Below, piece by piece: positions 1 through 64,000 of a stretch of 64,000 nucleotides of DNA (position 1 is the stretch's first letter; the number at the start of each line of letters is the position of its first letter). The DNA is taken from positions 736,001 to 800,000 of the forward strand of contig CM000434.1 in NCBI GenBank assembly GCA_000165345.1, read 5' to 3'. A model generated the notes under the pieces. It saw only the letters and a program-made list of their open reading frames with translations, was not told the DNA's origin and did not search any database. The position numbers were made by a program, and so were the translations under genes.

Positions 1-235
1 CTTTATATAATCGTTCAAATTCTACAATATCCCCAGTTTCAAATTTATCAAACAATCTACCATCAAAGTTGAATTGGAAACACGAAGAAAATCCACCAAA
101 TGGAAATGAATAAAGCATTAAATACTCATTTGTGATTCTTATCAATACATCTTGGCATTTAAACCCTCTCAAGAGACAACTCAAACAATTATTTAATTGC
201 TTAATTATACTATTATCCCCCTCCACAGAAATCAT
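1..235 (-). CDS. 5' part of a minus-strand gene that runs off the window start; hypothetical protein
   Basis: Open frame on the minus strand with ATG at 233-235 (plus 'cat'), stop-free down to position 1 (M-I-S-V-E-G-D-N-S-I-I-K-Q-L-N-N-C-L-S-C-L-L-R-G-F-K-C-Q-D-V-L-I-R-I-T-N-E-Y-L-M-L-Y-S-F-P-F-G-G-F-S-S-C-F-Q-F-N-F-D-G-R-L-F-D-K-F-E-T-G-D-I-V-E-F-E-R-L-Y-K…). An in-frame TGA lies just upstream (248-250). The promoter cassette at 541-615 sits ~300-380 bp upstream in the same orientation as for other minus-strand genes. No homolog recognised. Confidence 0.3.
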   Translation of the reverse strand, partial: MISVEGDNSIIKQLNNCLSCLLRGFKCQDVLIRITNEYLMLYSFPFGGFSSCFQFNFDGRLFDKFETGDIVEFERLYK

Positions 236-540
236 TATCAGAATTATTCAAATCTTCTACCTTTCAAGCAATAGCACACACAAATACATATGTAATCAAA
301 TCATCCAGATCCAATTATTTAACAAATTTCTGAGAAGATCGGATTAAGGGAATTCAAGCTTTTATATTTATTAAATCAAGTTGGCGCCAATTATTCCAAC
401 AATTGAAAAACAAATGAGAGATTTATTTCTATTAATTCAATGAACACTCCTTTTTTCAAAATCAATTAATCCCCACTTAATTTCAGCTCATTCTTTATCC
501 ATTCCTTTAATCTACCCAAAATAAATTCCTTTTTATTTTA

Positions 541-615
541 TTTTGGTACCCAACATTTATTTTTTTTCAAATACCGGTATATAATACATGTTTGGCGCCC
601 GCATGTTTTGGCGCC
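541..615. promoter_or_regulatory. Composite promoter cassette: GGTACC (545-550) – ACCGGTATATAA (573-584) – CATGTTTGGCGCC (588-599) – GCATGTTTTGGCGCC (601-615)
   Basis: Read directly from the sequence. The same ordered cassette recurs at 19725-19767. It lies in the divergent region between the partial minus gene (start 235) and the INCENP-like gene (1124). Confidence 0.5.
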
Positions 616-660
616 ACGTTATTATTTTTTCATTAATATAAGGTAAAGGGGAAAAAAGTA

Positions 661-700
661 ATAGGGAGGGGTGGAGAGGGGAGGGGTTTGGGTAGGGAGG
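661..700 (+). repeat. G-run purine tract (potential G-quadruplex) in the INCENP-like 5' region
   Basis: 'gggaggggtggagaggggaggggtttgggtagggagg': seven GGG(G) runs within 40 nt in a ~70% AT context. Confidence 0.5.
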
Positions 701-1123
701 ATAAAATAAAATTTTGATAAATGTGAAAAAAACTTAAGTGGGAAGGGTGGAAAAGGAGTTAAAAGAAAAATATTGATTTGCAATTAATAGTTTAAATCTT
801 AATTTGAATATTGGGAACATATAGGAAGTGCTCACGTTGCAATCCTTTAGATACGGATTGAGGGTGAGGCATCGATCCACGCCTTAGTGAGAGAGGTAGT
901 ATAAAAGGTATTAAAAGGAGGTAATATTGGGCTTATTTTTCAGCTTTAGCATTGAGATTTATCGTATTAAGGGAATCTGAAGAGTGTCAAGACGAGAAAA
1001 GGAGAGAAGTTACTGAGAGTAACAAATTGCATGCAAAAGTGTGTGGTTACGGAGAGAGAAAGACTGGATTTAGATTATATAGAATAGAGCCAGAGGCAGA
1101 TAGAGACTATAGAATAACAAGAT

Positions 1124-3610
1124 ATGGAGACTGAAAATAAAGTTGAGGTGATTGACTTTGAGATTGGTGAGAAAGGAAAGGATAATGCAGATACAAAAGA
1201 AATGGAACAACTTCTGGCCCTGGACGACTTTAAAAAGGTGATTGGACTATTAGAAAGAGCAAAGGAATCAAGCCTAAGGAGGTTGGATAGGACTTTATTA
1301 CTAATAGAAGAAAATTTTGAGCAAGTGAGTAAAAGGTTCGATCAAGACGATCTATCATGCCTGGATTATCGCATGTGTGATGTGGATCTTCCTGAAATGG
1401 AGGTTGATCCAACTGAAGAAGAAATTAACAATACTGTGAATTGTTTTTTGAGCAAATTAGTAGAAACAGGAAAGATCCAGCTTAGGCAGCTAAAGAGAGA
1501 GCTGAGCGAAGTGAAGGAAGTCACGGAAAGTATCCTAGTTTCAGAGGTAAATGAAGAAGAGAATAAACAAATCTTTGAAAGCCCTAAACCAAAAAAGGTC
1601 AAGGATGAAAGCGGGTTTGTAGCGAGTATGAAACGTCTCTGGGAAAACAAGACCCCAAAGCTTTCCTCAATTTGGAGGAGGAATGAAGAGAGTAAGAACC
1701 TGATTGTTAATAAACTTGGAGTGTCCAGATTGGATAAGTTGGATATTGTGGACGGCTTTTTGTTTAAAGACGATGATACAGAAAAGAAGGATGGAGTCAG
1801 TTTGGATATAGAAATGGAAAGTATTGTGGAAGCTGAAGCTGATGTTGAGGTTGATCCTGAGACTGAATTTGGGGTTGAGACAGAAATTGAAGGAACTGGT
1901 GAGGCAGAGGCAGATATGGAGCAAAATATAGAAACAGAAACGGAAGTGATGACATCTGCCAGAAATAATACATCCTTCAAGTCGATTTCTAACGAGGACG
2001 TAATTTCTCCAAAACCTCCAAACGCCATTTTGTCTATGGGAGGATCATCTCCACTTCAGAGCCCACCTTTGTTAGTTCTCACTCCTTCTACTCCCATCCC
2101 GATTGTTCCAACTACAATATCTCACCAGGCTCAAGGAGGAGAAGCAAGGAACTCCATCGCAAAGGTTCAAGTAGGGGAAACCTCTGCAGGGACAGAAATT
2201 CTAAGGACTTCAGTAGTTATCGGTTCGGGTGAGATCGAAAGCCATACAATAGAAGGAAAAGAAAGAGTCTCAAAGTCTACGACAAATGCTAACGAGGATT
2301 CCCCTCTACCTCCAAGGCCAATCAGAAGACAAACAAGTGAGAAGATGCAGGAAAAAGGAGAAAATAGGGTTGAGGAAGTTGAGGGAGGAGAGCAGACTCC
2401 AATTCTAAAGGGAGGATTGGAGGGAACTCCCATAGATAAAAATAGAGAAGAGGTGGGAGAAAATGATTTTGTTCGACCAGAGAGAATTAGCCATGTAAAA
2501 AAAAGTGGATTGAGGTCCATTCTCCACCACTCTGCCAATAGGATTCCTTTGGAACAGACGATGTCTTCCTCTGGGCTTGGAACAGGAGCCGGAGGAGGAG
2601 CTGGAGCAACTGCAGGAGCTGGAGAAAACAATAATACTGCTAATAGAGGAAGTATAAATACTGTCAGACAAAGTAGAGGATCTACAGCTGCTAATAACTT
2701 GGTGAAAACTCCAATCAACAAGGGATTCTGCGAAATGGAAACAGAAGGGAAGGACAAACTTAGAATTGGAGAAAGCCCATGTAGAAGGTACCATAAACGC
2801 CTGAAACTACTTCCTCCTGTAAATCCAGATGAATGTTATGTGCTAACAGACAGTGAAGATGAACAACAGAACTGTGGAGTAGGAGGAAATGGAGGTGGAG
2901 AACTTAAGATTACTAAAGCTCAAAAGAAAATACCACTCTGGGCAAGAAGCATGAATTGGATCCCAAAAATGAAGGAACAAAGAAATGTAGATCCATTCAG
3001 TATCTTTGGAGACTCTTGTATGTTCATGGACCTCGAGGATGTATTCCAAAGACCTTGGTATATCTCCACCATCGCTAGAGATAACAGAATCAAGTCGTGG
3101 CAAAATGATCGGCTCACCTCTCTCAACTGGAGTGAAGACTCTCTTACTTCTGACGAACTCAGACAATACAAGATGAGAATGAACCTCTATATTGATAAAT
3201 CCAATGAAGTCTATGTCACAGAACCTTGCTTCACTCCTTCCCCAAATCCTCTTGCCAATGGCGCATGGAACCATATAAACAAACAAAGAATCAACAGTGG
3301 AGGCACCACAGTCATTCGAAAAGCTCTAAATCTATCCATCCATAGACTTAACAATAGCATCTCCAATAAACCCAACTCCTCCATTCCTTCCTCTCATCTA
3401 GCTCCCCCATCCTCTTCAGTCTCATCTTCCAAACTTGGCGAAGCTACCTTAAACCATCTACAAACAGACAAAAATTCCTCCATTTCCAATATTGAAAACA
3501 ATAATATCGCAAACTTCCTCTCCAAACCAATTAATTCATCCAAAGACTGCCCCAATGTCGCACATCAACACAGCAATCACATTATTGGTAATTCATCCTT
3601 CCTTCAGTAA
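1124..3610 (+). CDS. INCENP-like chromosomal passenger protein; low-complexity E/S-rich body with a C-terminal IN-box
   Basis: 828-aa ORF, ATG at 1124 verified. C-terminal segment 'KIPLWARSMNWIPKMKEQRNVDPFSIFGDSCMFMDLEDVFQRPWYISTIARDNRIKSWQNDRLTS' follows the INCENP IN-box pattern (IPxWA … DP..IFG … DLE[ED][VI]F … R…SW). The rest is acidic/Ser-rich and unalignable. Confidence 0.55.
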   Translation: METENKVEVIDFEIGEKGKDNADTKEMEQLLALDDFKKVIGLLERAKESSLRRLDRTLLLIEENFEQVSKRFDQDDLSCLDYRMCDVDLPEMEVDPTEEEINNTVNCFLSKLVETGKIQLRQLKRELSEVKEVTESILVSEVNEEENKQIFESPKPKKVKDESGFVASMKRLWENKTPKLSSIWRRNEESKNLIVNKLGVSRLDKLDIVDGFLFKDDDTEKKDGVSLDIEMESIVEAEADVEVDPETEFGVETEIEGTGEAEADMEQNIETETEVMTSARNNTSFKSISNEDVISPKPPNAILSMGGSSPLQSPPLLVLTPSTPIPIVPTTISHQAQGGEARNSIAKVQVGETSAGTEILRTSVVIGSGEIESHTIEGKERVSKSTTNANEDSPLPPRPIRRQTSEKMQEKGENRVEEVEGGEQTPILKGGLEGTPIDKNREEVGENDFVRPERISHVKKSGLRSILHHSANRIPLEQTMSSSGLGTGAGGGAGATAGAGENNNTANRGSINTVRQSRGSTAANNLVKTPINKGFCEMETEGKDKLRIGESPCRRYHKRLKLLPPVNPDECYVLTDSEDEQQNCGVGGNGGGELKITKAQKKIPLWARSMNWIPKMKEQRNVDPFSIFGDSCMFMDLEDVFQRPWYISTIARDNRIKSWQNDRLTSLNWSEDSLTSDELRQYKMRMNLYIDKSNEVYVTEPCFTPSPNPLANGAWNHINKQRINSGGTTVIRKALNLSIHRLNNSISNKPNSSIPSSHLAPPSSSVSSSKLGEATLNHLQTDKNSSISNIENNNIANFLSKPINSSKDCPNVAHQHSNHIIGNSSFLQ

Positions 3611-4346
3611 TTTGTGCATCACGTGAGGGTTCCCGCGCGCGCCTCCATCTGCATTTTACTCTAAGTTGGAATATTTCTAGTGCTTCTAAAAGTTAATTAA
3701 GGATTAATAAGTTGAATATCTTTCAAATAATTGTTTATATATATACGTATGTATGTATATGCTTATTTATTTATATTTCTCAGAAATTTCTGACTGTTGT
3801 ATTCCCTATTCTTCAATATTAGTTTCCTTATCATCAATTCTCCCTTACCAATACTGCCAATCCCTTATAAATTTGATTCTTGAATCTTTTCAAATCTTTA
3901 AACAACTTTCCTTTTGGCTTTGGAGTCAATCCTTCCCTCCCCCCATCTACCCACTCACCAATTCTTTCGTTCACCCCTCCCCCTCTTCTCTATTCTGAGA
4001 TTGGAAGGTTTCGCATGTTTTGGCGGTAAAATGTGAGTCAGAATTATTAGGTAAAGGATTATCCCACTAAAGTATAAATACATCAAATACGCTTCAAATC
4101 TCAACTAAGCAAGTAAAAAGGAGTGAATATACCTTAGGATTACTGCTCTATAAAAATAGGCAGGAAGGGAAATTAAGCAAGAAACACGGCTTTATAGCCT
4201 TGTTAAAGTACATCAGCTAAAAATAGAATGAATCTAGGGAGGAGCAAAAGTAGAGGCTTGGCTTAGGAATCATTTTGATGTGATGTTAACTAAGTGTTAT
4301 AGGAAGAAAACTTTAACCCACAAAAAGAAGAAGAAAAATTCTTGTA

Positions 4347-6824
4347 ATGATTAAAGAAAGAATGAAAATACAAGCCATGTTTTTCTTAAATATCATCAAA
4401 ATTATATTTATTATACATTTTTTCACTTTAATACACGGTACCGAATTCAAATTAGATCATGATCAAGAATTTGACCAATTTGAAAAGTTATATAGAGAAA
4501 AAAAATATGAGAAGCTATATAGAGAATTAAAAGAATGTGAATTTAAAGACTCAAGATGCGCACAAATATTGGGAGAAATGTATTTCATAGGATTGCATGT
4601 CGATCAAGATATTGTTACAGCAATATCATACTGGAAATTATCTTCAGATTATGGAAATTCTGAAGGTCAATTTTGCATGGGTATGGTTTACACGCTTTTT
4701 CCGTTCTTGGACTCACTTGAGTGCATCACTAATAGTCATGTTGGCGCCAAACACCCAAAAATTACATTGGACAATTTTCTAGAAAATGGTAGTCCGATAC
4801 CATGTGATTTTTATCCATATTCAAAAGATGACGCTCCAAAATTCTTAAAAAAGTATAAGTCTCTAATAATTAATCACTCTTTTAATGATCAAGATTACGA
4901 AAAGGATGCAAATGTTATAGAAAAAGTGTCAAAATCTATACAGCTTTCAAATCTATATTTATATTTTTCTTCACTCTCTGGTCATACTGGAGCACAGTTA
5001 GCCTTAGGATTTAGATATGAGCATGGACTTGGAGTACCTAGATCATGTGAAGCTGCAATATCTAACTACATTGAGACAGCAAAAACTTCAGTTTCATTTA
5101 AAAAACAAGGATTTTCAGAAAAAGAACAACTAATACGCCTTTCAATTCCGGACTGGGAGCCAATGAAAAAGCTTTTTAATCCAACAGAAAATAGGAATCG
5201 TGAAGATCTAGCTATAAATTTGGCAGAATCTGGAAGTATTACAATCCAACTAGCCTTAGCTAAAAGATATCTATTAGGAGTAGATGGATTTAAACAAGAC
5301 GCTACTAAAGCTTATAAATATCTAAGAAAAATTGCTGATAAAGCTAAATCAATGGTTGGAGTTGTATTAGATATTCCTTCTACACTTATTTATGGCGAAG
5401 CTATTGGGTTACTTGGTTACATGCATGCATTAGGTATCGGTACCTCTCCAGATCTAAAAACTGCATCTGAATATTTTTCAATTTCAGCCTTTATATATAA
5501 CGATCCAGGAGGCCATAATGGTATGGGATATGTTTATTTTCATGGATGTGAAGGATTTGAGAGAAATTTTAGATTAGCTTTTCACCACTTTAATGAAAGT
5601 GCTTTTCATTTATTTGCTGATGCACAATATAATTTAGCGTCTCTTTATCTTACCGGTATGGGTACCCCTCAATCATATTCAGATGCAATTTCTTGGTATA
5701 CAAGAGCTTATGAGCAGGGACATCTTCCATCTGCATATGCACTTTCACAGTTAAATTTGAATGGGCTTGGTATAAATAGAGATTGTAATACAGCTTTGGG
5801 ATTTCTTAGAGAAATTATACAAAGATCAAATTGGACAAATAATTTGATTTCAATTACCAATAAATTTTCAAGATCCAAAAGTAAAGATGAAAAGAATCAA
5901 ATGATTCTCAGTACAATGAAACTTGCAATTACAGGATATGCACCATCTATATCTAACTTAGCCTCTTTATTAGATCAAGATCTTAGAAATAATAAACATC
6001 TTGAATGGGTATCGTCCATAATTGGAATCCCTCTTCCAGATTTTTCATTTAAGCCAAATAGAGTTGAGTACTGGTTTAAGTTATTATCAGCCAAAGTTAT
6101 CCCAAAAATCCTTTTAAAGTTTTTTCCTGATCTTGAAAATATTAATTTAGATACTTATAATATAGGTAACGAAAATAATGAAAAAGGTATCGAAAATATT
6201 AATAAATGGTATTTACCACAAATGTTTTTAGAATTTTCAATATATAATGAGAATGTTGATTCAATTATAAGATATGGAGATTACTCATACTATGGAAAAG
6301 GAGTCGAACTTAGATATAAACTTTCTCCAAAGCTTTTAGAGAATTCTTCTAATTCTAGCTGGATTAGACCTTTAGAGCTCGAAATTGTTTCTATGGAATC
6401 TCCAAATTATTTGGCAGCATTCGATCTTTATAAGATTGTCTCAAATAGCATAATAACTTCTAGATGGATGATTTCTCCTATTTCAGAAGCCTCCTTTAAT
6501 TTAGCATTTATGGCTCAATTCGGAATAGGAATTGTGCAAGATCTTCATTTTGCAGAAAAGTATTATAAAAAGATGGTTGAAACTGGGAGTATCAATAGAA
6601 TAAGCAATGGTATTGGAGATCTTCTTATCTATTTTACGCAAATCCATAGAAGTCTTAATAAAACTATTAATTCTTTAAATAAGATTTCATATCAGGACCT
6701 AAAGGCCAATGGGAATTTCTTCCTCATTCTCAAATTAGGCCACCTCTTACTTTTCCTATTGATTCTCAAACTACTCGTCTATATTTATACTAAATGGACA
6801 AAAACTAGAGGAGATTCTTCTTAA
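4347..6824 (+). CDS. Sel1-repeat (TPR-like) membrane protein, Hrd3/SEL1L-like ERAD adaptor
   Basis: 825 aa with an N-terminal hydrophobic signal (MKIQAMFFLNIIKIIFIIHFFTLIHG). Multiple Sel1-like repeats (…AQLALGFRYEHGLGVPRSCEAAISNY…, GMGYVYFHGCEGFERNFRLAFHHF, AQYNLASLYLTGMGTPQSYSDAISWYTRAYEQGH). C-terminal TM helix (FFLILKLGHLLLFLLILKLLVYIY). The true start may be a downstream in-frame M. Confidence 0.6.
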   Translation: MIKERMKIQAMFFLNIIKIIFIIHFFTLIHGTEFKLDHDQEFDQFEKLYREKKYEKLYRELKECEFKDSRCAQILGEMYFIGLHVDQDIVTAISYWKLSSDYGNSEGQFCMGMVYTLFPFLDSLECITNSHVGAKHPKITLDNFLENGSPIPCDFYPYSKDDAPKFLKKYKSLIINHSFNDQDYEKDANVIEKVSKSIQLSNLYLYFSSLSGHTGAQLALGFRYEHGLGVPRSCEAAISNYIETAKTSVSFKKQGFSEKEQLIRLSIPDWEPMKKLFNPTENRNREDLAINLAESGSITIQLALAKRYLLGVDGFKQDATKAYKYLRKIADKAKSMVGVVLDIPSTLIYGEAIGLLGYMHALGIGTSPDLKTASEYFSISAFIYNDPGGHNGMGYVYFHGCEGFERNFRLAFHHFNESAFHLFADAQYNLASLYLTGMGTPQSYSDAISWYTRAYEQGHLPSAYALSQLNLNGLGINRDCNTALGFLREIIQRSNWTNNLISITNKFSRSKSKDEKNQMILSTMKLAITGYAPSISNLASLLDQDLRNNKHLEWVSSIIGIPLPDFSFKPNRVEYWFKLLSAKVIPKILLKFFPDLENINLDTYNIGNENNEKGIENINKWYLPQMFLEFSIYNENVDSIIRYGDYSYYGKGVELRYKLSPKLLENSSNSSWIRPLELEIVSMESPNYLAAFDLYKIVSNSIITSRWMISPISEASFNLAFMAQFGIGIVQDLHFAEKYYKKMVETGSINRISNGIGDLLIYFTQIHRSLNKTINSLNKISYQDLKANGNFFLILKLGHLLLFLLILKLLVYIYTKWTKTRGDSS

Positions 6825-7278
6825 ATCCTAATGATATTGAAATAATATAATTTTTTATTTTCCTTTATATATTTTCTCCTATTTAATTAATCTTTTTAAC
6901 ATTATTCGCCTATGCATGTTTTGCGCGCCAGTTTGCCGGTGTTTAATTTAAAAGGTAACGTGTCTCGTAATTATATAAAATATTATTAAAAAATTTTATT
7001 CAATATTATTTAATAATATATGTGAAATGTTAATAAATAAAAAAAAATTTAATCAGACCAAAAGGCGGCAACTTCTAATGGCAATTAGAAATTTCTGTCT
7101 ACAATTTTAAATTGTCAAAAATTAATGAATTAAATATTAAATTGCTGATCATCTTATTTAAATTATTAAAATTATATTCCGCGTAAATAATTAATAAAAG
7201 AATAATTCATCCAAGTTCCCATTGAAACTAAGTAAGAAGTCTTGTTTTAAAAGATAAACTTCAACTCGAGAAAAAAAA

Positions 7279-7716
7279 ATGGCAGATACTGAACAAAAGA
7301 AGAGAACCTTCAGAACTTATAGTTACAGAGGTGTTGACCTCGACAAGCTCCTTACCATGAAATTGGATGAGGTTGTTGAGCTTTTACCAGCACGTAAAAG
7401 ACGTAAGATAGCCAGAGGTTGTCTTAACAGAAGAACTGCAGCTTTTATCGCAAAGCTCCGCAAATCTAAGGCTGAATGTCCAATGGGAGAGAAACCTGTT
7501 GCTGTTCGTACCCATTTACGTAATATGGTTATCCTCCCAGAAATGGTTGGTTCTGTTGCAGGTGTCTACAATGGTAAGACTTATGTTACTGTTGAAATTA
7601 AGCCAGAAATGATTGGAATGTACCTTGGAGAGTTCTCTATCACTTACAAGCCAGTACGTCATGGTAAGCCAGGTGTTGGTTCAACCAGTTCTTCCAGATT
7701 CATTCCTCTAAAGTAA
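7279..7716 (+). CDS. RPS15: 40S ribosomal protein S15 (uS19), intronless
   Basis: 145 aa, aligns along its full length to eukaryotic RPS15 (…[68 protein letters not shown]). Confidence 0.95.
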
Positions 7717-9072
7717 AAGGTTATTTTAAGTTACCACCATTATTTATAAGAAAATATTTGGTGCGTATTATTGATTGGCCCTACCATATTCTATTTACAG
7801 AAAAGTTTGTTAACTTTGGAAATATAATAACATGGTCTCTTCTTAAGGGAAATAATCCAGTACTTTCTTTTTTTTCATGTGCTCGGTATGTTCTGAAATC
7901 TAAGGTTGAGAGGATATTGAAGGAGGGGGTCCTCATTTTTTGTATTATTATTCCTTAGAAAAATGGCTCGACCTGCAATTGAAGTAAACAATGAAGAATA
8001 GAAGAAGATGGAATTTGGCATGTAGCTTATTATGAGAGCTTTACAATCATTAACACTGATTTTGTTGAGTATTTGGTACCTTTTCTTAAAATTTGGACTA
8101 TTCCAAAATATTTAACTATAACTCACATTTCAAATCTTATTCTAAAACCTTTATTGATTATATACAATACATCATTATTGTATCGTTTCATGCTCTAAAT
8201 TCCATTAAAGTTGAATAAAACTAACAGCCGCCCCTCCAGTCTTGAAACTATTGGTAATAGATGTATAAATATATATGTATGAGAGACTTCAGCTTCACCA
8301 TTGTTTGGTCTTGGACAAGACAGCCTAAATAATTGATGAACAAAACGATATTGAACTGTCAATTTCTCCTTGAAGTATGCCGCTACACTGACTTTGTCTG
8401 ATTATCAAGTCAATTCCGCATGATTATACCTCCCTAGTGTATATTATGTTGGTGTAGTATGGTCATGTTTATGATGATTATGATGTGGGTCTCTGAATAC
8501 TGATTGTTTACTATTCTAATAAGGTGAAAAGTTTTGATGAATATTGATAAAAACCATTGACTAGCTTTTTTTCAAGAGAGGCTATATATCGATATTTTAT
8601 TCATTTTAGTTCACTTTCTTTTTAGATAGAGGAGGATCTTTATAATTTTTCAGAGTTTTTACTCTTTTCTTTATTTCCTTTCCCACTGCATTTTATATTT
8701 ACCTTTTAAATAATCGATATCAATTCTAATGCATTATGCCTTTGCCTTTCTATGTGACCACTTTTTCCCCACCCGCTAATTTTCTCTTTTGATGCATTTC
8801 TTTTCTTCCCATCAACATAATTTTTCACAAATATGGCGCCTAAATGCGAGACGACAATGACCCGGTACTGAAACTTTATGGCGCCATTCTAAAATATTAA
8901 TTTTTATTTGTAAATAGATTTTAATTATATTTAATTATTATAATATAATTAACTATTTACAAAAAGAGTCATTTAAAGAAAATTTTTTTTGCCTTAAAAG
9001 AAAATTTACTTCTTTTAAAATAACAAATTTTTGAAATTTTGGGACTTTTGTAATTTTAAAGTATTTCCAGAA

Positions 9073-11310
9073 ATGACTTTTGCAAGACCAATTGTTAGTG
9101 TTTTTCCATCAAACGACTCTACAAAGGCTACTTCCAGTATTCCTTTGCCAACAGTCTTTGTTTCTCCATTAAGACATGATCTTGTTCGTTATGTTTTCAC
9201 CAATATGTCAAAGAACAAGAGACAAGCTTATGGTGTTTCCACTAAAGCAGGTAAGTTCTTGAAGATTCAACAGAGGAAATGTAAATGATTTGGTCATTCG
9301 TGATGAAAGCTATTGATAGGGACATCTGAATTTTCCATGATGTTCTGAAGAAATATTCATTATTTCTAAGATAGTAGATTCTGATCATTATGTATATAAT
9401 ACGCCACTTTTACATTTCAACTATATTAATATTATCCAATTGTCTTGAACATCGATTAATTTCTATATTCCACTTTTAGGCCACCAACATTCTGCTGAGT
9501 CATGGGGTACAGGTAGAGCTGTTGCTCGTATTCCTCGTGTTTCTGCTTCTGGTACTAGCAGATCAGGTAAGTTAATGGTAAAACTCATGTTAATAAATGG
9601 CTTGCTCAGTTGATTGGTTAATCTATTTAACTGGGATTAAATAGTATTATTTTCCAAGTGGTGCCATTCTTTTTTTATGGATATAAAGAGAATAACCGGG
9701 ATGAGAAAATTTGATGATCAATAAATATGGAGAGCTTTTTGGTAGACAAATGATGTTAATAAGTCGTGCACCACACTGAATATTTTATGTGGATAAAACG
9801 ATTCTTTGCTGCCTGTTTTAGAGAAAAAGGAGAAATCTTTTGTATCTATAACAGGTAGTCTGACTAACCAATAACTTTCCAGTGATGGTGGATCGTCAAT
9901 GAAACTAGCAGTGTTCATTTTAACATGAGATATCACTTGATTCTAAATCAACTTTATTTTTTCAACTTTTCAATTATAGGCCAGGGTGCTTTCGGTAACA
10001 TGTGTCGTGGTGGTCATATGTTCAGTCCAAACAAGACTTACAGAAGATTCCACAGAAAGATCAATACCACTGAAAAGAGACATGCAGTTGCAGCAGCCAT
10101 TGCAGCTACCGGTTGCCCATCTTTGGTAATGGCTCGTGGACATCGTATCAATAATGTACCAGAATTACCTTTGGTTATATCCAATGAAATCCAAAACATC
10201 AACAAGACTAGTACTGCTGTTGAATTCTTCAAGAATTTCGGTAAGTTTTGAGATTGTATTTGGCCAAAAGATATTTAAGATGATGAGGTACTATGACAAG
10301 CAAGTTTTGTATCTCTTGCTTTTTATTATATGAATGGGAATTTGGTAGTGGTCTGTATTTGATGGATTCCTGTTTCTATATTTGCATTTTTTGGGATGAT
10401 TTTGGAAGTTACCCAGCTCATACTGAAATATGTAACTGTTGAGAATGCTTCCTTTATTTTATATCTGAAATTATGCAGGTAAATTTCTCTGCCTTCTTAA
10501 CTCGTAAGAAAGTGAGAAATAGAAACATTCATATATATTTGTTACTTTATCATCTTTATGATCATGATCATTCCATTTGTCAATAATATTGGCCAAATAT
10601 ATTTATTATATAACCATTAGTAACAATTTTTAACTTAATATCTTTTTAATTCAATAGGTCTCGAAGAAGAAATGAAGCGTATTGAATCTTCAATAGCTAT
10701 TAGATGTGGTAAGGGTAAGATGAGGAATAGAAGAAGAGTCTGCGCTGTAGGACCATTAGTTGTTTATGCTGAAGATAATGGTATTGTTAAGGCCATGAGA
10801 AATATCAAGGGTGTCGATACATGCTCTGTTGAACGTCTTAATCTCTTGAGACTTGCTCCAGGAGGTACATTTGGTCGTCTTACAATCTTCACAAAGGGTG
10901 CCATTAAGAGACTCCAAGAGATCTATGGTAGCTATACTCATGGCTCATCTTCAAAGGTTGGATACACATTGCCACGTCCAGCAATGACTAACGCTGATAT
11001 TACCCGTATCATCAACTCCACTGAAGTTCAATCTGTATTAAGACCATTACGTGGATTCAGATGCATGGGTAGTATGGGTAGATCCAAGACTAAGAAGAAT
11101 AACTTGACAAATCTCACAAAGAGAGCATGCTTGAACCCAGCATACACCAGCCTCAGAAAGAGCGCAAGATTAGCCCAAATCCCAGGTACTAGACTCCATG
11201 CAATTAAACAACGCCAAAAGGCAGCAAACCGTGCACTCAAGAAGTCAATCAAACAGAAATCTGAGACAGCTCTTGCTGCTAAGGCCTTATCTGGTCATAA
11301 CCAAAATTAA
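9073..11310 (+). CDS. RPL4: 60S ribosomal protein L4 (uL4); 4 exons, 3 introns
   Basis: Exon 1 is 9073..9250 ([11 protein letters not shown]…STKAG). Intron 1 has a GTAAGT donor at 9251 and an acceptor AG at 9478-9479. Exon 2 is 9480..9566 ([29 protein letters not shown]), followed by gtaagt. Exon 3 is ~9980..10240 ([44 protein letters not shown]…), with a gtaagt donor at ~10241. Exon 4 is 10658..11310 ([27 protein letters not shown]…). Phases are consistent and the spliced product is ~392 aa. The ORF track shows only fragments (9031, 9925, 10672). Confidence 0.85.
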
Positions 11311-11763
11311 ATCTGTCTTGAATATGTTTCTTTTTAGACCATAGTAATGGAGATGACGATTTTGAAGGGGTTACAACTCTTCGTTACACAAGTAGATTTT
11401 CTTTTTGTATTAGACTTTTGATAACTGATACTTATTAAATATTTACGATTTGTTTTATTTGTATTAATACTTTAGTAATAAGATGTATATCGTACTCAAG
11501 GAATAAAGACTTGGGATTACGGTCTAGTAATGATTATGATGATAATTATAAAATTAAGATTACTCTCAATCACCAAATTTACTTAAGTCATAAGGTTTAT
11601 TCATGATATACTTTCAATTGTGATATTTACTCTAGGATTTGCCTTTATCAGTCTTTTTCCCAATTGTTCAGTTAATTCTGTTAATTCTTTGATATAGTTT
11701 TGTCTGAAAATATATTTTAAAGATTAAGCTATAGTCATAAGTTAGAAATCAGATTACTCCAAC

Positions 11764-13258
11764 TTACCTTTCTTCTTCGTATCTTTTCTTGGATATATTT
11801 TTCAAAATATTCTTTATTTTGAGTAATCTTTGTTTACTCTCTAAAATTTGATCTTCTGTATTACTTAACTCTCTCTGTTTCTTAAGTAACTCAGAATTAA
11901 GCATTCTAGCTTTGTTAATCTTTTCATTAATTTCAATTTGAATCTCTTGTATTTTATTTGAATTCAAATCTTGTTCTGATAACTTTTGTTTTATTATCTC
12001 AATTTCATCTATCAAACTATTTTTTGTTATCATCAACTCTCCATTTTCTCTTATATAAACTGATATATTAAAATGACTATCATTTAGTTTATTATTGGCT
12101 TCCATAATAATTTCTTCATCATCAAATACCTCATGAATATTGAAATCTCTTTTTGTTTCCCACAAGTACTTTATTACTCGAATTTTTTCATCTAGTCCAG
12201 ATAACTGAATTTTTATTGCATTCATTGTTGACTGGATCTTATTCAAATTTGAATCCTCAATTGTATTCTTTCCTTTTATACTGATTAATTGTTCATTTAA
12301 CTTTTCTATTATTTCAATTTTCTTGCTTTCCTCACTTTTCAATTGCAATATTTGCTTTTTATTAATTAATATTTTCTTATTCAATTGTTCAATCTTTATT
12401 TTTGTATCCTTTCCTGCTCGAATCAGCTTATCTCTCTCAGTTTCTAAACTTTTTACCATCTTTTTCTTTTGTTCGTTAATTTGAGCATACTCTGTTCTTA
12501 CTGACAATATTGCAGTATTCTCCATTGACATCATTCCAAGTATACATCTTGTATTATCCTCCAGCTCTTTTAATGTATCCTCTAAATTTATTATTTCTTT
12601 CCTTCTCATTTTTGAACAAGATTCTAATGCAACAGTATTTAACTGTTTTATCATTAATTCATGTGATAACTCCTCATTCTTTTTTATTACATTACTTAAA
12701 TTCCTATCACAATTTATCTTCATTCCCACCTTCTCTTTGAGCTCCTCTTCATTTGTAATCAACCTAGATGATAATTCAGCAATATCATCCTCAATAAGCT
12801 TCAATTGACTTTTATAATCCTCCTCTTTACTTGATAATCTACTCGTTTCATTCATATAGTCGGATATCAAATCTTTAATTTCTTTAAAATTTTTTTTTAC
12901 TTCAAAATATGTACTATTTTTCATCGTTTCTATTGATTTTCTTACTCCTACTATAATCTCTTTTTCCTTTTGATACTCATCTTGAATTATCGTAAATTTT
13001 GACCAAATCTAAAACATAAAAAATTAGTAATTAATTTCTATCTTTTTTTCCTTCCAAAATCAAAGTTTTCAACCCAAATTGGTTAAATACTTCAAGTACT
13101 ATGGTTCATTAAAAAAAAGAACTTACCTTTTTAAGATTTTCATTGTTGTTTAATACTCTTTCAAATCTATGATAAAGCTCTTTAGCCTCACTTGGAGTTA
13201 CTTCCTTATTATTTATATAATTTTGGACATATTTTGAAATTTTTGAATTCAACATCAT
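11764..13258 (-). CDS. K/E-rich coiled-coil protein (hypothetical); 2 exons
   Basis: The main ORF 11764..12924 is a continuous heptad-like coiled coil. The frame stays open up to 13008 (…IWSKFTIIQDEYQKEKEIIVGVRKSIET-MKNSTYFEV). A short 5' exon at 13127..13258 (MMLNSKISKYVQNYINNKEVTPSEAKELYHRFERVLNNNENLKK) is bounded by a GTAAGT donor (plus 'acttac' 13121-13126) and joins in phase 0 via acceptor AG (plus 'ct' 13009-13010). An in-frame TAA precedes the ATG. Confidence 0.5.
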
Positions 13259-13812
13259 TTAATTAATATTCCTGCTAATATTATTACCCATCAAAACAAA
13301 TATATTATAGCTTTCTCTAAAAAATTGATTTGATTTTATCCAATGAGAAATTTAATTAATTCCTAATTTTCCGTTCCTTGCTTTTCTATTTACAGCTTTC
13401 AACATTTATTTTAATAATTTAATCATAAAACTTGTCGAAAAATTGCAAAAATACTCAATTTTACTCAATTTCTATTTTTTACTCTTTTTTTAGTACTTTG
13501 TCGCATCTGCATTATGGGCCGCATGCAATTTGCAACTAACCTTGCAATAATTTGCCCGGTATGCAACTGGCGTTGTCCACATGCAAATTATTATTACTAA
13601 TAACATCGGTATGTGCAAGTTTGCATGTAAACGAGCGCAAAAAAAAAAATATTACGTAATGTAAAAATATACAAAACAAAAATACACGTGTCAAAATATA
13701 TGTTAAATAAAATGGTTTATAAAAAATAAAAAATTTACTTAATATTTGAAGAAAGTATGAGAAATCAAATTATCGTATTTTATTGTAAGTAGTCAGAAAG
13801 ATGCTTAAGTAG

Positions 13813-15255
13813 TCAAATTTTTTTCTTAAAATGTGACTTTTTGATATTGTTGAGCTTAACTTTGAGCATCCAAGAAGGTACATCTGCGCCAGAAGACTTT
13901 ATAACCTTTGCAATGGACTTAATTTTTGGAATGTCTCTTAAAGTAAAGAAGGTTATTGCATATCCAGTTCTTCCAGCACGGCCACAACGTCCCACTCTAT
14001 GAATATAATTACTTGGAGAATGAGGGAAATCATAGTTAACTACGCAAGAAACGTTCTTAAAATCAACTCCTCTAGCCATTAAATCAGTGCAAATTAATAT
14101 CCAAATCTTACCAGTCCTAAACCTCTGAATAATGTTATCTCTCTTTACTTTTGGCATATCAGAATGTATAGCTTCCACAATCAAGTTATCATACATAAGT
14201 TTCTTAAAGAGTCTTTGAGCATCATCCTTGCTGTTTGTGAATACAAGAGTAGGAAGCATTATTTTGCCTTGCTTAATAAGTTGTCTTAATGATTCAATTT
14301 TTGCATCATCTTTTGTGACACAAACAAGCTCTTGAATGATGGTACTTGAAGCAGCTAATCTATGGCCAAGTGTTACTTTCACTGGAGATTTCATTATAGA
14401 ATCTGCTAAATTTATTACAATTTGAGGTAATGTTGCAGAAAATGCTGCAATCTGAACCTTTCCACCCTTTGGAATATTTGAATGTGATAGTATTTCATCA
14501 ATTTGAGGAGCAAAACCCATATCCAATAACTTATCAACTTCATCTAAAACAATCATTGAGCATCCTTGCAAATTAATTATATTATTACGACAAATATCTG
14601 CTAAACGATATGGAGTTGAAACCGCTATATCTAACCTCTTTGTGTTACTTTCTTGAGCTTTATCAATCTTGCCACTAATATATCTGCAACGATACTTTTT
14701 GCCATGAATATCTAAAATTATCTTAATCTCACGAACTATTTGCTGTGCTAACTCTCTTGTTGGACTTAAAATCAAGTTTGCACAGTATACTTTATCATTT
14801 TTTAATCTGCCAAGTATTGGAAGTATATAACATAAAGTTTTTCCCGAACCTGTTGGAGATTGTACAAGCAAATCAACTCCAGAAAATAGCAGAGGGATTA
14901 CCTGAGACTGGATTGCTGTTGGCTTTTGGTATTTCAATATGTTCATTATATTATCTAAAACCCAATCTGGAAGATTTCCACATTCTTTTATTTCTTTAAA
15001 TGTTAGTAATGGCATAGTCTTATTGTCTCCATCTACTGCTATATTCATTGAATTCCTCTTATCAATAATATATTCCTCATTTATTATCGTTTCTCCTTTA
15101 CTTTCTTTATCTTCTTTTTCAAAATTCTCTACGGAATTGCCATATTCTTCCAATCTTGCTTTTTCATAAGATATCTTCTCCCAAAGCTCTCTAGATTTTC
15201 TTCCGTTTGTAAATGATGTACCTGAAGCCAAAATTGAGAATGATGAACGATCCAT
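13813..15255 (-). CDS. DEAD-box-family ATP-dependent RNA helicase (motif II variant DEVD), ROK1/DDX52-like
   Basis: 480 aa. Motif I GSGKT, Ia PTRELAQQ, II VLDEVD, III SAT, VI HRVGRCGRAGRTG. ATG at 15253-15255 verified. Confidence 0.8.
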   Translation of the reverse strand: MDRSSFSILASGTSFTNGRKSRELWEKISYEKARLEEYGNSVENFEKEDKESKGETIINEEYIIDKRNSMNIAVDGDNKTMPLLTFKEIKECGNLPDWVLDNIMNILKYQKPTAIQSQVIPLLFSGVDLLVQSPTGSGKTLCYILPILGRLKNDKVYCANLILSPTRELAQQIVREIKIILDIHGKKYRCRYISGKIDKAQESNTKRLDIAVSTPYRLADICRNNIINLQGCSMIVLDEVDKLLDMGFAPQIDEILSHSNIPKGGKVQIAAFSATLPQIVINLADSIMKSPVKVTLGHRLAASSTIIQELVCVTKDDAKIESLRQLIKQGKIMLPTLVFTNSKDDAQRLFKKLMYDNLIVEAIHSDMPKVKRDNIIQRFRTGKIWILICTDLMARGVDFKNVSCVVNYDFPHSPSNYIHRVGRCGRAGRTGYAITFFTLRDIPKIKSIAKVIKSSGADVPSWMLKVKLNNIKKSHFKKKI

Positions 15256-16630
15256 TCTTAGTTTGTTATTGTAACTATTGCCACTAACTTATGCTTTAAG
15301 CTTTATTTAATAATTTTCTAAGCTAATACCTAATAAGAACTTTCCAATTATTATTTAGTCTCCAAATACAGCTTTCGTTATTTATCTAACTTTCTTTTTT
15401 TTTTATTTCCGAGAAAACTCCTTAAAGGCATACTTAACCTCTAATTTATATTATAAGATTCCTACGAATATTGGCGCCAAAAGTCAAATTATACAAATAT
15501 TGGTTGAGTTGAATAATGCATTAAGAATAAAATAAATTCAAAATAAAAAGAAACATATTATAAAAATATAATTATAGTTAGAAAAATGGTTAGCCTTACA
15601 AGTAATTCTATTATTAAAAATAACAATGTAAGTTGAACTGTACTAAGGACTTAAGATGCTTTAACTTCAAGTTAGCTAGTAATAGCAAGAGAAAAGTCAA
15701 GAAGATTATCAGAATTCCTTTTATTTCACTAAAAAGATTTTCAAACCTAACATGTAATTTTAATTCATCACTTAAACCAACTTGACATCAATCCCTCAAA
15801 CTTGAAATCTGTTCTGTCCTCAATATCATTTCAAAATAAGCATTAAAATAAAATAGAGAATTCCAATTTAGTATCCTCAATAAGCCTTATAGATGCTAAA
15901 AATAGTTTAAATTAATTAAGTTAACTCAAAATATTTATTTCTTTAATAGTTTTAATGGTTCATCAGAAATTTGAGCGAAGATTTCTGTTTTCAACTGCTA
16001 TTTAACAGATTCAATAGGGGAATCTTTGTTTCATCATATTAAACCATTAATGACATTATAAACTTACATTTTAATTTAAACCTTGAAAAAAAATAAGAGA
16101 ATATTTACTTCTGATTCATTTTGTCCCAAATAAATTTTTAGTACTCCGTGAAATACCAATTAAGACAAAAATCCAGAATGGCGCCAATTGTCATGGATGT
16201 GGCGCCAGAACATGCAATTTGAAGAAACCATTCAGAGAATGTTTTGAAGCAACATCAAGAATGGCAATATAGAAAAGAAGCAAGAAATCCGTATGGGAAA
16301 TACAAGTCATACACCGAAAGAAAATAGTAAAAACACGGTTTAAGTCATGAAATCTTTAATGACATTGCAATTGTATGCTATCTAAAAAAATATATATGTA
16401 GGTAACAAGTTCAAAGTAATGTTGCAAAGCTAATAATATTCAAACTCAAAATTGAAAATAGATACTGGAAAACTTTATATCAATTTAGCAATTTATAATA
16501 TGTAACCATGTGTGTTCCTAATGGATAGTAGCATTGTAAGTATCAACACTTGCAATAATAATCTAAACGTTATTCCATATAAATAAAAACCAAAAGTGTC
16601 AATTCTACATAAGAGCTACAAGTGCAATAT

Positions 16631-17242
16631 TTATGAGCAGCATCCGCCTTGTCTAATTGGCTGAGCTCCTGCTAACTTGGGACCTTGTTGCGCAGAGCCC
16701 CTTGTATTCTGACTATTCACTTGAACTCTCTTCTTGATCTCACCAGCCATTGTATGGAATGCTTGCTCAACATTATAAGCGTTTTTAGCAGAAGTTTCTA
16801 TAAATTTTATTCCATGAGAATCTGCAAGTTCTCTTCCCTCGTCTGATGTTACCACTCTCTTGCTCACAAGATCGCACTTATTACCTACTAACAATTTATT
16901 AACATTCTCCATTGCGTATCTATCAATCTCTTGGATCCATTGTTTAACATTATCAAAAGAATCTCTATCTGTAACATCATAGACAATAATGATTCCATGT
17001 GCCCCTCTATAATAACTAGAAGTAATTGTTCTAAACCTTTCTTGTCCTGCAGTATCCCAAATCTGTAACTTTACTGTCTTATTCTCCAAACTTATTGTTC
17101 TTATCTTGAAATCAACCCCAATTGTTGAAATATAACTGTCAGTATAGGTGTCATCAGCAAATCGTAAGAGTAAGCATGATTTACCTACACCACTATCTCC
17201 TATTAAAAGTAGTTTGAATAAGTAGTCGTACTCAGGATTCAT
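16631..17242 (-). CDS. RAB1: Rab1/Ypt1 small GTPase
   Basis: 203 aa. [22 protein letters not shown]…[14 protein letters not shown]…WDTAGQERF…GNKCD…ETSAK…GGCCS, a diagnostic Rab1 sequence with a C-terminal CC prenylation motif. Confidence 0.95.
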
Positions 17243-17579
17243 CTGAACCTATTATCCTGAGAAACTCTAAATTTTATATATTGTAATCACTTGATCCTTC
17301 CCTTATGTATCACCCTTACAACACAAAAAAAATTATCCTTTTCACTCAAGTTAGCGCTGAAGACGCCAGTAATTTGTATGGTTAAAATGCTTTTTTTCCC
17401 TCAAATTCACAATTTATGCTAGCCTCCAAAAAATGTGGTTCACAGATGGCGGGTTTTGTGGCGCCAAGAGTTCAAATTTTGTTATAATTTAATTTAAAAT
17501 ACTAATTAACTATGAAAAAACAAATATTGAAATAATAAAAATATTTTTAAAAAAAGTTATTATAGTTATCTTTAATACC

Positions 17580-17692
17580 TCAAAAAACAACTAAGTGGGT
17601 TAAAAATACAAAGTGAGCTACCTGAGAAACTTCCTTGTCTGTGGTTGGTTTACCAATATATAAATTAGTCTTGGAATTTGCTTCTCCCCACA
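17580..17692 (-). CDS. Possible small ORF (~37 aa) between NOP2 and RAB1; unverified
   Basis: ATG at ~17690-17692 reading MWGEANSKTNLYIGKPTTDKEVSQVAHFVFLTHLVVF*. It lies ~30 bp downstream of a minus-oriented CATGCATG…TGGCGCC composite (17723-17742). No homolog recognised and below the ORF-track threshold. Confidence 0.15.
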
Positions 17693-17770
17693 TATTATAA
17701 TTTAATGGTGCACGTAATTTTGTGGCGCCAGAGTCATGCATGTAAAATAGTGTATTGGATTTTGCATGCG

Positions 17771-19399
17771 CTAGTTTACTTTGACATTGGGCTTTTTATG
17801 CAAGGGTTGTGAGCTTGATTTATCAGAATTCTGTTTAAGAGAACGAGAAAGCATTCTGTCTCTCTTACCGGGTTTATTCTTTGACTTTTTAATAGGTGAA
17901 ATGGTGTTAAGAATTTTAGAATCTCCTGAAGTATTTTTGATTTGTTCTTGTTTAGAATAATCAGAGTCAGCTACTGGATCAATCTTGTGTATAAGATCAT
18001 TAGTCCATTTTTCTTTGCCCCAAGTCTTGATGTAGCTATTTGACTTGCTTCTGTCTTTTTTAATTTGTTTAGGAATATCATTCGAAATCTTTTTAAGCTT
18101 AGCAACGAAGAAGCCATCCATATTATTGAGATGAGGGTATATTCTTCTAGTATATGTGGAAATTGTAGGATTAAATCTATGCTCCCTAAACTTGGAGATA
18201 CCATTTGATCCAATTTCAACTCCTAAAGGAACCAACTTAACATGACGAGTTCTTAAAATATAGTCAATAACCATCTCATTTTCCTCAATAGAAATAGAAC
18301 AAGTAGAATAAACAATATACCCACCTGTTTTGCTATTAGCATCAACCATATCAACAGCAGCTTTAAGGAGTTCCTTTTGCAACAAAGAGTGTTGAGCCAA
18401 CTCTTTAATGCTTCTCTTTACCTTAACAGATGGATCCCTTGCAATAATTCCAAGACCTGTGCATGGAGCATCAAGTAGTACTCTATCAAGTTTTGGAAGG
18501 AATGATCCTAACTCCTTACCATCCATATTAACTACAATACTATTATTAATACCCATTCTATGAAGATTAGCAATCAAACCAGTACATCTGTCCTTTCTTA
18601 AATCATTTGCATATAATATGCCAGAGTTCTTCATTAATTGTCCAATATAAGTTGTTTTACCACCTGGAGCTGCTGCCATATCAAGAATCTTCTCTCCTGG
18701 TTGAGGGGCTAATGCCATAACTGGAATAAGACTAGAAGCGCTTTGAATCATATAATGTCCGGCAAGATACTCTGGAGTTGCACCAATTGGAACACTACTC
18801 GAATATATTGTAAGTCCAACCTTGGTCCATTCACCTGTAGGATCTACGTTTGCACCTCTAGAAATCAATTTCTGTGCCAAATCTCTTCTTCTACTCTTAA
18901 GCATATTGGTTCTAATTGTTAAAGGTCTCTTATTTTCATTTGCCTCAAAGAAATCTAAAGCTTCTTTTGGAGAAAACAAGTTTAATATGTAGTTTGTAAG
19001 CTCAGTATTATATCCATATAGGATTGATATATCATCCGCTAATTTATCCATCAATTCACTTCTGGATGCTTTTTTTGAGTTTAAGCCTTTATATTCTATA
19101 GTGGCTTTACCTGGACCTTTTGAGTCCAAATACTCAACTATTGATTCTACTCTTGATTTTATTGTTTCCAAATCTTCACCAGTAACTCTTAATCCAAATG
19201 GGCCAATAGTATCGTCATCACCTTTCTTAATATTTATGGCAATTTCATCTTCATCATCCCTTTCTTGATCAAAATTTGTTACAAATTCGTCATTTATCTC
19301 CTCTCCTTCCTCAGATTGTAAATCAGAATCTGAAAATCCCTCGTTTGAGAAATGATCTTCAGTCTCCGAATCCGTAGATAATACGTCCTTACCCTTCAT
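17771..19399 (-). CDS. NOP2: NOL1/NOP2/Sun-family rRNA (cytosine-C5) methyltransferase (Nop2)
   Basis: 542 aa. SAM-binding motifs (…LDMAAAPGGKTTYIGQLM…, …LLDAPCTGLGIIARDPSVK…) and a catalytic TCSI motif. Acidic N-terminus and basic C-terminal tail are typical of Nop2. Confidence 0.85.
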   Translation of the reverse strand: MKGKDVLSTDSETEDHFSNEGFSDSDLQSEEGEEINDEFVTNFDQERDDEDEIAINIKKGDDDTIGPFGLRVTGEDLETIKSRVESIVEYLDSKGPGKATIEYKGLNSKKASRSELMDKLADDISILYGYNTELTNYILNLFSPKEALDFFEANENKRPLTIRTNMLKSRRRDLAQKLISRGANVDPTGEWTKVGLTIYSSSVPIGATPEYLAGHYMIQSASSLIPVMALAPQPGEKILDMAAAPGGKTTYIGQLMKNSGILYANDLRKDRCTGLIANLHRMGINNSIVVNMDGKELGSFLPKLDRVLLDAPCTGLGIIARDPSVKVKRSIKELAQHSLLQKELLKAAVDMVDANSKTGGYIVYSTCSISIEENEMVIDYILRTRHVKLVPLGVEIGSNGISKFREHRFNPTISTYTRRIYPHLNNMDGFFVAKLKKISNDIPKQIKKDRSKSNSYIKTWGKEKWTNDLIHKIDPVADSDYSKQEQIKNTSGDSKILNTISPIKKSKNKPGKRDRMLSRSLKQNSDKSSSQPLHKKPNVKVN

Positions 19400-19706
19400 T
19401 TTTCAATTTATATATGTTACCTTTTATGCTAATTTACCTACAAACTTCGGCTAATATCTAAAAAGTTTCACCCTTGAATGGCAACTAAATCAATACTTTG
19501 ATTCTGCCTTACTTTATTATTATTATTGGCTTCTCTTAAATATCTTCCAAGTTTATTTTACTTATTCAATAAGTTCAACCTAGAAGCAATTTTGACCGGT
19601 TTAACTAATTTTTTATGCTCTAGTCATCTATCAAATTCTATCTAAATTATCAAATTTGACTATTGCTTTTTTATTTCTATATTATTTAATTTCTATCATT
19701 TCACCG

Positions 19707-19767
19707 TTGGCGCCCAACCAGTAGGTACCGCATGTAGCTACCGGTATATAAGCCATGTTGGCGCCCA
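19707..19767. promoter_or_regulatory. Composite promoter cassette upstream of NOP2: GTTGGCGCCC (19707-19716) – GGTACCGCATG (19725-19735) – TACCGGTATATAAG (19739-19752) – CATGTTGGCGCCC (19755-19767)
   Basis: Same order and orientation as 541-615. It lies 310-370 bp upstream of the NOP2 ATG (19399, minus). Confidence 0.5.
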
Positions 19768-19888
19768 TTTTCATTTAAAATAATTGATTAATCAAATGTG
19801 TGGAAAAATAAATATAAAATTAAAAAGTAATAAAAATTTAAATTATATTGATCAAAATTGATTTGTATTCAACTTTTCTTAGTATTAA

Positions 19889-21646
19889 TTAAAATATAGA
19901 AATGTTTTTGAGACTGAGTTGAATAGGCCTGGTTGTAATTACTATTCCAAAAATTATAAAAGCGCTTGTAATTGCGACAACATTGAAAGTCATTGTATGG
20001 TCTAAAAAAACCGTTGGAATTATATTTATGTTGTGATATATAGTTTTATAATCATTATTATTTTCCTTTAAATCTTCTTGAATTTTCCAATAAGATAGTG
20101 AAGGAGGAGATATCTGCCCTCTTTTAAGCTTTGCACCAAGATATACAAGTGGGAGAAAGTATTTTTGAAATTTGAATATAACAATAACATTTGTATTTGG
20201 AGTTAAATCGATACAAAAGTTTACCAATATATTTTCTGATTTATAAATCTTAATATTTAGAAACTGTAAGGCTTTAAAAGAGTCCAAAATTAGAATATCA
20301 TCATTTTTGTTATGTATATCTATAATATTTTTGATCACTTTGGATCTTGCTAATAAGACTCGGGTATTGTAGAACCAAGGATTAATATATCTTGGGAACT
20401 GCTCCCAGTGACAAATTCTTATTGTTTTCTTAGAAAGAAGATTATCAAAAGCAATTATTAAACTTCCTTCTGTTCTATCATTCTTAATGTCATTTCCTAT
20501 TACTGACTTGACATAGGATCTATCTATATGTAAAAAGTTTAACTTTGACTTATTCTCAAGTTGTTCCCGAGGATGTAAAGCAGAAATATCTTTGATCCAT
20601 TTTAATCCACATACTTGTTTTAAAAACTCTAAACTTAATTTTATTGTTGTGTTATTTAGGTTTAATGTATTCATCTCTAAGCTAAATAGATCCTCATGTA
20701 TTGGGTGTTTATATGGAACAATATTGCAAATATCGTTATTTTCATGATCTAATACATTTTTTTTCAGAGGTATACTATTTAAAAAATAACTAATCTTGGA
20801 CTCTGCAACAACTGAACAAATAAAATCTTTGTAATCTGGTTCTTCAAGATCAATCAATGACCATAAAGTCTTGTTTTGCTCCTTTTCTATTGTATATAAA
20901 GGTTTTCCTTTCAAAACTATATTAAAGAAGATCCTGAAATATGCTTTTTTTCCTCTTTTCTTGAGCTCTAATCCTATTGATTTGTACGATGCTTTTACAA
21001 AAGAATCCAATGATATATTCTTGAGTATGCCATAAGATCCTATTTTACTTGAAAAGTCTAAAGTTGTACAAGGAAGTAACTTTCTCCAGCAATTCAAATT
21101 ATCCATACATAAAGTATCGTCATAGTTATTACATATTTGTCTATTTAAACCGGTACCTTTCTTAATTTGAGTACAACTCTTTTCTCTATCTAATGAATTA
21201 CTAAAGACTGTCAAAGAATTACACATCATCGAAGAAACTCTAGTTAATATGGATGACCATAACTCTTCTGAAACTAAGCTTGCATCTGAAAACCCCAGAT
21301 TTAATATTGAACCTGTAGTATAAATATCAACAGGAGGTTCTCCCCAGTTAACTGTTCTCCACATTCCTTGTGTTGAAACTACTAACAAATCGTCAAGTAA
21401 AGGAATCTGCAATAATCCCAAAAGTTCATTTGGAATAAACTTATCATCTTTATTGGTCAAATTATTATCTACTTCTATCTCCAACTCGTATCCTAAAAAA
21501 TATTTAGTTTTATGAGGTAGTCTATTAATTGTAGTCTTTTCCAGATACTTTTCCCTATTTTCGTTACTTTGAACAAATCCAACTAATACTATAAATATCA
21601 AAGATATTGTCAAGAAACTCATTTTGAATAAACTCATGTCCTTCAT
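19889..21646 (-). CDS. PIGT: GPI-transamidase component PIG-T/Gpi16
   Basis: 585 aa with a signal peptide and a C-terminal TM helix. Conserved blocks match PIG-T: 'LLVVSTQGMWRTVNWGEPP' (cf. LHLSFTQGFWRTRYWGPP) and 'DNLNCWRKLLPCTT' (cf. ENLTPWKKLLPCSS). Confidence 0.7.
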   Translation of the reverse strand: MKDMSLFKMSFLTISLIFIVLVGFVQSNENREKYLEKTTINRLPHKTKYFLGYELEIEVDNNLTNKDDKFIPNELLGLLQIPLLDDLLVVSTQGMWRTVNWGEPPVDIYTTGSILNLGFSDASLVSEELWSSILTRVSSMMCNSLTVFSNSLDREKSCTQIKKGTGLNRQICNNYDDTLCMDNLNCWRKLLPCTTLDFSSKIGSYGILKNISLDSFVKASYKSIGLELKKRGKKAYFRIFFNIVLKGKPLYTIEKEQNKTLWSLIDLEEPDYKDFICSVVAESKISYFLNSIPLKKNVLDHENNDICNIVPYKHPIHEDLFSLEMNTLNLNNTTIKLSLEFLKQVCGLKWIKDISALHPREQLENKSKLNFLHIDRSYVKSVIGNDIKNDRTEGSLIIAFDNLLSKKTIRICHWEQFPRYINPWFYNTRVLLARSKVIKNIIDIHNKNDDILILDSFKALQFLNIKIYKSENILVNFCIDLTPNTNVIVIFKFQKYFLPLVYLGAKLKRGQISPPSLSYWKIQEDLKENNNDYKTIYHNINIIPTVFLDHTMTFNVVAITSAFIIFGIVITTRPIQLSLKNISIF

Positions 21647-21905
21647 AAGGACCTTCCCACACTCAAAAAGTCTCCAAGCTCCTCCCTTCTCTTTAACTCA
21701 AATTATACTCTTTCAATTCCTCTTCAAACCTTAACTATATTTCCTTTTATTAATTAAAATGTTTTGGCGGGCTTTCTGGCATCAAAGAAATTTTACAAAA
21801 ACTTGAAATCAAGTTAAGAAGTAGAAATAATGAAATTTTGATGTGTTCTTTGTGTGAATTAGATGAATAGAGCAAAGTACTTTTAATCTGATTAAGAATA
21901 CAGAG

Positions 21906-22583
21906 ATGTCAGATGTTAGTGAAAATACGCTCAAGATTATTAAAGCAGCAAATAGGTCTCTTCAGCTTCATCAAGATAGGCTAGGAAAGACAAAAATAGC
22001 AGAGAATAAGGAGAACTCTCAATTTAAGAGCCAAAATAAAATAGAACTTGGGGATGAAAAGTCTTCAAGATTAAAGACTAAGCGAGTAAATTCAAAAAAA
22101 GAGATAGAAATAGTAACAAAGAAGCAACATGACGAGGAATCAATAGAAAAAACTCAAGAAAAAGTCAGAGAACTTGAAGACCAGATCTCTAAAATACTGG
22201 AATATTCATCAGTACTTGAAGAAACTTTAAAAAAAAATATTGACCAAACAAACAAAATTAATAAGAACCATTGCTGTTGCAATCAGCAGACCCACAATAA
22301 GAAACTTGACAAATTAATGATTGCTGATATAGTAAAAGATGTTGTTTACTCACTAAATAGAAAGAAAATACAACCCCAAGTCAAACCCTACATTATTCAC
22401 ACTAAAACACAATCAAAAATTAATTCTAATCTATCAATTTACACATCAACCGTGGAATATCTTTCAAACTTCATCCTAGAACTATGTATTGATGATATTC
22501 TAACCTCTTTAGACACTTCCATACACAATTTTTCTGTCAAACTTGTAAAAGGAAAGTATTTTGAAACTGAGACCATCCCATAA
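21906..22583 (+). CDS. hypothetical K/E/Q-rich protein
   Basis: 225-aa ORF, ATG verified. No recognisable domain. An E2F-like composite lies upstream (21758-21772). Confidence 0.45.
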   Translation: MSDVSENTLKIIKAANRSLQLHQDRLGKTKIAENKENSQFKSQNKIELGDEKSSRLKTKRVNSKKEIEIVTKKQHDEESIEKTQEKVRELEDQISKILEYSSVLEETLKKNIDQTNKINKNHCCCNQQTHNKKLDKLMIADIVKDVVYSLNRKKIQPQVKPYIIHTKTQSKINSNLSIYTSTVEYLSNFILELCIDDILTSLDTSIHNFSVKLVKGKYFETETIP

Positions 22584-22755
22584 ATACTTGGCGCCATGTG
22601 GCGGGAACTCTGGGAAATTAAGAGTAATTGGATAAGCTTGAGTAAATAAATTAAAGCAAGATAGGAAAAAAATAATAAGGAATTCAAAATTTAAAGAATT
22701 GGCCATAAGAGAAAGATTTTTAGGAGTATTTCTTAAGTAAGAGTATAAAAAGAAG

Positions 22756-23075
22756 ATGTTAAGCAAGGTACTTAGTTCTATAGTTTTTTGTCTGGTTAGT
22801 TTGTTTTGTTTTGCAAACGTAAGTTTAATAATTACACAACAAAAGTTGTGAAAAGAATAGGAATAAAATTTAACTTTAACCTATTTTGTTTTGTTTTTTA
22901 GGCTCAATCTGTACCAAGAGATGCAACAAGTATACAAATTACACTCTGGTTGAGTGTTTCTCTGGTTGCAACTTTGATAGTCTTTTTATATTTTATGATT
23001 AAGACTGCTCCAAATACTGGAAGAGACCCCTTGTTGAATATGAGAATTAAATCTGAGGCAGATAAATCAAAGTAA
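22756..23075 (+). CDS. small (78 aa) secretory/TM protein, 2 exons; not in the ORF track
   Basis: Exon 1 is 22756..22818 (MLSKVLSSIVFCLVSLFCFAN), a signal-peptide-like hydrophobic stretch, followed by a GTAAGT donor at 22819. The intron has a poly-T tract with acceptor AG at 22900-22901. Exon 2 is 22902..23075 (AQSVPRDATSIQITLWLSVSLVATLIVFLYFMIKTAPNTGRDPLLNMRIKSEADKSK*), in phase 0. E2F-like boxes lie ~150 bp upstream (22587-22607). Confidence 0.55.
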
Positions 23076-23592
23076 GCCATCTATTAGATAGCTTAATTGA
23101 AATAGTTATTATTTGTGAGCAAGCAATAGCATCCATAGAATTTTAAGCTCCGCATTATATTCAGAATGTCTTTCTTTTATATCTATCTCTTTATATAATT
23201 ATGAAATATCTTCCATAATTGTCCCACATATTATTAATTTTGTATTACTACTTAAATCTACCATTCTTCCCTTTGCTTTTTTTTTCCCCTTTTTCATCCA
23301 TATTTTCTTCTATTATAGGTACCTTATTATGTTTTGGCGCCAAAATAATACATGATCCTGTGAGTAGGAAAAGTGGTTGAAAAGGAAAAATTGAAGAGAA
23401 TTTGTGATTAGGGAAATAAAGTAGCTTCTTATTTTTTTCTTGTAATAATTTTGAGGTTTGAATAATGAAATAGATTTCCCAGATCTTGGATTTTTTTTAT
23501 TATTACAGAAATAAACTTGCAAGTAATTTTGGAAATGAGATTTCAAGTTCTGGGTTGAATAAGTGATTGAAAAGACAAAAAAGAAAATTAAA

Positions 23593-26223
23593 ATGAGCTC
23601 TGAAAGAAAACACTGCATTCATGTAATAGCAGCCAAGAAGTTTCTACAAAGCTTCTTAAAGCTCCCTGAGGAAGCTCTAAGAGAGGACTTTGATATATGT
23701 TATAACAATCAATGCAATTCCCAAAATAAGTCTAAAATTGAATACTTTGGGATCCCAAGAAAAGAATGTCAAATACCACACGAATTTGTTGGTATTGGAC
23801 TTAATACTGGAGAAAATGTCCCTTTTGAAATGAAAAAAGTTACTAAAATGAAGAATCCAACAAATAGTAATCAGATTGATAAGTTATTGGGAGATATTGG
23901 TGAGCCTACATATAGAGAAATTGCAGTTCGTCAGGAAGACTCTAGAAAGGCAATTAGAGAGATTTTTACTTTGTCCCATGAGATAGAAAAGGATTTAAGA
24001 GATAATATTACTCATAGATCTCGATCAATAGCTTTTTGTCCAGAATCTGAGTTCAATAACGAAAATGAGTACAATCTAAATTCTGTTGAAGTATCTAATA
24101 ATAGTAATAGATCCAAAATACTCAATTGGTTTAGAGATCAAAAACCAATTTGGGATGAAGAAGACTATTTTGTAAAGAGTGAATTGTTTAGGTCAACCCC
24201 AGACTGGAAAAGACTTGAGACTTATAAAGACCTAATTAGTTGTGAATGGGGATCTGCAAAGGTTTTGATGATTATTCAATTCTGGCAGACTTCTTTAACA
24301 TTTACAGACAGGCTAGTTAATAATAGAGATTCTTCTATTATAGAGTATGTTGGAGGAAATGAAGAGAGTTGTTTACCTTTGAGAATACTAATCAAGTTTG
24401 AAAGAAAAACATTAAAAGATAAAGATAGAGAGAAACCAATTAATGAAACAAAGACTTTACATTTTGAAGAAAAGTTGGAGATGAGACAAATGAAAGATAC
24501 TCAAATTAGTCATGAGACAAGTAAAATAAGAAGAAAGGATCCAAATGAATATAGCTCAAGCTTAGAATCATTATCAGAGGATGAGATCTTAACTAATAAA
24601 GATCATGAGACACAAACCAATCAAATTAATATAAAGTATTTGGAGATGGTCAAGTACATTCAAGGAAAAGACAAATCCAAGGAATTTAAGTTTCTCGAAA
24701 ATAGATTCAAAGATTCAGATAAATCACATTGCTATTTATATATTGAAAATAAAAAAGATTTCTTCCTTAAGCTTCAAACTAAATATGATAAGGAAATTAT
24801 CCATATGATTAAAACATGTATTAAAGGTAGAAAGTATGATAATGAAAATAAGCTTTGGTTGCTTCCAATTGATACAATTTATGAATCAGTTCGTATAGTT
24901 GAATTTCTTGGAGGAACTATTGACAAGAATGTTTTGGCTCTATTAGTAAACGGAAACAAAACAGATTTGGATCATGAACTAATGTTTTCTACAGATGAAC
25001 TGGATAACTGGAAAAATCTGTTACCAAAATCTTCTCAAGGAACATGGTATAGGTTAAGTATTAAATTTCATTTGAACATTTTAAATGAAATATATAGAGG
25101 AAATACTGAAAGGTTCAAAGATCATACATTTAAGCTCACATTTTTTAAAGAGGGAATTGATGAACATTACCATAGTGAGTTAATTAAGACTCTTAGAAAT
25201 AACAAGATTTCAATGAAGTGGGACACAAATGAAAAGAGTTGGAAAATACCGATAGATCAATTCACAAAAGTAATTAGTACATGTAGAGGAAGTCTAGAGT
25301 TTTACTTTTCTAGCATGTTTGACCATATAGTATTTAAACAAGCACAAGAAATGATTAAGAATCCAAACTTTCAAAATAAGAGAAAAGAATATGGATTAAA
25401 TAATTCAATTAAGAAGAAGAGACTGACAGCATCAGAATCAGATGAAGAAGAAACAATAAGAAGTAGCCAAAGGATTAGATATGATGAAGATGATGATGAA
25501 GAAAACATTGATTTAGGAAGAAACGAACAAGCTTTAATTCTAAGCTGTCTTGGGAAAGATGACCATGATAATAGAAGACTTGAGGTAAAAATATCAAATA
25601 TGATTAGAAATATGAAGACTCCTAAACATATTGATAAGATTGAATTTGTGCTTTGGCCTAGGCATTACAAAGACTGGGAATCTATTTCATTTCTAGTATT
25701 ATCAAAAGATTTCATAATGAACGTTTACCATCCAAAACTACTTTTATCTATTGTAAGCAATGTAATGATTGTCTCAGAAGGAATGATTGATTATTTAACA
25801 AAGAAGAATACTTGGCCTGATAATTCATTTGAAACCAAATTCGAACTTGTCAAAGGACTTCCTTCTTTAGAATCTAGACTCTACATTAGCGAAGGGATAT
25901 TTTGTAAAACAAAACTATTTATTGTTGGACCACCAGGAAATAATCATTTCAAATTATGTACTCGTTTAGCTACCTTAGGAAATGCTTCGTTTGTACAAGA
26001 TCCATTATTAGCGGACTATATAATAATTTGTGATGAATCAGACCCAAATGCTTTGAAAATTAAGAAATCAGTACCTAAAAAGCAAGCAAGTAAAGTACAA
26101 AACACACATGGAGAGACTCATTCAATTCAGGTGACTCCAAAATGGGTATATGATGTAGTTTTAGATTTTACCATTATTAAGCCAACTTCCAAACGAAATC
26201 ATAAAGCCTGGATGATTGAGTAA
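23593..26223 (+). CDS. hypothetical 876-aa protein; possible C-terminal BRCT-like fold
   Basis: The ORF track starts at a GTG (23563); the first ATG is 23593 (MSSERKH…). No strong family match. The C-terminal segment 'KLFIVGPPGNNHFKLCTRLATLGNASFVQDPLLADYIIICDE' loosely resembles a BRCT repeat. Acidic/Ser patches elsewhere. Confidence 0.4.
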   Translation: MSSERKHCIHVIAAKKFLQSFLKLPEEALREDFDICYNNQCNSQNKSKIEYFGIPRKECQIPHEFVGIGLNTGENVPFEMKKVTKMKNPTNSNQIDKLLGDIGEPTYREIAVRQEDSRKAIREIFTLSHEIEKDLRDNITHRSRSIAFCPESEFNNENEYNLNSVEVSNNSNRSKILNWFRDQKPIWDEEDYFVKSELFRSTPDWKRLETYKDLISCEWGSAKVLMIIQFWQTSLTFTDRLVNNRDSSIIEYVGGNEESCLPLRILIKFERKTLKDKDREKPINETKTLHFEEKLEMRQMKDTQISHETSKIRRKDPNEYSSSLESLSEDEILTNKDHETQTNQINIKYLEMVKYIQGKDKSKEFKFLENRFKDSDKSHCYLYIENKKDFFLKLQTKYDKEIIHMIKTCIKGRKYDNENKLWLLPIDTIYESVRIVEFLGGTIDKNVLALLVNGNKTDLDHELMFSTDELDNWKNLLPKSSQGTWYRLSIKFHLNILNEIYRGNTERFKDHTFKLTFFKEGIDEHYHSELIKTLRNNKISMKWDTNEKSWKIPIDQFTKVISTCRGSLEFYFSSMFDHIVFKQAQEMIKNPNFQNKRKEYGLNNSIKKKRLTASESDEEETIRSSQRIRYDEDDDEENIDLGRNEQALILSCLGKDDHDNRRLEVKISNMIRNMKTPKHIDKIEFVLWPRHYKDWESISFLVLSKDFIMNVYHPKLLLSIVSNVMIVSEGMIDYLTKKNTWPDNSFETKFELVKGLPSLESRLYISEGIFCKTKLFIVGPPGNNHFKLCTRLATLGNASFVQDPLLADYIIICDESDPNALKIKKSVPKKQASKVQNTHGETHSIQVTPKWVYDVVLDFTIIKPTSKRNHKAWMIE

Positions 26224-26588
26224 ATGGTGAATATATTAGGTGCAGATGATTAACTTTTTTCCATTTAGTTTATACTTTTGTCCAAAATAAAGCTGATAAA
26301 TTTGACAATTTTTCTTTAACTCAAAAATTTGTTATAAGCATGACTCCTTTTCTAAGATTAGATGACATGTGGCGGGTAAAATTTGGCGCTCTGGGTTGGG
26401 TTATGGGGGTTAAAATGTTTATGTGAGGCTAATAAGTACAAGTAGGGAAATAATAAGAGGAAATTGAAATTTTGTGAATCCTGGGGGGGGGGAAAAAAAT
26501 TAAAGTTAAATAGGTTAAGGAGAGAATTTCTTGACAATATAGAGGAATCAAGGAGTTAGTTTGTAAGCTGGTGGTAGGTGAAAAGAAA

Positions 26589-27536
26589 ATGTCAGGGTTT
26601 CAATCAAATATACGTAGTATGTTGGGTAATTTGCATGGATTTGGAGGTTTAATGGCACAAGATCCAGATGCTCCGATACCAGATACATCAGAACAAGTAT
26701 ATATATCATCATTGGCTTTATTAAAGATGTTGAAACATGGAAGAGCAGGTGTTCCAATGGAGGTAATGGGACTTTTGTTGGGAGAATTCATTGATGATTA
26801 TTCAGTACGTGTAGTTGATGTATTTTCAATGCCTCAATCAGGAAATAGTGTCAGTGTAGAAGCAGTAGATCCAGTTTATCAGACGGATATGTTAGAAATG
26901 TTAAAAAGAGTTGGAAGATCAGAATTAGTTGTAGGATGGTATCACTCACATCCAGGTTTTGGTTGCTGGTTTTCAGGCACAGATGTAAGTACTCAGCAAA
27001 GTTTTGAGCAGTTAAACCCCAGAGCAGTGGGTATTGTTGTTGATCCTATTCAATCTGTGAAGGGGAAAGTTGTGATTGATTGTTTTAGATTAATTAGTCC
27101 TCACTCAGTAATTGCAGGTCAGGAGCCTAGACAGACAACTTCAAATATAGGGCATCTCCAAAAACCTTCAATAACAGCTCTAGTTCATGGACTTAATAGA
27201 AATTACTACTCTATTGCTATCAGATACAGAAAGAACCTTCTGGAACAGAAAATGCTTTTGAACCTCCACAAGCCTACATGGAGTGAGCCATTAAGATGTG
27301 ACAAAGAGGAGAATTTTAACGAAAGGAACAATTCAATGATCAAGAGGATTTGTGAAACTAGCAAGCAATATCACGAATCTACCAAGCTTGGGTTATCAAA
27401 AACTTCGGAAGAATTCGAATTAGAAAATGTTGGTAAGATTGATGCCAAGAAAAGGTTGAATGCTGATGTTGAAACAGTTTTAACTGATAATATTCTCCAG
27501 ATTCTTAAATCAAACATCGCTTCTTCCGTATTTTAG
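26589..27536 (+). CDS. RPN11: 26S proteasome lid deubiquitinase Rpn11/PSMD14 (JAMM/MPN+)
   Basis: Near-identical to Rpn11 across the MPN domain ([33 protein letters not shown]…[27 protein letters not shown]…[20 protein letters not shown]). The track start 26571 is GTG; the ATG at 26589 gives 315 aa. Confidence 0.9.
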
Positions 27537-27657
27537 TCATATATTCAATCATAAAACAACACATTTTATTGCATTATTAGCACTTTTTATACACTACATT
27601 AATTTCTCTACTCTTATTATTATTATTTTTTTGCTGTTCTTGTTTTAAATAGTTTAT

Positions 27658-27704
27658 CCACATTGCAGTTATTTTTTTAATTGCATGCATGCAATTCAAT
27701 GTGG
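27658..27704. repeat. Perfect 18-nt palindrome AATTGCATGCATGCAATT (27679-27696) flanked by inverted CCACATTGCA / TGCAAT..CAATGTGG
   Basis: Read directly from the sequence. Centred on a GCATGC doublet. It sits in the RPN11–GBE intergenic region, with TATATACCGGTAATGCAAAATTTGCAAG following at 27720-27748. Confidence 0.6.
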
Positions 27705-28531
27705 ACAATACAAATGTTGTATATACCGGTAATGCAAAATTTGCAAGTAAATTACGTGTGAAGCAGATGGATAGTGAAAATGGAAGCAACTATTAATTAA
27801 TTATTTAAAATAATGTAATAATTTTTTTTGGGAGAAAGAATTTTTTTTGAGTTGAGAAAATAGTGAAATAAAAGTACCAAAATTAAGGTTAAATAAAATT
27901 AGCAATGATAATATTGTCATAAATATTACGAAAAGTAATATTATAAGTGAAATTTGGAGTGGGAATATTTTAATGGGGAAAAAATCCAATAAATTGAACA
28001 GAAATTTTCAAGGCTCGTAAAAAAGTGTTAACATTTTTTCGATAGTGAGCCCCCCACAGAAATCAATAAATAGGGGGAAAATAAAGAGTGTCTATTAGGC
28101 TTAAAAGATTTATATATTTTTCTCACTGTTAAAATAAAAGTACAAATATAAAAGGAAAGTTGAAAGAATTGAAGAGTTTTTTAACTACCAACTGTTTGTA
28201 TTCTTGTTTAACACGGCCTTAGAGGTGGCAAAGAGGCAGAGAAAATAAGATAGTATTCACACGGGAGAATTTTGTGAAGTGATTCAAGAAAAATAAAGGG
28301 TATAAGGCTTTAAGATATTAATTTTTAGTTAATTGGTTTATATATTATATAATTTATGGAAACATAGTATAATTTGAATACAGGGACTTCAAATACAATC
28401 TAGAGAAGATTTAAAGTGTTTATACAAAACATAATCTTTTTTTTTTGAATATAAAATAGAGATTTATGATCCATTTTTCTTTGAAATACAGATTTTAAAC
28501 GTGATTCCATTGCATGAAAGGCCCGTGAGAA

Positions 28532-31500
28532 ATGTCAACAAGAGGAGTTTTGCAAAAGTATAACATGAAGTCATTGAAAGAACAAAAGATTGACACAACA
28601 TTATCGGGGAAACAAAAGACTGAATGTAAAGTAAAAAGCAGCAGCAAATTTACAGGCGAAGTATTGATAACAAGTAAGAATATATCTAGCCCAACACAGA
28701 GTCTGGAAAAGAGTGATTCACTACCTGTTTCATCAAGTGATAATTCTAGGATTGAAAGTAGTGTTCCAACTGCAGCAAATAGTCCAACTTCATATTCAAG
28801 TTCAATGGCTTCAATTCCAGATGAGCGAGGCGATATTTACGAAGCCTTGGATAGAGTTCCAGATGATGGAAAAATTCTGGACCATGATTTACATCTTTTA
28901 AATAAGGCTTTACATCCTGAACCATTTGGTGTTCTTGGGTATCAAAAGTTTGGTGATGATGGCCAATACGAATATTATGTCGTTAGAGCATGGGTCAGGA
29001 ATGCTAGAAGAATTCAAATAAAAGCAATTGACTATTCATTTTCTTCTATTGGTACTAACAATACGCCTGTTGAAATGGAACAAAGATATATTGATGGTAA
29101 TCCAAGTTGGATGTTTGAGAAAGCTTTTAAAACACTTAAGGAAAAGATACCTACTTGTAGAACCCACTTTTGTGGATATGACGAGAATTTGGAGAATTCT
29201 AATATTGAAAATAAGAGAATTGGAAACCAAAGCAATAAGGATGATTATTCAACCGATAAGTTTTCAGATGTTGGGTCTGAAGCTAATAATAAAGTAAACA
29301 AAAATACGATTGTTTCTAAGAAAAAAGAAATTACTGCCGATTGTAACTCGATTGTGGAAAAAACATATTCTAATGTTATTGTAAATACTCTGAATAAATC
29401 GAAAACCAATTTGGTTCCGAACAAGGAATCGCATAAAGGAAATGAAATGCCTAAGCTTGAATTGAACCAATCAAATTTGATGTCTTCAAATATTCCGAGA
29501 AATAAAAATATTAGAAGTGAAGCATGCAGTTCAGATGAAGCTTGTAATTGTTATGTGCATGACAACATTAACTCTCAAGAGTGTGTGAGAAAATTATATT
29601 ACGAATTGCTTGTTGAATACAATGGAGATGATTCTGGTAAAGTCTATGCTATTAGAGATACCTATTCGTTTGGATTACTACTATCAAATGGTGATATGGA
29701 GCTTTTCCAATCTGGTAGTTGTTGGCATGTCGACAATATTCTAGGTTCCCATATTATTGAATACAATGGAGTAAAAGGGGTAAGGTTCTCAGTTTGGGCC
29801 CCCCATGCCAAATATGTTCGTGTTGTTGGAGACTGGAATTCTTGGGATGGAAGAGTAAATCCCATGCGATTTCGTCATGGCGTTGGAATCTGGGAGTTGT
29901 TTATTCCGCATCTAGGCCCAGGTGAGAAGTATGGATATGAAATACACTCTCAGTCAAACGATGTGTTTGTTAAAATTGATCCATATTCACAAGAATATGA
30001 GGTTCCTCCACGATATGCTTCCATTATTAGTGCTTGTGATGATTCATACAAAGATGAGACTGACCGTTTTCGTTGGGAGGATCAAGAATGGATAAAGAGA
30101 AGAGAGCAATTGGGTTCCAAAGGTGAGATGAGAAGGCAACCTATGTCAATTTACGAGGTTCATCTTCCAAGTTGGATGAGGAGAGAAAATGGAGACTACT
30201 TGGGATATAGAGAGATTGCCGAGAGACTTGTTGAACACGTTAAAAACCTTAACTTTACTCACGTTGAGTTCCTCCCTCTTGCTCAACATCCATTTGAAGG
30301 AAGCTGGGGATATCAAGTAACTGGACAATATGCTCCATATAGTCGTTTAGGTACTCCTGATGATTTTAAATACTTGGTTAACGAGCTTCACAAGGCCAAG
30401 ATTGGAGTCTTTATTGACTTTGTTCCTGCTCATTTTTGCAAGGACGCTTGGGGATTGGTATATTATGATGGAACTCCGACTTACGAATATGGTGATCCAA
30501 GAGAAGGTGAACACAAGCAGTGGGGAACTGCTGTATTCAACTTTAGAAGAAATGAAGTTCGTTCATTCTTGCTTGGAGCTGCTTACCATTGGTTGCGTCG
30601 TTACCATATTGATGGGCTAAGAATTGATGCTGTTAGCTCAATGTTATACAGAAATTACTTAAGACCGAATGGTGAGTGGATCCCCAATGAGTTTGGAGGA
30701 GATGCAAATCTTGAAGCTGTTAGCCTTCTACAAGAGCTTAACTGGGTTATTCATAAGGAATTCCCTGGTGTTTTCACTATGGCTGAGGAAAGTACTGCTT
30801 GGCAGGGAGTTACACACAAGGATGGAGGACTTGGGTTTGATGCTAAATGGGACTTGGGATGGATGAATGATACTCTAAGTTATTTGTACACCCCCCCTGA
30901 TAATAAAAGCAGTAAGCATAATAAGCTTACATTTAGAGGGCTTTACATGTCTCATGAACATTGGGTTTTGCCATTAAGCCACGATGAAGTTGTTAATGGA
31001 AAGGGAAGTTTACTTGATAAGTGTGGATTCACTGGAGCGCCTTATATGGATAGAATTAGGACATTAAAAACGCTATTTGGATATCAGGTTGGAATGCCTG
31101 GCCGTCCTTTGCTTTTCCAAGGGGCTGAAATTGCTCAAGGTAGAGAGTGGAAGGAGAATAGATCTGTTGATTGGCATGAAGGAGAGGAGGACGTGAGAAA
31201 AAAAGTCTGTATTTTCCTAAGCGATTTATTAGCTGTTTACAAGAATAACGTCAGTCTCCATGCTGGAGATGATGAATCTTGGAACTTCCAATGGGTAGAT
31301 TGTGAAAACTCTCAAGATTGTATTATTGCTTTCCTTAGAAAGTACAAAGAATGGTATAACGACGTAGTGGTCGTTTGTAACTTTAGCTCAAGGCGATACA
31401 ATCATTATCCAATTGGAGTTCCTCATGGAAAGGAGTGGCTTGTAATGCTTAATTCGGATGATTGGAAGTATGGAGGAGCAATGTTTGGTCCTGGAAACAA

Positions 31501-31624
31501 CTCCACTGTTCATGCTTCTCACGGAGGGAGAGTTGGCTGGGATTATTGTCTCTGGATTGACATACCCGAGTTCTCTTGTATGTATTTAAAGCCTTTATTT
31601 AATCCTAATGAAAATGATTCATAA
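28532..31624 (+). CDS. 1,4-alpha-glucan branching enzyme (GH13, CBM48 + catalytic) with a ~380-aa Ser/Asn-rich N-terminal extension
   Basis: The C-terminal ~650 aa align to eukaryotic GBE (…VRFSVWAPHAKYVRVVGDWNSWDG…GIWELFIP…, …HYRIDGLRIDAVSSMLY…, …FTMAEESTAWQGVT…). The first ~380 aa are low-complexity with no homolog. Confidence 0.85.
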   Translation: MSTRGVLQKYNMKSLKEQKIDTTLSGKQKTECKVKSSSKFTGEVLITSKNISSPTQSLEKSDSLPVSSSDNSRIESSVPTAANSPTSYSSSMASIPDERGDIYEALDRVPDDGKILDHDLHLLNKALHPEPFGVLGYQKFGDDGQYEYYVVRAWVRNARRIQIKAIDYSFSSIGTNNTPVEMEQRYIDGNPSWMFEKAFKTLKEKIPTCRTHFCGYDENLENSNIENKRIGNQSNKDDYSTDKFSDVGSEANNKVNKNTIVSKKKEITADCNSIVEKTYSNVIVNTLNKSKTNLVPNKESHKGNEMPKLELNQSNLMSSNIPRNKNIRSEACSSDEACNCYVHDNINSQECVRKLYYELLVEYNGDDSGKVYAIRDTYSFGLLLSNGDMELFQSGSCWHVDNILGSHIIEYNGVKGVRFSVWAPHAKYVRVVGDWNSWDGRVNPMRFRHGVGIWELFIPHLGPGEKYGYEIHSQSNDVFVKIDPYSQEYEVPPRYASIISACDDSYKDETDRFRWEDQEWIKRREQLGSKGEMRRQPMSIYEVHLPSWMRRENGDYLGYREIAERLVEHVKNLNFTHVEFLPLAQHPFEGSWGYQVTGQYAPYSRLGTPDDFKYLVNELHKAKIGVFIDFVPAHFCKDAWGLVYYDGTPTYEYGDPREGEHKQWGTAVFNFRRNEVRSFLLGAAYHWLRRYHIDGLRIDAVSSMLYRNYLRPNGEWIPNEFGGDANLEAVSLLQELNWVIHKEFPGVFTMAEESTAWQGVTHKDGGLGFDAKWDLGWMNDTLSYLYTPPDNKSSKHNKLTFRGLYMSHEHWVLPLSHDEVVNGKGSLLDKCGFTGAPYMDRIRTLKTLFGYQVGMPGRPLLFQGAEIAQGREWKENRSVDWHEGEEDVRKKVCIFLSDLLAVYKNNVSLHAGDDESWNFQWVDCENSQDCIIAFLRKYKEWYNDVVVVCNFSSRRYNHYPIGVPHGKEWLVMLNSDDWKYGGAMFGPGNNSTVHASHGGRVGWDYCLWIDIPEFSCMYLKPLFNPNENDS

Positions 31625-31635
31625 AAGAGAACGTT

Positions 31636-31656
31636 CAAAGAGAGAGAGAGAGAGAA
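31636..31656. repeat. (GA)n microsatellite immediately 3' of the branching-enzyme stop codon
   Basis: 'agagagagagagagagaag'. Confidence 0.6.
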
Positions 31657-32020
31657 GAAAAAAAGTAAGCAAAGAGTACTCTTTAACTCCCAGATAAATT
31701 TCATATTTTTGGATATCATATTAGAATTTAAATAATAAACTATTTGGAAATCCTTCTTTCATTTCCACATATTTCTCCCACCACCACCTTAAAAAGAATA
31801 GATAAGACTCGAATTCAAGATATACTCAGTTTCAAGATCTACGCAATTTAAAAATACTACACTTGATCATATATAAAATATTACTTAAATTCCTGAAGAA
31901 CCTAATAAAGAAATTCTACTCTGACATTATATATATCCATATATTAAGTTCAACTGGTGAAATATAATCTTAAAAATAAATCCAGGGAAAATCACCAGGG
32001 ACTATAGTACTACTCTGCCA

Positions 32021-35000
32021 CTAACAATGGTCTCTGGGCAGAGTCTGTTTTTTTATACTACTTAAAAACTGTGAAAGCCTTCCAACTGAATCTTTCTTGC
32101 TTCCATTCAGAAATAATTTGCTTTTTTGTATATTTGAAGGGGAGTTATAAAGGATATCAAAAGATCCGGTACCAATTTTTATAGGCTTACCCATTATAAC
32201 ACATTCACTAACACCAAATACTGGATCAACTCTATTCTGAAAAGCTGCTTCAAATAAATGCTCATTCGTCTCCTCAAATGATGCCAACATAAGTGTTGAA
32301 GTACGCATCTTTTGAATACCAAATCTAGAAATACCCAAGACGTCTCCTCTAAAAGTCATGATGTCAGCTAGTAACTGTATATGCCTTAGATCAATATCCA
32401 TACTATAAGCATCCATACATTTCTGTACTTCTTGAATAATTACTTTTCTTGCTGCTTCAATTCCAAGTACTTCTCTTACCTCCATTACATGATTTGATAC
32501 TGTTGTTGTACCAATTATACCATTGATACCCATCAATTTTAAAAGTCCATATCCTTCTACTGCAAGACTATAACACTTTCTCTTCTCTCCAGTGATTGGA
32601 TCTTCCTTATCATCCTGCCTAATTACACTTCTTTTTATCCCAGGTATACCACTAACTACAACATTTTGTAAACCTTTTTTAAGTAATTGTGTCTGGAAAT
32701 AAACATTCATTGTATTTCCAATACCGGTATTTAATGTATTAACGTTACCGGTACCGTTAATATTATTAGATGAAGATCCAATTTGTGAAATTCCACCGCC
32801 AATAAGAATTGAAAGTTTCCAAAGATCAAGAACTTGAATATCTTCTAATTTAAGTTTAATCTTTGAGATAGGTCCGTGACTAACTATAGAATCTCTTACA
32901 GTGTATGCATTAATATCAAGATAATGGCCTTTAATGGTTTCTTCATTAAGATTTATGTTAATAAAGACTCCATTTGGTGAATAAAGCTCTTCAATATCAG
33001 AAACTACTTCGTTTAAAAGTGTTTTTACAATAGATCCTTTAACTATTTGGGCATAATTAAAGTCTGAATCATTTTCAAGCTTAGCTTCAATAATAGGGGT
33101 AAGAATCTTCGTAGCAGCATTAATGATTTCTTTAATTCTTGGTACTCCCAAAGTAACATTCATACTAGCAACTCCTGCAAAGTGGAAAGTTTTTAAAGTC
33201 ATTTGAGTTCCTGGCTCTCCAATAGATTGAGCAGCAATTGCTCCAACAGCTTCACCTGGTTCTGTGATTGCTTTCATGTACTTACTCCAACTCGCTTTAA
33301 TGAATTCATACAATTGTCTAATAGTAATAGCATATTCAGGATTATATCTTATAGACTTGAATTCTGAAGAGTAAGTAGATGAGGAGATTCCAAATTCTCC
33401 TTCATCATCAATAATTCTCCTCTTTGAAGAGTTTACAGCATTAATGAAAGAGCCTACTTCCATACTTCTCTTCCTTCCTCCGAGACTTTCTTCTTCCTGT
33501 TTTTTTTCTCCTAATTCTGTCTCTATGTTATCACTATTAGGAATAATTACAGAATAGAATCTTCGGATATACCTGGAGAATTCACTAAGTTCCTTAGATC
33601 TTCCTAAAGATGCAATTCTGGAAACATTTGGATCATGTTGAAGGATTTGCATAAACCACTCGGAGTCTAATCTGGAATCATTATAGAAATCTTCAATAAT
33701 TTGCATGTAATCTTCCAATTTGAGTCCCTCCTTTTCTCCTTGAGCTTTTCTATAGTTTGAAATTTTCTCAATATGGGAAACCAAAAACTTCCTCATATTA
33801 TTTGAGAATATATTCAATTTATGAGTCTTTTCTTGGTGAGTTGGTGACTCTAAAATTGAAATCTTTTGATGGACTAAAAGAGAGCTTGGAACAAGCTCTC
33901 TTGTCATCCTAATCAAGAATTCCATCCATTTCAGCATCTCAAAAGGAATTAGAGGTACATTTGTATCCATAATTGGCAAGTAATTGTAGATCAAATAGTG
34001 AGCTAATACACTATTTCTCATACAAATACATGTCTCGTTATTCCTACACCACTTTAATCCATTCTTTGTATACCAAATCTTCAAAGTCGTCAATTTATCC
34101 ATTACTGATTTCGGAATCTCCTTGGACTCATTTTCAAAGTACTTTGGATCAAATATGATCTGGCTAATACTTTGACTGCAATAATCAGAAGAAAACTGAA
34201 AATCTTCTAGTTTCTGTTCCTCCAATTGTTCTACCTTAACACCGATATTCTCCTCTTGTTTTATCATTTGTTCCTCTTTCCCCAAATTCTCCTCTTTATC
34301 TTCTTCTTCTTCCTTTATATCTACCATTCTTTTAAGCTTTGATCTAATTACACCTTCTCCCATCTTTTTCTTTGCTCTTCTTCTCTCCTCCTCTTCCTTT
34401 TCTTTTTTAATCCTTCTTTCCTCTTCCTCACGTTTTTTTTCTATCTGAACCAATAAATCATCTATTTCATCAAATATTAGCTCTTTTTTAAAATCACCAG
34501 TATCGACGGTATTTATAGTGCATGCATGTGCATCATTTGTTCCCGCCGGCGCCAACGAATTATTTAAAAGTTCACATGAACCATTAGATAGATAGTTTTC
34601 AAAAAGCAAAATAAGGTGGTTAACAACTTCATTTGAGGGTGGGAGAAGTTTAAATCTGTGAATATTTCGGTCATTTTTTGTTTCTTCCATAGTGGAGTTT
34701 GAATCACAAGAATTTGTTGAGGATTTTCTTTTGGATCTTTTGGAATTTGATGGTTTGGGGTTTTCTGAAATATTTAAATCATTCTTCAGGGGTTGATTTT
34801 CTAAAAAGTTGAGATAATTGTTAAATAGGAAGTAAAAGTTGGAATGGACTTTAGTTTGCGAGTAAATATGTTTGAAAAGCTTTCCAAAATTAACAAGTTC
34901 TAACTTTTCTTCCATAAGCATTGGATTAAGTCCGTCATCTCCATATATGAATTGAATAATCTGTCCATCACTTGTTCTTACTGTTTGGTCATATTTGATA

Positions 35001-37636
35001 CAAAGATCTTCTAATGCTTTCACAAGTCTTCTTTGCATATATCCTGTTTCAGCTGTCTTAACAGCTGTATCAACTAGTCCCTCTCTCCCTGACATTGTAT
35101 GGAAGAAAAATTCATCAGGTTGTAATCCTGAAAAAAAGCTATTACCTACAAATCCTCTACTTCTTCCATCAACACAATTCATCTTGAAATGAGGAAGAGT
35201 TCTATTGGTAAAGCCATTTTGAATTCTTTGTCCAGCAACATTTTGTTGGCCTACACAGGCAACCATTTGAGCTATATTAATTAGTTGACCTTTTGCTCCT
35301 GATAGATACATAAGAAGAGGTTTGTTAGAAGGAGGGAGACTAATATGAGAAGCTTTACCTGCTTCATTTCTAATATCGTCTAGAATCTTTTTTACTTTAA
35401 GTTCTAAAGTATCTTCAAGAGAAAGACCAGGATGAGGAGTTAGTTTCCCCTTTTCGTATGAATTAATCTCATCTTGAACTCTTTGATACCCATCTTCTAA
35501 TAGATTCTTTTTTGCTACAAGAAGTTCAGCATTTGGAGTAACATCATCGATTCCAATTGTCATTCCTTTATTAGCTAAATACCGTGAGACAAATCTAGAA
35601 ATACGTCCCATACATTCTGAGCTCTTTTTTGCATTGTTTTCAAGTAATATATAGAAAAAGAGTCCTTCCTTAGATCCTCCTCCAAGTACTTTCTTTCCTA
35701 TTGCTCCTGCTAAAAGTTCAGAATGTCTCACCACTACATAACCTTCATTAGGACAAAGATCTTTTAGATCTGATTTTGAGTCATAGTCTCTTTCTTTTAA
35801 TTCAAATGAAACATCTATTCTCTCTTTTTCATTCGAGTTTGGTCTTAATATCATATTAAATACCTGTTTTCCTGTCCAAAGCTCTACAGGCTTTAGAATT
35901 GTTGGAGGAGGTAGCTCCATTGGTATTTGTCCATTTGAAAAGTGACAACAGTATTGGGAGAACTGATCTCTTGTTAAGAATATATCTCTTCCTGTTAGTA
36001 CATACATTCCTAAAAGAAAATCTTGAGTTGCTGCTATCAGAGGTTCTCCGTTTCTTGGAGTTACTAAGTTATTCATAAGTCCCATCAAATGTTTGGATTC
36101 TGATCTAGCTAGTTCATTCTGAGGAAGATGAAGATTCATTTCATCTCCATCGAAATCTGCATTATAAGGAGCACAAGCACATTCATTGAATCTAAAAGTT
36201 CTCCATGGCATAACTACAACTTTGTGAGACATAATACTAAGTCTATGTAAACTTGGTTGTCTATTGAATAAGACGATATCTCCAGTTTTCATATGTCTTT
36301 CTACAATATCTCCAATCTCAAGACGCTCTGATACAACTCTTCTATTAGCATATCTAAGACTAGATTTGCTTCCATTACTCTTATAAACATAGCATGCTCC
36401 TGGCCAAATATCATGTCCATTTAGAACAGCTTCTCTTAAAGAGTCAATATTAATAGCATTAACTCTTTCGGGATAAGTCAATTTCTTTGCAATGATCATA
36501 GGTACCACAACTTCATCAACTTCAATATTAGGGTCAGGAGAAATAACAGTTCTTCCACTAAAATCAACTCTTTTACCACTCAAATTTCCTCTGAAACGTC
36601 CTTCTTTACCTTTAAGCCTCTGACATACTCCTCTTCCAGCTTTTGGGATATTCTTACTAGCTAAGAGTTGGTTAACTCCTGGAGCATCAGCATTAATTAG
36701 TCTAGTGCATTGAAGCTGAAGAAATTCCCAATTCCCAAGTAACTGAAAAGTTTGAAATCCTGATTTCATTTGAGATTTGATAATATTATTCAAATCAGTA
36801 ATTTCAGACAGAATTACTGTCAAGTCATCCTCATTACTCCCAGATTCTCCCATAGTAACTGATGGTCTAATACAATTAGGTGGGACAGGAAGGCGTGAAA
36901 TGAGTAGATTTCCAGGCTTAAAAGTTTCAAGAATATCCAAATCTTGATATGGAACTCTTTCTAAAAGTGTTTGAACAAAAATTGGAGTTAAATCCTCAAC
37001 ATATTCTTTACCATCAACTTTAATAGTATGAGTTAACTTCATAAACTGGTCTAAAGTTGGTCTAATTGTTCTCCTTAGTTGACCTTGCTGAGACATACAT
37101 CTTGGACATGTTTTGACTTTCTTACATCTCTCAACAAGCTTTCTAAATTGTAATCTATAAGAATGAGCAATAGAATATGACTGTTTTAGCCTGGCAAGAT
37201 GCTGACGTTTCTCCTCTCCTTTAAGGAGAAAAGCTCCACAACTCTTACAGATACAACACAAAACTCCATATAAATGCTTAAAATAACCAACATGAAAGAC
37301 AGGTTGTTGTAGATCAATATAACCCCAATGACCTCCACAAGTCTTTAAAGTACCTCCACAACTGGAACACTGAGCATCAGCCCTATGAGCTCCTAATCTT
37401 GAATCTAAAACCCCTCCTTGAAGTGGTATATTTGTCATTGGTCTATAAATCTCTCTATGCAAAACTTCCATATGGGCAGATCTAGCAATTTCATCCTTTC
37501 CCATTGCAGAGAACTCAACTGCTTCAATATTTCGTCTTTTAAAGACATTGACTACATTTTCCTTACTAAGATTCACATTTTTTGGAATCAAAAGCTCCTT
37601 ATCTCCAACTTTAATCCTTGTTCTGATCGTCGACAT
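32021..37636 (-). CDS. RPC1: DNA-directed RNA polymerase III largest subunit (RPC1/C160) with a large lineage-specific insertion
   Basis: 1871 aa. The N-terminal clamp 'GHWGYIDLQQPVFHVGYFKHLYGVLCCICKSCGAFLL' matches Pol III (cf. GHYGYIDLELPCFHVGYF). Active site YNADFDGDEMNLHLPQ. A ~400-aa K/E-rich and Asn/Ser-rich insertion occupies the middle (approx. nt 33650-34925). ATG at 37634-37636 verified. Confidence 0.8.
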   Translation of the reverse strand: MSTIRTRIKVGDKELLIPKNVNLSKENVVNVFKRRNIEAVEFSAMGKDEIARSAHMEVLHREIYRPMTNIPLQGGVLDSRLGAHRADAQCSSCGGTLKTCGGHWGYIDLQQPVFHVGYFKHLYGVLCCICKSCGAFLLKGEEKRQHLARLKQSYSIAHSYRLQFRKLVERCKKVKTCPRCMSQQGQLRRTIRPTLDQFMKLTHTIKVDGKEYVEDLTPIFVQTLLERVPYQDLDILETFKPGNLLISRLPVPPNCIRPSVTMGESGSNEDDLTVILSEITDLNNIIKSQMKSGFQTFQLLGNWEFLQLQCTRLINADAPGVNQLLASKNIPKAGRGVCQRLKGKEGRFRGNLSGKRVDFSGRTVISPDPNIEVDEVVVPMIIAKKLTYPERVNAINIDSLREAVLNGHDIWPGACYVYKSNGSKSSLRYANRRVVSERLEIGDIVERHMKTGDIVLFNRQPSLHRLSIMSHKVVVMPWRTFRFNECACAPYNADFDGDEMNLHLPQNELARSESKHLMGLMNNLVTPRNGEPLIAATQDFLLGMYVLTGRDIFLTRDQFSQYCCHFSNGQIPMELPPPTILKPVELWTGKQVFNMILRPNSNEKERIDVSFELKERDYDSKSDLKDLCPNEGYVVVRHSELLAGAIGKKVLGGGSKEGLFFYILLENNAKKSSECMGRISRFVSRYLANKGMTIGIDDVTPNAELLVAKKNLLEDGYQRVQDEINSYEKGKLTPHPGLSLEDTLELKVKKILDDIRNEAGKASHISLPPSNKPLLMYLSGAKGQLINIAQMVACVGQQNVAGQRIQNGFTNRTLPHFKMNCVDGRSRGFVGNSFFSGLQPDEFFFHTMSGREGLVDTAVKTAETGYMQRRLVKALEDLCIKYDQTVRTSDGQIIQFIYGDDGLNPMLMEEKLELVNFGKLFKHIYSQTKVHSNFYFLFNNYLNFLENQPLKNDLNISENPKPSNSKRSKRKSSTNSCDSNSTMEETKNDRNIHRFKLLPPSNEVVNHLILLFENYLSNGSCELLNNSLAPAGTNDAHACTINTVDTGDFKKELIFDEIDDLLVQIEKKREEEERRIKKEKEEEERRRAKKKMGEGVIRSKLKRMVDIKEEEEDKEENLGKEEQMIKQEENIGVKVEQLEEQKLEDFQFSSDYCSQSISQIIFDPKYFENESKEIPKSVMDKLTTLKIWYTKNGLKWCRNNETCICMRNSVLAHYLIYNYLPIMDTNVPLIPFEMLKWMEFLIRMTRELVPSSLLVHQKISILESPTHQEKTHKLNIFSNNMRKFLVSHIEKISNYRKAQGEKEGLKLEDYMQIIEDFYNDSRLDSEWFMQILQHDPNVSRIASLGRSKELSEFSRYIRRFYSVIIPNSDNIETELGEKKQEEESLGGRKRSMEVGSFINAVNSSKRRIIDDEGEFGISSSTYSSEFKSIRYNPEYAITIRQLYEFIKASWSKYMKAITEPGEAVGAIAAQSIGEPGTQMTLKTFHFAGVASMNVTLGVPRIKEIINAATKILTPIIEAKLENDSDFNYAQIVKGSIVKTLLNEVVSDIEELYSPNGVFININLNEETIKGHYLDINAYTVRDSIVSHGPISKIKLKLEDIQVLDLWKLSILIGGGISQIGSSSNNINGTGNVNTLNTGIGNTMNVYFQTQLLKKGLQNVVVSGIPGIKRSVIRQDDKEDPITGEKRKCYSLAVEGYGLLKLMGINGIIGTTTVSNHVMEVREVLGIEAARKVIIQEVQKCMDAYSMDIDLRHIQLLADIMTFRGDVLGISRFGIQKMRTSTLMLASFEETNEHLFEAAFQNRVDPVFGVSECVIMGKPIKIGTGSFDILYNSPSNIQKSKLFLNGSKKDSVGRLSQFLSSIKKQTLPRDHC

Positions 37637-38261
37637 GTTAAATTTTGACTTTCTCTCCTGGATTTCCTCGAAAATAGCAATTAAATCAGTTGTATTTCTT
37701 CCTCCTTTGAAACTTTTTAATGTTTAAATTACACAATGTCTACTATTACCATGAATAACTCCAGTTTTACCTCCTCTTTTCATTTCATTGCTCAATCCTG
37801 CTCTTGACCAACACAATACTGAGTCTTAATTATTCTATCTAAACCCTTTCTCTATTTCTGCTTCTTTTCCTCCGTTTTCTTCCCCTTTTTTCATTCAAAA
37901 TAAACTAAATTTTTCAGAATGGTAGTTTTTTTAGTCATCTTAAATTAATTCAGAAATTCCAAAAAGCCCGCCTAAATTTTATGTCAATAATAACCAAAAA
38001 TAGGCAACCGGTATATGGGAAAAAAAGAATAAAGTAAAAAAAAAGTTGGGGGGGAAGTGAGGATTAGAATGATTTAGGATATTGAAGAATAAATTAGTCA
38101 AAAGTATTTGGCAGAATATAGGTTTTCTGAAGAATAAGAGAGATTGATTAAGAATTGTAAAAGAAATTATAGAGTTTAATATTACTTGAAAATATGAAAA
38201 AAAATTAGAATTTGCATGCAAAGCCCGCCAAAACATAAATATATTTTAAGGAAGAATTGAA

Positions 38262-39143
38262 TTAAGATGATTGAGAGTTTTCAGAATGATTGGAATCAGA
38301 TTCGGATGAATGATATGAATCTGATTCTGAGATGAGTTCTTGTGGTATAGATGCAATATTAAATGTTCCTTTAGTGGGGAGACCACATTGAAAGCATTTT
38401 GAGGTATTAGTATAATGACTAAAGGCACATTTTTCGCAGAAATAGTGATTACAGAGGGTAACAACAGGATTTGAGTCAGATTTCCACTTTTTATTACAAA
38501 TAGAACATTTCTTTGGAAGTTTATTATTGTTAGTTGAATTAGATGATAGGTTTCCATCTCCAATACTAGATTTGTCTTTAGAAATAGATTCAATCTTTAG
38601 TCTCTTTTTTTTCTGCTCTATTTCCCATTCTTTATCAAGTTTCCAACCACTTTTGAAGTCACTCCTATCATGAAGGAATTTGCATGTATCTCCAAAACCA
38701 CAGTATCCAGTTTCTTTAAAATCTTTACAAATATCATGCTGGTAATCAATCATCAAAGTAAGTTTAATATTTGGATTTCTGGATTCTAAAGTATCATATT
38801 TTTTCTCTGAATAGATACTCTTAGAAGTTTCTTTCTTAGGAGGATTTGGGTCATGTAGGTCTAAGTCATAGTTATTTACGATATTATCACGACTAAACTT
38901 TCGATTATTTTTATGGGAAAAGATAGTAACAAGTTCATCAAGTTTTTCATCTTTTTCAAAATCTGAGTCTTTTACAAGATCTGAATCCTTTTTTAGCAAG
39001 TTTCTTTTCTTAATTTCATCAATATCTGTATTTAAGGACCCTTGAAAAGTTCTTTCCTCAAGTGTTTTTGGTTGGTTTTCCTCAAAATTATCATTTTGAA
39101 TCTTTCTAATCTGTTCTTTGCTAACATTTCTCTTCTTAAACAT
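38262..39143 (-). CDS. CWC24: Cwc24/RNF113-type splicing factor (CCCH zinc finger + RING)
   Basis: '[29 protein letters not shown]' matches the RNF113A CCCH finger ([29 protein letters not shown]). Followed by a C3HC4 RING 'CSICNKKW…[37 protein letters not shown]'. Confidence 0.85.
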   Translation of the reverse strand: [293 protein letters not shown]

Positions 39144-39284
39144 TATTCTTATCAGAGAAAATGAGAAAGAATTTAAATACTTTAATTCTTTTCGAGATCA
39201 AAGCAAAAATGGGTTTGGCGCCAAAATCATGTATATGAAAAAAATACCAAGTAAATAGTCTAAAAGTTGATTTGGAAATAGGAG

Positions 39285-40693
39285 ATGACTGAGACTCAGA
39301 AAACTCTGCATTTGCTTGAGGGTAAGTTAATTTGTGAGTGTTGAGAGTTGGTTAGTATTGGTGGAATGTTTTATCAATATAATTAGTAACATCTTCATTT
39401 TCTATGAAATGTACTTTATTGCAATATGGAATAAGAGGAAGAAATAAGGGAATGTTCAAGCTTTTCTTTTCTTAGTTTTTTTATTTCTTTAGTTTTCTAT
39501 TATTCCTTTGTTTCTCAATCTTTCTCATTACTCACTTTCTCTCTAACTCAATTTCTAACTTTGCGATTTTTAGAAGCAGAGTATGTGGTAAGGAGTCTAT
39601 TGGAATTTGAAAAAGATGATTTGGAGAAAGGATTACAGGATTATGTGGCATTGAAATCAAAAATGGAAGTTTTAATTCGTAAGACTAGTAAGTATAAGAA
39701 GTTTCTTGCAATCAAAGACCCTTCTAAACAGATTTATGGTCCAAAGATGCTTGAAAAGATGAGAAATATGTGTTCAAGGTTTGAAGATATAGATGAGATA
39801 TTTGAGGAGCAGTTAAATCCAATTTACGAAAGTGTAGAGGCTGAGTATAATAGGAAGTTGTTGGAAATGGATCAGGAAGAAAGGAGGAGAAAAGAAGAAG
39901 AGTTTAAGAGAAAAGTTCAGCAAGGCATCCAAGAGACTTATCTTGAAGAAAAAAGGCGATTAGAGAAGCTAAAGGAGAAACAAGAGGAAGAGAAACGAAG
40001 GAAAGAAGCTTTGGAACGTTTAAATCAAGAGGAGAAAGAAAGATTGGAAAAAATGAACAGAAATATAGAGATAATGAGTATTTTTATTAAAGAATTGGAA
40101 ACTGGAGAAGTTTTGAATGAGTTTAAAGATACTCAAGTTTATTCAAAATTGGAAATTTACGAATTTAAGATAATAGGGATTGGAATATTGTTATTATTGA
40201 GACAAGAGTTAGATTTGAAGGAGTTTTATACTTGTATTGGATTAGTTTCAGATCTTCTTGTATCTATATTAAAGTAAGTTGATTCAAATATAGTTTAAAT
40301 TAAAGCTAAATAATATTGTTCATTTGAATTTTAAATAGAGATCCATCTGATATTAAGTATCGTTTGTTAAGGATGAATAATGAGAACTTTTTTAAATCTT
40401 TTGGAGACAAGAAAGGATCATTTGCAATATTCTATGGAATTGGATTTAGAATAATTCAATCAGAAGAAAGAAAAGAATACTTTGAGATTTTATCTTCAGA
40501 TAAGGATCTTGGAATAAATGTGAGCCGTCTAAATTCAAATGATGAGTATTTAATACTTAGAGAACCTGATCCAATTGATCAATTTGAGATTTGGGTAACT
40601 TGGATGGAAAAATTGAGTTTAATTAACGACATATTGGTAAGTTTTATGAATATTGAAATTGGGATAGAATATCCACATTTCAAAGGAAAATAA
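39285..40693 (+). CDS. PUB-domain (p97/VCP-interacting) coiled-coil protein; 3 exons including a 37-nt first exon
   Basis: Exon 1 is 39285..39321 (MTETQKTLHLLE + 1 nt), followed by a GTAAGT donor. Intron 1 is 39322..39573, ending in the acceptor 'ttttag'. Exon 2 is 39574..40273; the track's '39561' start is a TTG. A GTAAGT donor sits at 40274. Intron 2 is 40274..40338. Exon 3 is 40339..40693; the track's '40364' start is also TTG. The spliced protein is ~363 aa with a central R/K/E coiled coil and a C-terminal PUB-like domain (…IGILLLLRQELDLKEFYTCIGLVSDLLVSILKDPSDIKYRLLRMNNENFFKSFGDKKGSFAIFYGIGFRII). Confidence 0.55.
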
Positions 40694-40936
40694 GCTATTT
40701 TAAAGTTGGATAAACAAAACCTACTCTATTATAATAACTTATAGAAAGAAATATTAACACTTAGATATGATAGAGACCTTAAAAAAGATGATATAGAAAA
40801 ACTATTAGTAAACATTATATTAAGTATAATCCAAGATAAACATTAGAGTATAGTAGATTGATAATAGTTTATAGAGTAGTACTATTATTTTGAGATTAGA
40901 TATAGTAAAATAACAATATGATTAGCTCAATTCAAC

Positions 40937-43900
40937 CTAATGATACAAATATTTACCATTTGAAATAGATTGATTATTATAATTTTGAAGTAATAATTGA
41001 TTTTCATTCTGGTTATTCTGGTAATAGTGGTTGTAATCTTCTCTATAGTATTCATGAATATCTTTGAAATGCTGTTTATGACCACCAACAATAATATTTA
41101 AGAGCAAAACTGATGTTAGAGAAATAATCAAACACATAACTAACAAAGTTGGGCCAAACTTATCATTATAAGAAATTGGCTCTTTAGTTTCCAAAGCTCT
41201 ATTTCTTTTCAAGTAAATATAATAAGAATAAGCAATAAAGAAAATAGCAACAGGAGCCATAATTAAACCACATATACGACCAACTTGTGTTCCAAAACTA
41301 AGTAAAGAAACGGAAATAGTTGCCAATAAAACTGACATATTCATCCACTGAAGTAATGTTCTCTCATTAGCAAAAAATGTCTTCGGTTCAACTCTAACAG
41401 CAGAAGATACACACTTTTTTTGAATATTATTAATACCATGATTTGCTGATCCTTCTCTACACAGGCAAAAAATTGACCTGAAAGTGCGCGCCAGTGCATG
41501 TGGAAAAGTCTGCTCATGCGCATGTACAATACCGGAATCCACGTCATTGCCAAGAAGTGGCACATGCAGTGTGTGCGGTTGGGATTGTGTGAGTTCGCGT
41601 TTAATTTCATTTTTTTTAATTGGTCGATTTTTAAGTTGATGAATATTTGAAAGAGTATGGGTACTATTTAAAGAAGAAAGGGAATTAGTTTGAATTTCAT
41701 TAGTAAGAATGCTGGCTTCTCTTTGAGCAGTGACTTCTTGATCGTGAAGAATTCTTGCATTTTTTCCAGTATGAAGAACATCAATTTTTAGTAAAGAATT
41801 ATTGAAAGAAGATTTTTCGTGTTCAAAAGATTGAAGTTGTTTGACCCCAATCAATTCCTTGTTTAAAGAAGCAGATCTGTTTAGACTTCGTACAGTTTGG
41901 GGTTCAGAGTTAGTATCTTTGATATTATTTGTAATTTCTTGTTGGCTTTCAGATTCTATAGCCATAAAATTGAACCAATGTGGAACTTGAAGTAAATTAT
42001 TACTGAATAAAAGAGCAGTACAAGTTTCAAGATTTGAAAATCCGTTAACTTCTGAAACAGAAGCAAGACCAAGAATATCTTTAAGTATTTCTCTGGGGTT
42101 AGAATTAGTGCTGGATAAGTTTCCAGAATCTTGGGAGAGACTTACACTTAAGATTCCGTGAGAAACAATTTTCATATTTTCTGATACTAATGCTTCAGTT
42201 TGGGGGCAAACAATGTAAGTATTATATAATATTGAAGGTCTCATATTGAAGATGGAGTTTGTTCCAAGTTCAGTGTTCACAATTTCACAATTGCTTCTAT
42301 TTGTTTCAGAACTCAGTTTCCTTTCACTTTGAGCAGGTAAATTATTCAATGACGAATTGTTTCTTTGGGAATGTTCATCTATTAATAATTCCAAGTCAAT
42401 TTCAGGCATAATCTTTAAGTTATTATCAATATGGACACATATATTTCTTTTTGGATTTGCAAAAGTTGTTCTATGGAACCAAAGATGTGAAAATGGTCCT
42501 AGTTTTCTAAATTGGATAAAATCTATAAAGCAATTAAGCAACATTATTTGGTCTTGTGAAAGGTTTCTTCTGGTTTCATTTAAATATGTATTCAAATCAA
42601 AGTTAAAAGATAGCGATGGATTCTTACTTTCACGTCTGAAATCCCCGTAAGTCTTAAGGATATGAAAAACATCTTTTTGTTGGATCAATAAGGTTTTACT
42701 ACTTACTAAGGCCTTTGATCCTTCAAAAGAAAAAGTTCTTTTTCCTCCTCCTTGACTCACTTGACTAGTATTTGTTGCTTGACTAACAAAGTTATTATTA
42801 TTCTTTGGTTCATGCCACTCAGTATTTGAACAACTTGGTTCCATTGGATGTATCCAATCCAAATTAAGCCATTGGTCTGGACTTCCTTCATTTTCTCCAT
42901 ACCATCTTAATCTAAATGTATAATCCAAGTATTTTTTTGGAACAATCTTCTCATCTGAGTATGCTTGAATCCTTCCAGATGAATTTTCCTCTATTTGATT
43001 CACTTGAGAGTTACAAGAGAATCTGGACCTTATTTCACGAATTCTATGGTATTCACTGAATTCTCTATTATCAAAATACAAATAAGATACTGTTGAGGTT
43101 TGCAATGTTAAAGAAGATACATTTTCTGTTGAAGCTGCCTTTTGAGAATTTGTATTATTATTTATTGGAGAAGATAAACATGGCTTGTTACTCATTCCAT
43201 CCTCTATATTCAATAGACCTATTGAAACTAGAGGAACTATTTTTGCTAATAGTACTTTAACCTTCATTACATCTTCAGCTAAAATAAGATGTTTTGAATG
43301 AAGTTCAAAAGGTGGATGTGTTGATATATCACTTTCTGATGTTTTATCACACTTTAAAGATTCTTCTTTCATCAGAAAAGCACTTTTTAGCGTTTCAATC
43401 TTTGAATAGCAGTTTGAAAGACTTTCAAGAAGTAAGTCCAAATTCATATTCATAAATGATTCTCTTGCAAGTCTTGCGAGATACCAAGAAGAAGAAGTTG
43501 ACTTATTCATCTTATCATATTTTTTGGTAATCTTTCTAAAGCCCGTATAATTCAGTTGTTGGTAACTTTCTAAAAATATTATTTCACCACTTTTACGTTC
43601 AAGTTGTTCAATTAAAGGCGAAATTAAGTCATCCAAAAGTTCTTTACTCATGCCAGATTGAAAAAATGAGCTATCGGAGTCATTTTGGTTATTATTATTA
43701 ACATTACTGGAGTTATTTATTATACCTAAATCTCTGCTAATTTGATCTATATATCCTTGAATTTGTTTAAGAGAATCTTTTATGTCAGTATACATAATAC
43801 TACTAAATGAATTAATCTTATCCAATTCATGGTTTAATAGATCCATAAATCTACTTTCTGCTGGCCTATATATGGATCCTGCTAAAGCTTTAATATTTCC

Positions 43901-44047
43901 AAAGTTATTTGTTACCTCATTAATAGTATAACTTGAAGTATCTGATCCAGTTATAAGCTTTATTGCTTTTTTAAGATCCTTATAAGATAAGTAATGTTGG
44001 ATATACTGTTGATTTACATAATGCTGAAGTTTTTTACTGAATTTCAT
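40937..44047 (-). CDS. VTC4: Vacuolar transporter chaperone Vtc4-like polyphosphate polymerase (SPX + VTC catalytic + DUF202 TM domain)
   Basis: N-terminal SPX (MKFSKKLQHYV…YKDLKKAIK). Central VTC-like region containing '…YLYFDNREFSEYHRIR…'. C-terminal DUF202 with 'ANERTLLQWMNMS' and three TM helices. Large Asn/Ser-rich insertions. The track start (44086) is TTG; the first ATG gives MKFSKK… (~44047). Confidence 0.65.
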   Translation of the reverse strand: MKFSKKLQHYVNQQYIQHYLSYKDLKKAIKLITGSDTSSYTINEVTNNFGNIKALAGSIYRPAESRFMDLLNHELDKINSFSSIMYTDIKDSLKQIQGYIDQISRDLGIINNSSNVNNNNQNDSDSSFFQSGMSKELLDDLISPLIEQLERKSGEIIFLESYQQLNYTGFRKITKKYDKMNKSTSSSWYLARLARESFMNMNLDLLLESLSNCYSKIETLKSAFLMKEESLKCDKTSESDISTHPPFELHSKHLILAEDVMKVKVLLAKIVPLVSIGLLNIEDGMSNKPCLSSPINNNTNSQKAASTENVSSLTLQTSTVSYLYFDNREFSEYHRIREIRSRFSCNSQVNQIEENSSGRIQAYSDEKIVPKKYLDYTFRLRWYGENEGSPDQWLNLDWIHPMEPSCSNTEWHEPKNNNNFVSQATNTSQVSQGGGKRTFSFEGSKALVSSKTLLIQQKDVFHILKTYGDFRRESKNPSLSFNFDLNTYLNETRRNLSQDQIMLLNCFIDFIQFRKLGPFSHLWFHRTTFANPKRNICVHIDNNLKIMPEIDLELLIDEHSQRNNSSLNNLPAQSERKLSSETNRSNCEIVNTELGTNSIFNMRPSILYNTYIVCPQTEALVSENMKIVSHGILSVSLSQDSGNLSSTNSNPREILKDILGLASVSEVNGFSNLETCTALLFSNNLLQVPHWFNFMAIESESQQEITNNIKDTNSEPQTVRSLNRSASLNKELIGVKQLQSFEHEKSSFNNSLLKIDVLHTGKNARILHDQEVTAQREASILTNEIQTNSLSSLNSTHTLSNIHQLKNRPIKKNEIKRELTQSQPHTLHVPLLGNDVDSGIVHAHEQTFPHALARTFRSIFCLCREGSANHGINNIQKKCVSSAVRVEPKTFFANERTLLQWMNMSVLLATISVSLLSFGTQVGRICGLIMAPVAIFFIAYSYYIYLKRNRALETKEPISYNDKFGPTLLVMCLIISLTSVLLLNIIVGGHKQHFKDIHEYYREDYNHYYQNNQNENQLLLQNYNNQSISNGKYLYH

Positions 44048-44337
44048 AACTATTAAAACAATCAACCAAGTCAATATTAAAGCCAAAGTACCATTTAAAT
44101 AATTTCTTATTATAAATGGTTTATTGCTAGCAACAATTATATTTCTATCACTATTGATATTTTTGTTGCTGATTTAATTCTATTATTAATGAATATTTCA
44201 ATTAAATAATAACAAGTATTAAATATGTTTGAGAAATTCATCAACTAGTCAGAATCACCCCCATATGTAGAAAGATCCAATATCGACGAGCGAACTTAAA
44301 AGCTGGGCAAGATAATCCCCTCTCCCTCTTTTTCTCA

Positions 44338-44351
44338 CCCCCCCCCCCCCC
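44338..44351. repeat. Poly-C homopolymer (≈13-14 C) in the VTC4 upstream region
   Basis: 'ctcaccccccccccccccaacttt'. Other long G/C homopolymers: G10 at 26484-26494 upstream of RPN11, and G8 inside the kinase CDS (~62113). Confidence 0.5.
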
Positions 44352-44528
44352 AACTTTCTCCAAATGGAACTGGATCCCTATTTAACCCCTCCAGAAAATC
44401 CTGCATCCCTCGACAAGAAAAAAGAGCAAATTGAAAAAAAACATGCAAATGAAAAAAAAAATAAGATTCAAGCAAAACTGCTGCTATAATTGAAAGATTA
44501 AAGGTAACCTAAGCTAAGGGAATTTCAA

Positions 44529-44942
44529 TTATTCGTCCTCCTCAATTGCGAGTCTGGCATTCTTGTTCAAAACCTTTAAGTTCAACTGCTCAGCTCTCTC
44601 CAAAATCTCTCTTCTCTTACGACTACTTACTCCAGATGCAATCTCAACACAGAAAGTCTTGTTATGCATTAAAAGCATATGAACTTCCTGGGGATTTGAT
44701 ACAGTGAATTTATACAAACCATTTGGAAGCATCTTACGTGTCTTGGCATCACTACCATAACCAATCTTTGGCATTAAATAATTACCCTTGAATTTTCTAC
44801 GTACACGACAATCAATACCTTTTGGTTTTCTCCAGTTTGGCTTGACTCTTAAGAAGCGATCAGATTGGAATCTGGTGAACTTTTTTGTTCTCTTCTTAAT
44901 GATTGCCTTTTTTGGCTTATTCTTAAAGCTTACGATGGACAT
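44529..44942 (-). CDS. RPL32: 60S ribosomal protein L32 (eL32)
   Basis: 137 aa, full-length match to eL32 (…[64 protein letters not shown]…). Confidence 0.95.
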
Positions 44943-45856
44943 CCTCTTAATTTAAAAAGAAATTAGACCTGTGAAATCTTCTATAACAGAAATAGCAAGT
45001 TAGTATTTTTTTTTTTTCTGAGTGGAAAAAAAAATCAATTAACTTGTTTCTAAATTAATCCAAACTTTCTCCTTCAAACAAAGTTTCTGTTTTTCTTATT
45101 TATATTTAATAGAAAACAGAAAATAATTAACCGGTCTTTTTTTCAACCTTATATAATACTTTACTTATATTAAGTTAATATAATAATTAATTAATATTTA
45201 ATTTGAGACAAAACATTTAGTAGACTATTTATTTCAATGAGACAGTATTAATAAATTATTTTTTTTAATTAAAAAAATTAATTATTTGTTTATATATTAA
45301 AACTTTTCTCTATTTATTAATTCCTTTCATTAAATTGTCTCTATTATTACTATTAATACCGGTTCGGTACCCCAATTATGGCGCCACAATGTTCCCGCCA
45401 CATCGTGTGCTACATTATTTAAGAAGAAAATAATGGAAAAAAAAGGAGAAAAAAGGAAATGGAAAGAGAATAACAGAGCAAAATCAGAAATAATTATGTT
45501 TATATTAGGAGATGATTAATTTGATTTCTAGAATGGAAATAATTTGTTGTTTGTGCTTTGTATCGAATATAAGAGGGGAGAGGTGCATTGCATGCATTTT
45601 GAGATCTTGAAAAATAATTTATTTGAACAAATTATTTTTCATTATTGTTTTTTTTCTTTTCTTTCTCTTTTATTGTAGAATTTGGAAAAAAAGTAATTAG
45701 TAAGTTCATATATCTTTTAAAATATAGTATTTTTGGGATTATCTGTACTATTCTTTTAAAATAAGGAAAGAATATATTGTAGCAGGAGTAATCCTGGAAT
45801 GGTTTGTATTATTTCTATTGAGATGTTTGGGATTAAGTTTGGAGGAAATAAAAGTA

Positions 45857-47029
45857 ATGGAAGATTGGCTTCCTGAGTGGGTAAAAATAGGAAACTATGA
45901 ATTGAGAGAAATATATATACCAAAGAGTAAAAAAGAGTTGGGAATATGCCAATATAATATATTAACTTCCGGTAATAAGTTGAAAAAAGATCACGAATGG
46001 TTTTTAGAGAATCGAATTGAGTATTCAAGAAAGAATGGGTATTGTTATTTTCATTTGGATTTAAGTTTTGGTGAGGTTAGAAATCCTCATTATTGGAGAT
46101 ATATTGGAATAATTAAGTTATATAAAAAAGTTCAAGGCTTACTTTCTGATCATAAAGAGCATAATTATTTGGTACTATATATGGATTCCGATACCATGTT
46201 TTCAAGATTTTCTGTAAGAATTGAGGATTTTCATGAAAAGATGAAAGATTCATTTCTATATCTATCAGTGGATGATAATTGTGAATTACAGCATTATTTA
46301 TTAAATGTTGGAGTCTTATTAATGTCTTTAAGAAGATTAGAGACATTAATATTTTGTATTCAAGTACTGGCTTTACAGAAGACTCAGTCTATACTATCTT
46401 ATTCATCAGAATGGAGTAGATCGGGTTTGAATGATCAAAACATTGTTATTTCTGTTTTAAATGATACAGGAAGGTTGGATATTGAGAATATACAAAGTTA
46501 TTGTTTGAGGAAGAAGAATTCATCTTGGTTGGATAATGAAGATCAGTGGATTAATTTGAACTATTCAAAGCAAAACAAAGGAGTAGTGGTTGTTCCCAGT
46601 TTATATTTGAACCAAATTATAAGGATGGATTATATAATGAAATCAAGCGAGTTAAAAACCAATCTTTGGTTAGAAAGGTCATGGATTATTCATTTTAGTG
46701 GATCTAATAGACTAGAACAATGCTTTATGATACAAAAACTTTGTTTAGATAGGATTAGAAAGTTCAAAACAAAGTATAATCATTATTTTAAGGAATGTCC
46801 AGAGAAAATGGAAGAATTGATGACCAAAAATGAACTTAAAAAGATTGAAACTCTATTTTCATTGAAGATGGATTCAAGTTTAGATCCTAATAACTATATT
46901 GGACAAAATTATTTGGTATGGATTAAAGATCTCGAACAGATAGATCTTGGAATAAGAAACTTAAGTAACAGATACTCCATTCTAATTAAAAGGTATGTTT
47001 TAATAAGAATAATAGAAAGGAAGTCTTGA
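45857..47029 (+). CDS. GT34-like glycosyltransferase (DxD motif 'YMDSDTMF'); possibly extended by two 3' exons to 47457
   Basis: 'HNYLVLYMDSDTMFSRF' resembles the GT34/GT32 'W(L/M)DSDA(M/L)F' DxD block; '…WIIHFSGSNR' resembles the C-terminal HFAG block. The track start 45818 is TTG; the first ATG is 45857. No N-terminal TM seen. Possible continuation: GTATGT donor at 46993, exon 47105..47246, GTAAGT donor at 47247, exon 47326..47457. Both exons are stop-free in phase. Confidence 0.45.
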   Translation: MEDWLPEWVKIGNYELREIYIPKSKKELGICQYNILTSGNKLKKDHEWFLENRIEYSRKNGYCYFHLDLSFGEVRNPHYWRYIGIIKLYKKVQGLLSDHKEHNYLVLYMDSDTMFSRFSVRIEDFHEKMKDSFLYLSVDDNCELQHYLLNVGVLLMSLRRLETLIFCIQVLALQKTQSILSYSSEWSRSGLNDQNIVISVLNDTGRLDIENIQSYCLRKKNSSWLDNEDQWINLNYSKQNKGVVVVPSLYLNQIIRMDYIMKSSELKTNLWLERSWIIHFSGSNRLEQCFMIQKLCLDRIRKFKTKYNHYFKECPEKMEELMTKNELKKIETLFSLKMDSSLDPNNYIGQNYLVWIKDLEQIDLGIRNLSNRYSILIKRYVLIRIIERKS

Positions 47030-47608
47030 GAAAATTGAATATTAACTTTAATCTTTAATTACTATAAATTTTGCTATTTTAATATTGTGATTTCATTATT
47101 TTAGAATAATTAAGCTTCTAAAACTAAGTAGAACCAGACAATTCACTCAAAAATCAAAAAGAGAACTAGTAGGAGCAGTTCTACAATTCTTAGAGAATTC
47201 AAACAAATTTGGATTAATTTTTGAGAAACTATATCTCACAGGAATAGTAAGTTTATATAAAATCTTTTCTCTATTTTCCTCATTTTTCCAATTTATTTAA
47301 TTTTTCTTTTTATTCCCTCTTTCAGTCAAACAGAAGAACAATAAAGTATGAAGCAAAAAATGCTATTGAATTCTCTAATATATTCAACTTCTTTTCTCTA
47401 CTAAACAAATGCCCTAATAATTTTGAATATGAAAAAAAATTTACCTCAAAATTTTGAATCACGTTACCTTTTAAGATCACATAAAAATATCCGATACCTG
47501 CAGAATGCATGCATGCAACTGTGCATGCATGTGACCGGTAATGACATGAGAAAAAAATTTGAAGAAATATGGAAAAAAATTAAATAAATTTTATGTATTT
47601 TTTTTATT

Positions 47609-48681
47609 CTAGCAGCAAAATAAGTTTTTGAGGTTTATAATGATTCTTTCTACACAATTAACAAGTTGATGATTATCAAAAATGATGGCAGAGTTTTCAA
47701 GTATTGAATGAGGTATATAGTCGTCTTGTAGGCCTAAGGAGATAGTTCTAATTCTTCCAGCTCCTCTTTGGTTTTCTGGAGAATTTAGTTGATAAGATTC
47801 AGCTCCATAATTGTTTGTAAGTTCTTTGACTCTTTGTTCAAGTCTAAAACATCTTACTCTAAGCCCATCATTTTCTAATCTAAATTTCTCCACTAAAGTG
47901 GAAGTTTCATTAGCTATACTTTTTAAATTATCTTTTTCAAATTTTATCCTTTTTAATGATTCTATAATATCTTTAGATTGTTTATATTCTTCTTTTAAGC
48001 TTTGAATATGAGATTCTCTGAAGTTTTTTTTTCAATAAAGAAAATAAAACAAAATAAGATCAAGTCAAATTCTTAAATAGTGGCTAAATATTGTTTAAGT
48101 TTAACTTACAGAATTGATATATTGTTACTCTGTTGACTTATTTGAGATCTTAAATTTGAGTTCTCCACTTCCAATTGTCTGTTTTTCTGATTCCATTTTT
48201 GGATTCCAACTAGTTTCATTTTAAAAAAATATATATTTTTCATTCATTTCATAAAACTAAACTTACCTTGACTTTCAAATAGAAGATTCTGTATATTCTC
48301 GGTACCCTCAATTTCACAAATTGATTTCCATAAACCTTGAAATGATATAATTTCTTCTAAAGCTATAATAAATTGTTTACACTTTGAAATGATTTGAAAT
48401 TGCTCCTCTAAGCCTTTTTTTAAATTCAAATTTATTTGATCCTTCACATCTAACTCTTCCTGAAGTATATTATTTGTCTCAAGATATAATTTAGATATAC
48501 ACTCTTCACATATTAATTTATCGTATATTTTATATTCAACTGTATTACTTATGTTGCAATTTGAACATTTAACTCTTCCACACAAAGTGCAACAAATTTT
48601 ATGAAACTCATCTAAATTCATACATTCTTCACATATTTCAGTATCTTTCATTAATTCTCTACTTTCAATATTCCTATTCAA
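47609..48681 (-). CDS. Cys-rich zinc-finger + coiled-coil protein (hypothetical); 3 exons merging two listed ORFs
   Basis: Exon A is 48267..48681 (MNRNIESRELMKDTEICEECMNLDEFHKICCTLCGRVKCSNCNISNTVEYKIYDKLICEECISK…FESQ + 1 nt), followed by a GTAAGT donor (plus 'acttac' 48261-48266). Exon B is 48110..48209 (VGIQKWNQKNRQLEVENSNLRSQISQQSNNISIL), preceded by acceptor 'ctag' and followed by a GTAAGT donor (plus 48101-48109). Exon C is 47609..48017 (ESHIQSLKEEYKQ…VEKFRLENDGLRVRCFRLEQ…NLFCC*). Phases are consistent and the product is 307 aa. The N-terminal CxxC×4 pattern is B-box/Atg14-like. Confidence 0.55.
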
Positions 48682-49223
48682 ATATAAAATGCATGAAATT
48701 CTTTTTTTACTATGATCTTTTTCTTTTTTCCACTTACTCTGGTGAGTTTTCTCTAATTTCTCTTTCTATTGGTCCTGGACTCCAACTCATTTCTCTTTTT
48801 TTACTTTTTTTTTCTTTTATTTTTCCTTTGAATCTTTAATATTCAATTTTTTTAAGTTATTGCATTTTTATGCATATTCACCCATTCCCCCCTTTATTGT
48901 CCTCTATACCGGTGTTTACCGTTATTTTTTTTTGTGGACAAAAAAAGTGAGCGGGAAACATCGAACGCCGGTATATAAATATTAAAGCATTAAAAAAAAA
49001 AATATTTTGATTAGTCATTTTTGACAGGAAGAACTTTGTATATTTTTTTTTTCCTCAAAAGTTTTAAATTGAGGAAAATATAAATTTATATTCAAAGTAC
49101 AAAGAAGCCTGTACTCTGATACCATAGGATATAGTCGAAGCAATAAACATTACATTAATAAAGGAGTGAGGAGGGTTTAGAAAATTACAAAATTACTACA
49201 CAATTTAAGCAAGTCAGAAGGCA

Positions 49224-50618
49224 ATGGATAACACAATGATGGAGGATAAAGGGGATTCACAAGTGGAGGTTTTCTTTTGGACGAAGATTAAAGATCCAAG
49301 ACTTCAGGCTCCTGAAGGATCCTTTATGATAGATTCAAAATCTGGAAGAGCGGAACTTTCAGAATTATTAAATACCTTATTAGAAACAGAAAACAGGATT
49401 GCTTTTGATTTTATTATAGATGAAGTGTTTTTGAGAGGTACTATTTATGATTATATGAGACAGAATGAGAAAACAAGTGAATCAAAACTTAAAATAGAGT
49501 ATCTTAAAACCCTTGGAAAACCATCAATAAAGATTTTAGATAAGCAAAAGGATTGGATTAGGAGCATCACATATGGAATAGAGACAGATAATCCCATGGT
49601 AGTAGCAGGATTCTACGATGGAAGGATTAGATTTTATGATACAATTTCACATAAAAAAGATAAGAAAGTCAAATTGGACGAAGATGATAATATTAGAGAC
49701 AATAAAAGTCAAACATTTGAATTTAATGTCAATGAATTATTACCAGAAGGAGATTCTACTTCTGTTTTTAGAGTCCAATCTCAACAACTAAATGATTCCG
49801 AGTTTTCCAAAGTTTGGGCCTCAACAATGAGCGGTTCCATTATAGGTTTAAGCTATTCAGCAAAGAGACAAGAATGCATTTTGAAAAGTGTTAAACTCAA
49901 AGCCAGTATTGCTCCTATTGAAGCTCTTTGTACTGTAAAAGGATGCGATTCAATAATATCAGCAGGAGATGCAAATGGTAATGTTTTAGTATTTTGTAAG
50001 GAGTCCACAGATAATGGTACTTTAAATAATATAGAAAATACAAACAGCTTAAATTGTACTGCTAAGATAAAAATCCATTCTTCTAACGTTACAGATATAC
50101 TATCTTTGGGAGATAATTTGATTTCCTCAAGTTTGGATGGTAATATTAAGGTGTCTAAAGTTTCATTAGGAGAAGCTGTTTGCGGGTGGAATATTAAATT
50201 TCCAACATTCTCTTTATCTACTCAAAATTCCATGGTAGGAAATGTAATTTGTACTTCTCATGATGATGGTAAAGTTAGGATTTGGGATTTAAGGGCAGGA
50301 GCAACCAGCCAAATAGACCTTAAAGCAAAAAAAGATATGGGTTTAGTATCTTTTGATAGAAATACTCGTTTTGTCCATAGGAGCAGACTTCTTGCTCATA
50401 AGGAAGTTGTTCCACAAGCTGTTTGGAGTCCATATAGTGAATATATGATAGGGTCAGTTTCACATGACATGGATTTGAAAATCCTGGATATAAGGTCACC
50501 AAATTTACCACTTCAAGCAGCAAAAACTGACTCAAAATTACTTAGCCTCTGTTGGATGAATGAGCATACCATTTATACAGGAGGCTCAACAGGAGAACTT
50601 ATAGTTTGTTCATTTTAG
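49224..50618 (+). CDS. YTM1: Ribosome biogenesis WD40 protein Ytm1/WDR12 (N-terminal ubiquitin-like NLE domain + WD repeats)
   Basis: N-terminus 'QVEVFFWTKIKDPRLQAPEGSFMIDSKSGRAELSELLNTLLETENRIAFDFIIDEVFLRGTIYDYM' matches the Ytm1/WDR12 NLE domain (…FDFLI.GELLRTSL.DYL). Followed by seven WD-like repeats (e.g. …SHDDGKVRIWDLR…). Confidence 0.75.
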   Translation: MDNTMMEDKGDSQVEVFFWTKIKDPRLQAPEGSFMIDSKSGRAELSELLNTLLETENRIAFDFIIDEVFLRGTIYDYMRQNEKTSESKLKIEYLKTLGKPSIKILDKQKDWIRSITYGIETDNPMVVAGFYDGRIRFYDTISHKKDKKVKLDEDDNIRDNKSQTFEFNVNELLPEGDSTSVFRVQSQQLNDSEFSKVWASTMSGSIIGLSYSAKRQECILKSVKLKASIAPIEALCTVKGCDSIISAGDANGNVLVFCKESTDNGTLNNIENTNSLNCTAKIKIHSSNVTDILSLGDNLISSSLDGNIKVSKVSLGEAVCGWNIKFPTFSLSTQNSMVGNVICTSHDDGKVRIWDLRAGATSQIDLKAKKDMGLVSFDRNTRFVHRSRLLAHKEVVPQAVWSPYSEYMIGSVSHDMDLKILDIRSPNLPLQAAKTDSKLLSLCWMNEHTIYTGGSTGELIVCSF

Positions 50619-50893
50619 ACATTATAGTTAAGTCTTTGTTCTAAAACTTACAGTTAGAATACCAATAATATATATTTGATTGATTTTTAGATAATTCAAA
50701 ATAAGAATTTCGATTTAATCTATTCCAATGTAATAGTTTTCCGCTGATTGGCATTCTTTGATTTATGATATAATTTTCCTATTAATAGCTTTTATTAGCA
50801 AAAGTTAATAGGGAATAATATTTTAATAATAGAAAAGGAATGACTCAGCATTTTTTTAAAATTTTTTAGATACTTGTAATACCTTTTCTTCAT

Positions 50894-52183
50894 TTAAATA
50901 AATTCATCCAAGTCATCCTCAACCACAGCATAATCTTGGAAGTCTACTTTGTATCTCAAAATACCACCAAAGCCACCAAATCCTTTTTGGAATTGATTTC
51001 CTTCTTGAGACTTATTTGTAACAAATTCCAATTGAGCTCCGTAATTTTGATATGTATTTACAAGCCATTCAGTCAAAGGAAGTATTTCAATAACATCAAG
51101 TTCTGCTCCAGTTTCTGGATCCTTGAATTTGGATTCATCATGCTGTTCAGTTGGGCTATTTAAGAATACTTTTTCTTCGCCAGTAGATGGGTTCTTAACA
51201 ACCATCCTTTTAGTTTCTAAGTTTTCCCATACAATCAACAATTCAATTGCACCCATTTCTAAAGCTTGAAGGGTTTCATTAATTCCGTAAACATACTTTC
51301 CAGTATCCTGTGCAACTTCATCAAAGAATTTAGTGATGAGTTTCTTCTCCTGAACAAATTTAACATTTTGAAGCGCATCAGAAGATAGCTCAATGGCTTG
51401 ATTAAAACCATTATCACCTCCATATGAAACATCAACAATCTTTAGGATCTTGCTTGCTAGTCTTTGATCAAAAATATCACTTTGAGCTAGCTCATTTTTA
51501 AAATCAGCACTTCCTGCTAATATCAAAGCCGCAACATTAACTTGGTCGTTAGTAATAAACATAGTAGTTGCAGTTTCAGCAACTTTTCTCAAATAATTGT
51601 GACGCTTTTCCATTCTCAGACGAGCAAAACGTAAAGCTGATTGACCACCACGACCGTGCTTTTTTGGTAAATCCACATTAAATCTAAGCAAGACTTCTCT
51701 CGAACTACCTTGCACAACACCATACAAGGCACCATTACCATCAACAATAATAAATCCAAATTTATCATCAGTCTCCAGTAACTCTTTAAGAGCATCAACA
51801 TGGAACTTATTATCACATAAATAAAGAGACGTATTAATAGGTTTAAATGGCTCAAAGTCAATATTTACTTTCTTTTCCTTCCCATCTTCAGTAATTAAAG
51901 TTCCACAATAAACTACTAATCCATTTTGAGGAGTTCTATTATATAATTTTAGACGTTGTTGAGTACTTGTAATTGCTGATAAAACCGAAAGTCTATTTAC
52001 TCTACTCTTAATATTAGAAGCTGTACCATACTCATCAGCAAGCATTTTTGAAATTCTGGATATTTCATCCTTTGGTTTAATAACCAAAGAAATCATAGAA
52101 GTACCATTTCCTCTAGCAGCTTCCAGTGTCGCTATTAGTCTTCTGACTTTCCACTGTTTAACGTTTGTATCGTTATCACTCAT
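50894..52183 (-). CDS. ERF1: Eukaryotic peptide chain release factor subunit 1 (eRF1)
   Basis: 429 aa. NIKS decoding motif ([10 protein letters not shown]), GGQ peptidyl-hydrolase motif ([16 protein letters not shown]), conserved C-terminal domain. Confidence 0.95.
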
Positions 52184-53248
52184 TTCTTGTCTTCAATTTA
52201 ATACTTTTCTATCTTGTTTCCTTTGGCAATATTTTCACCTCTATTTCATAATATTCTCAATATTTTCTCAAAACTACAATTGGAAAATACTGGTTGAGTA
52301 AATTCTTGGAACTTTTTGGTATTTTTTCAAAACCAATAAATTACTCTTTATTTCAAACTTTTCGACAAAAAAGCAACGCTTGGCGCGTAGTCTCTCTTAA
52401 TTATTACCTCCATTGCTCAGCCATTAACTTTTTCTTTAGGAAAATTAAAAAAAATTTAAAAACCAAAAAACTCCACCTGTCAATTCTCAAATCCATCAAA
52501 TTAAAGCATTACATTTGTTTGCATGCACTAAAAGTTGTTCTTGCATGTGCTTGTCCACATGCTGACACGTGTACTATGTTTTCTTATACCGGCATTTGCA
52601 TGCACGCACTTGTGTATGAAGAAAAAAAATTATGACACGTATCAAAATAATTTACTAAAAATAAAAATTAAAGTGTGAATAGTTTGTGTTTTAGATTTAA
52701 TTTGGTTATTTTTTTCCTTTAAAAATTATATAGTCAATTATTTCAAGAGTTTTATAATTGATTAAGATATGTAGAAAAAAGAGAAATTGTGTAAAGAAGG
52801 AAATAAAGACATTAGAAGAATATAAAAGGGATGATGGCCAGTTCAGAATTATCAATAAGGTAAAATAATTTACGAAATAAAAGTAAGCACATTTCAATAA
52901 ATAGTAAAATATAAATAAAATAAATTTTTTTTTTCTCCAAATAGCATAATATATTTTTTATGCCTTTTAAGAGGAAGAACTTTATATGGAGTGTGGGGGG
53001 AAGATCAAAAAATATGCTCTGAAAAAAAGAAAAAATTGAATTAAGAAAAAATTATTATAAAACCAGTCAAATAAATAAAAATACATGAAATAAATATAAT
53101 TCCAGAATAATATTAGTAATTAGAAACTTTTTAAGTCAAACTATTGACTCACAGATATATGATGATCATACAGCAATTGGCTATATGTGAAAACTATTAG
53201 AGTAAACTTAATATTAATTTCATTTTAAGAACTCTATGAAAATCCAAA

Positions 53249-56200
53249 ATGAGTTGTGGGAATAAGTACTTTTGGAATTTGGAAGGGCGTGATCCTGCAT
53301 TAGCTTTATTGGACTTATTTGAAAATGGTAAAAAATATAATTCTTTGGAAACATTAGTGGATTTCTTATCAAAAAACATTGTTTTGCTTGAAAACATGAA
53401 AAACAACTCAAATTCTAAAAAGGAAGGCTTATTCAATTTCTTATTTTTGTTTCAAAAGCTTAATGGAAGACCAACGGAAAATGAGAATCTAGAGCCCGTA
53501 CCATTACTCTCTTTAGATTTGAAGCTTGCAGATACAATACTTGTGCAGAAAGCTCTATTAAAGGATCTAGTATTTCTACTAGGCAACAGAGAGTTTGATG
53601 TATTTAGGAGACTATATAGTCTTTTAATCAAATTTGCTCCTTTAGATTTGAAGGATCTAATCAGCATTGAAAAGAATCATGGTTCAATGATATGTATTTA
53701 TTTCACAATTTATTTTTCCATATTGTTGAATATATTTGGATACGAGAATATTGGAGAATTTAGAAAAGGAGAGGAAATTGAGGAGCTAAAATTAAATTGG
53801 ATTAATAAATTTGTTTCTCAAATAAATGATTTACTGGATTACTTTATTGATAAGAAAACCAATCTTTTGAGAATTACGGATATTAACAATGACTGCTTAA
53901 TACTAATCTTTGCATTAATCCTTTATTTGATAATTTCTATTATCGATATAGGAAGTGATAAGATGACTGAATTTAAATTAGTAATCATAAAATTAATAAA
54001 GATTCAGCTAAGTAATTTAATGTTCAATTATTGGTATTTGAAGATTCTATTGATTATTATTGAAAGAATTGGCATGGATTTGACAGTTTCTGAATTAGTA
54101 TTGGTTGTTCTTCAATATCAAAAATTCATTGGTGAACAATCTATTAAGATAGAAAATAATAGTTTCGACAAATCAATGAATAAATTGGGAGTATTTGAAG
54201 TTCATATTGTTACTCACTTATGTAGAACATGGGTGGTTAAAGAAATAACTCTCAAAAAACAGCTTATGGAGTTTGTTGAACAATTTATTTTTACATATGG
54301 AAAATTGAAAGAAAAGAAATTTGATGATTATTTTTTGAAAAAAGAAGATGATTTATCAATGTTGGATCCGATTAATATTGTCTTTATAAAGTTAGTAAGC
54401 TTGTTTTCCAAAGCATTTGGAGTTTTTATGACGGGAATTGATAAAGAAGAATACAAAAATAAAGAAATGTCAGATTCAAAAGAAATTGACAGTCTGGTTC
54501 TGCTTAATTTATTGGAAGAACTTCTACAAGGAAAAAGGTCCCAAAAAATATGTGGATTGATTCTATTTGATTCAATAAGAATGCTTGTCAGTGTTTTAAC
54601 AATCGTTGTTGACCATCGAAATTTTGAAAGTGAAAATTATGATATAAAGAGAGAAATTATTCAAAATGATCTTGTCATCGTTAACTTACATAAGGGAGGA
54701 TGGAATTTGAAGGCTTACAAATGCATTGACTTAATTGAAAAATTATTTGAAGTCATCACTCATTTGATTATAAGATACAAAGAAGATTATAAAGAGTTGA
54801 ACAATTCTGTTAATACAATTTCTTCTGTTTCTTCTTCATCAACAGGCTCAATATTTAAGACAACTAGTTTTGACATTTCATTATTCCTGATAGTTTGGAA
54901 AAATTATGTGACTCTAATAACAAGAAAGGAATACAGAAATGATCAAATCATACTCAATAAATCCATTCATCTTATTTCTTTATATCTTGTTAGTAGAAAA
55001 TACAAATTGGATATCCTATGTGAGATTACATTTCCAATCAGTGAATATAGTGATAATTTACCAATATTATTGGATGAAAGGTATTCTGATTTGATTGACT
55101 TATGGACCATTTTATGGAGGAATTATTTGAATGAAAACATTCATCTCTTTTACAATAAGAGAGATGAAGTAGAAAATATTTTCACAGTTCCAAATATCAA
55201 TTACTTTTTTGAGTATCTAAGAATTTTGGATCAAGTTATTACACTAAATAATGGAATCTCATCTCCGGGTTTGGCCTTAAGTGATAAAGAATCTATGCAT
55301 GCTCAGAAATTCACCACCAAGGTACTTGAACTTACTGGAATTATATCAAGTATTTTAATTTGCCACAAAATTGTTCATTCTTCTGATAGGCATAATACTC
55401 TAATGGCAATACTTTCAGCTTCAGAAAATCCTAGAATAATGTCTGAATACATTTATAAACAAGCTACTAATTCTCTTCAGTTTGACGGTGCATATATATA
55501 CAATTGTCTAAAATTCTTCAGAGAAAAATGGAGTTCCAGTATTAAAATTCGAGTATTTTCACTCATTTCAGACTTATATATTTCTATTATGAAACAGAGC
55601 CTTTTTCAGTTTATTCAATGCTTGTTAAGCAATTTTTCAGTCAGAGGAGGAATTTTTGAGAAAAGTTTTGCTCTTTTCAAAATACGTGGGATGAGAGGAA
55701 TCATTTCCGAAGAAGACTTTGAAGTTCTTCAACAAAAGTTGACAAATATTTTTTCGTACTCGAATTCTGATTTAGATGGGGACTTGACTTCATCTCTAAT
55801 TAAAAATGAGATATTTTTTGGATGCTATTCTATTGATCTCTATTACACAATAAATAATATTCAAAAAGGGTGGCAGAGTCCTTCATTATCTATTACCCCA
55901 TCTTCTCCCAAGACATTTCTAAATAAGAAAAGACACTCATCATTAATGATTACAGATTCAGAAGATGTATATTCTATTATTAACCGATTAAACCCACTAT
56001 TTGATCAACTGATCAATGATGATGATTATTTAAAGTTATTCATGGATACTGTGGGTGAAATTAGTAAATGCTACTTTTACTTTCTATTTGAAAATAAAAG
56101 TTCTGATAGTGGAGGAAGAAGCTTAATCGATCAGATCTCAAACTTTTCTACAATATTTGGTGTCAAATTTGAAGACGAAAAGTTCATGGCAAGTATGAAC

Positions 56201-59200
56201 TTAAAGAATGAGCTATTAAAGAATGTTAATTATTCCAATCCAACAGAGGAGGTGATTGTGGAGAGATTCAACTATAAATTCTATTCTCAACTAATAATCA
56301 GGATGATATACTTATGCACATGGATGATTGTGGATAATAATTATGAGTCTTATAAATCGTTATCTGATTTATTTGCTGAGAAAATACTAAATGGACTTTT
56401 TGGAATATCTAATGAAGGTGGGAATGATACATTTTCATACAAGTCCAGCCAAGGAAATGATCAATTTGATAGGTTTAAAAGTTCACTGACTGATTATTAT
56501 GTCTTAGAACACTATACAAAGTTTGTATGTATTATTTGGTCAATAATTTCCTCAATGGATCCAGAGTCTATTTTTAAGAGTTACATTAAAATTCTTGAAA
56601 GGGAATCTTTATCGTATTATCAGCTTTATATTTTACTAGTTTTTCTAATTGAAAGTTCTGACTGGTTTATTCATCATGGCTATTTCCAGCATATTAATTT
56701 ATTAAAGATATTAAGACAGGTGGAATTAATGACTTGTTTATCGTCAGCATATTTACAGGTAAAAGATGAAAATAAGGAAAAAACATCTCAAATAAACTCT
56801 TCAGACTTACACTTGAAGATTTTATTGGTTTGCTTGATTCAGAAATCGATAACAGTAGAAATATCAAAAGAAGTACCTTTAGAGTATTATAAGAAGAAAC
56901 ATCCAACAATTTCAAAGACCAATCACAATGATTTGGATATTCCACAGATAAGGATATACAAATTTAATAATAAATTTAATCAAAGAGATGCGTACATTAA
57001 TGGAGGAAGGTCGATGATAAGTACCTCATACTTCCTTTCATGCCGAATATTGCCGTATTTATGGTCATTTTATGAAAGTTACCCAACTTATAAAGATATT
57101 TATACGAGATTATTGCAATCTTCTACACAACTTACAACTTATTTGGATAATTTATGCATAAATCTATATGAAACGAAGAATTGGCAAGGAATGATGAACA
57201 ATTTCAATAATGTACATTTAGAATCTTCAGTTGAAATATATGATAACAGACTAATACCTTATAATCAATATATTGTTTTAGAGTATATTTGGGAATATTT
57301 TATTAATGGAAATACGATGATTTTAATTGAAAAATACGTCTCAGCATTGATATTTTCGATATATAGCTCAAAAAAAGTGGGATTCTTTGAAGTCTGGTTA
57401 TTATTATCTTTATGGAAGAGGTATCCAGCTAGGATATATAGACATATGATGAAGACTAGTAGCACTTGGATTGTTCCATTTTTAATGGATCATCTAATTC
57501 ACTATTCTATTTTGGTTAAAAACAATTATATCGGAATTTCTTCACCAGAGAATGATTTAATCCGCGTTTTTAATAACATTGAGTTGGAAAATACATTTTC
57601 ATTCTTGTTGTATCATTACCATCCACAATATTATCATGATAGAATGAGTGGTAAATATTTCTGGTATAATGCAAGTAGTGAGCAAGGTTATTTGAATAAG
57701 ATTAATTCTCATAATACTGAGATTAAAGGATTAGTGATGAATTGCAGATACACTCAGGGAAATCATCAATTAGTATTACAGTTCCACGATTATTTACATT
57801 ATATTGGTCATTCACTTCCATTCCCAGTGGTAATTTACTTATTAAGTAATCAATTTTCATCAGAAAAAAAGAAGTTCATGTCAAATTCACATCATTTTCA
57901 CAATTATTTCCATCATAATCTATATACAAGCACTTTAATTGTTTGGAGTTGTGTTAGGTCGTTATTATTATCTCAAGAATCTGAATGGGAGTTATTGTTA
58001 CTACAATATATGGAAATTATTAAAAGTAACAAAAGAAATAACCAGTTGGTATTAACTGGCTTGTTAGATATGGCATTAAAAAGCACAAGGTTCTCTCAAA
58101 TATTGTGTATATACACCAATAATCCTAATTCACCAATAATGAATATATTTCAAAAAAGTTTATTTAAAGAGTGTGACTTTTTATTAACTTGCAAAAGCAT
58201 GAAAAGTTCTGAGGAAAATATTGAAAGGAATGAAGAAGATCAAAATATGAATGGGAGATATGAAAAAAGAAATAGTTCAGAAATTCATGGAAAAGGTGTT
58301 ATAAATCGTCTAAGAACAGTTCAGGATAGTATGGAGGGATTGAACTTGAGAATGTCAAGTGTCTCTTCCTTGATTAATAAATGTTTTGATACTATATCAG
58401 AGACTTCAGAAAACTTGAATAGATCTAGTCTAAATATATTACAATTTGAAAATAAAAAACATTCTTTGGCAAATGTTCAGTTTTCCTTCTTTTATATACT
58501 TTGTCAGCTTGGTGAGATGGCAAAGTATAGGAATAGAAAAGAAGGAGGATTAGGTTTACCTATAGAAGAAGATGATAACCCTTCAGCTTTAATAGGAAGA
58601 TTAAATTCAAAAGAGATTGCACAATTAAAGTCAGAGATTGCTCAAGATTTATTAGCAAAGATTGAAAACGTGATACAGAGGAGGGAATACAAAAATGTTC
58701 CCTTTTTGAATACAAACATGTTAAAATCGTCTGAAAACAAAACAAAACTTTTATCAATAAAGAAGATTAACAAGCTTAAAATACTTCAAAGTGCTAAGAA
58801 TATTCCATATTTACTTTCACTACAACTAACAGATCATAATTCAGATAACCAGGACACATTAGTAGATATTCCAAAAACAGAACCTGAACAAGACTATGAA
58901 ATGACCATTAATTTGATCGTGAAATGTAATGATGATTGCCGCCAGGATGTAATAACTATGCAATACATACATGTTTTTCAAAAGATTTTTGAATTGTATA
59001 ATATTCCTGTATGGCTATACCCATATAGAATTCTACCAATGATGTTCAAGGATATTAACAATTCAGTAATATATGGAGGGATAATTGAGTTCATTGAGGA
59101 GAGCATTTCTCTACATGAGATTCATGAACTTCATTCTGAAGGTGGACTCAAAGCCTATTATGAATCTACTTTTGGTGGTAAGAATAGTCATATTAAAAGA

Positions 59201-59725
59201 TTAGAAAATGATAACAGTGTTAGTTATGAACAAGCCAGATACAATTTTATCTCAAGTTTGGCAGGATATTCTATAGCTTGTTATGTCTTGCAGATCAAAG
59301 ATCGACATAATGGAAATATTTTAATCACAAAGAATGGGCATATAATACACATTGACTATGGATTTATTTTTGATATTTCTCCAGGAAACAATTTACATTT
59401 TGAAAGAGCAGCTTTTAAGGTAACTCAGGAGATGTTAGATTTCATGGATGATCAGGTAGACTTATTTGATGATCTTTGCTTGTCTGGCTTTTTAGCTGTA
59501 AGAGAACATGCAGATTTATTGCTATCTTTAACACAGATGTTGATAAATAGTGGTATTCCATGTTTTCGTGGTGAAACAATCAAGAAACTTAAGGAAAGAT
59601 TACTGCTAAATTTTTCGCAACAGCAGGCATCAAATATATTCTCAAAGAAGATTCACTCAGCTCATAATCATATTACGACTAAAGGATATGACCTCGTACA
59701 GTTTATCCAACAGGGAATTAAGTAA
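53249..59725 (+). CDS. Phosphatidylinositol 4-kinase, Stt4/PI4KIIIalpha-like (2158 aa)
   Basis: C-terminal PI3/PI4-kinase catalytic domain ('…FIVKCNDDCRQDVITMQYIHVFQKIF…', 'GYSIACYVLQIKDRHNGNILITKNGHIIHIDYGFIF', 'PFKVTQEMLDFM'). The very long helical N-terminal region is typical of Stt4. Confidence 0.8.
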   Translation: MSCGNKYFWNLEGRDPALALLDLFENGKKYNSLETLVDFLSKNIVLLENMKNNSNSKKEGLFNFLFLFQKLNGRPTENENLEPVPLLSLDLKLADTILVQKALLKDLVFLLGNREFDVFRRLYSLLIKFAPLDLKDLISIEKNHGSMICIYFTIYFSILLNIFGYENIGEFRKGEEIEELKLNWINKFVSQINDLLDYFIDKKTNLLRITDINNDCLILIFALILYLIISIIDIGSDKMTEFKLVIIKLIKIQLSNLMFNYWYLKILLIIIERIGMDLTVSELVLVVLQYQKFIGEQSIKIENNSFDKSMNKLGVFEVHIVTHLCRTWVVKEITLKKQLMEFVEQFIFTYGKLKEKKFDDYFLKKEDDLSMLDPINIVFIKLVSLFSKAFGVFMTGIDKEEYKNKEMSDSKEIDSLVLLNLLEELLQGKRSQKICGLILFDSIRMLVSVLTIVVDHRNFESENYDIKREIIQNDLVIVNLHKGGWNLKAYKCIDLIEKLFEVITHLIIRYKEDYKELNNSVNTISSVSSSSTGSIFKTTSFDISLFLIVWKNYVTLITRKEYRNDQIILNKSIHLISLYLVSRKYKLDILCEITFPISEYSDNLPILLDERYSDLIDLWTILWRNYLNENIHLFYNKRDEVENIFTVPNINYFFEYLRILDQVITLNNGISSPGLALSDKESMHAQKFTTKVLELTGIISSILICHKIVHSSDRHNTLMAILSASENPRIMSEYIYKQATNSLQFDGAYIYNCLKFFREKWSSSIKIRVFSLISDLYISIMKQSLFQFIQCLLSNFSVRGGIFEKSFALFKIRGMRGIISEEDFEVLQQKLTNIFSYSNSDLDGDLTSSLIKNEIFFGCYSIDLYYTINNIQKGWQSPSLSITPSSPKTFLNKKRHSSLMITDSEDVYSIINRLNPLFDQLINDDDYLKLFMDTVGEISKCYFYFLFENKSSDSGGRSLIDQISNFSTIFGVKFEDEKFMASMNLKNELLKNVNYSNPTEEVIVERFNYKFYSQLIIRMIYLCTWMIVDNNYESYKSLSDLFAEKILNGLFGISNEGGNDTFSYKSSQGNDQFDRFKSSLTDYYVLEHYTKFVCIIWSIISSMDPESIFKSYIKILERESLSYYQLYILLVFLIESSDWFIHHGYFQHINLLKILRQVELMTCLSSAYLQVKDENKEKTSQINSSDLHLKILLVCLIQKSITVEISKEVPLEYYKKKHPTISKTNHNDLDIPQIRIYKFNNKFNQRDAYINGGRSMISTSYFLSCRILPYLWSFYESYPTYKDIYTRLLQSSTQLTTYLDNLCINLYETKNWQGMMNNFNNVHLESSVEIYDNRLIPYNQYIVLEYIWEYFINGNTMILIEKYVSALIFSIYSSKKVGFFEVWLLLSLWKRYPARIYRHMMKTSSTWIVPFLMDHLIHYSILVKNNYIGISSPENDLIRVFNNIELENTFSFLLYHYHPQYYHDRMSGKYFWYNASSEQGYLNKINSHNTEIKGLVMNCRYTQGNHQLVLQFHDYLHYIGHSLPFPVVIYLLSNQFSSEKKKFMSNSHHFHNYFHHNLYTSTLIVWSCVRSLLLSQESEWELLLLQYMEIIKSNKRNNQLVLTGLLDMALKSTRFSQILCIYTNNPNSPIMNIFQKSLFKECDFLLTCKSMKSSEENIERNEEDQNMNGRYEKRNSSEIHGKGVINRLRTVQDSMEGLNLRMSSVSSLINKCFDTISETSENLNRSSLNILQFENKKHSLANVQFSFFYILCQLGEMAKYRNRKEGGLGLPIEEDDNPSALIGRLNSKEIAQLKSEIAQDLLAKIENVIQRREYKNVPFLNTNMLKSSENKTKLLSIKKINKLKILQSAKNIPYLLSLQLTDHNSDNQDTLVDIPKTEPEQDYEMTINLIVKCNDDCRQDVITMQYIHVFQKIFELYNIPVWLYPYRILPMMFKDINNSVIYGGIIEFIEESISLHEIHELHSEGGLKAYYESTFGGKNSHIKRLENDNSVSYEQARYNFISSLAGYSIACYVLQIKDRHNGNILITKNGHIIHIDYGFIFDISPGNNLHFERAAFKVTQEMLDFMDDQVDLFDDLCLSGFLAVREHADLLLSLTQMLINSGIPCFRGETIKKLKERLLLNFSQQQASNIFSKKIHSAHNHITTKGYDLVQFIQQGIK

Positions 59726-60138
59726 ATCAATACTTAGAGTATTTTTGGATATTATTTTCCGCACAATTTGAAGCCTCCATTTTTCCTTTAAGGAAAATAT
59801 TAACAAATTGATAAAGGTACCGAATTTCAAGATCACTTGGCGCCAAGTTGGCGCCGAGAAACACTACGAGTTAATTGAGGATGTATTAAGAAAAAAAAAA
59901 GTCAGAGATAAGAGGAAGTAATTGTTATTATTATTTAATATTGCATTTATTGGATTAAAATAATTGAAATAAAGGTATCTATTATATAAATTGGAATCTA
60001 ATTAACAAAAATAAGGTATTAAATAGTGAAGGAATACCTAGTCAATATTAAGTAGACAAGGGGGGAAGGATTTGAAATAATACATAAGCTGATTTCATAA
60101 GGTAAATAGTGAATAGAATAGAAGAACTTTAGAGATAT

Positions 60139-63078
60139 ATGATAGACTCGAACCAACAACAGAATGGTTTACCTTCCACATTTTTTGGTCAGTCTGGGAT
60201 AGGGTATAAAATATGTGATCGACTTGGAGCAGGAAGCGCTTCGGTGGTTTTCAGATGTAAATCTGTGGGAAGAGTTAGAGAAGATGGAATAATGGTACCT
60301 ATTGATGAGGAATATTTTGCTGTGAAAATTATTGATATGAAGTCGATATATTTGACTCCAGATTTTATGGATAAAAAGAACAGGTTATTAGAAGAAGCAA
60401 TGATATTACACAAATTAAGACATCCAAATATTGTAAGCTTGGTTGATTTTTCTGATTCTGGTGATACATTTTACTTGGTTATGGATTTAGTTGAAGGGGG
60501 AGAGCTTTTTTACAAGATTGTAGAACATGGTTCACTATCAGAATCAAGTGCAAGATTTATATTAAAACAAGTTGTTGAAGCTTTGATATATATGCATCAA
60601 AAGGAAATAATTCACCGTGATTTGAAACCTGAGAACATTTTGATTGAAAAGTCATATCCTGGGGAGTATTTTGTAATTAAAGTAGCAGATTTTGGAGTTG
60701 CAAAGTTTTTAAGGCAAGGATATACACAAGCAAGAACTTTGGTTGGGACACCACAATATTGGGCTCCTGAGGTGTTAAGCGCCTCTAATAGTGGAGAATC
60801 TTATGGTACTGAGGCTGATTTATGGTCTTTGGGGGTCTTATTTTATGTAATGCTTGGCGGAGCTTTTCCATTTGATGAAAGAAAAGGCAATTTAGAGCGT
60901 TTAATTAGAGAAGGAAATTATCATTTCAGATATCCTCGATTTAAGAGGGTTAGTGAGCAAGCTAAGCAATTGATTAGGAGACTGTTAACAGTTGATCCAA
61001 GTCAGAGGATGACTCTTTCTGAGTTAAAAAATGATCCTTGGATGAAAATTAAGTGTGAAAATGAGCCAAATATGGCAGACATACAAGATAATATTGGCTC
61101 TCCTCTTCCTGAGAGACATGAAATCGTACTATTTAAATCAATGGAAGATGCTAATAATACAACTTTTAGCAAAGCTATTACTAAAAAAGAGACTATAAAG
61201 ATGATTGAGACAGCTGAGAATGGTAAAGGTTTTTCAATTCAAAATAAATCTATCAACTCATCAAAAACATCATCAATTATGGACATTAATAGCTTGTTAG
61301 ATCTTCAATTAAGTGTTGCATATAAGCTACATGGAATTTATATTGCTTTTAGACATAATTCAGCAATTTGTAGAGTAATTCAGCAACACATTCACAAGTG
61401 GAGAATATTACAACAAAGATCTTATATAGCAATTGGGAAGTTTAAACAAACTTGTGAATCTGTATTGGATGAACTTCCTGATTTTTTATTAGCAGTTAAC
61501 ACAAATGAGCCAAAGCTTGCAATTGAGTTGTTATCGCATGTCAAAAGTTTAGTAGATGTAACACAAAATGATGTTGAAGATATTCAAAGCTCTTACAACA
61601 ATTTTTTATTTGAATTATCCAATTTTGTGGAATCTGTGAGAGATATTAAAAGAATTACAGAGACAAGTGTTAATGCTATTCCATATGAAGCCAATAAAGA
61701 AACATACGAAACGGAAGTAAGAGATCAATCATCATCTTTAACAGGAGGTGGTAGTTCTTCAATGAATTTGGATAGAAATAAAGAAGGATTATATGATTCT
61801 CGAGCAAGGAGTGATTTTGATTCTTCTTCAATGGATATAAGTTCAAATGGCTTTAACACAAATGAAAGTGTGAGTTTTTCAAGATCCGGATCAAATATTA
61901 TGAGTAATTCAAACGGTATTGGCAATGGAATTAAAAGTGAATTTGATCCAAGTATATTTATTGGTTATAATTCAGCAAGGGATAGAGTAATAAGAAAGAT
62001 TACAGATATATTCTTAAATTCAGAAATTAATGCTTTATTTGATAATTTAGAGAATGAAGATCCAAGTTCAAAGATTACAGATATAGGTGGAGAAGGGAAT
62101 GTTACTACTATGGGGGGGGTACCGGCTGAGGAATTTAACAGTAATAATTTATCATCAGATTTATCAATACAGGTTCATGGAAAGTCTCAATTTAATCAAA
62201 ATTCATCATATATTACTACTTCTTTGGCAAGTACAAGAGACTTACTTTTAGATTTCTTGTTTCTCCCTGCTAGTATATGTAATGTTCCTCCAACAGGAGT
62301 TGAATCCCTACTACAGGAAGGAGTGGATTTTGATCTTCCAATCTTGTCAAATTTTGAAATAACACCAGAAAAACTTAATAGCTTGGGAAGAGATTATGAA
62401 GGTGGAGGTTCTTCCGGGGGTGGTTCTGTTGAAGATATGGCGAATGTTAATATGTATAGAATTGACAGAGTTCATACTAATAGCAATGGTTCAGAATTCT
62501 CATCTAAATCTGGAGCAAAGAAAATCAATTCTACAGAAAAAATAGATTCTCAAATGGCAACAGAAGAGTGTAAGAATGGTGTGGAAAATAGATTAGAAGA
62601 ATCAATGATGGGATCAATGTCTAGTGGATTTGATTCTTTCACAGAAAAAGGTGGATACGCAATTCCAGGCTCAAATTCATCTACAATTTATGAACAAAGT
62701 GTTATAAAGAGGAGGAGTGAGAATCAGCTAAAGATTTCTTACATATTGGTAAGAGTTTTGGCTCAACTTAGAATGATTGAGAGTATACTAGGAAGATGCG
62801 TAGCTTTTTGGGGTAATATGAATATTATGATAGAGAAGATTTTACAGCTAAGGCAACATGCTGAAAGACTTTTAGGGTTTACAGGAAATCCCGTATTAAG
62901 AACAAGGTTTGACGAAAGGGTTGAATCATATAGAGAATTCTGGCAAGAGTTAAGAGATATTTGTGATTCCTACCTTCGCTCATCTCAAATTAGGCAACTA
63001 AGCCTTGAGAATCAGGTTCATGAGCTGCTTGATGCCGCCTCTAAAGTGGATACAGTTTTCAATATGAATATGAAATAA
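60139..63078 (+). CDS. Ser/Thr protein kinase (CAMK-like catalytic domain) with a long Ser/Asn-rich C-terminal region
   Basis: GxGxxS loop (LGAGSASVV), VAIK-like 'FAVKII', HRDLKPENILI, DFGVAK, GTPQYWAPE. The domain occupies ~aa 20-300 and the C-terminal 680 aa have no recognised domain. Confidence 0.8.
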   Translation: MIDSNQQQNGLPSTFFGQSGIGYKICDRLGAGSASVVFRCKSVGRVREDGIMVPIDEEYFAVKIIDMKSIYLTPDFMDKKNRLLEEAMILHKLRHPNIVSLVDFSDSGDTFYLVMDLVEGGELFYKIVEHGSLSESSARFILKQVVEALIYMHQKEIIHRDLKPENILIEKSYPGEYFVIKVADFGVAKFLRQGYTQARTLVGTPQYWAPEVLSASNSGESYGTEADLWSLGVLFYVMLGGAFPFDERKGNLERLIREGNYHFRYPRFKRVSEQAKQLIRRLLTVDPSQRMTLSELKNDPWMKIKCENEPNMADIQDNIGSPLPERHEIVLFKSMEDANNTTFSKAITKKETIKMIETAENGKGFSIQNKSINSSKTSSIMDINSLLDLQLSVAYKLHGIYIAFRHNSAICRVIQQHIHKWRILQQRSYIAIGKFKQTCESVLDELPDFLLAVNTNEPKLAIELLSHVKSLVDVTQNDVEDIQSSYNNFLFELSNFVESVRDIKRITETSVNAIPYEANKETYETEVRDQSSSLTGGGSSSMNLDRNKEGLYDSRARSDFDSSSMDISSNGFNTNESVSFSRSGSNIMSNSNGIGNGIKSEFDPSIFIGYNSARDRVIRKITDIFLNSEINALFDNLENEDPSSKITDIGGEGNVTTMGGVPAEEFNSNNLSSDLSIQVHGKSQFNQNSSYITTSLASTRDLLLDFLFLPASICNVPPTGVESLLQEGVDFDLPILSNFEITPEKLNSLGRDYEGGGSSGGGSVEDMANVNMYRIDRVHTNSNGSEFSSKSGAKKINSTEKIDSQMATEECKNGVENRLEESMMGSMSSGFDSFTEKGGYAIPGSNSSTIYEQSVIKRRSENQLKISYILVRVLAQLRMIESILGRCVAFWGNMNIMIEKILQLRQHAERLLGFTGNPVLRTRFDERVESYREFWQELRDICDSYLRSSQIRQLSLENQVHELLDAASKVDTVFNMNMK

Positions 63079-63248
63079 TCCCAATATTTTGGTACGAGTG
63101 CTCTATGACTGTACCGTTGCCATTAATAAAACTACGACCACTTTTTACCTTCCTGCAATTCTAATAATAATAAATGAATAAATAATAATAGTAATTAGTG
63201 TTTATAATAGAATTAATTATTTTCTAAATTGCATAGTTTCTTTGTTTT

Positions 63249-63268
63249 GCATGCATGCATGCATGCAT
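63249..63268. repeat. (GCAT)5 microsatellite followed by an E2F-like box TAGGCGGGAAAC (63281-63292)
   Basis: 'gcatgcatgcatgcatgcat', in the convergent 3'–3' junction between the kinase and the partial minus gene. Confidence 0.6.
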
Positions 63269-63323
63269 GGGACAGAAAAATAGGCGGGAAACAAGTTATA
63301 ATAAGAATTATTAAAGATTTACA

Positions 63324-64000
63324 CTAATCTAAGAACTTAATATGTAGTGTGAACTGCTCCAGGAGTGATTCGAAGAGATTGATTTGGAAATGAAGAAGTG
63401 GATCATACTGGAGATATTCTTGTTTAAGTTGAACCAGTAAAGTGAGATTAGTATGAAAAGTTTTTAAGCAATTCTTGAAATTGTTACTGGATTCATAAAT
63501 TTCGTCTATTGGAGACGAAATAGTATTATCCACTTCAAGAGAGAGTATCTGTTTCAAGCCATTTTCGTGATCATTCTCATAAATAAGCAGATTGTTTAGG
63601 ATGGTATGATTGATTTTACAAAGGAAGAAGGATGATTCAAAAAGGAGATCAAGACAAAGATATAAGCTCTGGGTAAGTTTTTGTTCTTGAGAGGGTGAGG
63701 AAGAGGAAGAGGAGGAGGAAGAGATAAAGAGGTTGGATTCTATGTAAGAAATATAGGTATCGTGTATATCTCTGATTTTGTGAATATTAGAGGCTTTTGG
63801 GAGAAGATTCTCAAATGATGACCAGAGATAGCTGATAGAACTGAATGAAAGAAGGTTTTGGATGGTATTTAAGGTGATAATAAGACTTCTAATGAGACAA
63901 CTGGATTGCCTGAGGAGTGGGGTATTATCAATGGAATCAGAGGGAACGCAAAGTTCACTTTGACGAAGATATTTAATGAGTTTGATCCATGTAGAATTGA
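63324..64000 (-). CDS. 3' part of a minus-strand gene continuing past the window end; hypothetical
   Basis: The listed 77-aa ORF (63324..63557) begins with a TTG. The same frame stays open upstream through at least ~63700 (…SSSPSQEQKLTQSLYLCLDLLFESSFFLCKINHTILNNLLIYENDHENG-LKQILSLEVD…*). The stop is at 63324. Confidence 0.35.
   Translation of the reverse strand, partial: NSTWIKLIKYLRQSELCVPSDSIDNTPLLRQSSCLIRSLIITLNTIQNLLSFSSISYLWSSFENLLPKASNIHKIRDIHDTYISYIESNLFISSSSSSSSSPSQEQKLTQSLYLCLDLLFESSFFLCKINHTILNNLLIYENDHENGLKQILSLEVDNTISSPIDEIYESSNNFKNCLKTFHTNLTLLVQLKQEYLQYDPLLHFQINLFESLLEQFTLHIKFLD

Follow-up and report, generated by a model that had tools for sequence, protein, structure and literature searches.

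CGGTA palindromes beside E2F boxes as a candidate flexible module of Cryptosporidium promoters

In a 64-kb window of Cryptosporidium parvum chromosome 6, compared here with the syntenic loci of other Cryptosporidium species, two intergenic cassettes (541-615 and 19707-19767) combine GGTACC, ACCGGTATATAA and CATG-flanked GGCGCC boxes, and on balance we favor reading them as instances of a flexible composite cis-regulatory module of Cryptosporidium promoters. Such a module would have three parts: one to three E2F/DP sites (GGCGCC, GGCGGGAA); a CATG flank a few bases from many of these sites; and at least one palindrome of the half-site CGGTA, 14 to 23 bp center to center from the E2F site, in the form TACCGGTA(T), often extended to CCGGTATRTAA, or (C)GGTACC(G). 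An earlier note on this DNA took the cassettes for a real promoter feature, and their elements are indeed kept in the orthologous promoters of C. ubiquitum, C. canis, C. felis, and chipmunk genotype I, although their strict order is kept only at C. ubiquitum NOP2. Because the orthologous promoters keep the elements, we regard the cassettes as a functional module rather than a product of chance or recent duplication, its function being predicted solely from conservation and position.

Both cassettes lie where the earlier note had placed them, with their elements located there (Table 1), and their distance upstream of a minus-strand ATG (235 for Rad9, PF04139; 19399 for NOP2), previously put at 300-380 bp, measured 310-375 bp for both. 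The ordered pattern GGTACC-N5-30-ACCGGTAT-N5-20-GGCGCC matches the window at these two places and nowhere else, against 0 matches in 100 dinucleotide-preserving shuffles. The single elements are also in excess in the whole window, with 20 copies of GGCGCC (0.49 in shuffles), 17 of GGTACC (3.1), 14 of ACCGGT (1.6), and 14 of CCGGTAT (0.9). The raw GGTACC figure inflates the regulatory signal because 11 of the 17 copies fall inside ORFs (6 are in non-coding DNA); one coding GGTACC/ACCGGT match that was checked consists of the codons ACC GGT ATG GGT ACC.

Table 1. Cassettes and related elements in the window
Position	Strand	Feature	Promoter or intergenic region	Conservation or basis
545, 573, 587, 602		Cassette elements, in that order: GGTACC, ACCGGTATATAA, CATGTTTGGCGCC, CATGTTTTGGCGCC	Rad9/INCENP	Sequence
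545..550		GGTACC box	Rad9/INCENP, divergent	GGTACC in chipmunk genotype I and C. ubiquitum; GATACC in C. canis
571..584	+	ATACCGGTATATAA, TACCGGTA palindrome with A/T-rich extension	Rad9/INCENP, divergent	Sequence
587..615		Two E2F boxes with CATG flanks, CATGTTTGGCGCC and CATGTTTTGGCGCC	Rad9/INCENP, divergent	GGCGCC cores invariant, 4 species
383..388		Extra E2F box TTGGCGCCAA, 148 bp upstream of Rad9 ATG	Rad9/INCENP, divergent	Conserved in chipmunk, C. ubiquitum
19709, 19724, 19740, 19754		Cassette elements, in that order: GGCGCC, GGTACC, ACCGGTATATAA, CATGTTGGCGCC	NOP2	Sequence
19706..19715		Left E2F box TTGGCGCCCA	NOP2	GGCGCCAA invariant in C. parvum, C. ubiquitum, C. canis, C. felis
19716..19753		Core between E2F boxes: GGTACCG (19724), GCATGTAGCT, TACCGGTATATAA (19739)	NOP2	
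19754..19766		Right E2F box with CATG flank, CATGTTGGCGCCC	NOP2	GGCGCC core invariant, 4 species
19593..19602		Proximal GACCGGTT (NOP2 sense AACCGGTC), 196 bp upstream of NOP2 ATG	NOP2	
8835..8885		GGCGCC, GCGAGACGACAAT, CCCGGTACT, GGCGCC	RPL4, upstream	
23318..23341		GGTACC-N12-GGCGCC	Upstream of 886-aa gene	
45356..45399		ATACCGGT, CGGTACC, GGCGCC, CCCGCC	RPL32/437-aa, divergent	
48905..48980		TATACCGGT, then GCGGGAAA (E2F-like), then GCCGGTATATAAAT	322-aa/Ytm1, divergent	
59816..59855		GGTACCGAATTT, then two GGCGCC boxes	PI4K/kinase	GGTACCGAATTT identical in 3 species
27722..27731		TATACCGGTA, 38 bp from GCATGCATGC (AP2_1) box	RPN11/GBE	
52585..52603		TATACCGGCATTTGCATGC	eRF1/PI4K, divergent	ATACCGG-N5-GCATGCA kept in 3 species
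13555..13562	+	CCCGGTAT	490-aa gene	
38006..38016	+	AACCGGTATAT, 40 bp from CCCGCC box	Upstream of 1871-aa gene	C. parvum sequence

The prospect that short GC-rich palindromes merely recur in AT-rich DNA, by chance or through mutational bias, or that a segment of about 30 bp was copied and carried along without function, is very slight. There are only two full copies, and the two cassettes agree at 26 of 30 bases in C. parvum, more than in C. ubiquitum, where the two have just GGTATATAA and the E2F core in common; the GGTACC at 545 aligns with the left GGCGCC of the NOP2 cassette between identical flanks (TTGG__CCCAAC), and both the CATGTT flank and the similar ATG spacing (338 versus 341 bp) may be coincidence. 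Against this stand the empty shuffles, the conservation of each element at orthologous positions far above background, the unrelated flanking sequences, and the recurrence of the same elements in many further promoters, and the conservation data refute it in practice. A larger duplicated segment was ruled out, as the approximately 300-bp stretches from each cassette to its ATG are unrelated when compared; a fixed distance between cassette and ATG was likewise discarded, since elsewhere the distance ranges from about 120 to 800 bp, and we take the match of the two spacings for coincidence or orthology.

In C. parvum, E2F sites are well established as the motif that dominates promoters and ATAC-seq peaks (PMC3734150; bioRxiv 2025.01.17.633476), published Cryptosporidium E2F/DP sites being TGGCGCCA and TTTGGCGGGAA (Oberstaller 2013, Xiao 2025). 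The GGCGCC of both cassettes is, as predicted by the consensus TTTSSCGC or the palindrome TGGCGCCA (PMC3734150, Table 1), the known E2F/DP site, the matches being TTTGGCGCC at 591-599, TTTTGGCGCC at 606-615, and TTGGCGCC at 19707-19714 and 19758-19765. GGCGCC occurs 18 times in non-coding and twice in coding DNA of the window and is the best-conserved element (13 of 18 copies identical in two other species), while E2F sites occupy 14 of 19 promoter intergenics and none of 5 convergent ones. To our knowledge, Cryptosporidium is the sole apicomplexan genus retaining E2F/DP, and Bankier reportedly dealt in 2003 with E2F/DP binding sites of Cryptosporidium promoters and an oligomer analysis of chromosome 6. 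The boxes in the cassettes are thus nothing new by themselves. What goes beyond known E2F/DP sites is a frequent CATG flank, a short-range partnership with CGGTA palindromes, and, at NOP2 and RPL4, two boxes spaced 44-52 bp with a CGGTAC-containing core between them.

Of 26 E2F-like sites, 11 have a CATG no more than 8 bp away (null 0.067), and CATGTT-GGCGCC is an E2F box carrying this flank, common at E2F sites. The CATGT beside the boxes (TACATGTTTGG) resembles the AP2_1-like motif 7, ACATGY (Oberstaller 2013, Table 1); however, it lies 1-3 bp from GGCGCC in the cassettes, and of its three copies only ACATGT (586-591) fits, the others reading GCATGT (601-606) and CCATGT (19753-19758). The flank may be either an ApiAP2 site or an extension of the E2F/DP site.

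Where the earlier note had counted three independent elements, one is this flanked box, and ACCGGTATATAA/ACCGGTAT and GGTACC look like two arrangements of a single half-site, CGGTA (TACCGGTA, CGGTACCG), a hypothesis to which some GGTACC copies that lack the CGGTAC form (545, 23318) run counter. ACCGGT ranks fourth among hexamers in the non-ORF DNA of the window (20 versus 1.2 expected, both strands), and CCGGTA (15 versus 1.5), ACCGGTAT (7 versus 0.14), GGTACC (12 versus 2.0), and TACCGGTA (6 versus 0.13) are also over-represented; CCGGTAT is denser in non-coding (0.65 per kb) than in coding DNA (0.08 per kb) of the window. In C. ubiquitum and C. canis, these words reach the top 6-16 of the syntenic non-ORF DNA; the counts are not independent of those from C. 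parvum, and the sample is one 64-kb window with its syntenic loci. Six of nine distinct CCGGTA sites are identical in both of these species (p about 2e-5), the background being 4.9% when all non-coding 6-mers are taken and 8.1% when only GC-rich 6-mers outside known motifs are. Conservation of GGTACC in C. canis is weak (1 of 6 sites), which likewise leaves the single half-site a hypothesis.

Of the 19 promoter-bearing intergenics in the window, 11 contain CGGTA-family elements, compared with 1 of the 5 convergent ones; the family is therefore a common promoter element and no marker of a narrow regulon. The genes named in the earlier note (NOP2, INCENP, RPL4, RPL32, PI4K, and the kinase) were correctly identified, and the specific co-regulated set proposed for them was not supported, given this frequency and the lack of a shared expression cluster. 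The latter comparison is a weak test, because the 2013 study split genes into 200 clusters: cgd6_3150 (presumed Rad9), INCENP, and NOP2 belong to clusters 7, 39, and 75 (Oberstaller 2013), and none is shared among cgd6_3150, cgd6_3160, cgd6_3230, cgd6_3190, cgd6_3200, and cgd6_3380 (7, 39, 75, 20, 44, and 46).

The family also keeps company with E2F-like sites. Of 16 CGGTAY sites, 7 have one within 30 bp (null 0.079, p about 1e-4), as have 4 of 6 GGTACC sites (p about 6e-4); for the control motif GCATGC the figure is 2 of 10, which is not significant. GGTACC-ACCGGT pairs within 30 bp number 3 versus 0.19 expected (p about 1e-3). The observed distances from palindrome to E2F site (14-23 bp between centers) amount to a loose spacing, so that direct protein-protein cooperation would be putative. 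Clustering of motifs in nucleosome-free regions could by itself give some co-localization, although the GCATGC control lacks such an excess.

Both cassettes rank among the best-conserved blocks of their intergenic regions. At NOP2, the core is near-identical in C. ubiquitum, C. felis retains ACCGGTA and ACATGCGGTA, and ACCGGT recurs at the position matching the proximal element in C. ubiquitum, C. canis, and C. felis. The C. canis core of about 36 bp is inverted, with 32 of 36 identities and a local alignment score of 48 as the reverse complement versus 14 in the same orientation; it amounts to a natural experiment which, going by these alignments, shows the core to work as an orientation-independent unit. 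An RNA-level role is unlikely given the inversion and an Rfam scan of the whole window that matched zero RNA families, and a Myb site (YAACGG) overlapping the left NOP2 E2F box was rejected as not conserved in the alignment. In the Rad9/INCENP intergenic, the element at 571..584 falls in one of the three most conserved 30-bp blocks; its AATACCGGTA is preserved in chipmunk genotype I and C. canis (the latter with ...GGTATGTAA), and C. ubiquitum reads ACTGGTA there. The CATGT flank of the first E2F box (587) is kept in 3 of 4 species, and that of the second is found in C. parvum only.

The claim of a fixed, ordered tripartite cassette is contradicted by the inverted NOP2 core, by the promoter at 45356-45399, which runs ACCGGT, CGGTACC, GGCGCC, CCCGCC, and by the strict pattern itself, which is confined to the C. 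parvum copies and C. ubiquitum NOP2 and absent from the C. canis and chipmunk loci. GGTACC was also said to precede GGCGCC at three more sites, and the pairs 23318/23336, 45366/45380, and 59816/59839 do exist. The note had placed another GGTACC between the two boxes at 8835/8880; C. parvum has no exact copy there and reads CCCGGTACT. The RPL4 orthologues have CGGTACCG between these boxes, the sequences given for this position being CCGGTACCG (C. ubiquitum, C. canis), CCGGTACT (chipmunk), or GGTACC (C. felis). Upstream of the 886-aa gene, the GGTACC at 23318 is kept in C. ubiquitum and C. felis and reads GGTATC in C. canis, and the GGCGCC with the downstream ACATGAT..TGTGAG block is kept in all. 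CGGTAC and CCCGCC of the RPL32/437-aa promoter, as well as TATACCGGT and GCATGCATGC of the RPN11/GBE intergenic, are preserved in C. ubiquitum and C. canis; in the 322-aa/Ytm1 promoter, CTATACCGG, GCGGGAAA, and GCCGGTAT.TAAAT are identical across C. parvum, C. ubiquitum, and C. canis. CCGGTAT at the place matching 13555..13562 is found in six species, C. bovis and C. muris included.

It is quite improbable, in our judgment, that CCGGTATATAA is a core promoter in which a TATA box and the BRE-like CCGG upstream of it position TBP/TFIIB, the E2F box lying 8-9 bp downstream near the start; on this view, promoters in tandem intergenics would be bidirectional, with an antisense or divergent transcript driven by the element. 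TATATAAT and TATATAAG do match TATAWAAR in both cassettes, the Ytm1 divergent promoter has two outward-facing CCGGTATA around its central E2F-like site, and C. parvum has many antisense lncRNAs that are head-to-head with mRNAs and have E2F motifs upstream (PMC7840661). However, only CCGGTAT is constant, and at many sites it runs into the non-TATA continuations CCGGTATGCAAC, CCGGTATTAATAG, CCGGTATCTACG, CCGGTATACACA, and CCGGTATTTGCATGC; TATAWAWR is present in the two cassettes, but orthologues and other sites carry TATGTAA, TAAATA, TATGCAA, TATCTAC, and TATACAC, and in three promoters the CCGGTATATAA of C. parvum is replaced by CCGGTATGTAA in C. canis. Orientation relative to NOP2 is unconstrained, as the C. 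canis inversion indicates, and the distance to the ATG varies between about 120 and 800 bp. A transcript-like NOP2 Logan contig starts at 19541, approximately 170-220 bp from the cassette, a weak indication in view of its uncertain run type; a look-up of transcript-like contigs placing a start site for INCENP returned none. The likeness to a TATA box/BRE core promoter is the TATATAA of both cassette copies, yet the TATA part is unconserved and a BRE match is absent, CTACCGG not fitting the BREu consensus SSRCGCC. Splice-donor and poly(A)/terminator readings of CCGGTAT were rejected, as it is antisense to NOP2, inverted in one species, and also present in divergent promoters without 3' ends.

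The palindromes might instead bind an abundant Myb-like factor, Reb1-like in role, that keeps promoters nucleosome-free and blocks upstream read-through in a compact genome rather than activating a particular gene class; we regard this as unlikely. TACCGG resembles the Reb1 site, the consensus of which is TTACCCGG, but the sites found here read (A/T)TACCGGTA, one C shorter. The elements occur in about half of the promoter intergenics whatever the gene function, pair with E2F or GCATGC boxes alike, and in tandem intergenics sit between the 3' end of the upstream gene and the downstream promoter; divergent promoters, which lack an upstream gene that would need insulating, carry them as well. DNA-binding Myb proteins are annotated in C. 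parvum (PMC12246861).

If the cassettes are instances of a composite module, a sequence-specific factor would bind the CGGTA elements and act at short range with E2F/DP or, in other promoters, with ApiAP2 at GCATGC, and this putative joint action would open and activate the promoter whatever the orientation. The palindromes probably bind such a partner factor, and we infer that a single one may serve both GGTACC and TACCGGTA; many of the promoters with the module are probably bidirectional. Little is understood of transcriptional control in Cryptosporidium, a major cause of diarrhoea in children. A conserved E2F partner motif would allow a new factor to be purified by DNA affinity, provide sites to mutate in reporter promoters, and could divide the very large E2F gene set into sub-classes.

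The tripartite form is not known to have been described, and neither the ACCGGT/GGTACC elements nor the combination appear in the accessible Cryptosporidium motif papers and catalogues. The primary motifs of a 2025 review (Table 4) are AP2_1-like, AP2_2-like/GTGTGT, G-box, GCGTGCA, and AAAA, and none of these contains GTAC or CCGG; literature searches for GGTACC, ACCGGT, and TACCGGTA returned mostly cloning primers. The CGGTA palindromes are the third or fourth most over-represented non-coding signal in the window, in about half of the promoters. We tentatively raise the possibility that they (TACCGGTA, CGGTACCG) are a major undescribed class of promoter element, read by an E2F/DP-partnering protein that is perhaps shared with oomycetes.

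The Toxoplasma ribosomal-protein promoter element TRP-1, TCGGCTTATATTCGG, with GAATATA(C/A)CC (PMC11358496), is likewise a CGG-plus-TATAT composite of translation-gene promoters, at short range to TRP-2 (GCATGC); its match to TTATATACCGG is loose, and the Cryptosporidium element is not limited to ribosomal genes. Upstream palindromes are also known from oomycetes, Phytophthora motif-9 GTACCGGTA and Plasmopara streme-5 ATACCGGTAT (PMC3520976, PMC10031896), the latter 10-mer being found exactly at 571-580. Like the Cryptosporidium element, the oomycete motif is an abundant, conserved upstream inverted repeat; unlike it, the motif goes with effector genes and infection-stage expression rather than E2F sites, the lineages are only distantly related, and homology of the binding factors is pure conjecture. 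Oomycetes and apicomplexans both belong to the SAR supergroup, and were the protein that reads the palindrome truly shared between them, it would point to an ancient, SAR-wide factor predating the ApiAP2 expansion.

The sequence at the two promoter cassettes agrees with the earlier note's description: GGTACC, an ACCGGT-type box, and GGCGCC (the known E2F/DP site, or E2F box) flanked by CATGTT. The strict pattern GGTACC-N5-30-ACCGGTAT-N5-20-GGCGCC occurs at these two places only in the window, with 0 matches in 100 shuffles, and its components exceed shuffled counts (GGCGCC, 20 versus 0.49; GGTACC, 17 versus 3.1; ACCGGT, 14 versus 1.6; CCGGTAT, 14 versus 0.9). ORFs hold 11 of the 17 GGTACC copies, one checked copy being plain codons (ACC GGT ATG GGT ACC), and the non-coding signal of GGTACC is therefore confined to 6 sites. 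The GGTACC said to lie between the paired boxes at 8835 and 8880 has no exact copy there; C. parvum reads CCCGGTACT. NOP2 is named cgd6_3230 in the supplement of the 2013 paper, which places the window on chromosome 6. The DNA from each cassette to its ATG is unrelated between the two loci, so a duplicated segment was rejected as the origin of the two copies. TTGGTACCCAAC (545-556) and TTGGCGCCCAAC (19706-19717) differ in the two central bases alone; GGTACC in region 1 thus sits where region 2 has its left E2F box.

Positions of the two cassettes and the genes flanking region 1
Feature	Position	Strand	Setting or family
Region 1 cassette	541-615		Divergent intergenic, Rad9 versus INCENP
Rad9	ATG 235	minus	PF04139
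INCENP, cgd6_3160	1124-3610	plus	
Region 2 cassette	19707-19767		Between NOP2 and 3' end of Gpi16, both minus strand

Hexamers of the non-ORF window DNA were ranked against a second-order Markov expectation, and the top words were, in order, GGCGCC (E2F), GCATGC (AP2_1), ACCGGT (20 versus 1.2 expected, two strands), poly-C, and CCGGTA (15 versus 1.5), with GGTACC lower (12 versus 2.0); the top octamers include ACCGGTAT, TACCGGTA, and CCGGTATA. The cassette's second box is thus a single instance of an element that recurs in non-coding DNA. The constant part of this element, CCGGTAT, has a density of 0.65 per kb in non-coding and 0.08 per kb in coding DNA. GGTACC near E2F sites is mostly (C)GGTACC(G): the RPL4 upstream DNA of C. 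ubiquitum and C. canis has CCGGTACCG, three species share GGTACCGAATTT in the PI4K|kinase intergenic region, and C. bovis has GGTACCG-N6-GGCGGGAA. CGGTACCG and TACCGGTA are the only two inverted-repeat arrangements that the half-site CGGTA allows, and the forms switch at orthologous positions (parvum CGGTACC for felis CGGTATC; parvum ACCGGTTCGGTACC for canis CCGGTACGG). Because of these swaps and the common half-site, we infer that the first two boxes belong to one CGGTA motif family. The third box is an E2F site that carries CATG beside it. Of the 26 E2F-like sites, 11 have a CATG no more than 8 bp away (null, 0.067; p about 3.5e-7), and this flank resembles the published ACATGY motif (PMC3734150).

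Syntenic loci were compared in C. ubiquitum, C. canis, C. felis, chipmunk genotype I, C. bovis, and C. muris, a small sample of one window and its counterparts. Upstream of NOP2, four species share both GGCGCCAA boxes unchanged; in parvum, ubiquitum, and felis, the boxes enclose ACCGGTA and ACATGCGGTA. In the Rad9|INCENP intergenic alignment, GGTACC, AATACCGGTA, and both GGCGCC are retained in the same order, with single-base variants, in chipmunk genotype I, ubiquitum, and canis. The expected conservation in orthologous promoters is thus borne out at both loci, where each cassette ranks with the best-conserved 30-bp blocks of its intergenic; other such blocks exist. In three-species global alignments, with conservation defined as identity in both ubiquitum and canis, 13/18 GGCGCC sites and 6/9 distinct CCGGTA sites (p about 2e-5) are conserved, against 4.9% of non-coding 6-mers and 8.1% of GC-rich 6-mers outside known motifs. 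GGTACC is kept at 5/6 sites in ubiquitum and only 1/6 in canis. The CCGGTAT of the 490-aa gene promoter reaches as far as C. bovis and C. muris, with six species carrying it.

Further conserved words accompany these loci. The Rad9|INCENP intergenic has strong footprints at 650-690, 703-732, and 765-779, comprising a G-rich (G-box-like) block, AAAATTTTGATAAATGTGAAAAAAA, and AAATATTGATTT, and the NOP2 leader carries a conserved TTTGATAA-like word (19641-19660). Five species conserve GCGAGACGACAAT (8848-8860), which the two E2F boxes upstream of RPL4 enclose; three related GAGACA words lie in the RPL32|437-aa intergenic (45200-45340), and these words are similar to motifs published as "unknown set 1" (GAGWCA, RMGACG). 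ATCACGTGCTGCATTAT, with a CACGTG E-box, adjoins E2F-like boxes and is conserved in C. ubiquitum and C. canis (about 6240 and 6330 of syntenic loci L018 and L019); at 45400-45412 of C. parvum, CACGTG is mutated (CATCGTGTGC).

A rigid order of the boxes does not hold. The C. canis NOP2 core between the E2F boxes aligns with C. parvum in reverse complement only (score 48 versus 14; 32/36 identities over TTATATACCGGTAGCTACATGCGGTACCTACTGGTT), the elements at 45356-45399 stand in a different order, and the strict pattern was not found at the canis and chipmunk loci. The core block is kept as a unit, with free orientation with respect to the gene. The inverted segment of about 36 bp (about 9658-9700 of the C. 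canis NOP2 promoter locus; 19716-19753 of the window) has palindromic E2F boxes at its sides and looks like a small promoter inversion between them. TATATAA is present in both cassette copies and could be read as a TATA box bound by TBP; this reading is disfavoured, since the constant part across sites is CCGGTAT alone, three C. canis promoters carry CCGGTATGTAA, the element can occur inverted, and a transcript-like NOP2 Logan contig, of uncertain sequencing-run type, starts at 19541, a considerable distance downstream of the cassette. A sequence-specific factor is therefore favoured over TBP for the CCGGTAT element. The contig (2077 bp; 19541-17465, minus strand) spans NOP2 alone, plus flanks of 142 bp upstream and 306 bp downstream. 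It resembles an assembled transcript and would place the NOP2 5' end at 19541 or farther upstream.

Of 16 CGGTAY sites, 7 have an E2F-like neighbour at 30 bp or less (null, 0.079; p about 1e-4), or 9 when GCGGGAA at 48951 is counted; the figures are 4/6 for GGTACC and 2/10 for the control GCATGC. Centre-to-centre spacing is 14-23 bp, short in range and not fixed. CGGTA sites away from E2F adjoin GCATGC (27725, 52586, 13556). Among 19 promoter-bearing intergenics, 14 have an E2F-like site, 11 a CGGTA-family element, and 8 both; among the 5 convergent intergenics, none contains an E2F-like site and 1 contains a CGGTA element. This prevalence counts against the specific co-regulated gene set proposed earlier, as does, only weakly, the membership of the genes in different 2013 expression clusters.

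Several arrangements elsewhere in the window involve the same words. In the divergent 322-aa gene|Ytm1/WDR12 promoter (48905-48980), a GCGGGAAA box stands between two opposed CCGGTATA, and none of these elements varies among three species; a conserved minus-strand splice donor, CCAGAGTAAGTT, with an ATG near 48790 suggests a short first exon of the minus-strand gene. The convergent 437-aa/322-aa intergenic (47500-47545) has a dense GCATGC array and GACCGGTAAT, which suggest an unannotated promoter, e.g., of a non-coding or antisense RNA. At 63249-63290, downstream of the kinase gene, four overlapping GCATGC arise from a (GCAT)n run, and GGCGGGAA follows 12 bp later. Within the Sel1-repeat ORF, CATGTTGGCGCCAAA lies at 4737-4751; its GGCGCCAAA, which C. 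ubiquitum and chipmunk genotype I retain and C. canis lacks, could represent either an E2F site inside the gene or mere coding constraint. The 1871-aa ORF has ATACCGGTAT and TACCGGTACCG 20 bp apart (32721-32755), which may reflect either coding constraint or an internal regulatory site.

Taken together, the promoter module is real, conserved, and flexible, and combines known E2F sites with the CGGTA-palindrome family; we consider it somewhat probable that a candidate factor of this family cooperates with E2F/DP independently of orientation. The established Cryptosporidium motifs are E2F, AP2_1, G-box, GAGA, and CAAT (PMC3734150; 2025 review), and ATAC-seq peaks are dominated by E2F, followed by a poly-T motif (bioRxiv 2025.01.17.633476); a T-run of this kind adjoins the cassette in region 1. 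ACCGGT, CCGGTA, and GGTACC are absent from the 2007, 2013, and 2014 papers and the 2025 review tables, and none of the C. parvum AP2 specificities in those tables matches them; the CGGTA-palindrome family thus appears undescribed for Cryptosporidium, with prior mention elsewhere possible. Two oomycetes, Plasmopara and Phytophthora, have ATACCGGTAT or GTACCGGTA as a conserved motif that is abundant in upstream regions (PMC3520976, PMC10031896), and the identity of this palindrome with that of Cryptosporidium offers a lead rather than evidence of membership.

Follow-up and report, generated by a model that had tools for sequence, protein, structure and literature searches.

Cryptosporidium is the only apicomplexan genus that keeps E2F/DP, and the E2F box is its commonest promoter motif. 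C. parvum encodes two or three E2F genes and two DP genes, mostly as predicted components (PMC3734150, PMC12246861), and its E2F-like motifs 3 and 4 (DTTGSCGCCH and TTTGGCGGGAAV) represent the most abundant motif found upstream of its genes (PMC3734150). The motif was first noticed on chromosome 6 and has been described by Bankier 2003, Mullapudi 2007 and Oberstaller 2013, both motifs being first noted in Bankier 2003, the chromosome 6 paper. "No outstanding pattern" of orientation or position was recorded (Mullapudi 2007), and how one motif yields many expression patterns has been raised as a question in the literature (PMC3734150, PMC12246861).

The other closely related system is the ApiAP2 motif AP2_1. 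TGCAT/TGCATGCA was bound by several C. parvum AP2 domains on protein-binding arrays, with cgd2_3490 and cgd1_3520 among the candidates (PMC4117751), and the corresponding upstream motifs are motif 1 (BGCATGCAH) and motif 7 (ACATGY) of Oberstaller 2013. Among motifs lying no more than 100 bp from lncRNA start sites, E2F and AP2_1 take the two leading places (PMC7840661), and their co-occurrence in upstream regions has already been reported for gene clusters as well as lncRNAs. Sporozoite ATAC-seq placed E2F motifs in open chromatin, where AP2 motifs were not reported (bioRxiv 10.1101/2025.01.17.633476). The Toxoplasma ribosomal-protein promoter element TRP-2 is grouped with AP2_1 as a close known system.

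In metazoans, the DREAM-bound CDE/CHR element combines an E2F-like CDE with a CHR (TTYGAA) across a 4-nt spacer. The composite described here is similarly bipartite, in that an E2F-like box lies a few bases from a second short element, which in CDE/CHR is read by another subunit. It differs in that the partner is CATG(T) instead of TTYGAA and the spacing is preferred, whereas that of CDE/CHR is fixed. No TTYGAA-derived word appeared among the enriched flank 5-mers of the three species compared (C. parvum, C. ubiquitum and C. canis), which sets the composite apart from CDE/CHR. Of the DREAM components, neither Rb nor LIN54 is known from Cryptosporidium, for which retention is reported only of DP1 and the orthologues of RPD3 and LIN-53 (PMC3734150).

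The window analysed is a 64-kb stretch of DNA whose proteins exactly match the C. parvum chromosome 6 records BX526834.1 and CP029785.1, the Sel1 protein showing 100% identity to C. parvum Iowa II Sel1. Counting both strands and each palindrome once, it contains 20 copies of GGCGCC, nine of GGCGGG and four of GGCGCG. E2F-like cores are 18-fold denser in intergenic DNA (1.91/kb) than in coding DNA (0.106/kb), and often occur in pairs in the compact promoters of housekeeping and cell-cycle genes, including Rad9/INCENP, Sel1, RPS15, RPL4, a DEAD helicase, Arf, RPN11 and RPC1. Longer words are overrepresented as well, with eight matches to TTTGGCGCC (0.03 expected) and seven to GCATGTTTTGGCG at up to two mismatches (0.54 expected). 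At least one T lies immediately 5' of 50 of the 66 GGCG[CG] half-sites, and at least two Ts precede 28 of them. Rfam and tRNA scans of the window returned no matches, so known RNA genes do not account for the long intergenic regions that carry the boxes.

The cores keep their position relative to the ATG across six species and are identical in C. ubiquitum in 21 of 29 cases, compared with 25.6% for any 4-mer, and in C. canis in 15 of 21. With the core, a T-rich 5' or A-rich 3' flank (TTTSGCGC), promoter location and purifying selection all present, the boxes are predicted to be canonical E2F/DP sites, built of GGCGCC, GGCGGG or GCGCGCC and the usual T-run. In core, T-run/A-run flanks and promoter enrichment they agree with the published C. 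parvum E2F-like motifs, whose descriptions, in contrast to the composite of the window, end at the T-run without a CATG word.

CATG as such is almost equally dense in intergenic (3.16/kb) and coding DNA (3.05/kb). Within 0-9 nt of an E2F-like core, 16 CATG words were found against 2.1 ± 1.5 expected (P<0.0005), the expectation being obtained by moving the cores at random within their own intergenic regions. In an unbiased word test on the 13 nt on either side of the cores, CATG was the top non-E2F 4-mer, observed in 12 of 28 flanks in C. parvum (1.27 expected, p=1e-9), 10 of 25 in C. ubiquitum (p=1e-7) and 6 of 23 in C. canis (p=1e-3). In each of these three species the oriented 5-mer CATGT headed the non-E2F words, and the enriched non-E2F 5-mers were CATGT, ATGTT, ACATG, GCATG and TGCAT. 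The sample is a single window with about 28 core blocks, to which orthologous sites elsewhere do not add independent observations. The CATG half is a real, specific and non-random partner of the E2F core, and the two-part nature of the element claimed by the first-pass annotation, an E2F-like core with a CATG word, thus held up.

The same adjacency recurs in C. hominis, C. meleagridis, the chipmunk genotype I, C. ubiquitum and C. canis (each P<=0.002), while the orthologous promoters of C. felis showed none (1 pair against 0.8 expected). That a few sites arose by chance or are shared through ancestry, with no function, is scarcely credible overall. Permutation and word tests were significant in several species whose intergenic identity to C. 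parvum is just 44-62%, which leaves chance a very improbable account of the CATG forms, although it may still apply to copies with ATG only. An ATG lies just 5' of five of the nine TTTTGGCG copies (p about 4e-7 to 1e-5), but the ATG-only T4 copies are limited to the parvum/hominis/meleagridis clade. A literal unit of ATG, T-run and GGCG was therefore rejected: it is present at 13 of 66 half-sites in C. parvum and at chance level elsewhere (1/37 in C. ubiquitum, 1/56 in C. canis and 1/53 in C. felis). Since the ATG-only copies are also unconserved, CATG was taken as the unit instead. A general rule of a G before the T-run was likewise discarded, having shown a weak and inconsistent trend only. 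The T-run asymmetry and the ATG-only look-alikes are both easily over-read.

The gaps between CATG and core in the window are 1, 1, 2, 2, 3, 4, 4, 4, 4, 5, 5, 5, 5, 6, 9 and 9 nt. A fixed spacer of four Ts had been proposed in the first-pass annotation, which itself held that a spacer of variable length would tell against it; with a spacer varying between 1 and 9 nt, the proposal falls in its strict form and what is left is a mode at 4-5 nt. This gap is taken by 8 of the 16 C. parvum pairs (p=0.007) and by 6 of 10 in C. ubiquitum (p=0.006), and would place the two centres ~9-10 bp apart, about one helical turn. Spacers are not made of T only, as ACTCT, ACAATT and CAAAG also occur. Orthologous promoters frequently, though not invariably, share the gap: it is retained for RPS15, Sel1, Arf, RPC1 and zfCCCH/PUB, and shifts at RPN11 from 1 nt in C. 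parvum to 8 nt in C. ubiquitum and C. canis.

The adjacency could lack mechanistic meaning if E2F, CATG/AP2_1 and GGTACC/CCGGTA sites were simply squeezed into a small nucleosome-free patch. GGTAC words do cluster by the cores (5 of 10 within 25 nt, 0.95 expected), E2F boxes are paired, divergent promoters can be as short as 141 bp, and CATG may stand gene-distal or gene-proximal to the core (6:4). Such packing nevertheless seems unlikely as the explanation, because the gap histogram peaks sharply, with 16 pairs at 0-9 nt, after which three successive 5-nt bins hold 1, 3 and 1, and the 4-5 nt gap is both preferred and conserved across species. Moreover, most of the intergenic regions involved measure 360-1375 bp, so space is not limiting.

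The reading favoured here, to which we assign a probability of about 0.55, is that an E2F/DP site stands beside a separate CATG element of ApiAP2 type, making a modest composite of two known motifs that is apparently undescribed. No description of immediate E2F/AP2_1 adjacency with a preferred 4-5 nt gap was found in the literature searched, which is absence of evidence only, and a search with the exact composite strings matched only unrelated primers and constructs. The putative second cis-element, with a CATG core, would tend to adjoin the box and to read (G/A)CATGT toward it. It resembles AP2_1 (TGCAT/GCATG) and the published motif ACATGY, the partner in the window being mostly GCATG or ACATGT. 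TGCATG occurs at 6914 (RPS15), 16203 on the minus strand (DEAD), 17726 on the minus strand (Arf) and 38210 on the minus strand (RPC1); the other partners are CGCATG (601, 4013), ACATGT (586, 26365), ACATGA (39213) and CCATG (19753, 22597, 16180). Relative to the full AP2_1 palindrome most copies are half-sites, and with only four TGCATG and one GCATGC, at 38210, this counts against a two-factor reading.

The alternative of a single factor, in which E2F/DP or a tightly bound protein reads CATGT-Tn on the T-run side, that of the E2F subunit, as one long site, draws on the same scarcity of full palindromes and on the lack of a reported AP2 motif in E2F-rich open chromatin. CATGT is also oriented to the core, usually running straight into the T-run, and its commonest form is a contiguous 13-15-mer, (G/A)CATGTTTTGGCG. 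A single reader appears rather improbable, however, given a gap of 1-9 nt, a spacer that is not always T, and a CATG on the non-T side of GGCGGG at RPC1 that C. ubiquitum shares. A majority of the cores lack a CATG partner. Of the C. parvum partners, only 7 of 14 hold their position in C. ubiquitum (p=0.04); for C. canis the figure is 3 of 10 (p=0.12). Other intergenic CATG words, distant from cores, are conserved equally well (14/22 and 7/18, respectively), and against C. meleagridis the partners (5 of 9 conserved) do no better than the 63% background. CATG therefore behaves as an element in its own right. The same limited conservation of the partners, the missing adjacency in C. felis and the ATAC-seq result nevertheless weigh against the favoured reading too.

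On the preferred reading of two separate elements, an ApiAP2-type factor and an E2F/DP dimer would occupy adjoining sites and bind cooperatively or competitively; the identity of the bound proteins and their interaction are inferred here, whereas the sequences, their enrichment and adjacency, the distribution of gaps and the conservation between species are shown directly. The usual gap would put both centres on the same face of the helix, and the combined output could join general E2F-driven transcription to a stage-specific input. The preferred 4-5 nt gap and conserved partner word would then offer a concrete promoter grammar, in which E2F alone is general and a subset with E2F plus CATG receives the extra input. 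A stronger version, possible though doubtful, is that (G/A)CATGT-T(2-3)-SGCGCS is a spacing-constrained element with centres about one helical turn apart, conserved across the intestinal Cryptosporidium species, at which ApiAP2 and the ancestral E2F/DP sit side by side and cooperate. If true, it would link the E2F and ApiAP2 systems physically and possibly preserve a snapshot of the hand-over from E2F to ApiAP2 in Apicomplexa. Promoters that can now be named for mutation are those of RPS15, Sel1, Arf and zfCCCH/PUB.

In the earlier annotation the CATG half was also thought to confer strand directionality on an otherwise palindromic box. The T-run is already part of the consensus sequences TTTSGCGC, DTTGSCGCCH and TTTGGCGGGAAV, so its asymmetry is not new. 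In the 1999 E2F4-DP2 crystal structure of Zheng, the T-run is said to orient the heterodimer already, and the box is thus asymmetric without any second half. Directionality relative to genes was not established either. The T-run/GGCGGG orientation was forward in 11 and reverse in 5 cases in C. parvum (p=0.21), the corresponding ratios being 12:6 for C. ubiquitum and 7:9 for C. canis; in tandem promoters CATG was gene-distal in six and proximal in four (p=0.75), and the strict T-spacer form gave 5:0 (p=0.06). The placement of the 587/601 pair and the 21758 copy upstream of plus-strand genes is uninformative, because both lie in divergent promoters (Rad9/INCENP and Gpi16/g225).

CATG could instead be an initiator-like transcription start element adjoining the E2F box. 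E2F motifs do lie within 100 bp of mapped C. parvum lncRNA start sites, and the conserved CATG is gene-proximal at the g876 and RPC1 promoters. The idea is nonetheless highly improbable, since CATG is gene-distal in 6 of 10 tandem promoters, the distance from site to ATG is 330-950 nt in many cases, and transcripts starting just 5' of a forward ATG would acquire upstream start codons.

All eight strings quoted in the first-pass annotation are present in the window, six of them at exact coordinates; CATGTTTGGCGCC starts at 587, not 588, and the range 23328-23345 is four bases too long. Every composite listed contains an E2F core, with the exception of the weaker GGCGGT at 4022. The best-conserved copy, GCATGTTTTGCGCGCC (6914..6929, plus strand), lies 356 nt 5' of RPS15 and retains TGCATGTT(T/G)T(G/T)CGCGCC, without any change of spacing, in C. 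parvum, C. hominis, C. meleagridis, the chipmunk genotype I, C. ubiquitum and C. canis. At 4013..4027 (plus strand), 327 nt 5' of the ATG of Sel1 (Hrd3-like), GCATGTTTTGGCGGT keeps its 4-nt gap as GCATGTTTTGGCGGG in C. ubiquitum and GCATGTTTGGGCGGG in C. canis, with CATG gone in the chipmunk genotype I (ATATTCTTTGGCGGG). The Arf GTPase gene has ACATGCATGACTCTGGCGCC (17724..17743, minus strand) 487 nt 5' of it, with the AP2_1-like TGCATG 5 nt from the core; ATGCATGA-NT-TTGGCGCC is kept in C. hominis, C. meleagridis and C. ubiquitum, and C. canis has TGCATGGCGCC. The 141-bp divergent zfCCCH/PUB promoter holds a single central box, ACATGATTTTGGCGCCAAAC (39213..39232, minus strand), with the same sequence in C. 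ubiquitum, ACATGATTTTGGCGCCAAAA.

Conservation is partial at other copies. In the divergent Rad9(-)/INCENP(+) promoter, CATG, a 3-nt T spacer and an E2F-like core make up ACATGTTTGGCGCC (586..599, plus strand), whose ACATGT and core are kept in the chipmunk genotype I (ACATGTTGGCGCC) and C. ubiquitum (ACATGTAGGCGCC). The second box of this pair, GCATGTTTTGGCGCC (601..615, plus strand), 16 bp from the first, keeps its core but has no CATG in those two. The distal pair of GGCGCC boxes GCATGTTCTGGCGCC and CCATGACAATTGGCGCC (16180..16215, minus strand), the latter at 16180-16196, precedes the DEAD-box helicase gene by about 930-950 nt and retains its cores in six species; CATG is kept in C. hominis, shifted in C. 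ubiquitum (ACATGTGAATTGGCGCC), and gone in C. meleagridis, the chipmunk genotype I and C. canis. About 218 nt 5' of RPN11, the double box ACATGTGGCGGGTAAAATTTGGCGC (26365..26389, plus strand) includes ACATGTGGCGGG at 26365-26376; its CATG is displaced in C. ubiquitum and C. canis and replaced by CGTG in C. meleagridis. In the RsmB promoter, CCATGTTGGCGCC (19753..19765, plus strand) reads away from the gene and so counts against a direction rule, and its CATG is kept in C. hominis only. The double box TTGGCGCC-ATGT-GGCGGGAAC, as a whole TTGGCGCCATGTGGCGGGAAC (22588..22608, plus strand), 5' of a 78-aa gene, retains its cores but not its CATG in C. ubiquitum (GGCGCGTGTTGGCGGG) and C. canis (GGCGCCATTTGGCGGG).

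Two of the copies first put forward as composites, at 21758 and 23328, together with an equivalent at 38226, have ATG only; none of the three is conserved in C. ubiquitum, and C. hominis has already lost two. AATGTTTTGGCGGGC in the divergent Gpi16/g225 promoter (21758..21772, plus strand) keeps TTTTGGCGGG in six species, with ATG changed to ATT in C. hominis, TCG in C. ubiquitum and TAG in C. canis. The palindromic box TATGTTTTGGCGCCAAAATAATACATGA (23328..23355, plus strand), about 259 nt 5' of the 876-aa gene, has a 5' ATG that is not conserved in C. hominis (ATATTTTGG), C. meleagridis (GTGTTTGG) or C. ubiquitum (CACTTTTGG); a gene-proximal ACATGA lies 7-9 nt 3' of the core in all six species. 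Similarly, TTATGTTTTGGCGGGCTTTGCATGCAAAT (38210..38238, minus strand) lies 595 nt 5' of the gene for RPC1 of RNA polymerase III, and it is the gene-proximal GCATGC of this copy, not its 5' ATG, that is conserved as the partner (C. ubiquitum TTCTTTTTGGCGGGCTTTCCATGCAAAT).

Copies absent from the earlier annotation are those at 26365, 22588 and 19753 on the plus strand and at 38210, 39213 and 16180 on the minus strand, along with a coding copy of the composite at 4736-4752.

The proteins encoded in the window (G+C ~30%) are exact matches to C. parvum chromosome 6 records (BX526834.1, CP029785.1 and others), and the Sel1 protein shares 100% identity with that of C. parvum Iowa II. Public gene calls on matching contigs, together with ORFs, give a gene order that begins with Rad9 (ATG at 235, minus strand), followed on the plus strand by INCENP (1124-3610), the Sel1/Hrd3-like gene (4347-6824), RPS15 (7279-7716) and RPL4 (9074-11311). 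A minus-strand series comprises a 491-aa gene (11602-13259), the DEAD helicase (13813-15255), Arf (16631-17242), an RsmB-type methyltransferase (17771-19399) and Gpi16 (19889-21646), and a plus-strand series a 225-aa gene (21906-22583), a 78-aa gene (22756-23075), an 876-aa gene (23593-26223), RPN11 (26589-27536) and the glycogen branching enzyme (28532-31624). Further along lie RPC1 (32021-37636) and zf-CCCH/RING (38262-39143) on the minus strand, the PUB-domain gene (ATG at 39285) on the plus strand, and SPX/VTC and RPL32 (44529-44942), both on the minus strand, with more genes beyond; gene models at 44-49 kb are approximate. The 1871-aa RPC1 product bears RNA_pol_Rpb1 domains; public sources name it the largest subunit of RNA polymerase III and not RPB1. 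Fully syntenic orthologous regions were compared from eight relatives, namely C. hominis, C. meleagridis, chipmunk genotype I, C. ubiquitum, C. canis, C. felis, C. bovis and C. andersoni; the sample is a single 64-kb window with ~28 core blocks, and sites in orthologues are non-independent observations.

The GGCGCC/GGCGGG-type core together with the T-run directly before it is a canonical E2F/DP site. The E2F consensus includes the T-run, which, in the E2F4-DP2 structure attributed to Zheng in 1999, is said to orient the heterodimer, so a second half is not needed for asymmetry of the box. The first-pass annotation had ascribed strand directionality of an otherwise palindromic box to a bipartite site of CATG half and E2F-like half. 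[quoted passage not shown] 2003 on chromosome 6 itself. The E2F motif is also dominant in open-chromatin peaks of sporozoites (bioRxiv 10.1101/2025.01.17.633476).

Judged from the sequence, the E2F half clearly appears functional. Six-base cores are 18 times denser in intergenic than in genic DNA (1.91/kb vs 0.106/kb), and they lie at a near-constant distance from the ATG in C. hominis, C. meleagridis, chipmunk genotype I, C. ubiquitum, C. canis and C. felis. The core of the 876-aa gene is found at -259, -258, -253, -250, -367 and -223, with C. canis as the outlier, those of the 225-aa gene at -142 to -125 across species, and the proximal DEAD-helicase box at -201 to -236 in seven species. In pairwise alignments with C. 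parvum, 21/29 cores were perfectly kept in C. ubiquitum and 15/21 in C. canis, against a retention of arbitrary 4-mers of 25.6% and 12.3%, respectively.

The CATG half, a CATG(T) word near the core, is a real partner of the core. CATG shows no intergenic excess as such (3.16/kb vs 3.05/kb in genic DNA), yet 16 of its copies are found at 0-9 nt from a core vs 2.1 +/- 1.5 expected when cores were relocated randomly inside their own intergenic regions (P<0.0005), and the histogram of CATG-core gaps in 5-nt bins reads 8, 8, then 1, 3, 1. An unbiased 4-mer count over the +/-13-nt core flanks, excluding words of neighbouring E2F boxes, placed CATG at the top; with each flank oriented toward the core, the leading non-E2F 5-mer was CATGT in each of C. 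parvum, C. ubiquitum and C. canis. CATG stands beside 12/28 core blocks in C. parvum vs 1.27 expected (p=1e-9), 10/25 in C. ubiquitum (p=1e-7) and 6/23 in C. canis (p=1e-3). The adjacency excess recurs in C. hominis (11 observed vs 1.4 expected), C. meleagridis (6 vs 1.0), chipmunk genotype I (5 vs 0.75), C. ubiquitum (12 vs 1.9) and C. canis (11 vs 1.7; each P<=0.002), while the orthologous region of C. felis gave no excess (1 vs 0.8). Core-adjacent CATG is position-conserved in C. ubiquitum in 7/14 cases (p=0.04 vs background) and does no better than intergenic CATG elsewhere (14/22), so that CATG behaves as an independently conserved element which tends to adjoin the E2F box.

The strings quoted in the first-pass annotation are all present in the window, although one start is 587 rather than 588 and one range exceeds the length of its string. 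Within the window, TTTGGCGCC has 8 matches vs 0.03 expected, GCATGTTTTGGCG with up to two mismatches has 7 vs 0.54, and ATG precedes 5/9 copies of TTTTGGCG (p between 4e-7 and 1e-5); further copies occur at 26365, 22588, 38210(-), 39213(-), 19753 and 16180(-), plus a coding copy at 4736. The fixed four-T spacing proposed there did not hold, as the gaps in C. parvum are 1, 1, 2, 2, 3, 4, 4, 4, 4, 5, 5, 5, 5, 6, 9 and 9 nt. The mode is 4-5 nt in both C. parvum (8/16, p=0.007) and C. ubiquitum (6/10, p=0.006; both p-values post hoc), which separates the two centres by 9-10 bp, or roughly one helical turn. The gap is held at RPS15 in six species (TGCATGTT(T/G)T(G/T)CGCGCC), at Arf in four (ATGCATGA-NT-TTGGCGCC), at Sel1 in C. 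parvum, C. ubiquitum and C. canis (GCATGTTT(T/G)GGCGG), and at RPC1 (GGCGGGCTTT(G/C)CATGCAAAT) and zf-CCCH/PUB (ACATGATTTTGGCGCC) in C. parvum and C. ubiquitum; at RPN11 it drifts from 1 nt in C. parvum to 8 nt in C. ubiquitum and C. canis. Chance, or independent elements densely packed into very short promoters, could also bring the two words together, but the sharp gap peak, the gaps conserved between species and the recurrence in species with no more than 44-62% intergenic identity to C. parvum argue against both.

Orientation was counted in tandem intergenic regions only, others being uninformative. In C. parvum the T-run/GGCGGG orientation was toward the gene in 11 cases and away in 5 (p=0.21); the corresponding ratios were 12:6 for C. 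ubiquitum and 7:9 for C. canis, and an earlier study likewise saw no pattern in how the GGCG motif is oriented (PMC1779779). In its strict form, with a T-rich spacer of 4 nt after CATG or ATG, the element was forward in 5/5 tandem cases (p=0.06); the 19753 copy points away from its own gene, and the 586/601 pair and the 21758 copy both lie in divergent promoters. CATG is gene-distal to the core in 6 promoters and gene-proximal in 4 (p=0.75). An extended specificity of the E2F/DP complex itself would make CATG and core a single long site, against which stand the variable gap, the placement of CATG on either side and the equal conservation of CATG far from any core.

Three copies with the 4-nt T spacer have ATG without the preceding C, and in orthologous promoters no conservation was found upstream of their T-run: AATG at 21758 is replaced by ATT in C. 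hominis, TCG in C. ubiquitum and TAG in C. canis, TATG at 23328 by ATA in C. hominis, GTG in C. meleagridis and CAC in C. ubiquitum, and TATG at 38226 (minus strand) by TTC in C. ubiquitum. Both 23328 and 38226 have a conserved CATG on the opposite, gene-proximal side of the box. The literal ATG + T-run + GGCG form accounts for 13/66 half-sites in C. parvum, 1/37 in C. ubiquitum, 1/56 in C. canis and 1/53 in C. felis.

These comparisons are best read as showing an E2F/DP site directly adjoined by a CATG(T) element, the latter most likely an ApiAP2-type (TGCAT/ACATGY) half-site, with the binding proteins of both inferred; an initiator-like role for CATG is an unlikely alternative. GCATGC/TGCAT is the ApiAP2 'AP2_1' motif, 'ACATGY' is also a listed motif (PMC3734150), and several C. 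parvum AP2 domains bind TGCAT/TGCATGCA (PMC4117751). Preferential placement of the CATG(T) element one helical turn from the core would permit cooperative or competitive occupancy. Each of the two motifs is well known, and upstream regions that contain both were already reported (PMC3734150; PMC7840661); their direct adjacency and the preferred spacer are apparently undescribed, no description having been found in the searchable literature, which is absence of evidence only.

E2F-like boxes are often paired, 10-21 bp apart (594/610, 16180/16201, 17448/17460, 22590/22600, 26371/26385, 45380/45394, 59839/59850), and the pairing is maintained in orthologous promoters of other species. In the C. 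bovis and C. andersoni regions corresponding to ~22-46 kb of the window, gene order is kept but the boxes are almost absent from intergenic DNA (TTSSCGS at 0.18 and 0.41/kb vs 1.4-2.8/kb in C. parvum, C. ubiquitum, C. canis and C. felis), which suggests that the promoter code has turned over on a large scale within the genus.

GGTACC (17 sites vs 3.1 expected) and CCGGTA/TACCGGTA (27 vs 3.1) are strongly over-represented in the window, at 545, 574, 8862, 19724, 19741, 23318, 45366 and 59816 plus coding copies. The intergenic copies lie ~8-17 nt from E2F-like cores, GGTAC words occur within 25 nt of a core in 5/10 cases in C. parvum vs 0.95 expected and in 4/10 in C. ubiquitum (P=0.03), and the promoters of RPL4, RsmB and the 876-aa gene show conservation of this arrangement; GGTACC/CCGGTA may form a third part of the promoter module.

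The Arf-DEAD helicase intergenic region (15256-16630) is unusually long (1375 bp; 1267-1375 bp in all species) and bears a second, distal GGCGCC pair ~860-950 nt upstream of the DEAD ATG in 5/6 orthologues examined, replaced in C. felis by a CCCGCC-type core. Scans of this region found no Rfam family and no tRNA; it may hold an unannotated transcript or a long 5' UTR. The zf-CCCH/RING-PUB divergent promoter (39144-39284) spans only 141 bp, with one central palindromic box TTTGGCGCCAAAA ~70 nt from either ATG and the same layout in C. ubiquitum. Downstream of the box in the RPS15 promoter (6905-7010), blocks GCCGGTGTTTAAT and AGGTAACGTGTCTCG are conserved in five species, C. canis being without the second. 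The Rad9/INCENP promoter carries after its E2F pair a G-rich, GAGA-like tract GGGAGGGGTGGAGAGGGGAGGGG (640-700), which resembles published G-box and GAGA-like motifs, adjoined by AAGGTAAA(A/G)GG(A/G)AAAAAAGTA, conserved in chipmunk genotype I and C. ubiquitum. Directly past the INCENP stop (3630-3665), a GCGCGCGCC run is followed by (C)ATGCATTTTAC, of which chipmunk genotype I, C. ubiquitum and C. canis share the TGCATTTTAC part, where C. parvum has CATCTGCATTTTAC.

What the first reader, a model, noticed from the sequence alone, without database searches (positions are those of the whole stretch)
13505..63268. GCATGC-rich clusters occur in convergent 3'–3' junctions as well as promoters
There are four dense GCATG(C) clusters. 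The first is 13505-13640 (gcatgcaatttgcaact / ggtatgcaact / cacatgcaaatt / gtatgtgcaagtttgcatgtaa), between a helicase 3' end and the coiled-coil gene 5' end. The second is 27679-27696, the palindrome 3' of RPN11. The third is 47506-47543 (atgcatgcatgcaactgtgcatgcatgtgaccggtaatg), between two convergent stops: the GT34 gene or its extension, and the zinc-finger gene at 47609. The fourth is 63249-63268, (GCAT)5 between the kinase stop and the partial minus gene stop. A further cluster at 52521-52609 sits in the divergent eRF1/PI4K promoter. Presence in 3'–3' junctions argues against a purely promoter role. Alternatives are a 3'-end or termination function, boundary or insulator activity, or unannotated antisense or ncRNA promoters. 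'ACCGGTAATG' follows the cluster at both 27724-27732 and 47535-47543.
Basis: seen in the sequence. Interest (0 to 1): 0.55.

Follow-up and report, generated by a model that had tools for sequence, protein, structure and literature searches.

The report
Conserved ApiAP2 sites between convergent genes
In this Cryptosporidium parvum segment, the well-known TGCATGCA transcription-factor motif also forms conserved clusters between two pairs of tail-to-tail genes, most likely marking unannotated antisense or non-coding RNA promoters, a class already described in this parasite.

Summary
The window is Cryptosporidium parvum. GCATGC occurs 22 times against 4.1 expected, and TGCATGCA 16 times against 0.6. 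Annotated gene models confirm that two of them lie in true 3'–3' junctions: GT34-like>|<zinc-finger and kinase>|<gamma-tubulin-complex protein (GCP).

The motif is the published AP2_1 element, BGCATGCAH, which several C. parvum ApiAP2 domains bind in vitro.

New here: both convergent-junction clusters are kept in C. ubiquitum and C. canis, and kinase|GCP also in a fourth species, inside otherwise diverged spacers. The kinase|GCP module has a fixed layout: TAATTAGT, then GCATGC(n), then the E2F-like GCGGGAA, then the GCP stop about 40 nt on. Only 2 of 8 convergent junctions examined carry the motif, and hairpin potential is not conserved. That argues against a general terminator or RNA-structure role.

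Published work already places E2F and AP2_1 as the top motifs within 100 bp upstream of C. parvum antisense lncRNAs, which cluster at gene 3' ends. The likeliest reading is therefore gene-specific promoter-type modules for unannotated antisense or non-coding transcripts. I found no transcript evidence for these loci.

Verdict: new members of a known kind, of modest interest.

The parts
63248..63269 (.). Cluster 4: T(GCAT)5G. It gives four overlapping TGCATGCA (AP2_1) sites in the kinase>|<GCP convergent junction.
   Evidence: At least one GCATGC is retained at the orthologous position in C. ubiquitum (1 copy), C. canis (3) and Cryptosporidium sp. SRR31860986 (2). TGCATGCAT is the longest invariant run in the 4-species alignment, with no permutation out of 5000 matching it (P<0.0002).
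63283..63290 (+). E2F-like GGCGGGAA, next to cluster 4.
   Evidence: It matches published motif 4, TTTGGCGGGAAV (PMC3734150). GCGGGAA is conserved in all four species, in the same orientation, 4-22 nt after the last GCATGC and 37-45 nt before the conserved GCP C-terminal codons.
63192..63199 (.). Conserved TAATTAGT block, 55-75 nt upstream of the GCATGC array in the kinase|GCP junction.
   Evidence: Invariant in 4 species. Function unknown. Possibilities are a kinase 3'-UTR element or an initiation region.
47506..47543 (.). Cluster 3: TGCATGCATGCA (47506-47517), TGCATGCATG (47522-47531) and ACCGGTAATG (47534-47543), in the GT34-like>|<zinc-finger convergent junction.
   Evidence: GCATGC is retained 66-80 nt from the zinc-finger stop in C. 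ubiquitum (L005 4320) and C. canis (L006 4495-4508), next to a GGTACC(C/G)GGTACC element. It is absent in C. felis, C. bovis and C. muris.
27679..27755 (.). Cluster 2 module. It holds the 18-nt palindrome AATTGCATGCATGCAATT, CAATGTGGACAA (reverse complement of TTGTCCACATTG), TATACCGGTAATG and TTACGTGTG. It lies in a tandem junction, 143 bp after the RPN11 stop and about 850 bp before the glucan-branching-enzyme ATG.
   Evidence: The whole ~100-bp block, and its position about 150 bp from the RPN11 stop, are conserved in C. ubiquitum and C. canis. GCATGC is also present at that position in C. felis.
13505..13692 (.). Cluster 1 module: GCATGC 13521, CCGGTAT 13556, TTGTCCACATG 13573-13583, GCATGT 13623, ACACGTGT 13684. 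It lies in a tandem junction, 246-381 bp upstream of the ATG (13259) of the 491-aa minus-strand gene and downstream of the DEAD helicase stop (13813).
   Evidence: The blocks TGCATGTGGACAA, ATACCGG, CATGC and TGCAGATG are invariant in C. parvum, C. ubiquitum and C. canis.
52520..52604 (.). Cluster 5 module in the divergent eRF1<|>PI4K spacer: TGCATGCA 52520, GCATGT 52543, TTGTCCACATG 52551-52561, ACACGTGT 52565, ATACCGG 52586, TGCATGCA 52597.
   Evidence: The block is conserved in C. ubiquitum and C. canis, and GCATGC is also present in C. felis. TACCGGTA, ACACGTGT and CATGCA half-sites persist in C. bovis. TACCGGTA and CATGCA persist in C. muris.
45857..47457 (+). GT34-like gene. It is 469 aa with an intron in the newer model. 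The older model is 390 aa and ends at 47029.
   Evidence: (L001 and L004 models).
47609..48790 (-). It has introns and converges on the GT34-like gene.
   Evidence: An AATAAA signal lies immediately after its stop, on the minus strand at 47603-47608.
60139..63078 (+). Protein kinase gene (979 aa).
   Evidence: A(A/G)TAAA signals at 63125, 63169 and 63177 all precede the GCAT array.
63324..64000 (-). 3' part of the gamma-tubulin complex protein (GCP) gene. The stop codon is at 63324-63326.
   Evidence: orthologues carry the GCP_N and GCP_C domains; reading frame and stop. There is no A(A/G)TAAA on its strand anywhere in the junction.
1028..1035 (.). Single TGCATGCA, 95 bp upstream of the INCENP-like ATG. 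Other single sites in 5'-bearing spacers are at 17764-17769 (1 nt after the Nop2 stop, 522 bp before the Rab ATG), 38213-38220 and 45589-45596.

Best explanation
The clusters are arrays of the AP2_1 element (TGCATGCA / BGCATGCAH). This is the binding site of the TGCAT-recognising ApiAP2 transcription factors of Cryptosporidium. The arrays are embedded in compact, selectively maintained cis-regulatory modules.

**Ordinary promoter positions (clusters 1, 2 and 5).** The module has a recurrent four-part grammar: GCATGC, TTGTCCACATG, ATACCGG and ACACGTGT.

**Convergent junctions (clusters 3 and 4).** The module is simpler:
- GT34|ZnF has a GCATGC array plus TACCGG.
- Kinase|GCP has a GCATGC array plus an E2F-type GGCGGGAA.

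**Proposed mechanism.** This part is inferred, not shown. ApiAP2 factors, together with E2F/DP at kinase|GCP, bind these sites and open a small nucleosome-free region in the 3'-3' spacer. Pol II then initiates there, probably in both directions. The products would be stage-specific antisense or non-coding transcripts running back over the 3' ends of the flanking genes. For kinase|GCP the start would lie about 30-60 nt from the motifs, close to the GCP stop codon.

**What is shown and what is inferred.** Shown here:
- motif identity and enrichment;
- the true convergent context;
- junction-specific conservation with fixed spacing.

The factors that bind the motif are known from published in vitro work. 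Actual occupancy and the existence of transcripts at these loci are inferred.
For: 1. **Motif identity.**
   - The sites match the published AP2_1 consensus.
   - The motif is bound in vitro by cgd2_3490, cgd1_3520, cgd8_3230 and cgd5_4250.
   - The 2025 review also lists AP2-F as AP2_1-like.
2. **Enrichment.** The motif is strongly enriched and is non-coding-biased.
3. **True convergent context.** Gene models confirm it for clusters 3 and 4.
4. **Junction-specific conservation.**
   - The same junctions carry or lack GCATGC across C. parvum, C. ubiquitum, C. canis and a fourth species.
   - Per-junction chance of one GCATGC is 0.5-4%.
   - Only 18% of alignment columns in the kinase|GCP spacer are invariant.
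   - TGCATGCAT is nonetheless the longest invariant run there, with no permutation out of 5000 matching it (P<0.0002).
5. **Fixed module layout in four species.** TAATTAGT, 55-75 nt, GCATGC(n), 4-22 nt, GCGGGAA, 37-45 nt, GCP last codons.
6. **E2F distribution.**
   - The palindromic E2F-type word TTSGCGCC has 21 hits. Of these, 15 lie in tandem or divergent spacers, 3 inside genes and 3 in the left-edge 5' region.
   - None lies in any convergent junction.
   - So the GGCGGGAA beside cluster 4 points to promoter-type function.
7. **Published lncRNA data.**
   - C. parvum antisense lncRNAs are biased to the 3' ends of sense genes.
   - E2F and ApiAP2_1 are the top two motifs within 100 bp upstream of them. 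TTGTCCACATK is a fifth (PMC7840661).
   - One listed antisense RNA, Cp_lnc_329, has AATTGCATGCA at -11 and TTGTCCACATG at -23.
8. **Other apicomplexans.**
   - In T. gondii, gCATGCa sits about 82 nt upstream of 44% of transcription start sites, and promoters there are inherently bidirectional.
   - In P. falciparum, intergenic TGCATGCA sites organise nucleosomes.
9. **C. canis annotation.** It calls a plus-strand gene antisense to the GCP 3' end, starting about 110 nt after the module.
Against: - **No transcript found.** Six k-mer sets flanking or spanning clusters 2, 3 and 4, plus one site inside the 1871-aa gene, are absent from the held part of the 2021 lncRNA FASTA and motif table. That file is truncated, and a later annotation lists 766 lncRNAs that I could not query.
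- **No accessibility evidence.** Sporozoite ATAC-seq peaks in C. parvum showed E2F motifs but no AP2 motifs (bioRxiv 10.1101/2025.01.17.633476). So there is no chromatin-accessibility evidence for AP2_1 sites at that stage.
- **A 3'-UTR reading is possible.** By poly(A)-signal positions, the clusters probably lie inside the 3' UTRs of GCP and the GT34-like gene. An ordinary 3'-UTR location cannot be excluded.
- **Conservation is clade-limited.** The convergent-junction clusters are absent in C. felis (GT34|ZnF), C. xiaoi (kinase|GCP), C. bovis and C. muris.
- **Small sample.** Only 6 convergent junctions lie in the window, 8 counting the flanks of orthologous loci.
Confidence: 0.5

Rival explanations
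1. Downstream (3') regulatory element for the flanking protein-coding genes. The same ApiAP2 and E2F sites act as a shared enhancer-like or gene-loop element. They control the promoters of the short neighbouring genes, such as the 1.2-kb zinc-finger gene or GCP, without producing a stable transcript of their own.
For: - The sites are TF-binding words under selection.
- Genes here are short and spacers tiny. The promoters of the zinc-finger gene (ZnF|NLE spacer) and the kinase (PI4K|kinase spacer) lack GCATGC.
- In tandem junctions, GCATGC sits far from the downstream ATG (262-849 bp) and close to the upstream gene's stop (1-292 bp). So action at a distance already seems necessary.
- No lncRNA was found at the loci.
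Against: - No enhancer-type or loop-type regulation has been described in Cryptosporidium in the papers read.
- The spacing of GCGGGAA to the GCP stop is conserved at 37-45 nt. That looks more like core-promoter geometry than a position-free enhancer.
- Promoters in related parasites fire bidirectionally wherever such sites open chromatin.
Confidence: 0.2
2. Roadblock, insulator or termination element. ApiAP2 proteins bound to the palindromic array physically stop or separate converging polymerases in very short 3'-3' spacers. This would be analogous to Reb1/Rap1-type roadblock termination in yeast. That analogy comes from my own knowledge and was not tested.
For: - The clusters sit in the two shortest motif-bearing spacers, 151 and 245 bp.
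- The motif is palindromic and so is direction-independent.
- In each junction, one of the two genes (GCP, GT34-like) lacks an A(A/G)TAAA signal before the cluster.
- In tandem junctions the sites tend to hug the upstream gene's stop. Relative positions are 0.53, 0.01, 0.15 and 0.08 (computed by me from the distances; n=4, roughly P=0.015 under a uniform model).
- TGCATGCA sites phase nucleosomes in P. falciparum.
Against: - Six of the 8 convergent junctions examined lack the motif in every species, including very short ones (NLE|eRF1, RPL4|CC491, eIF2B|RRM at 55-138 bp, VTC|PUB at 85-104 bp). It is not a general solution.
- Its per-junction frequency is about the same as at promoters.
- An E2F site accompanies cluster 4.
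- None of the papers read supports this role.
Confidence: 0.13
3. RNA-level 3'-UTR element. GCAUGC repeats, self-complementary and hairpin-forming, act in the mRNAs of GCP and the GT34-like gene on stability, localisation or 3'-end processing.
For: - By poly(A)-signal positions, the clusters probably lie inside those two 3' UTRs.
- The C. parvum versions fold better than shuffled controls, with z = -2.3 and -2.8.
- The distance to the minus-strand gene's stop is conserved, at about 56-64 nt and 66-80 nt.
Against: - Hairpin potential is not conserved. The orthologues give z = -0.5, -1.6 and +0.8 for kinase|GCP, and -0.9 and -1.4 for GT34|ZnF. C. ubiquitum keeps only a single 6-nt GCATGC.
- What is conserved is the exact DNA-binding word, whatever the copy number.
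- The same word clusters in spacers that are clearly promoters.
Confidence: 0.07
4. Neutral tetranucleotide microsatellite, or chance. (GCAT)n arises by slippage in AT-rich spacers and has no function.
For: Copy number varies between species, from 1 to 5 units, as expected for a slippage-prone repeat.
Against: - Expected GCATGC count in all convergent spacers together is 0.05.
- The site is retained at the same relative position in 3-4 species whose spacers are otherwise only 18% invariant.
- It is paired with conserved E2F or TACCGG partner motifs at fixed spacing.
- The motif is a known TF site.
Confidence: 0.03

Closest known systems
AP2_1 motif (5'-BGCATGCAH-3' / TGCATGCA) of Cryptosporidium and other Apicomplexa, also called TRP-2 or gCATGCa in Toxoplasma and PfM24.1 in Plasmodium
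   Same: - The sequence word is identical.
- The motif is palindromic.
- It is strongly over-represented in non-coding DNA.
- It occurs in clusters upstream of genes, including a polysaccharide-metabolism gene (the glucan branching enzyme), as reported (PMC3734150; PMC4117751; PMC7854901; PMC4797266).
   Different: - The published analyses read here looked at regions upstream of genes or upstream of lncRNAs.
- They did not classify sites by junction type or test cross-species retention.
- Two of the clusters here are in strictly 3'-3' spacers.
Promoter regions of C. parvum antisense lncRNAs (Li et al. 2021, PMC7840661)
   Same: - They are located at the 3' ends of protein-coding genes.
- E2F/DP1 and ApiAP2_1 are their top upstream motifs, co-occurring upstream of 17 lncRNAs. 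TTGTCCACATK is another.
- Bidirectional promoter activity was proposed.
   Different: - No lncRNA from that catalogue maps to the loci studied here, within the part of the supplement that is held.
- Membership is therefore inferred from sequence only.
General-regulatory-factor sites of budding yeast (Reb1, Rap1, Abf1) that both open promoters and block read-through polymerase. This comparison is from my own knowledge and was not tested.
   Same: Short sequence-specific sites in a compact genome, found at promoters and at gene ends, and associated with nucleosome depletion (the latter shown for TGCATGCA in P. falciparum).
   Different: - No roadblock or insulator activity has been shown for any ApiAP2.
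- The motif is missing from most convergent junctions here.

Membership tests
AP2_1 (TGCATGCA) ApiAP2 binding-site motif | Match to the consensus BGCATGCAH / TGCATGCA | tested here: met
   There are 16 exact TGCATGCA matches in the window, including 3 in cluster 3 and 4 in cluster 4. The consensus is from PMC3734150.
AP2_1 (TGCATGCA) ApiAP2 binding-site motif | Over-represented in non-coding relative to coding DNA | tested here: met
   Genes carry 0.12 hits per kb. Convergent, divergent and tandem spacers carry 3.47, 0.94 and 0.59 per kb, 10 to 100 times the shuffle expectation.
AP2_1 (TGCATGCA) ApiAP2 binding-site motif | Bound by TGCAT-recognising ApiAP2 domains (cgd2_3490, cgd1_3520, cgd8_3230, cgd5_4250) | not testable with these tools
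   In vitro binding to the motif is published. Occupancy of these particular sites in vivo is unknown. Sporozoite ATAC-seq peaks showed no AP2 motifs.
AP2_1 (TGCATGCA) ApiAP2 binding-site motif | Functional constraint, seen as retention in orthologous spacers | tested here: met
   Presence or absence per junction is conserved across C. parvum, C. ubiquitum, C. canis and, in part, C. felis and a fourth species. The footprint test gives P<0.0002.
C. parvum antisense/lncRNA promoter (E2F and/or AP2_1 within 100 bp of the lncRNA start) | Located at the 3' end of a sense protein-coding gene | tested here: met
   Cluster 3 is 49 nt from the GT34-like stop and 66 nt from the zinc-finger stop. The cluster 4 module is 34-57 nt from the GCP stop.
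C. parvum antisense/lncRNA promoter (E2F and/or AP2_1 within 100 bp of the lncRNA start) | Carries the characteristic motifs (E2F/DP1, ApiAP2_1, TTGTCCACATK) | tested here: met
   Cluster 4 has AP2_1 four times plus GGCGGGAA. Cluster 3 has AP2_1 three times.
C. parvum antisense/lncRNA promoter (E2F and/or AP2_1 within 100 bp of the lncRNA start) | A non-coding transcript starts within about 100 bp downstream | tested here: inconclusive
   K-mers flanking or spanning clusters 2-4 are absent from the held part of the 2021 lncRNA FASTA and motif table. The file is truncated.
Terminator, roadblock or insulator element of convergent gene pairs | Present at most or all convergent junctions, especially short ones | tested here: not met
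   Only 2 of 8 distinct convergent junctions carry GCATGC. NLE|eRF1, RPL4|CC491, GBE|h1871, h204|VTC, eIF2B|RRM and VTC|PUB lack it in every species available.
Terminator, roadblock or insulator element of convergent gene pairs | Conserved RNA or DNA hairpin | tested here: not met
   z-scores are -2.3 and -2.8 in C. parvum, but -0.5, -1.6, +0.8, -0.9 and -1.4 in the orthologues.
Terminator, roadblock or insulator element of convergent gene pairs | Transcript 3' ends or polymerase pausing coincide with the element | not testable with these tools
   This needs poly(A)-site mapping or nascent-RNA data. Only poly(A)-signal hexamers could be mapped.
Known structured ncRNA or tRNA gene hidden in the spacer | Match to an Rfam family or a tRNA model | tested here: not met
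   There are no Rfam hits at gathering threshold and no tRNAs anywhere in the window.

The most novel reading that the evidence does not exclude
TGCATGCA-binding ApiAP2 factors act as general-regulatory-factor-like proteins in the ultra-compact Cryptosporidium genome. The same palindromic site arrays would open promoters and, when placed at gene 3' ends, act as polymerase roadblocks or insulators that keep converging or tandem transcription units apart.

This would explain two things:
- The clusters sit in the shortest 3'-3' spacers.
- In tandem junctions they hug the upstream gene's stop codon.
Probability: 0.12. Interest if true: 0.65.

Novelty: new member of a known kind. Interest (0 to 1): 0.3.

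Why it matters
Gene regulation in Cryptosporidium is poorly understood. Nothing I read shows in vivo occupancy of an AP2_1 site in C. parvum.

These two convergent-junction modules are small, sharply delimited and conserved in several species. Their only plausible annotated targets are the 3' ends of four genes. That makes them clean test cases for two questions:
- Do AP2_1 and E2F sites at gene ends drive antisense RNAs?
- If so, what do those RNAs do to the overlapped genes?

The class itself is already described in the literature: E2F and AP2_1 motifs upstream of 3'-biased antisense lncRNAs. The gain is therefore incremental:
- specific, conserved candidates;
- evidence that the motif's frequency in 3'-3' spacers is about the same as in promoter spacers;
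- a recurrent motif grammar, including an apparently undescribed ATACCGG partner.

Tried and rejected
1. **Hidden ncRNA genes in the spacers.** Rfam at gathering threshold and ARAGORN found nothing in the whole window.
2. **Conserved hairpin or terminator structure.** C. parvum folds well, but the orthologues do not. Rejected.
3. **Direct transcript evidence.**
   - I made five k-mer or motif-instance searches of the Li et al. 2021 lncRNA FASTA and motif table.
   - They covered sequences flanking or spanning clusters 2, 3 and 4 and one intragenic cluster.
   - All were negative for these loci.
   - The supplement is truncated as stored, so this is weak negative evidence.
4. **The CpBGF 766-lncRNA annotation.** The paper is held, but not its GFF. 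Not usable.
5. **Bankier et al. 2003,** the original TGCATGCA report. Not held.
6. **Deep conservation.** C. bovis, C. xiaoi and C. muris lack exact GCATGC in the convergent junctions. The modules are therefore restricted to C. parvum, C. ubiquitum, C. canis and the unnamed fourth species.
7. **Literature on a termination, insulator or 3'-junction role for TGCATGCA.** One search found nothing relevant.
8. **Literature on a TACCGG motif in Cryptosporidium.** Only primer sequences turned up.
9. **Genome-wide junction-class statistics.** These could not be done. Only the window and 16 fetched loci were available, and the locus look-ups are exhausted.

Full report
**Source and gene map**

The window is Cryptosporidium parvum. 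It is 31.5% G+C, and its eRF1 gene (50894-52183, minus strand) is 100% identical to C. parvum eRF1. I took gene models from NCBI annotations of the same sequence and from Pfam scans. They give 26 genes and 25 junctions:
- 6 convergent;
- 5 divergent;
- 14 tandem.

**Checking the observation**

- GCATGC occurs 22 times against 4.1 expected. TGCATGCA occurs 16 times against 0.6. No shuffle reached either count.
- Hits are concentrated in spacers:

| Class | GCATGC hits | Length | Shuffle expectation |
|---|---|---|---|
| Genes | 6 | 48.6 kb | 3.7 |
| Convergent spacers | 7, in two clusters | 2.0 kb | 0.05 |
| Divergent spacers | 3 | 3.2 kb | 0.13 |
| Tandem spacers | 6 | 10.2 kb | 0.56 |

- Clusters 3 and 4 are in real 3'-3' junctions.
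- In the newer model, the GT34-like gene ends at 47457. That leaves a 151-bp gap with the cluster in the middle.
  - The kinase ends at 63078. The minus-strand gene is a gamma-tubulin complex protein (GCP) whose stop is at 63324-63326.
- Clusters 1 and 2 are in tandem junctions.
- There are two small corrections.
  - Cluster 1 contains only one exact GCATGC.
  - ACCGGTAATG is at 27725-27734, not 27724-27732. It does occur exactly twice, against 0.01 expected.

**What the motif is**

It is the published AP2_1 motif, BGCATGCAH.
- It is over-represented upstream of about 1,000 C. parvum genes, and the enriched functions include polysaccharide and carbohydrate metabolism (PMC3734150).
- Four C. 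parvum ApiAP2 domains bind it in vitro: cgd2_3490, cgd1_3520, cgd8_3230 and cgd5_4250 (PMC4117751). A 2025 review also lists AP2-F as AP2_1-like (PMC12246861).
- In Toxoplasma, the same word sits about 82 nt upstream of 44% of transcription start sites, and promoters there fire in both directions (PMC7854901).
- In P. falciparum, intergenic copies organise nucleosomes, while coding copies do not (PMC4797266).

**Comparative evidence**

I fetched the orthologous regions from seven other sources:
- C. ubiquitum;
- C. canis;
- C. felis;
- C. xiaoi;
- C. bovis;
- C. muris;
- an unnamed Cryptosporidium from run SRR31860986.

Gene order is conserved.

Presence or absence of GCATGC is a property of each junction, not of junction type.
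- RPN11|GBE has it in C. parvum, C. ubiquitum, C. canis and C. felis.
- eRF1|PI4K has it in the same four species.
- RPL32|GT34 has it in C. parvum, C. ubiquitum and C. canis. C. felis also has a copy in the unresolved ZnF–RPL32 interval, where its GT34 gene is not annotated.
- GT34|ZnF has it in C. parvum, C. ubiquitum and C. canis.
- Kinase|GCP has it in C. parvum, C. ubiquitum, C. canis and the fourth species.
- NLE|eRF1, RPL4|CC491, PI4K|kinase and others lack it in every species.

The chance of one GCATGC in any single such spacer is 0.5-4%.

In the four-species alignment of the kinase|GCP spacer, only 18% of columns are invariant. The invariant runs of 8 or more are:
- TAATTAGT;
- TGCATGCAT;
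- the GCP C-terminal codons.

A run of 9 never arose in 5000 permutations.

The layout is fixed: TAATTAGT, then 55-75 nt, then GCATGC in 1 to 4 overlapping copies (one to five GCAT units), then 4-22 nt, then GCGGGAA, then 37-45 nt, then the last GCP codons.

In GT34|ZnF, the last GCATGC lies 66-80 nt from the zinc-finger stop in all three species. It sits next to a TACC(C/G)GG element. C. parvum itself has mutated that element, but two other fetched assemblies carrying the identical eRF1 protein (L002, L004; species not identified) keep it as GGTACCGGATAC.

The convergent-junction clusters are missing in C. felis (GT34|ZnF), C. xiaoi (kinase|GCP), C. bovis and C. muris. They are therefore restricted to one clade.

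**Motif grammar**

Clusters 1, 2 and 5 share four components:
- GCATGC;
- TTGTCCACATG, with 3 hits in the window, exactly these three clusters, against 0.38 expected;
- ATACCGG, with 14 hits against 1.1 expected;
- ACACGTGT, or TTACGTGTG in cluster 2.

The components are conserved as blocks in C. ubiquitum and C. canis.

Cluster 4 instead pairs with an E2F-type GGCGGGAA. The palindromic E2F word TTSGCGCC has 21 hits in the window:
- 15 lie in tandem or divergent spacers;
- 3 lie inside genes;
- 3 lie in the left-edge 5' region;
- none lies in a convergent junction.

An E2F-type site beside cluster 4 therefore points towards promoter-type function.

- *General termination or insulator element.* Only 2 of 8 distinct convergent junctions carry the motif. 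Very short ones (55-138 bp) do not. The per-junction frequency is similar in all three classes: 2 of 6 convergent, 2 of 5 divergent, 5 of 15 tandem.
- *RNA hairpin.* The C. parvum arrays fold better than shuffles, with z = -2.3 and -2.8. The orthologues do not, with z from -1.6 to +0.8. C. ubiquitum keeps a single 6-nt copy.
- *Poly(A) signals.*
  - I used the published Cryptosporidium signal A(A/G)TAAA.
  - The kinase and the zinc-finger gene have signals before the clusters.
  - GCP and the GT34-like gene do not.
  - So the clusters probably lie within those two 3' UTRs. This keeps an RNA-level or read-through-related role formally open.
- *Hidden ncRNA genes.* There are no Rfam or tRNA hits.

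**Why antisense or non-coding promoters are the best reading**

Li et al. (PMC7840661) catalogued 396 C. parvum lncRNAs.
- 92% are antisense and are biased to the 3' end of the sense gene.
- The top two motifs within 100 bp upstream are E2F/DP1 and ApiAP2_1. They co-occur upstream of 17 lncRNAs. TTGTCCACATK is another upstream motif.
- The authors proposed bidirectional promoters.
- One listed antisense RNA has AATTGCATGCA at -11 and TTGTCCACATG at -23. That is the same pair as in cluster 2.

The C. canis annotation also calls a plus-strand gene antisense to the GCP 3' end, about 110 nt beyond the module. This is weak, indirect support.

There is evidence against this reading:
- None of my k-mer probes around clusters 2-4 hit the held, truncated part of that lncRNA catalogue.
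- I could not query the later 766-lncRNA annotation.
- Sporozoite ATAC-seq peaks show E2F motifs but no AP2 motifs.

That last result is expected if the relevant ApiAP2s act later in development. Even so, it means there are no chromatin data for these sites.

**Verdict**

These are selectively maintained, gene-specific ApiAP2 cis-regulatory modules, with E2F at one of them, lying in 3'-3' spacers.

| Reading | Probability |
|---|---|
| Promoters of unannotated antisense or non-coding transcripts | about 0.5 |
| Downstream regulatory element for the flanking genes | 0.2 |
| Roadblock or insulator | 0.13 |
| RNA-level 3'-UTR element | 0.07 |
| Neutral microsatellite or chance | 0.03 |

The motif, its binding factors, and its presence upstream of 3'-biased antisense RNAs are all published. 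This is therefore a new member of a known kind, and interest is modest.

Noticed in passing
window 571-580, 13556, 19741, 27723, 38008, 45356, 48906, 48968, 52586 (intergenic); 5653, 32721-32730, 41529 (in genes): ATACCGG, often the palindrome TACCGGTA, occurs 14 times against 1.1 expected. It sits mostly in spacers next to GCATGC or E2F sites. It is conserved in orthologous promoters as far out as C. bovis and C. muris. It is not in the published C. parvum motif tables I read, and a literature search found only primer sequences. It may be an undescribed partner motif.
   Followed up: partly
window 13573-13583, 27698-27708, 52551-52561: TTGTCCACAT(G/T) occurs only in clusters 1, 2 and 5, always within about 50 nt of GCATGC and ATACCGG, and with an ACACGTGT-type box within about 110 nt. 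This is a four-part module grammar, conserved in C. ubiquitum and C. canis. The word equals 'motif 5' found upstream of lncRNAs by Li et al. 2021. No binding factor is known.
   Followed up: partly
window 34519-34556 (inside the 1871-aa minus-strand gene): An intragenic promoter-like cluster: TGCATGCATGTGCAT followed by TTCCCGCCGGCGCCAA (two overlapping E2F-type sites). It may be an internal or antisense start site. A k-mer about 60 nt away was not in the held lncRNA set.
   Followed up: partly
window 41486-41567 (inside the SPX/VTC gene) and 4741-4750 / 5419-5428 (inside the Sel1-repeat gene): Further intragenic groupings of GCGCGCC or TTGGCGCCAA with GCATGT/CATGCA and ATACCGG. They resemble the intergenic modules.
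   Followed up: no
window 27537-28531 (RPN11 to branching-enzyme spacer): An unusually long spacer of about 1 kb whose length is conserved (943-1007 bp) in four species. The GCATGC module always sits at the far end, about 150 bp from the RPN11 stop and 765-860 bp from the branching-enzyme ATG. A second conserved block, GGAGTGGGAATATTTTAATGGGG, lies near 27955-27980. This suggests a long leader or an unannotated transcript.
   Followed up: partly
window 63192-63199; L005 19963, L006 20024, L013 10456: An invariant TAATTAGT block lies in the kinase|GCP spacer, 55-75 nt from the GCATGC array in four species. Around it, about 30 nt are nearly identical between C. parvum and C. ubiquitum. Function unknown.
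   Followed up: partly
L006 20215-20784 (C. canis): The C. canis annotation calls a 143-aa plus-strand gene antisense to the 3' part of GCP and truncates GCP to 673 aa. The call begins about 110 nt after the GCATGC/GCGGGAA module. It may reflect antisense transcription or may be a prediction artefact.
   Followed up: no
window 52985-53000; L005, L006, L007, L015 equivalents: A G-box run (GTGTGGGGGGAAGATCAAA) about 255 bp upstream of the PI4K ATG is conserved in every species examined except C. muris (C. felis was not examined), including C. xiaoi and C. bovis. It is probably the PI4K proximal promoter. That would leave the GCATGC module nearer to eRF1.
   Followed up: no
window 17764-17769, 38213-38220, 27683, 13521: In the four tandem junctions that carry GCATGC, the site lies nearer the upstream gene's stop (1, 48, 147 and 292 bp) than expected under a uniform placement. 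With n=4 this gives roughly P=0.015, which is too few cases to conclude anything.
   Followed up: partly
L002 and L004 around 14700 compared with window 47484-47500: Two other fetched assemblies that encode the identical eRF1 protein (species not identified) read GGTACCGGATAC where this window reads GGTATCGGATAT. So C. parvum has lost a TACCGG element that flanks cluster 3 in those two assemblies, in C. ubiquitum and in C. canis.
   Followed up: no

What the first reader, a model, noticed from the sequence alone, without database searches (positions are those of the whole stretch)
22756..23075. Unlisted two-exon gene encoding a 78-aa signal-peptide + single-TM protein
The exons are ATG 22756..22818 (MLSKVLSSIVFCLVSLFCFAN) and 22902..23075 (AQSVPRDATSIQITLWLSVSLVATLIVFLYFMIKTAPNTGRDPLLNMRIKSEADKSK*), joined by a GTAAGT donor, a poly-T tract and an AG acceptor in phase 0. 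It is preceded by an E2F-like pair (cttggcgccatgtggcgggaa, 22587-22607). The architecture is a cleavable signal, a short lumenal stretch, one TM helix and a basic cytosolic tail. This resembles small accessory subunits of ER and secretory complexes such as OST, SPC, translocon or V-ATPase assembly factors. It is too short to appear in the ORF track.
Basis: partly seen in the sequence, partly recalled or inferred. Interest (0 to 1): 0.55.

Follow-up and report, generated by a model that had tools for sequence, protein, structure and literature searches.

The report
Small V-ATPase accessory-like membrane protein gene
This is a real two-exon Cryptosporidium parvum gene, already in public annotations, for a 78-residue protein with a signal peptide and one membrane helix; it is most likely the parasite's stripped-down version of ATP6AP2, a small subunit inside the rotor ring of the vacuolar proton pump.

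Summary
The exons 22756-22818 and 22902-23075 are joined by an 83-nt phase-0 GTAAGT...AG intron and encode the stated 78-aa protein.

The gene is not unlisted. The identical protein is deposited for C. parvum (QOY41211.1, CPHLJ_6g3255). Orthologues of 76-78 aa are annotated in six other Cryptosporidium species, in conserved synteny and with the intron at the same codon.

Exon 2 is under strong purifying selection (17 synonymous against 1 non-synonymous change between parvum and ubiquitum). Without splicing, the frame breaks in three of four species.

All seven orthologues match Pfam PF23529, "Apicomplexa microprotein", which has no assigned function. PF23529 and the ATP6AP2 (Renin_r) transmembrane family are each other's consistent next-best match. 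Profile-profile alignment lines up LW...Y...P...G-x-D-x-L-L.

A published cross-linked peptide places the same motif at the same residue position in P. falciparum PF3D7_0613100. That protein is a proposed ATP6AP2 orthologue, co-migrates with V0 and cross-links to V0 subunit d.

Best reading (about 0.6): a minimal ATP6AP2/M8.9-like subunit of the V-ATPase V0 sector. Its list of functions was too broad, although it did include V-ATPase assembly.

This is a modest functional annotation, not a new gene.

The parts
22589..22606 (+). Pair of E2F-like boxes, TGGCGCCA and TGGCGGGA, 10 bp apart, about 150-166 nt upstream of the ATG. Likely promoter element.
   Evidence: A similar pair with 10-bp spacing lies upstream of the orthologue in C. 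canis (-141/-131) and C. ubiquitum (-154/-144). It is absent within 260 nt in C. andersoni. The promoter function is inferred.
22756..22818 (+). Exon 1, codons 1-21 (MLSKVLSSIVFCLVSLFCFAN). This is the signal peptide apart from its last residue.
   Evidence: This region is poorly conserved between species, except for hydrophobicity and small residues at -3/-1.
22819..22901 (+). Intron of 83 nt, phase 0, with a GTAAGT donor, a T-rich tract and a TAG acceptor; 20% G+C.
   Evidence: Introns at the same position measure 80, 71 and 66 nt in C. ubiquitum, canis and andersoni. Reading through without splicing meets a TGA after 10 codons. No RNA-seq was available here.
22902..23075 (+). Exon 2, codons 22-78 plus the stop codon. 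It encodes the mature protein (Q23-K78; 56 aa, 6.3 kDa, pI 9.8).
   Evidence: Nucleotide identity to C. ubiquitum is 90%, against 69% for the intron.
22938..23000 (+). Transmembrane helix, about residues 34-54 (ITLWLSVSLVATLIVFLYFMI). L36-W37 and Y51 align with invariant L311-W312 and Y326 of human ATP6AP2.
   Evidence: Hydropathy, AlphaFold helix 29-56 and hhalign alignment.
23019..23045 (+). Cytosolic tail motif G61-R-D-P-L-L-N-M-R69. It corresponds to G-Y-D-S-I-I-Y-R-M of ATP6AP2 and T-K-D-S-L-L-Y-S-K of PF3D7_0613100. The proposed role, contact with V0 subunit d, is inferred.
   Evidence: Pfam probing with native against shuffled tails and the cross-linked peptide in the supplement of PMC13200099.

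Best explanation
The locus is a genuine, spliced protein-coding gene of Cryptosporidium parvum chromosome 6, with a locus tag of the 6g3255 type.

Its product enters the ER through a cleavable signal peptide, predicted to be cut after A22. That leaves a 56-residue type I membrane protein with about 13 lumenal residues, one TM helix and a 24-residue basic cytosolic tail.

It belongs to the apicomplexan microprotein family Pfam PF23529. I infer that this family is the apicomplexan form of ATP6AP2 (the (pro)renin receptor, plant VHA-AP2), reduced to the part that in animals is the V-ATPase-associated 'M8.9' fragment.

Proposed mechanism: the TM helix is trapped inside the proteolipid c-ring of the V-ATPase V0 sector during assembly in the ER. 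The tail motif G-R-D-P-L-L then contacts subunit d on the cytosolic face. This helps to seat d on the ring, and the protein rotates with the rotor.

Shown here: the gene, its splicing logic, its conservation, its topology features and its sequence-profile links. Inferred: signal cleavage, orthology to PF3D7_0613100 and any association with the V-ATPase in Cryptosporidium.
For: Gene reality:
- The product is an exact match to deposited proteins. Orthologues of 76-78 aa exist in seven species.
- The order NOP2 - Gpi16 - hypothetical - microprotein - large ORF - Rpn11 is conserved.
- The intron is at the same position in four species, and three of the four intron lengths shift the frame.
- Exon 2 synonymous/non-synonymous counts are 17/1 (parvum against ubiquitum) and 33/4 (parvum against canis). 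dN/dS is 0.17 against andersoni.

Family:
- PF23529 is the top Pfam hit for 7 of 7 orthologues, with best E 1.3e-5. The database's precomputed domains list PF23529.2 for all of them.

Link to ATP6AP2:
- Renin_r is a weak hit in 6 of 7 Cryptosporidium proteins.
- Conversely, 15 of 15 animal-type ATP6AP2 C-terminal fragments hit PF23529 (best E 0.0055). It is the only other family that all of them match.
- Both tryptophans map to PF23529 profile position 33 and both aspartates to about position 57.
- hhalign of the Cryptosporidium profile against the ATP6AP2 C-terminal profile gives P = 4.4e-4. Shuffling columns within each segment gives a mean score of 12.9 (sd 3.0), and 2 of 300 shuffles reach the observed 21.7.
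- Deleting the two-residue insertion N59-T60 in silico raises Renin_r from 13.9 to 21.0 bits (E 3.3e-4, second-best family). Seven tail shuffles give 10.9-14.2 bits.

Plasmodium:
- PMC10434966 reports that PF3D7_0613100 co-migrates with V0 and is an ATP6AP2 orthologue by profile search.
- The supplement of PMC13200099 lists its peptide ISHT[K63]DSLLYSK cross-linked to K99 of PF3D7_1464700, which is V0 subunit d. K63-D64-S-L-L-Y lies at almost the same residue number as R62-D63-P-L-L-N here.
- Grafting that peptide onto the Cryptosporidium head raises PF23529 to 29.6 bits, above its cut-off of 27, and Renin_r to 21.5 bits. Shuffled versions of the peptide give Renin_r 10.9 bits at most.

Plants:
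- AP2 (At3g24160) sits inside the c-ring and touches subunit d1 in the Arabidopsis cryo-EM structure.
Against: - No single sequence link to ATP6AP2 reaches a curated threshold. Native Renin_r scores 13.9 bits against a cut-off of 27.8. Native PF23529.1 scores 23.1 bits against 27.
- hhalign probability is only 23-34%.
- Single-TM proteins give many weak, non-specific matches. TMEM9, MRAP and Frag1 hits appear too, and they persist when the tail is shuffled.
- One of eight shuffles of the Plasmodium peptide scored 28.7 bits on PF23529, so that test is weak.
- I could not obtain the PF3D7_0613100 sequence or the PF23529 seed, so orthology rests on a 12-residue peptide and on profile behaviour (one search failed).
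- The ATP6AP2 comparison alignment is almost all vertebrate.
- The profile searches found no relatives outside Cryptosporidium and no solved structure.
- The C-terminus ...DKSK lacks the KxRxx-type retrieval signal of ATP6AP2.
- There are no expression, localisation or interaction data for Cryptosporidium.
Confidence: 0.6

Rival explanations
1. A Cryptosporidium/apicomplexan-specific type I membrane microprotein with some other role, such as a secretory-pathway or organelle membrane component. On this view the resemblance to ATP6AP2 is a by-product of single-TM composition plus a short chance motif.
For: All links to Renin_r are below threshold. Pfam gives PF23529 no function. Other single-TM families also appear as weak hits. 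No homologue outside the genus was retrieved directly.
Against: The next-best relation between PF23529 and Renin_r is reciprocal and holds in nearly every member tested (6 of 7 one way, 15 of 15 the other). The tail score depends on residue order. The segment-preserving shuffle control gives 2 of 300. The same motif sits at the same position in the Plasmodium V0-associated protein.
Confidence: 0.28
2. A small accessory subunit of an ER complex such as OST, signal peptidase or the translocon/TRAP, as in the first reader's other suggestions.
For: Only the general architecture: a small protein, a signal peptide or hydrophobic N-terminus, one TM helix and a basic tail.
Against: No Pfam hit, even at E<=10, to OST4, OST5, SPC12, SPC25, Sec61 beta or gamma, or TRAP families, for any of the seven orthologues. 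The known small subunits of those complexes generally lack a cleavable signal peptide (established knowledge).
Confidence: 0.04
3. A different small V0 component: an ATP6AP1/Voa1-type c-ring occupant, or a two-helix subunit e/f-like hairpin in which the N-terminal hydrophobic segment is not cleaved.
For: It has two hydrophobic segments. V0 contains several very small membrane subunits. The CompaCt study also lists a 72-aa protein with two predicted TM helices, PF3D7_1112000, as a V0 candidate.
Against: There is no Pfam hit to the ATP-synt_S1/BIG1 or subunit e families. The first hydrophobic segment evolves freely while a small-x-small cleavage motif is kept, which is typical of a signal peptide. 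The PF23529 match starts only at residue 24. The tail motif matches ATP6AP2 specifically.
Confidence: 0.07
4. Not a gene: a chance ORF pair with splice-like signals.
For: It is short, and no transcript data were examined here.
Against: The protein is conserved in seven species. Synonymous changes far outnumber non-synonymous ones. The intron position is conserved, and the frame is restored only by splicing.
Confidence: 0.01

Closest known systems
Pfam PF23529 (Microp_apicomplexa_16, 'Apicomplexa microprotein')
   Same: It is the best Pfam hit for all seven Cryptosporidium orthologues, covering residues 24-71 against profile positions 20-65 of 73. The size class and the taxon also fit. The database's precomputed domain assignments give PF23529.2 for them.
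   Different: The native score of 23.1 bits is below the curated cut-off of 27 for version 1 of the model. Cryptosporidium carries a two-residue insertion (N59-T60) relative to the profile. The family itself has no described function.
ATP6AP2 / (pro)renin receptor / plant VHA-AP2, C-terminal 'M8.9' segment (Pfam PF07850 Renin_r)
   Same: Type I topology. A single TM helix opening with L-W, with a Tyr near its cytosolic end. A Pro follows, then a G-x-D-x-(I/L)-(I/L) tail motif and a short tail helix. The family is a V0 c-ring occupant that contacts subunit d in animals and plants.
   Different: There is no ~270-residue lumenal ectodomain; the signal peptide is joined almost directly to the TM segment. 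The Renin_r HMM score is below threshold. There is a two-residue insertion before the tail motif. The tail has N-M-R in place of Y-R-M, and there is no KxRxx C-terminus. No biochemical data exist for Cryptosporidium.
Plasmodium falciparum PF3D7_0613100 (UniProt C6KSX4)
   Same: It carries K63-D-S-L-L-Y at almost the same residue number as R62-D-P-L-L-N here. It has been proposed as an ATP6AP2 orthologue, co-migrates with V0 and cross-links to V0 subunit d.
   Different: Only a 12-residue peptide of it was available to me. Full-length alignment, membership of PF23529 and orthology are inferred, not shown.

Membership tests
Pfam PF23529 Microp_apicomplexa_16 | Match to the family HMM at or above the curated gathering score (27 bits) | tested here: inconclusive
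   The native protein scores 23.1 bits with E 7.7e-5. All 7 orthologues match, with best E 1.3e-5. The protein database lists PF23529.2 for all Cryptosporidium orthologues, marked 'weak'. The result is significant by E-value but below the version-1 cut-off.
Pfam PF23529 Microp_apicomplexa_16 | Apicomplexan protein of microprotein size (about 70-80 aa) | tested here: met
   76-78 aa in seven Cryptosporidium species.
ATP6AP2 / Renin_r (PF07850) | Match to the Renin_r HMM at or above the gathering score (27.8 bits) | tested here: not met
   13.9 bits with E 0.055, covering the TM part only. The score rises to 21.0 bits after in-silico removal of N59-T60. hhalign gives P 4.4e-4 and probability 23-34%.
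ATP6AP2 / Renin_r (PF07850) | Type I topology: signal peptide, a single TM helix near the C-terminus, and a cytosolic tail of about 20 residues | tested here: met
   Alignment A1 shows a conserved small-x-small site before Q23 and a drifting hydrophobic N-terminus. Supported by hydropathy and AlphaFold helices 2-22, 29-56 and 64-76. Signal cleavage and orientation are predicted, not measured.
ATP6AP2 / Renin_r (PF07850) | Conserved residues of the TM/tail segment (L-W, Y, P, G-x-D-x-I-I) | tested here: met
   L36, W37, Y51, P58, G61, D63 and L65-L66 align with the human residues L311, W312, Y326, P333, G334, D336 and I338-I339. The order-specific contribution of the tail is shown. The Y-R-M-T part of the motif is not conserved.
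ATP6AP2 / Renin_r (PF07850) | Large lumenal ectodomain (the prorenin-binding part, cleaved off by furin or site-1 protease) | tested here: not met
   Only about 13 lumenal residues remain after the predicted signal cleavage. The protein corresponds to the M8.9 fragment only.
ATP6AP2 / Renin_r (PF07850) | Physical residence in the V0 c-ring and contact with subunit d | not testable with these tools
   Known for animals and plants. For Plasmodium PF3D7_0613100 it is indicated by complexome profiling and a cross-link to subunit d. There is nothing for Cryptosporidium.
Small ER-complex subunits (OST4/OST5, SPC12/SPC25, Sec61 beta/gamma, TRAP) and VMA21 / V0 subunit e | Any detectable match to the corresponding Pfam models | tested here: not met
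   None of these families appears among the hits at E<=10 for any of the seven orthologues.

The most novel reading that the evidence does not exclude
Apicomplexans, including the highly reduced Cryptosporidium, encode ATP6AP2 as a free-standing protein equivalent to the animal M8.9 fragment. A signal-peptide exon is spliced directly onto the TM/tail exon, with the intron sitting where the ectodomain would be. This would mean that the conserved, essential job of the '(pro)renin receptor' family across eukaryotes is to plug the V-ATPase c-ring and anchor subunit d. The ectodomain would then be an add-on, or was lost in these parasites.
Probability: 0.5. Interest if true: 0.45.

Novelty: new member of a known kind. 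Interest (0 to 1): 0.3.

Why it matters
As a gene it is not new, because current Cryptosporidium annotations already carry it as 'uncharacterized' or 'putative integral membrane protein'.

What this analysis adds is a testable function: a minimal ATP6AP2-type subunit of the V-ATPase V0 sector. If that is right, it fills a gap in the subunit list of the Cryptosporidium proton pump. It also gives Pfam PF23529 a function. Finally, it supports the view that the membrane stub of the (pro)renin receptor, not its ectodomain, is the ancient and conserved part.

The practical value is modest. It improves annotation and supplies a handle for studying V-ATPase assembly in a parasite with few drug targets.

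Tried and rejected
- **PDB sequence searches.** I searched with the single protein and with the Cryptosporidium profile. Only chance TM matches came back.
- **Exhaustive HMM search.** A search of 1.84 billion representative proteins with the Cryptosporidium profile found only the Cryptosporidium cluster.
- **Attempt to fetch the Plasmodium homologue.** A chimeric query carrying the published peptide found only Cryptosporidium. A first attempt failed because max_evalue is capped at 10.
- **ATP6AP2 profile against the PDB, looking for plant AP2 chains.** Only animal chains were found.
- **AlphaFold plus Foldseek against the PDB.** Uninformative for a helix-only 78-mer.
- **Weak Pfam hits to TMEM9, MRAP, Frag1 and DUF2254.** Rejected as non-specific, because they persist or fluctuate when the tail is shuffled.
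- **The bare Plasmodium peptide, padded with Gly/Ser.** It hit neither PF23529 nor Renin_r, being too short.
- **Literature searches.** Searches for cgd6_3255, CPATCC_0014830, C6KSX4 and PBANKA_0111400 found nothing. Wang et al. 2020 (PMC7655608) is not held.
- **Opposite-strand ORFs.** The ORFs at 22439-22687 and 22509-22766 have no support and overlap the upstream gene's end and the promoter region. I treated them as mechanical ORFs.

Full report
**What is in the sequence**

The window is Cryptosporidium parvum chromosome 6. The neighbouring ORFs are exact matches to deposited C. parvum proteins: a Nop2p RNA methylase, Gpi16/PIG-T, a hypothetical protein and the proteasome subunit Rpn11.

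ATG 22756 to 22818 gives MLSKVLSSIVFCLVSLFCFAN. 22902 to 23075 gives AQSVPRDATSIQITLWLSVSLVATLIVFLYFMIKTAPNTGRDPLLNMRIKSEADKSK plus a stop. Between them lie a GTAAGT donor, a T-rich tract and an AG acceptor. The intron is 83 nt and phase 0.

The upstream pair TGGCGCCA (22589-22596) and TGGCGGGA (22599-22606) is real. This motif class is strongly enriched in the window, with 33 matches against 0.62 expected.

**Is it a gene, and is it unlisted?**

The spliced 78-aa product is an exact match to deposited C. parvum proteins: QOY41211.1 / CPATCC_0014830, 'hypothetical protein CPHLJ_6g3255', and two more. Orthologues of 78 aa are deposited for C. hominis, C. meleagridis ('putative integral membrane protein') and C. 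tyzzeri. More distant orthologues exist in C. ubiquitum (86% identity), C. canis (78%) and C. andersoni (58%, 76 aa).

The gene is therefore already annotated. It lacks only the 2003-2004 CAD/EAK accessions that its neighbours have, so it was missed in the first annotation and added later.

Gene order is conserved in C. andersoni, C. canis and C. ubiquitum. The intron lies at the same codon boundary in all four genomes I read. Its lengths are 83, 80, 71 and 66 nt, with GTAAGT or GTAAAG donors and YAG acceptors.

Without splicing, the reading frame meets stop codons in C. parvum, C. ubiquitum and C. canis. Only the 66-nt C. andersoni intron happens to stay open. The spliced model is the only one that yields a conserved product everywhere.

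Exon 2 is 90% identical between C. parvum and C. ubiquitum, against 69% for the intron. Its differences are almost all synonymous:
- 17 synonymous against 1 non-synonymous (parvum against ubiquitum).
- 33 against 4 (parvum against canis).
- dN/dS 0.17 against andersoni.

I had no RNA-seq, so splicing rests on comparative evidence and on independent annotators reaching the same model.

**Architecture**

Across the seven orthologues the first ~20 residues keep only hydrophobicity. They end in A-N-A, A-K-A or V-K-A immediately before an invariant Q-S. This is the classical -3/-1 pattern of a signal-peptidase site (established knowledge).

From A22 onwards the protein is nearly invariant. The predicted mature product is 56 aa, 6.3 kDa, with pI 9.8.

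AlphaFold2 on the family alignment gives three helices: 2-22 (signal), 29-56 (TM) and 64-76 (tail). Mean pLDDT is 74. The tail has six basic and three acidic residues, and the lumenal stub is neutral. Type I orientation follows from the positive-inside rule (inference). Exon 1 is essentially the signal peptide and exon 2 the mature protein.

**What family**

The best Pfam match for all seven orthologues is PF23529, Microp_apicomplexa_16, described only as 'Apicomplexa microprotein'. For C. parvum the E-value is 7.7e-5 at 23.1 bits, below the cut-off of 27. The best E among the orthologues is 1.3e-5. The large protein database lists PF23529.2 for all of them.

Most of the score, about 18.7 bits, comes from the lumenal stub plus the TM helix. 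About 4 bits come from the tail.

**Link to ATP6AP2**

Renin_r (PF07850) is the model of the TM and tail segment of ATP6AP2, the (pro)renin receptor. It is a weak hit in 6 of 7 Cryptosporidium proteins.

I confirmed the human ATP6AP2 C-terminus, which I had first written from memory, as 100% identical to PDB chain 6wlw_V residues 294-350. Scanned against Pfam, this segment gives PF23529 as its second-best family (E 0.021). The same holds for 15 of 15 animal-type ATP6AP2 C-terminal fragments (best E 0.0055). No other family is matched by more than 6 of them.

Through the PF23529 profile, the tryptophans (Cp W37, Hs W312) both fall on position 33. The aspartates (Cp D63, Hs D336) both fall on about position 57, given a two-residue insertion in Cryptosporidium.

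hhalign of the Cryptosporidium profile against an ATP6AP2 C-terminal profile aligns IQITLWLSVSLVATLIVFLYFMIKTAP with [27 protein letters not shown]. P is 4.4e-4 and probability 23-34%. As a control I shuffled columns separately within the lumenal, TM and tail segments. That gave a mean score of 12.9 (sd 3.0), and 2 of 300 shuffles reached the observed 21.7.

Removing N59-T60 in silico lets the Renin_r HMM run on into the tail. The score rises from 13.9 to 21.0 bits (E 3.3e-4, second-best family). Seven shuffles of the same tail give 10.9-14.2 bits.

Taken together, the similarity goes beyond TM composition. It includes an order-specific tail motif, G-R-D-P-L-L against G-Y-D-S-I-I. None of these tests alone reaches a curated threshold.

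**Link to Plasmodium and to the V-ATPase**

A complexome study (PMC10434966) found that the uncharacterised protein PF3D7_0613100 co-migrates with the V0 sector. The authors identified it by profile search as an ATP6AP2 orthologue, together with Arabidopsis At3g24160.

A cross-linking study of P. falciparum gametocytes (PMC13200099) groups PF3D7_0613100 with PF3D7_1464700, PF3D7_0713700 and PF3D7_0806800. Its supplement lists the peptide ISHT[K]DSLLYSK of PF3D7_0613100. The lysine is residue 63, and it is cross-linked to K99 of PF3D7_1464700. PF3D7_1464700 is the orthologue of V0 subunit d.

K63-D64-S-L-L-Y lies at almost the same residue number as R62-D63-P-L-L-N in Cryptosporidium. This implies a protein of the same size and layout.

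Grafting this peptide onto the Cryptosporidium head raises PF23529 to 29.6 bits, above its cut-off, and Renin_r to 21.5 bits. Eight shuffles of the peptide give Renin_r 10.9 bits or less. On PF23529 one shuffle reached 28.7 bits, so that half of the test is weak.

In the Arabidopsis V-ATPase cryo-EM preprint, AP2 (At3g24160) lies inside the c-ring and contacts subunit d1. AP1/AP2 orthologues are thought to anchor d to the ring during assembly. In mammals ATP6AP2 is part of the rotor.

**Mechanism proposed**

1. After signal cleavage in the ER, the single helix is enclosed by the assembling proteolipid ring of V0.
2. The conserved tail (G61-R69 and the following helix) reaches the cytosolic mouth of the ring and binds subunit d.
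3. The protein then turns with the rotor.

In animals the equivalent is the M8.9 fragment, which stays with the pump after the ectodomain is cleaved off (established knowledge). Here the ectodomain is simply absent.

The gene, its conservation and the profile links are shown. Signal cleavage, orthology to PF3D7_0613100 and V-ATPase association in Cryptosporidium are inferred. I put this reading at about 0.6.

**Rivals**

- A lineage-specific membrane microprotein with another role, the ATP6AP2 likeness being partly chance: about 0.28.
- Another small V0 component, of the ATP6AP1/Voa1 type or an uncleaved two-helix subunit: about 0.07.
- A small OST, signal-peptidase or translocon subunit: about 0.04. 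There is no Pfam support at all.
- Not a gene: about 0.01.

**Verdict**

As a gene it is already known. The functional placement makes it a new member of a known kind. Interest is modest.

Noticed in passing
window, whole; e.g. 16179-16207, 22589-22606, 45379-45400, 59838-59856: The E2F-like octamer TGGCGSSR, mostly the palindrome TGGCGCCA, occurs 33 times against 0.62 expected from shuffles. It often occurs in pairs 10-21 bp apart in intergenic DNA.
   Followed up: partly
window 23335-23342: Another TGGCGCCA lies between the 3' end of the microprotein gene and the start of the next gene (ORF 23563-26223). It probably belongs to that gene's promoter.
   Followed up: no
window 23563-26223 (+): A large ORF of 876-886 aa is conserved in position in C. 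andersoni (889 aa), C. ubiquitum (at least 884 aa) and C. canis (807 aa). No Pfam family is on record for it. Here it gives only a sub-threshold hit to the HARP domain (PF07443, E 2.2e-4, residues 394-422).
   Followed up: partly
window 21906-22583 (+): The upstream 225-aa hypothetical protein has no Pfam match. Its length varies between species (224, 244 and 285 aa). The E2F-like pair starts only 6 nt after its stop codon.
   Followed up: no
L001 4058-4123 (C. andersoni orthologue): The C. andersoni intron is 66 nt and has no in-frame stop. Intron retention there would give a 98-aa protein with 22 extra residues between the signal peptide and the mature part. In the other three species retention truncates the protein.
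   Followed up: partly
window 22866-22884 and the aligned intron positions in L001-L003: A short motif of TTTAAC/TTTCAC type lies roughly 20-30 nt upstream of the acceptor in C. parvum, C. canis and C. andersoni. It is a possible branch-point region, in an otherwise poorly conserved intron.
   Followed up: no
P0042 (C. canis orthologue): UniRef labels the C. canis orthologue 'CcmD family protein'. No Pfam hit supports this. It looks like an automatic name triggered by a short single-TM protein.
   Followed up: partly
L002 4061-4131 (C. canis): The C. canis intron is 51% G+C, against 20-21% in the other three species. Its synonymous sites are saturated relative to C. parvum (pS 0.82). This points to a strong compositional shift in that genome.
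   Followed up: no
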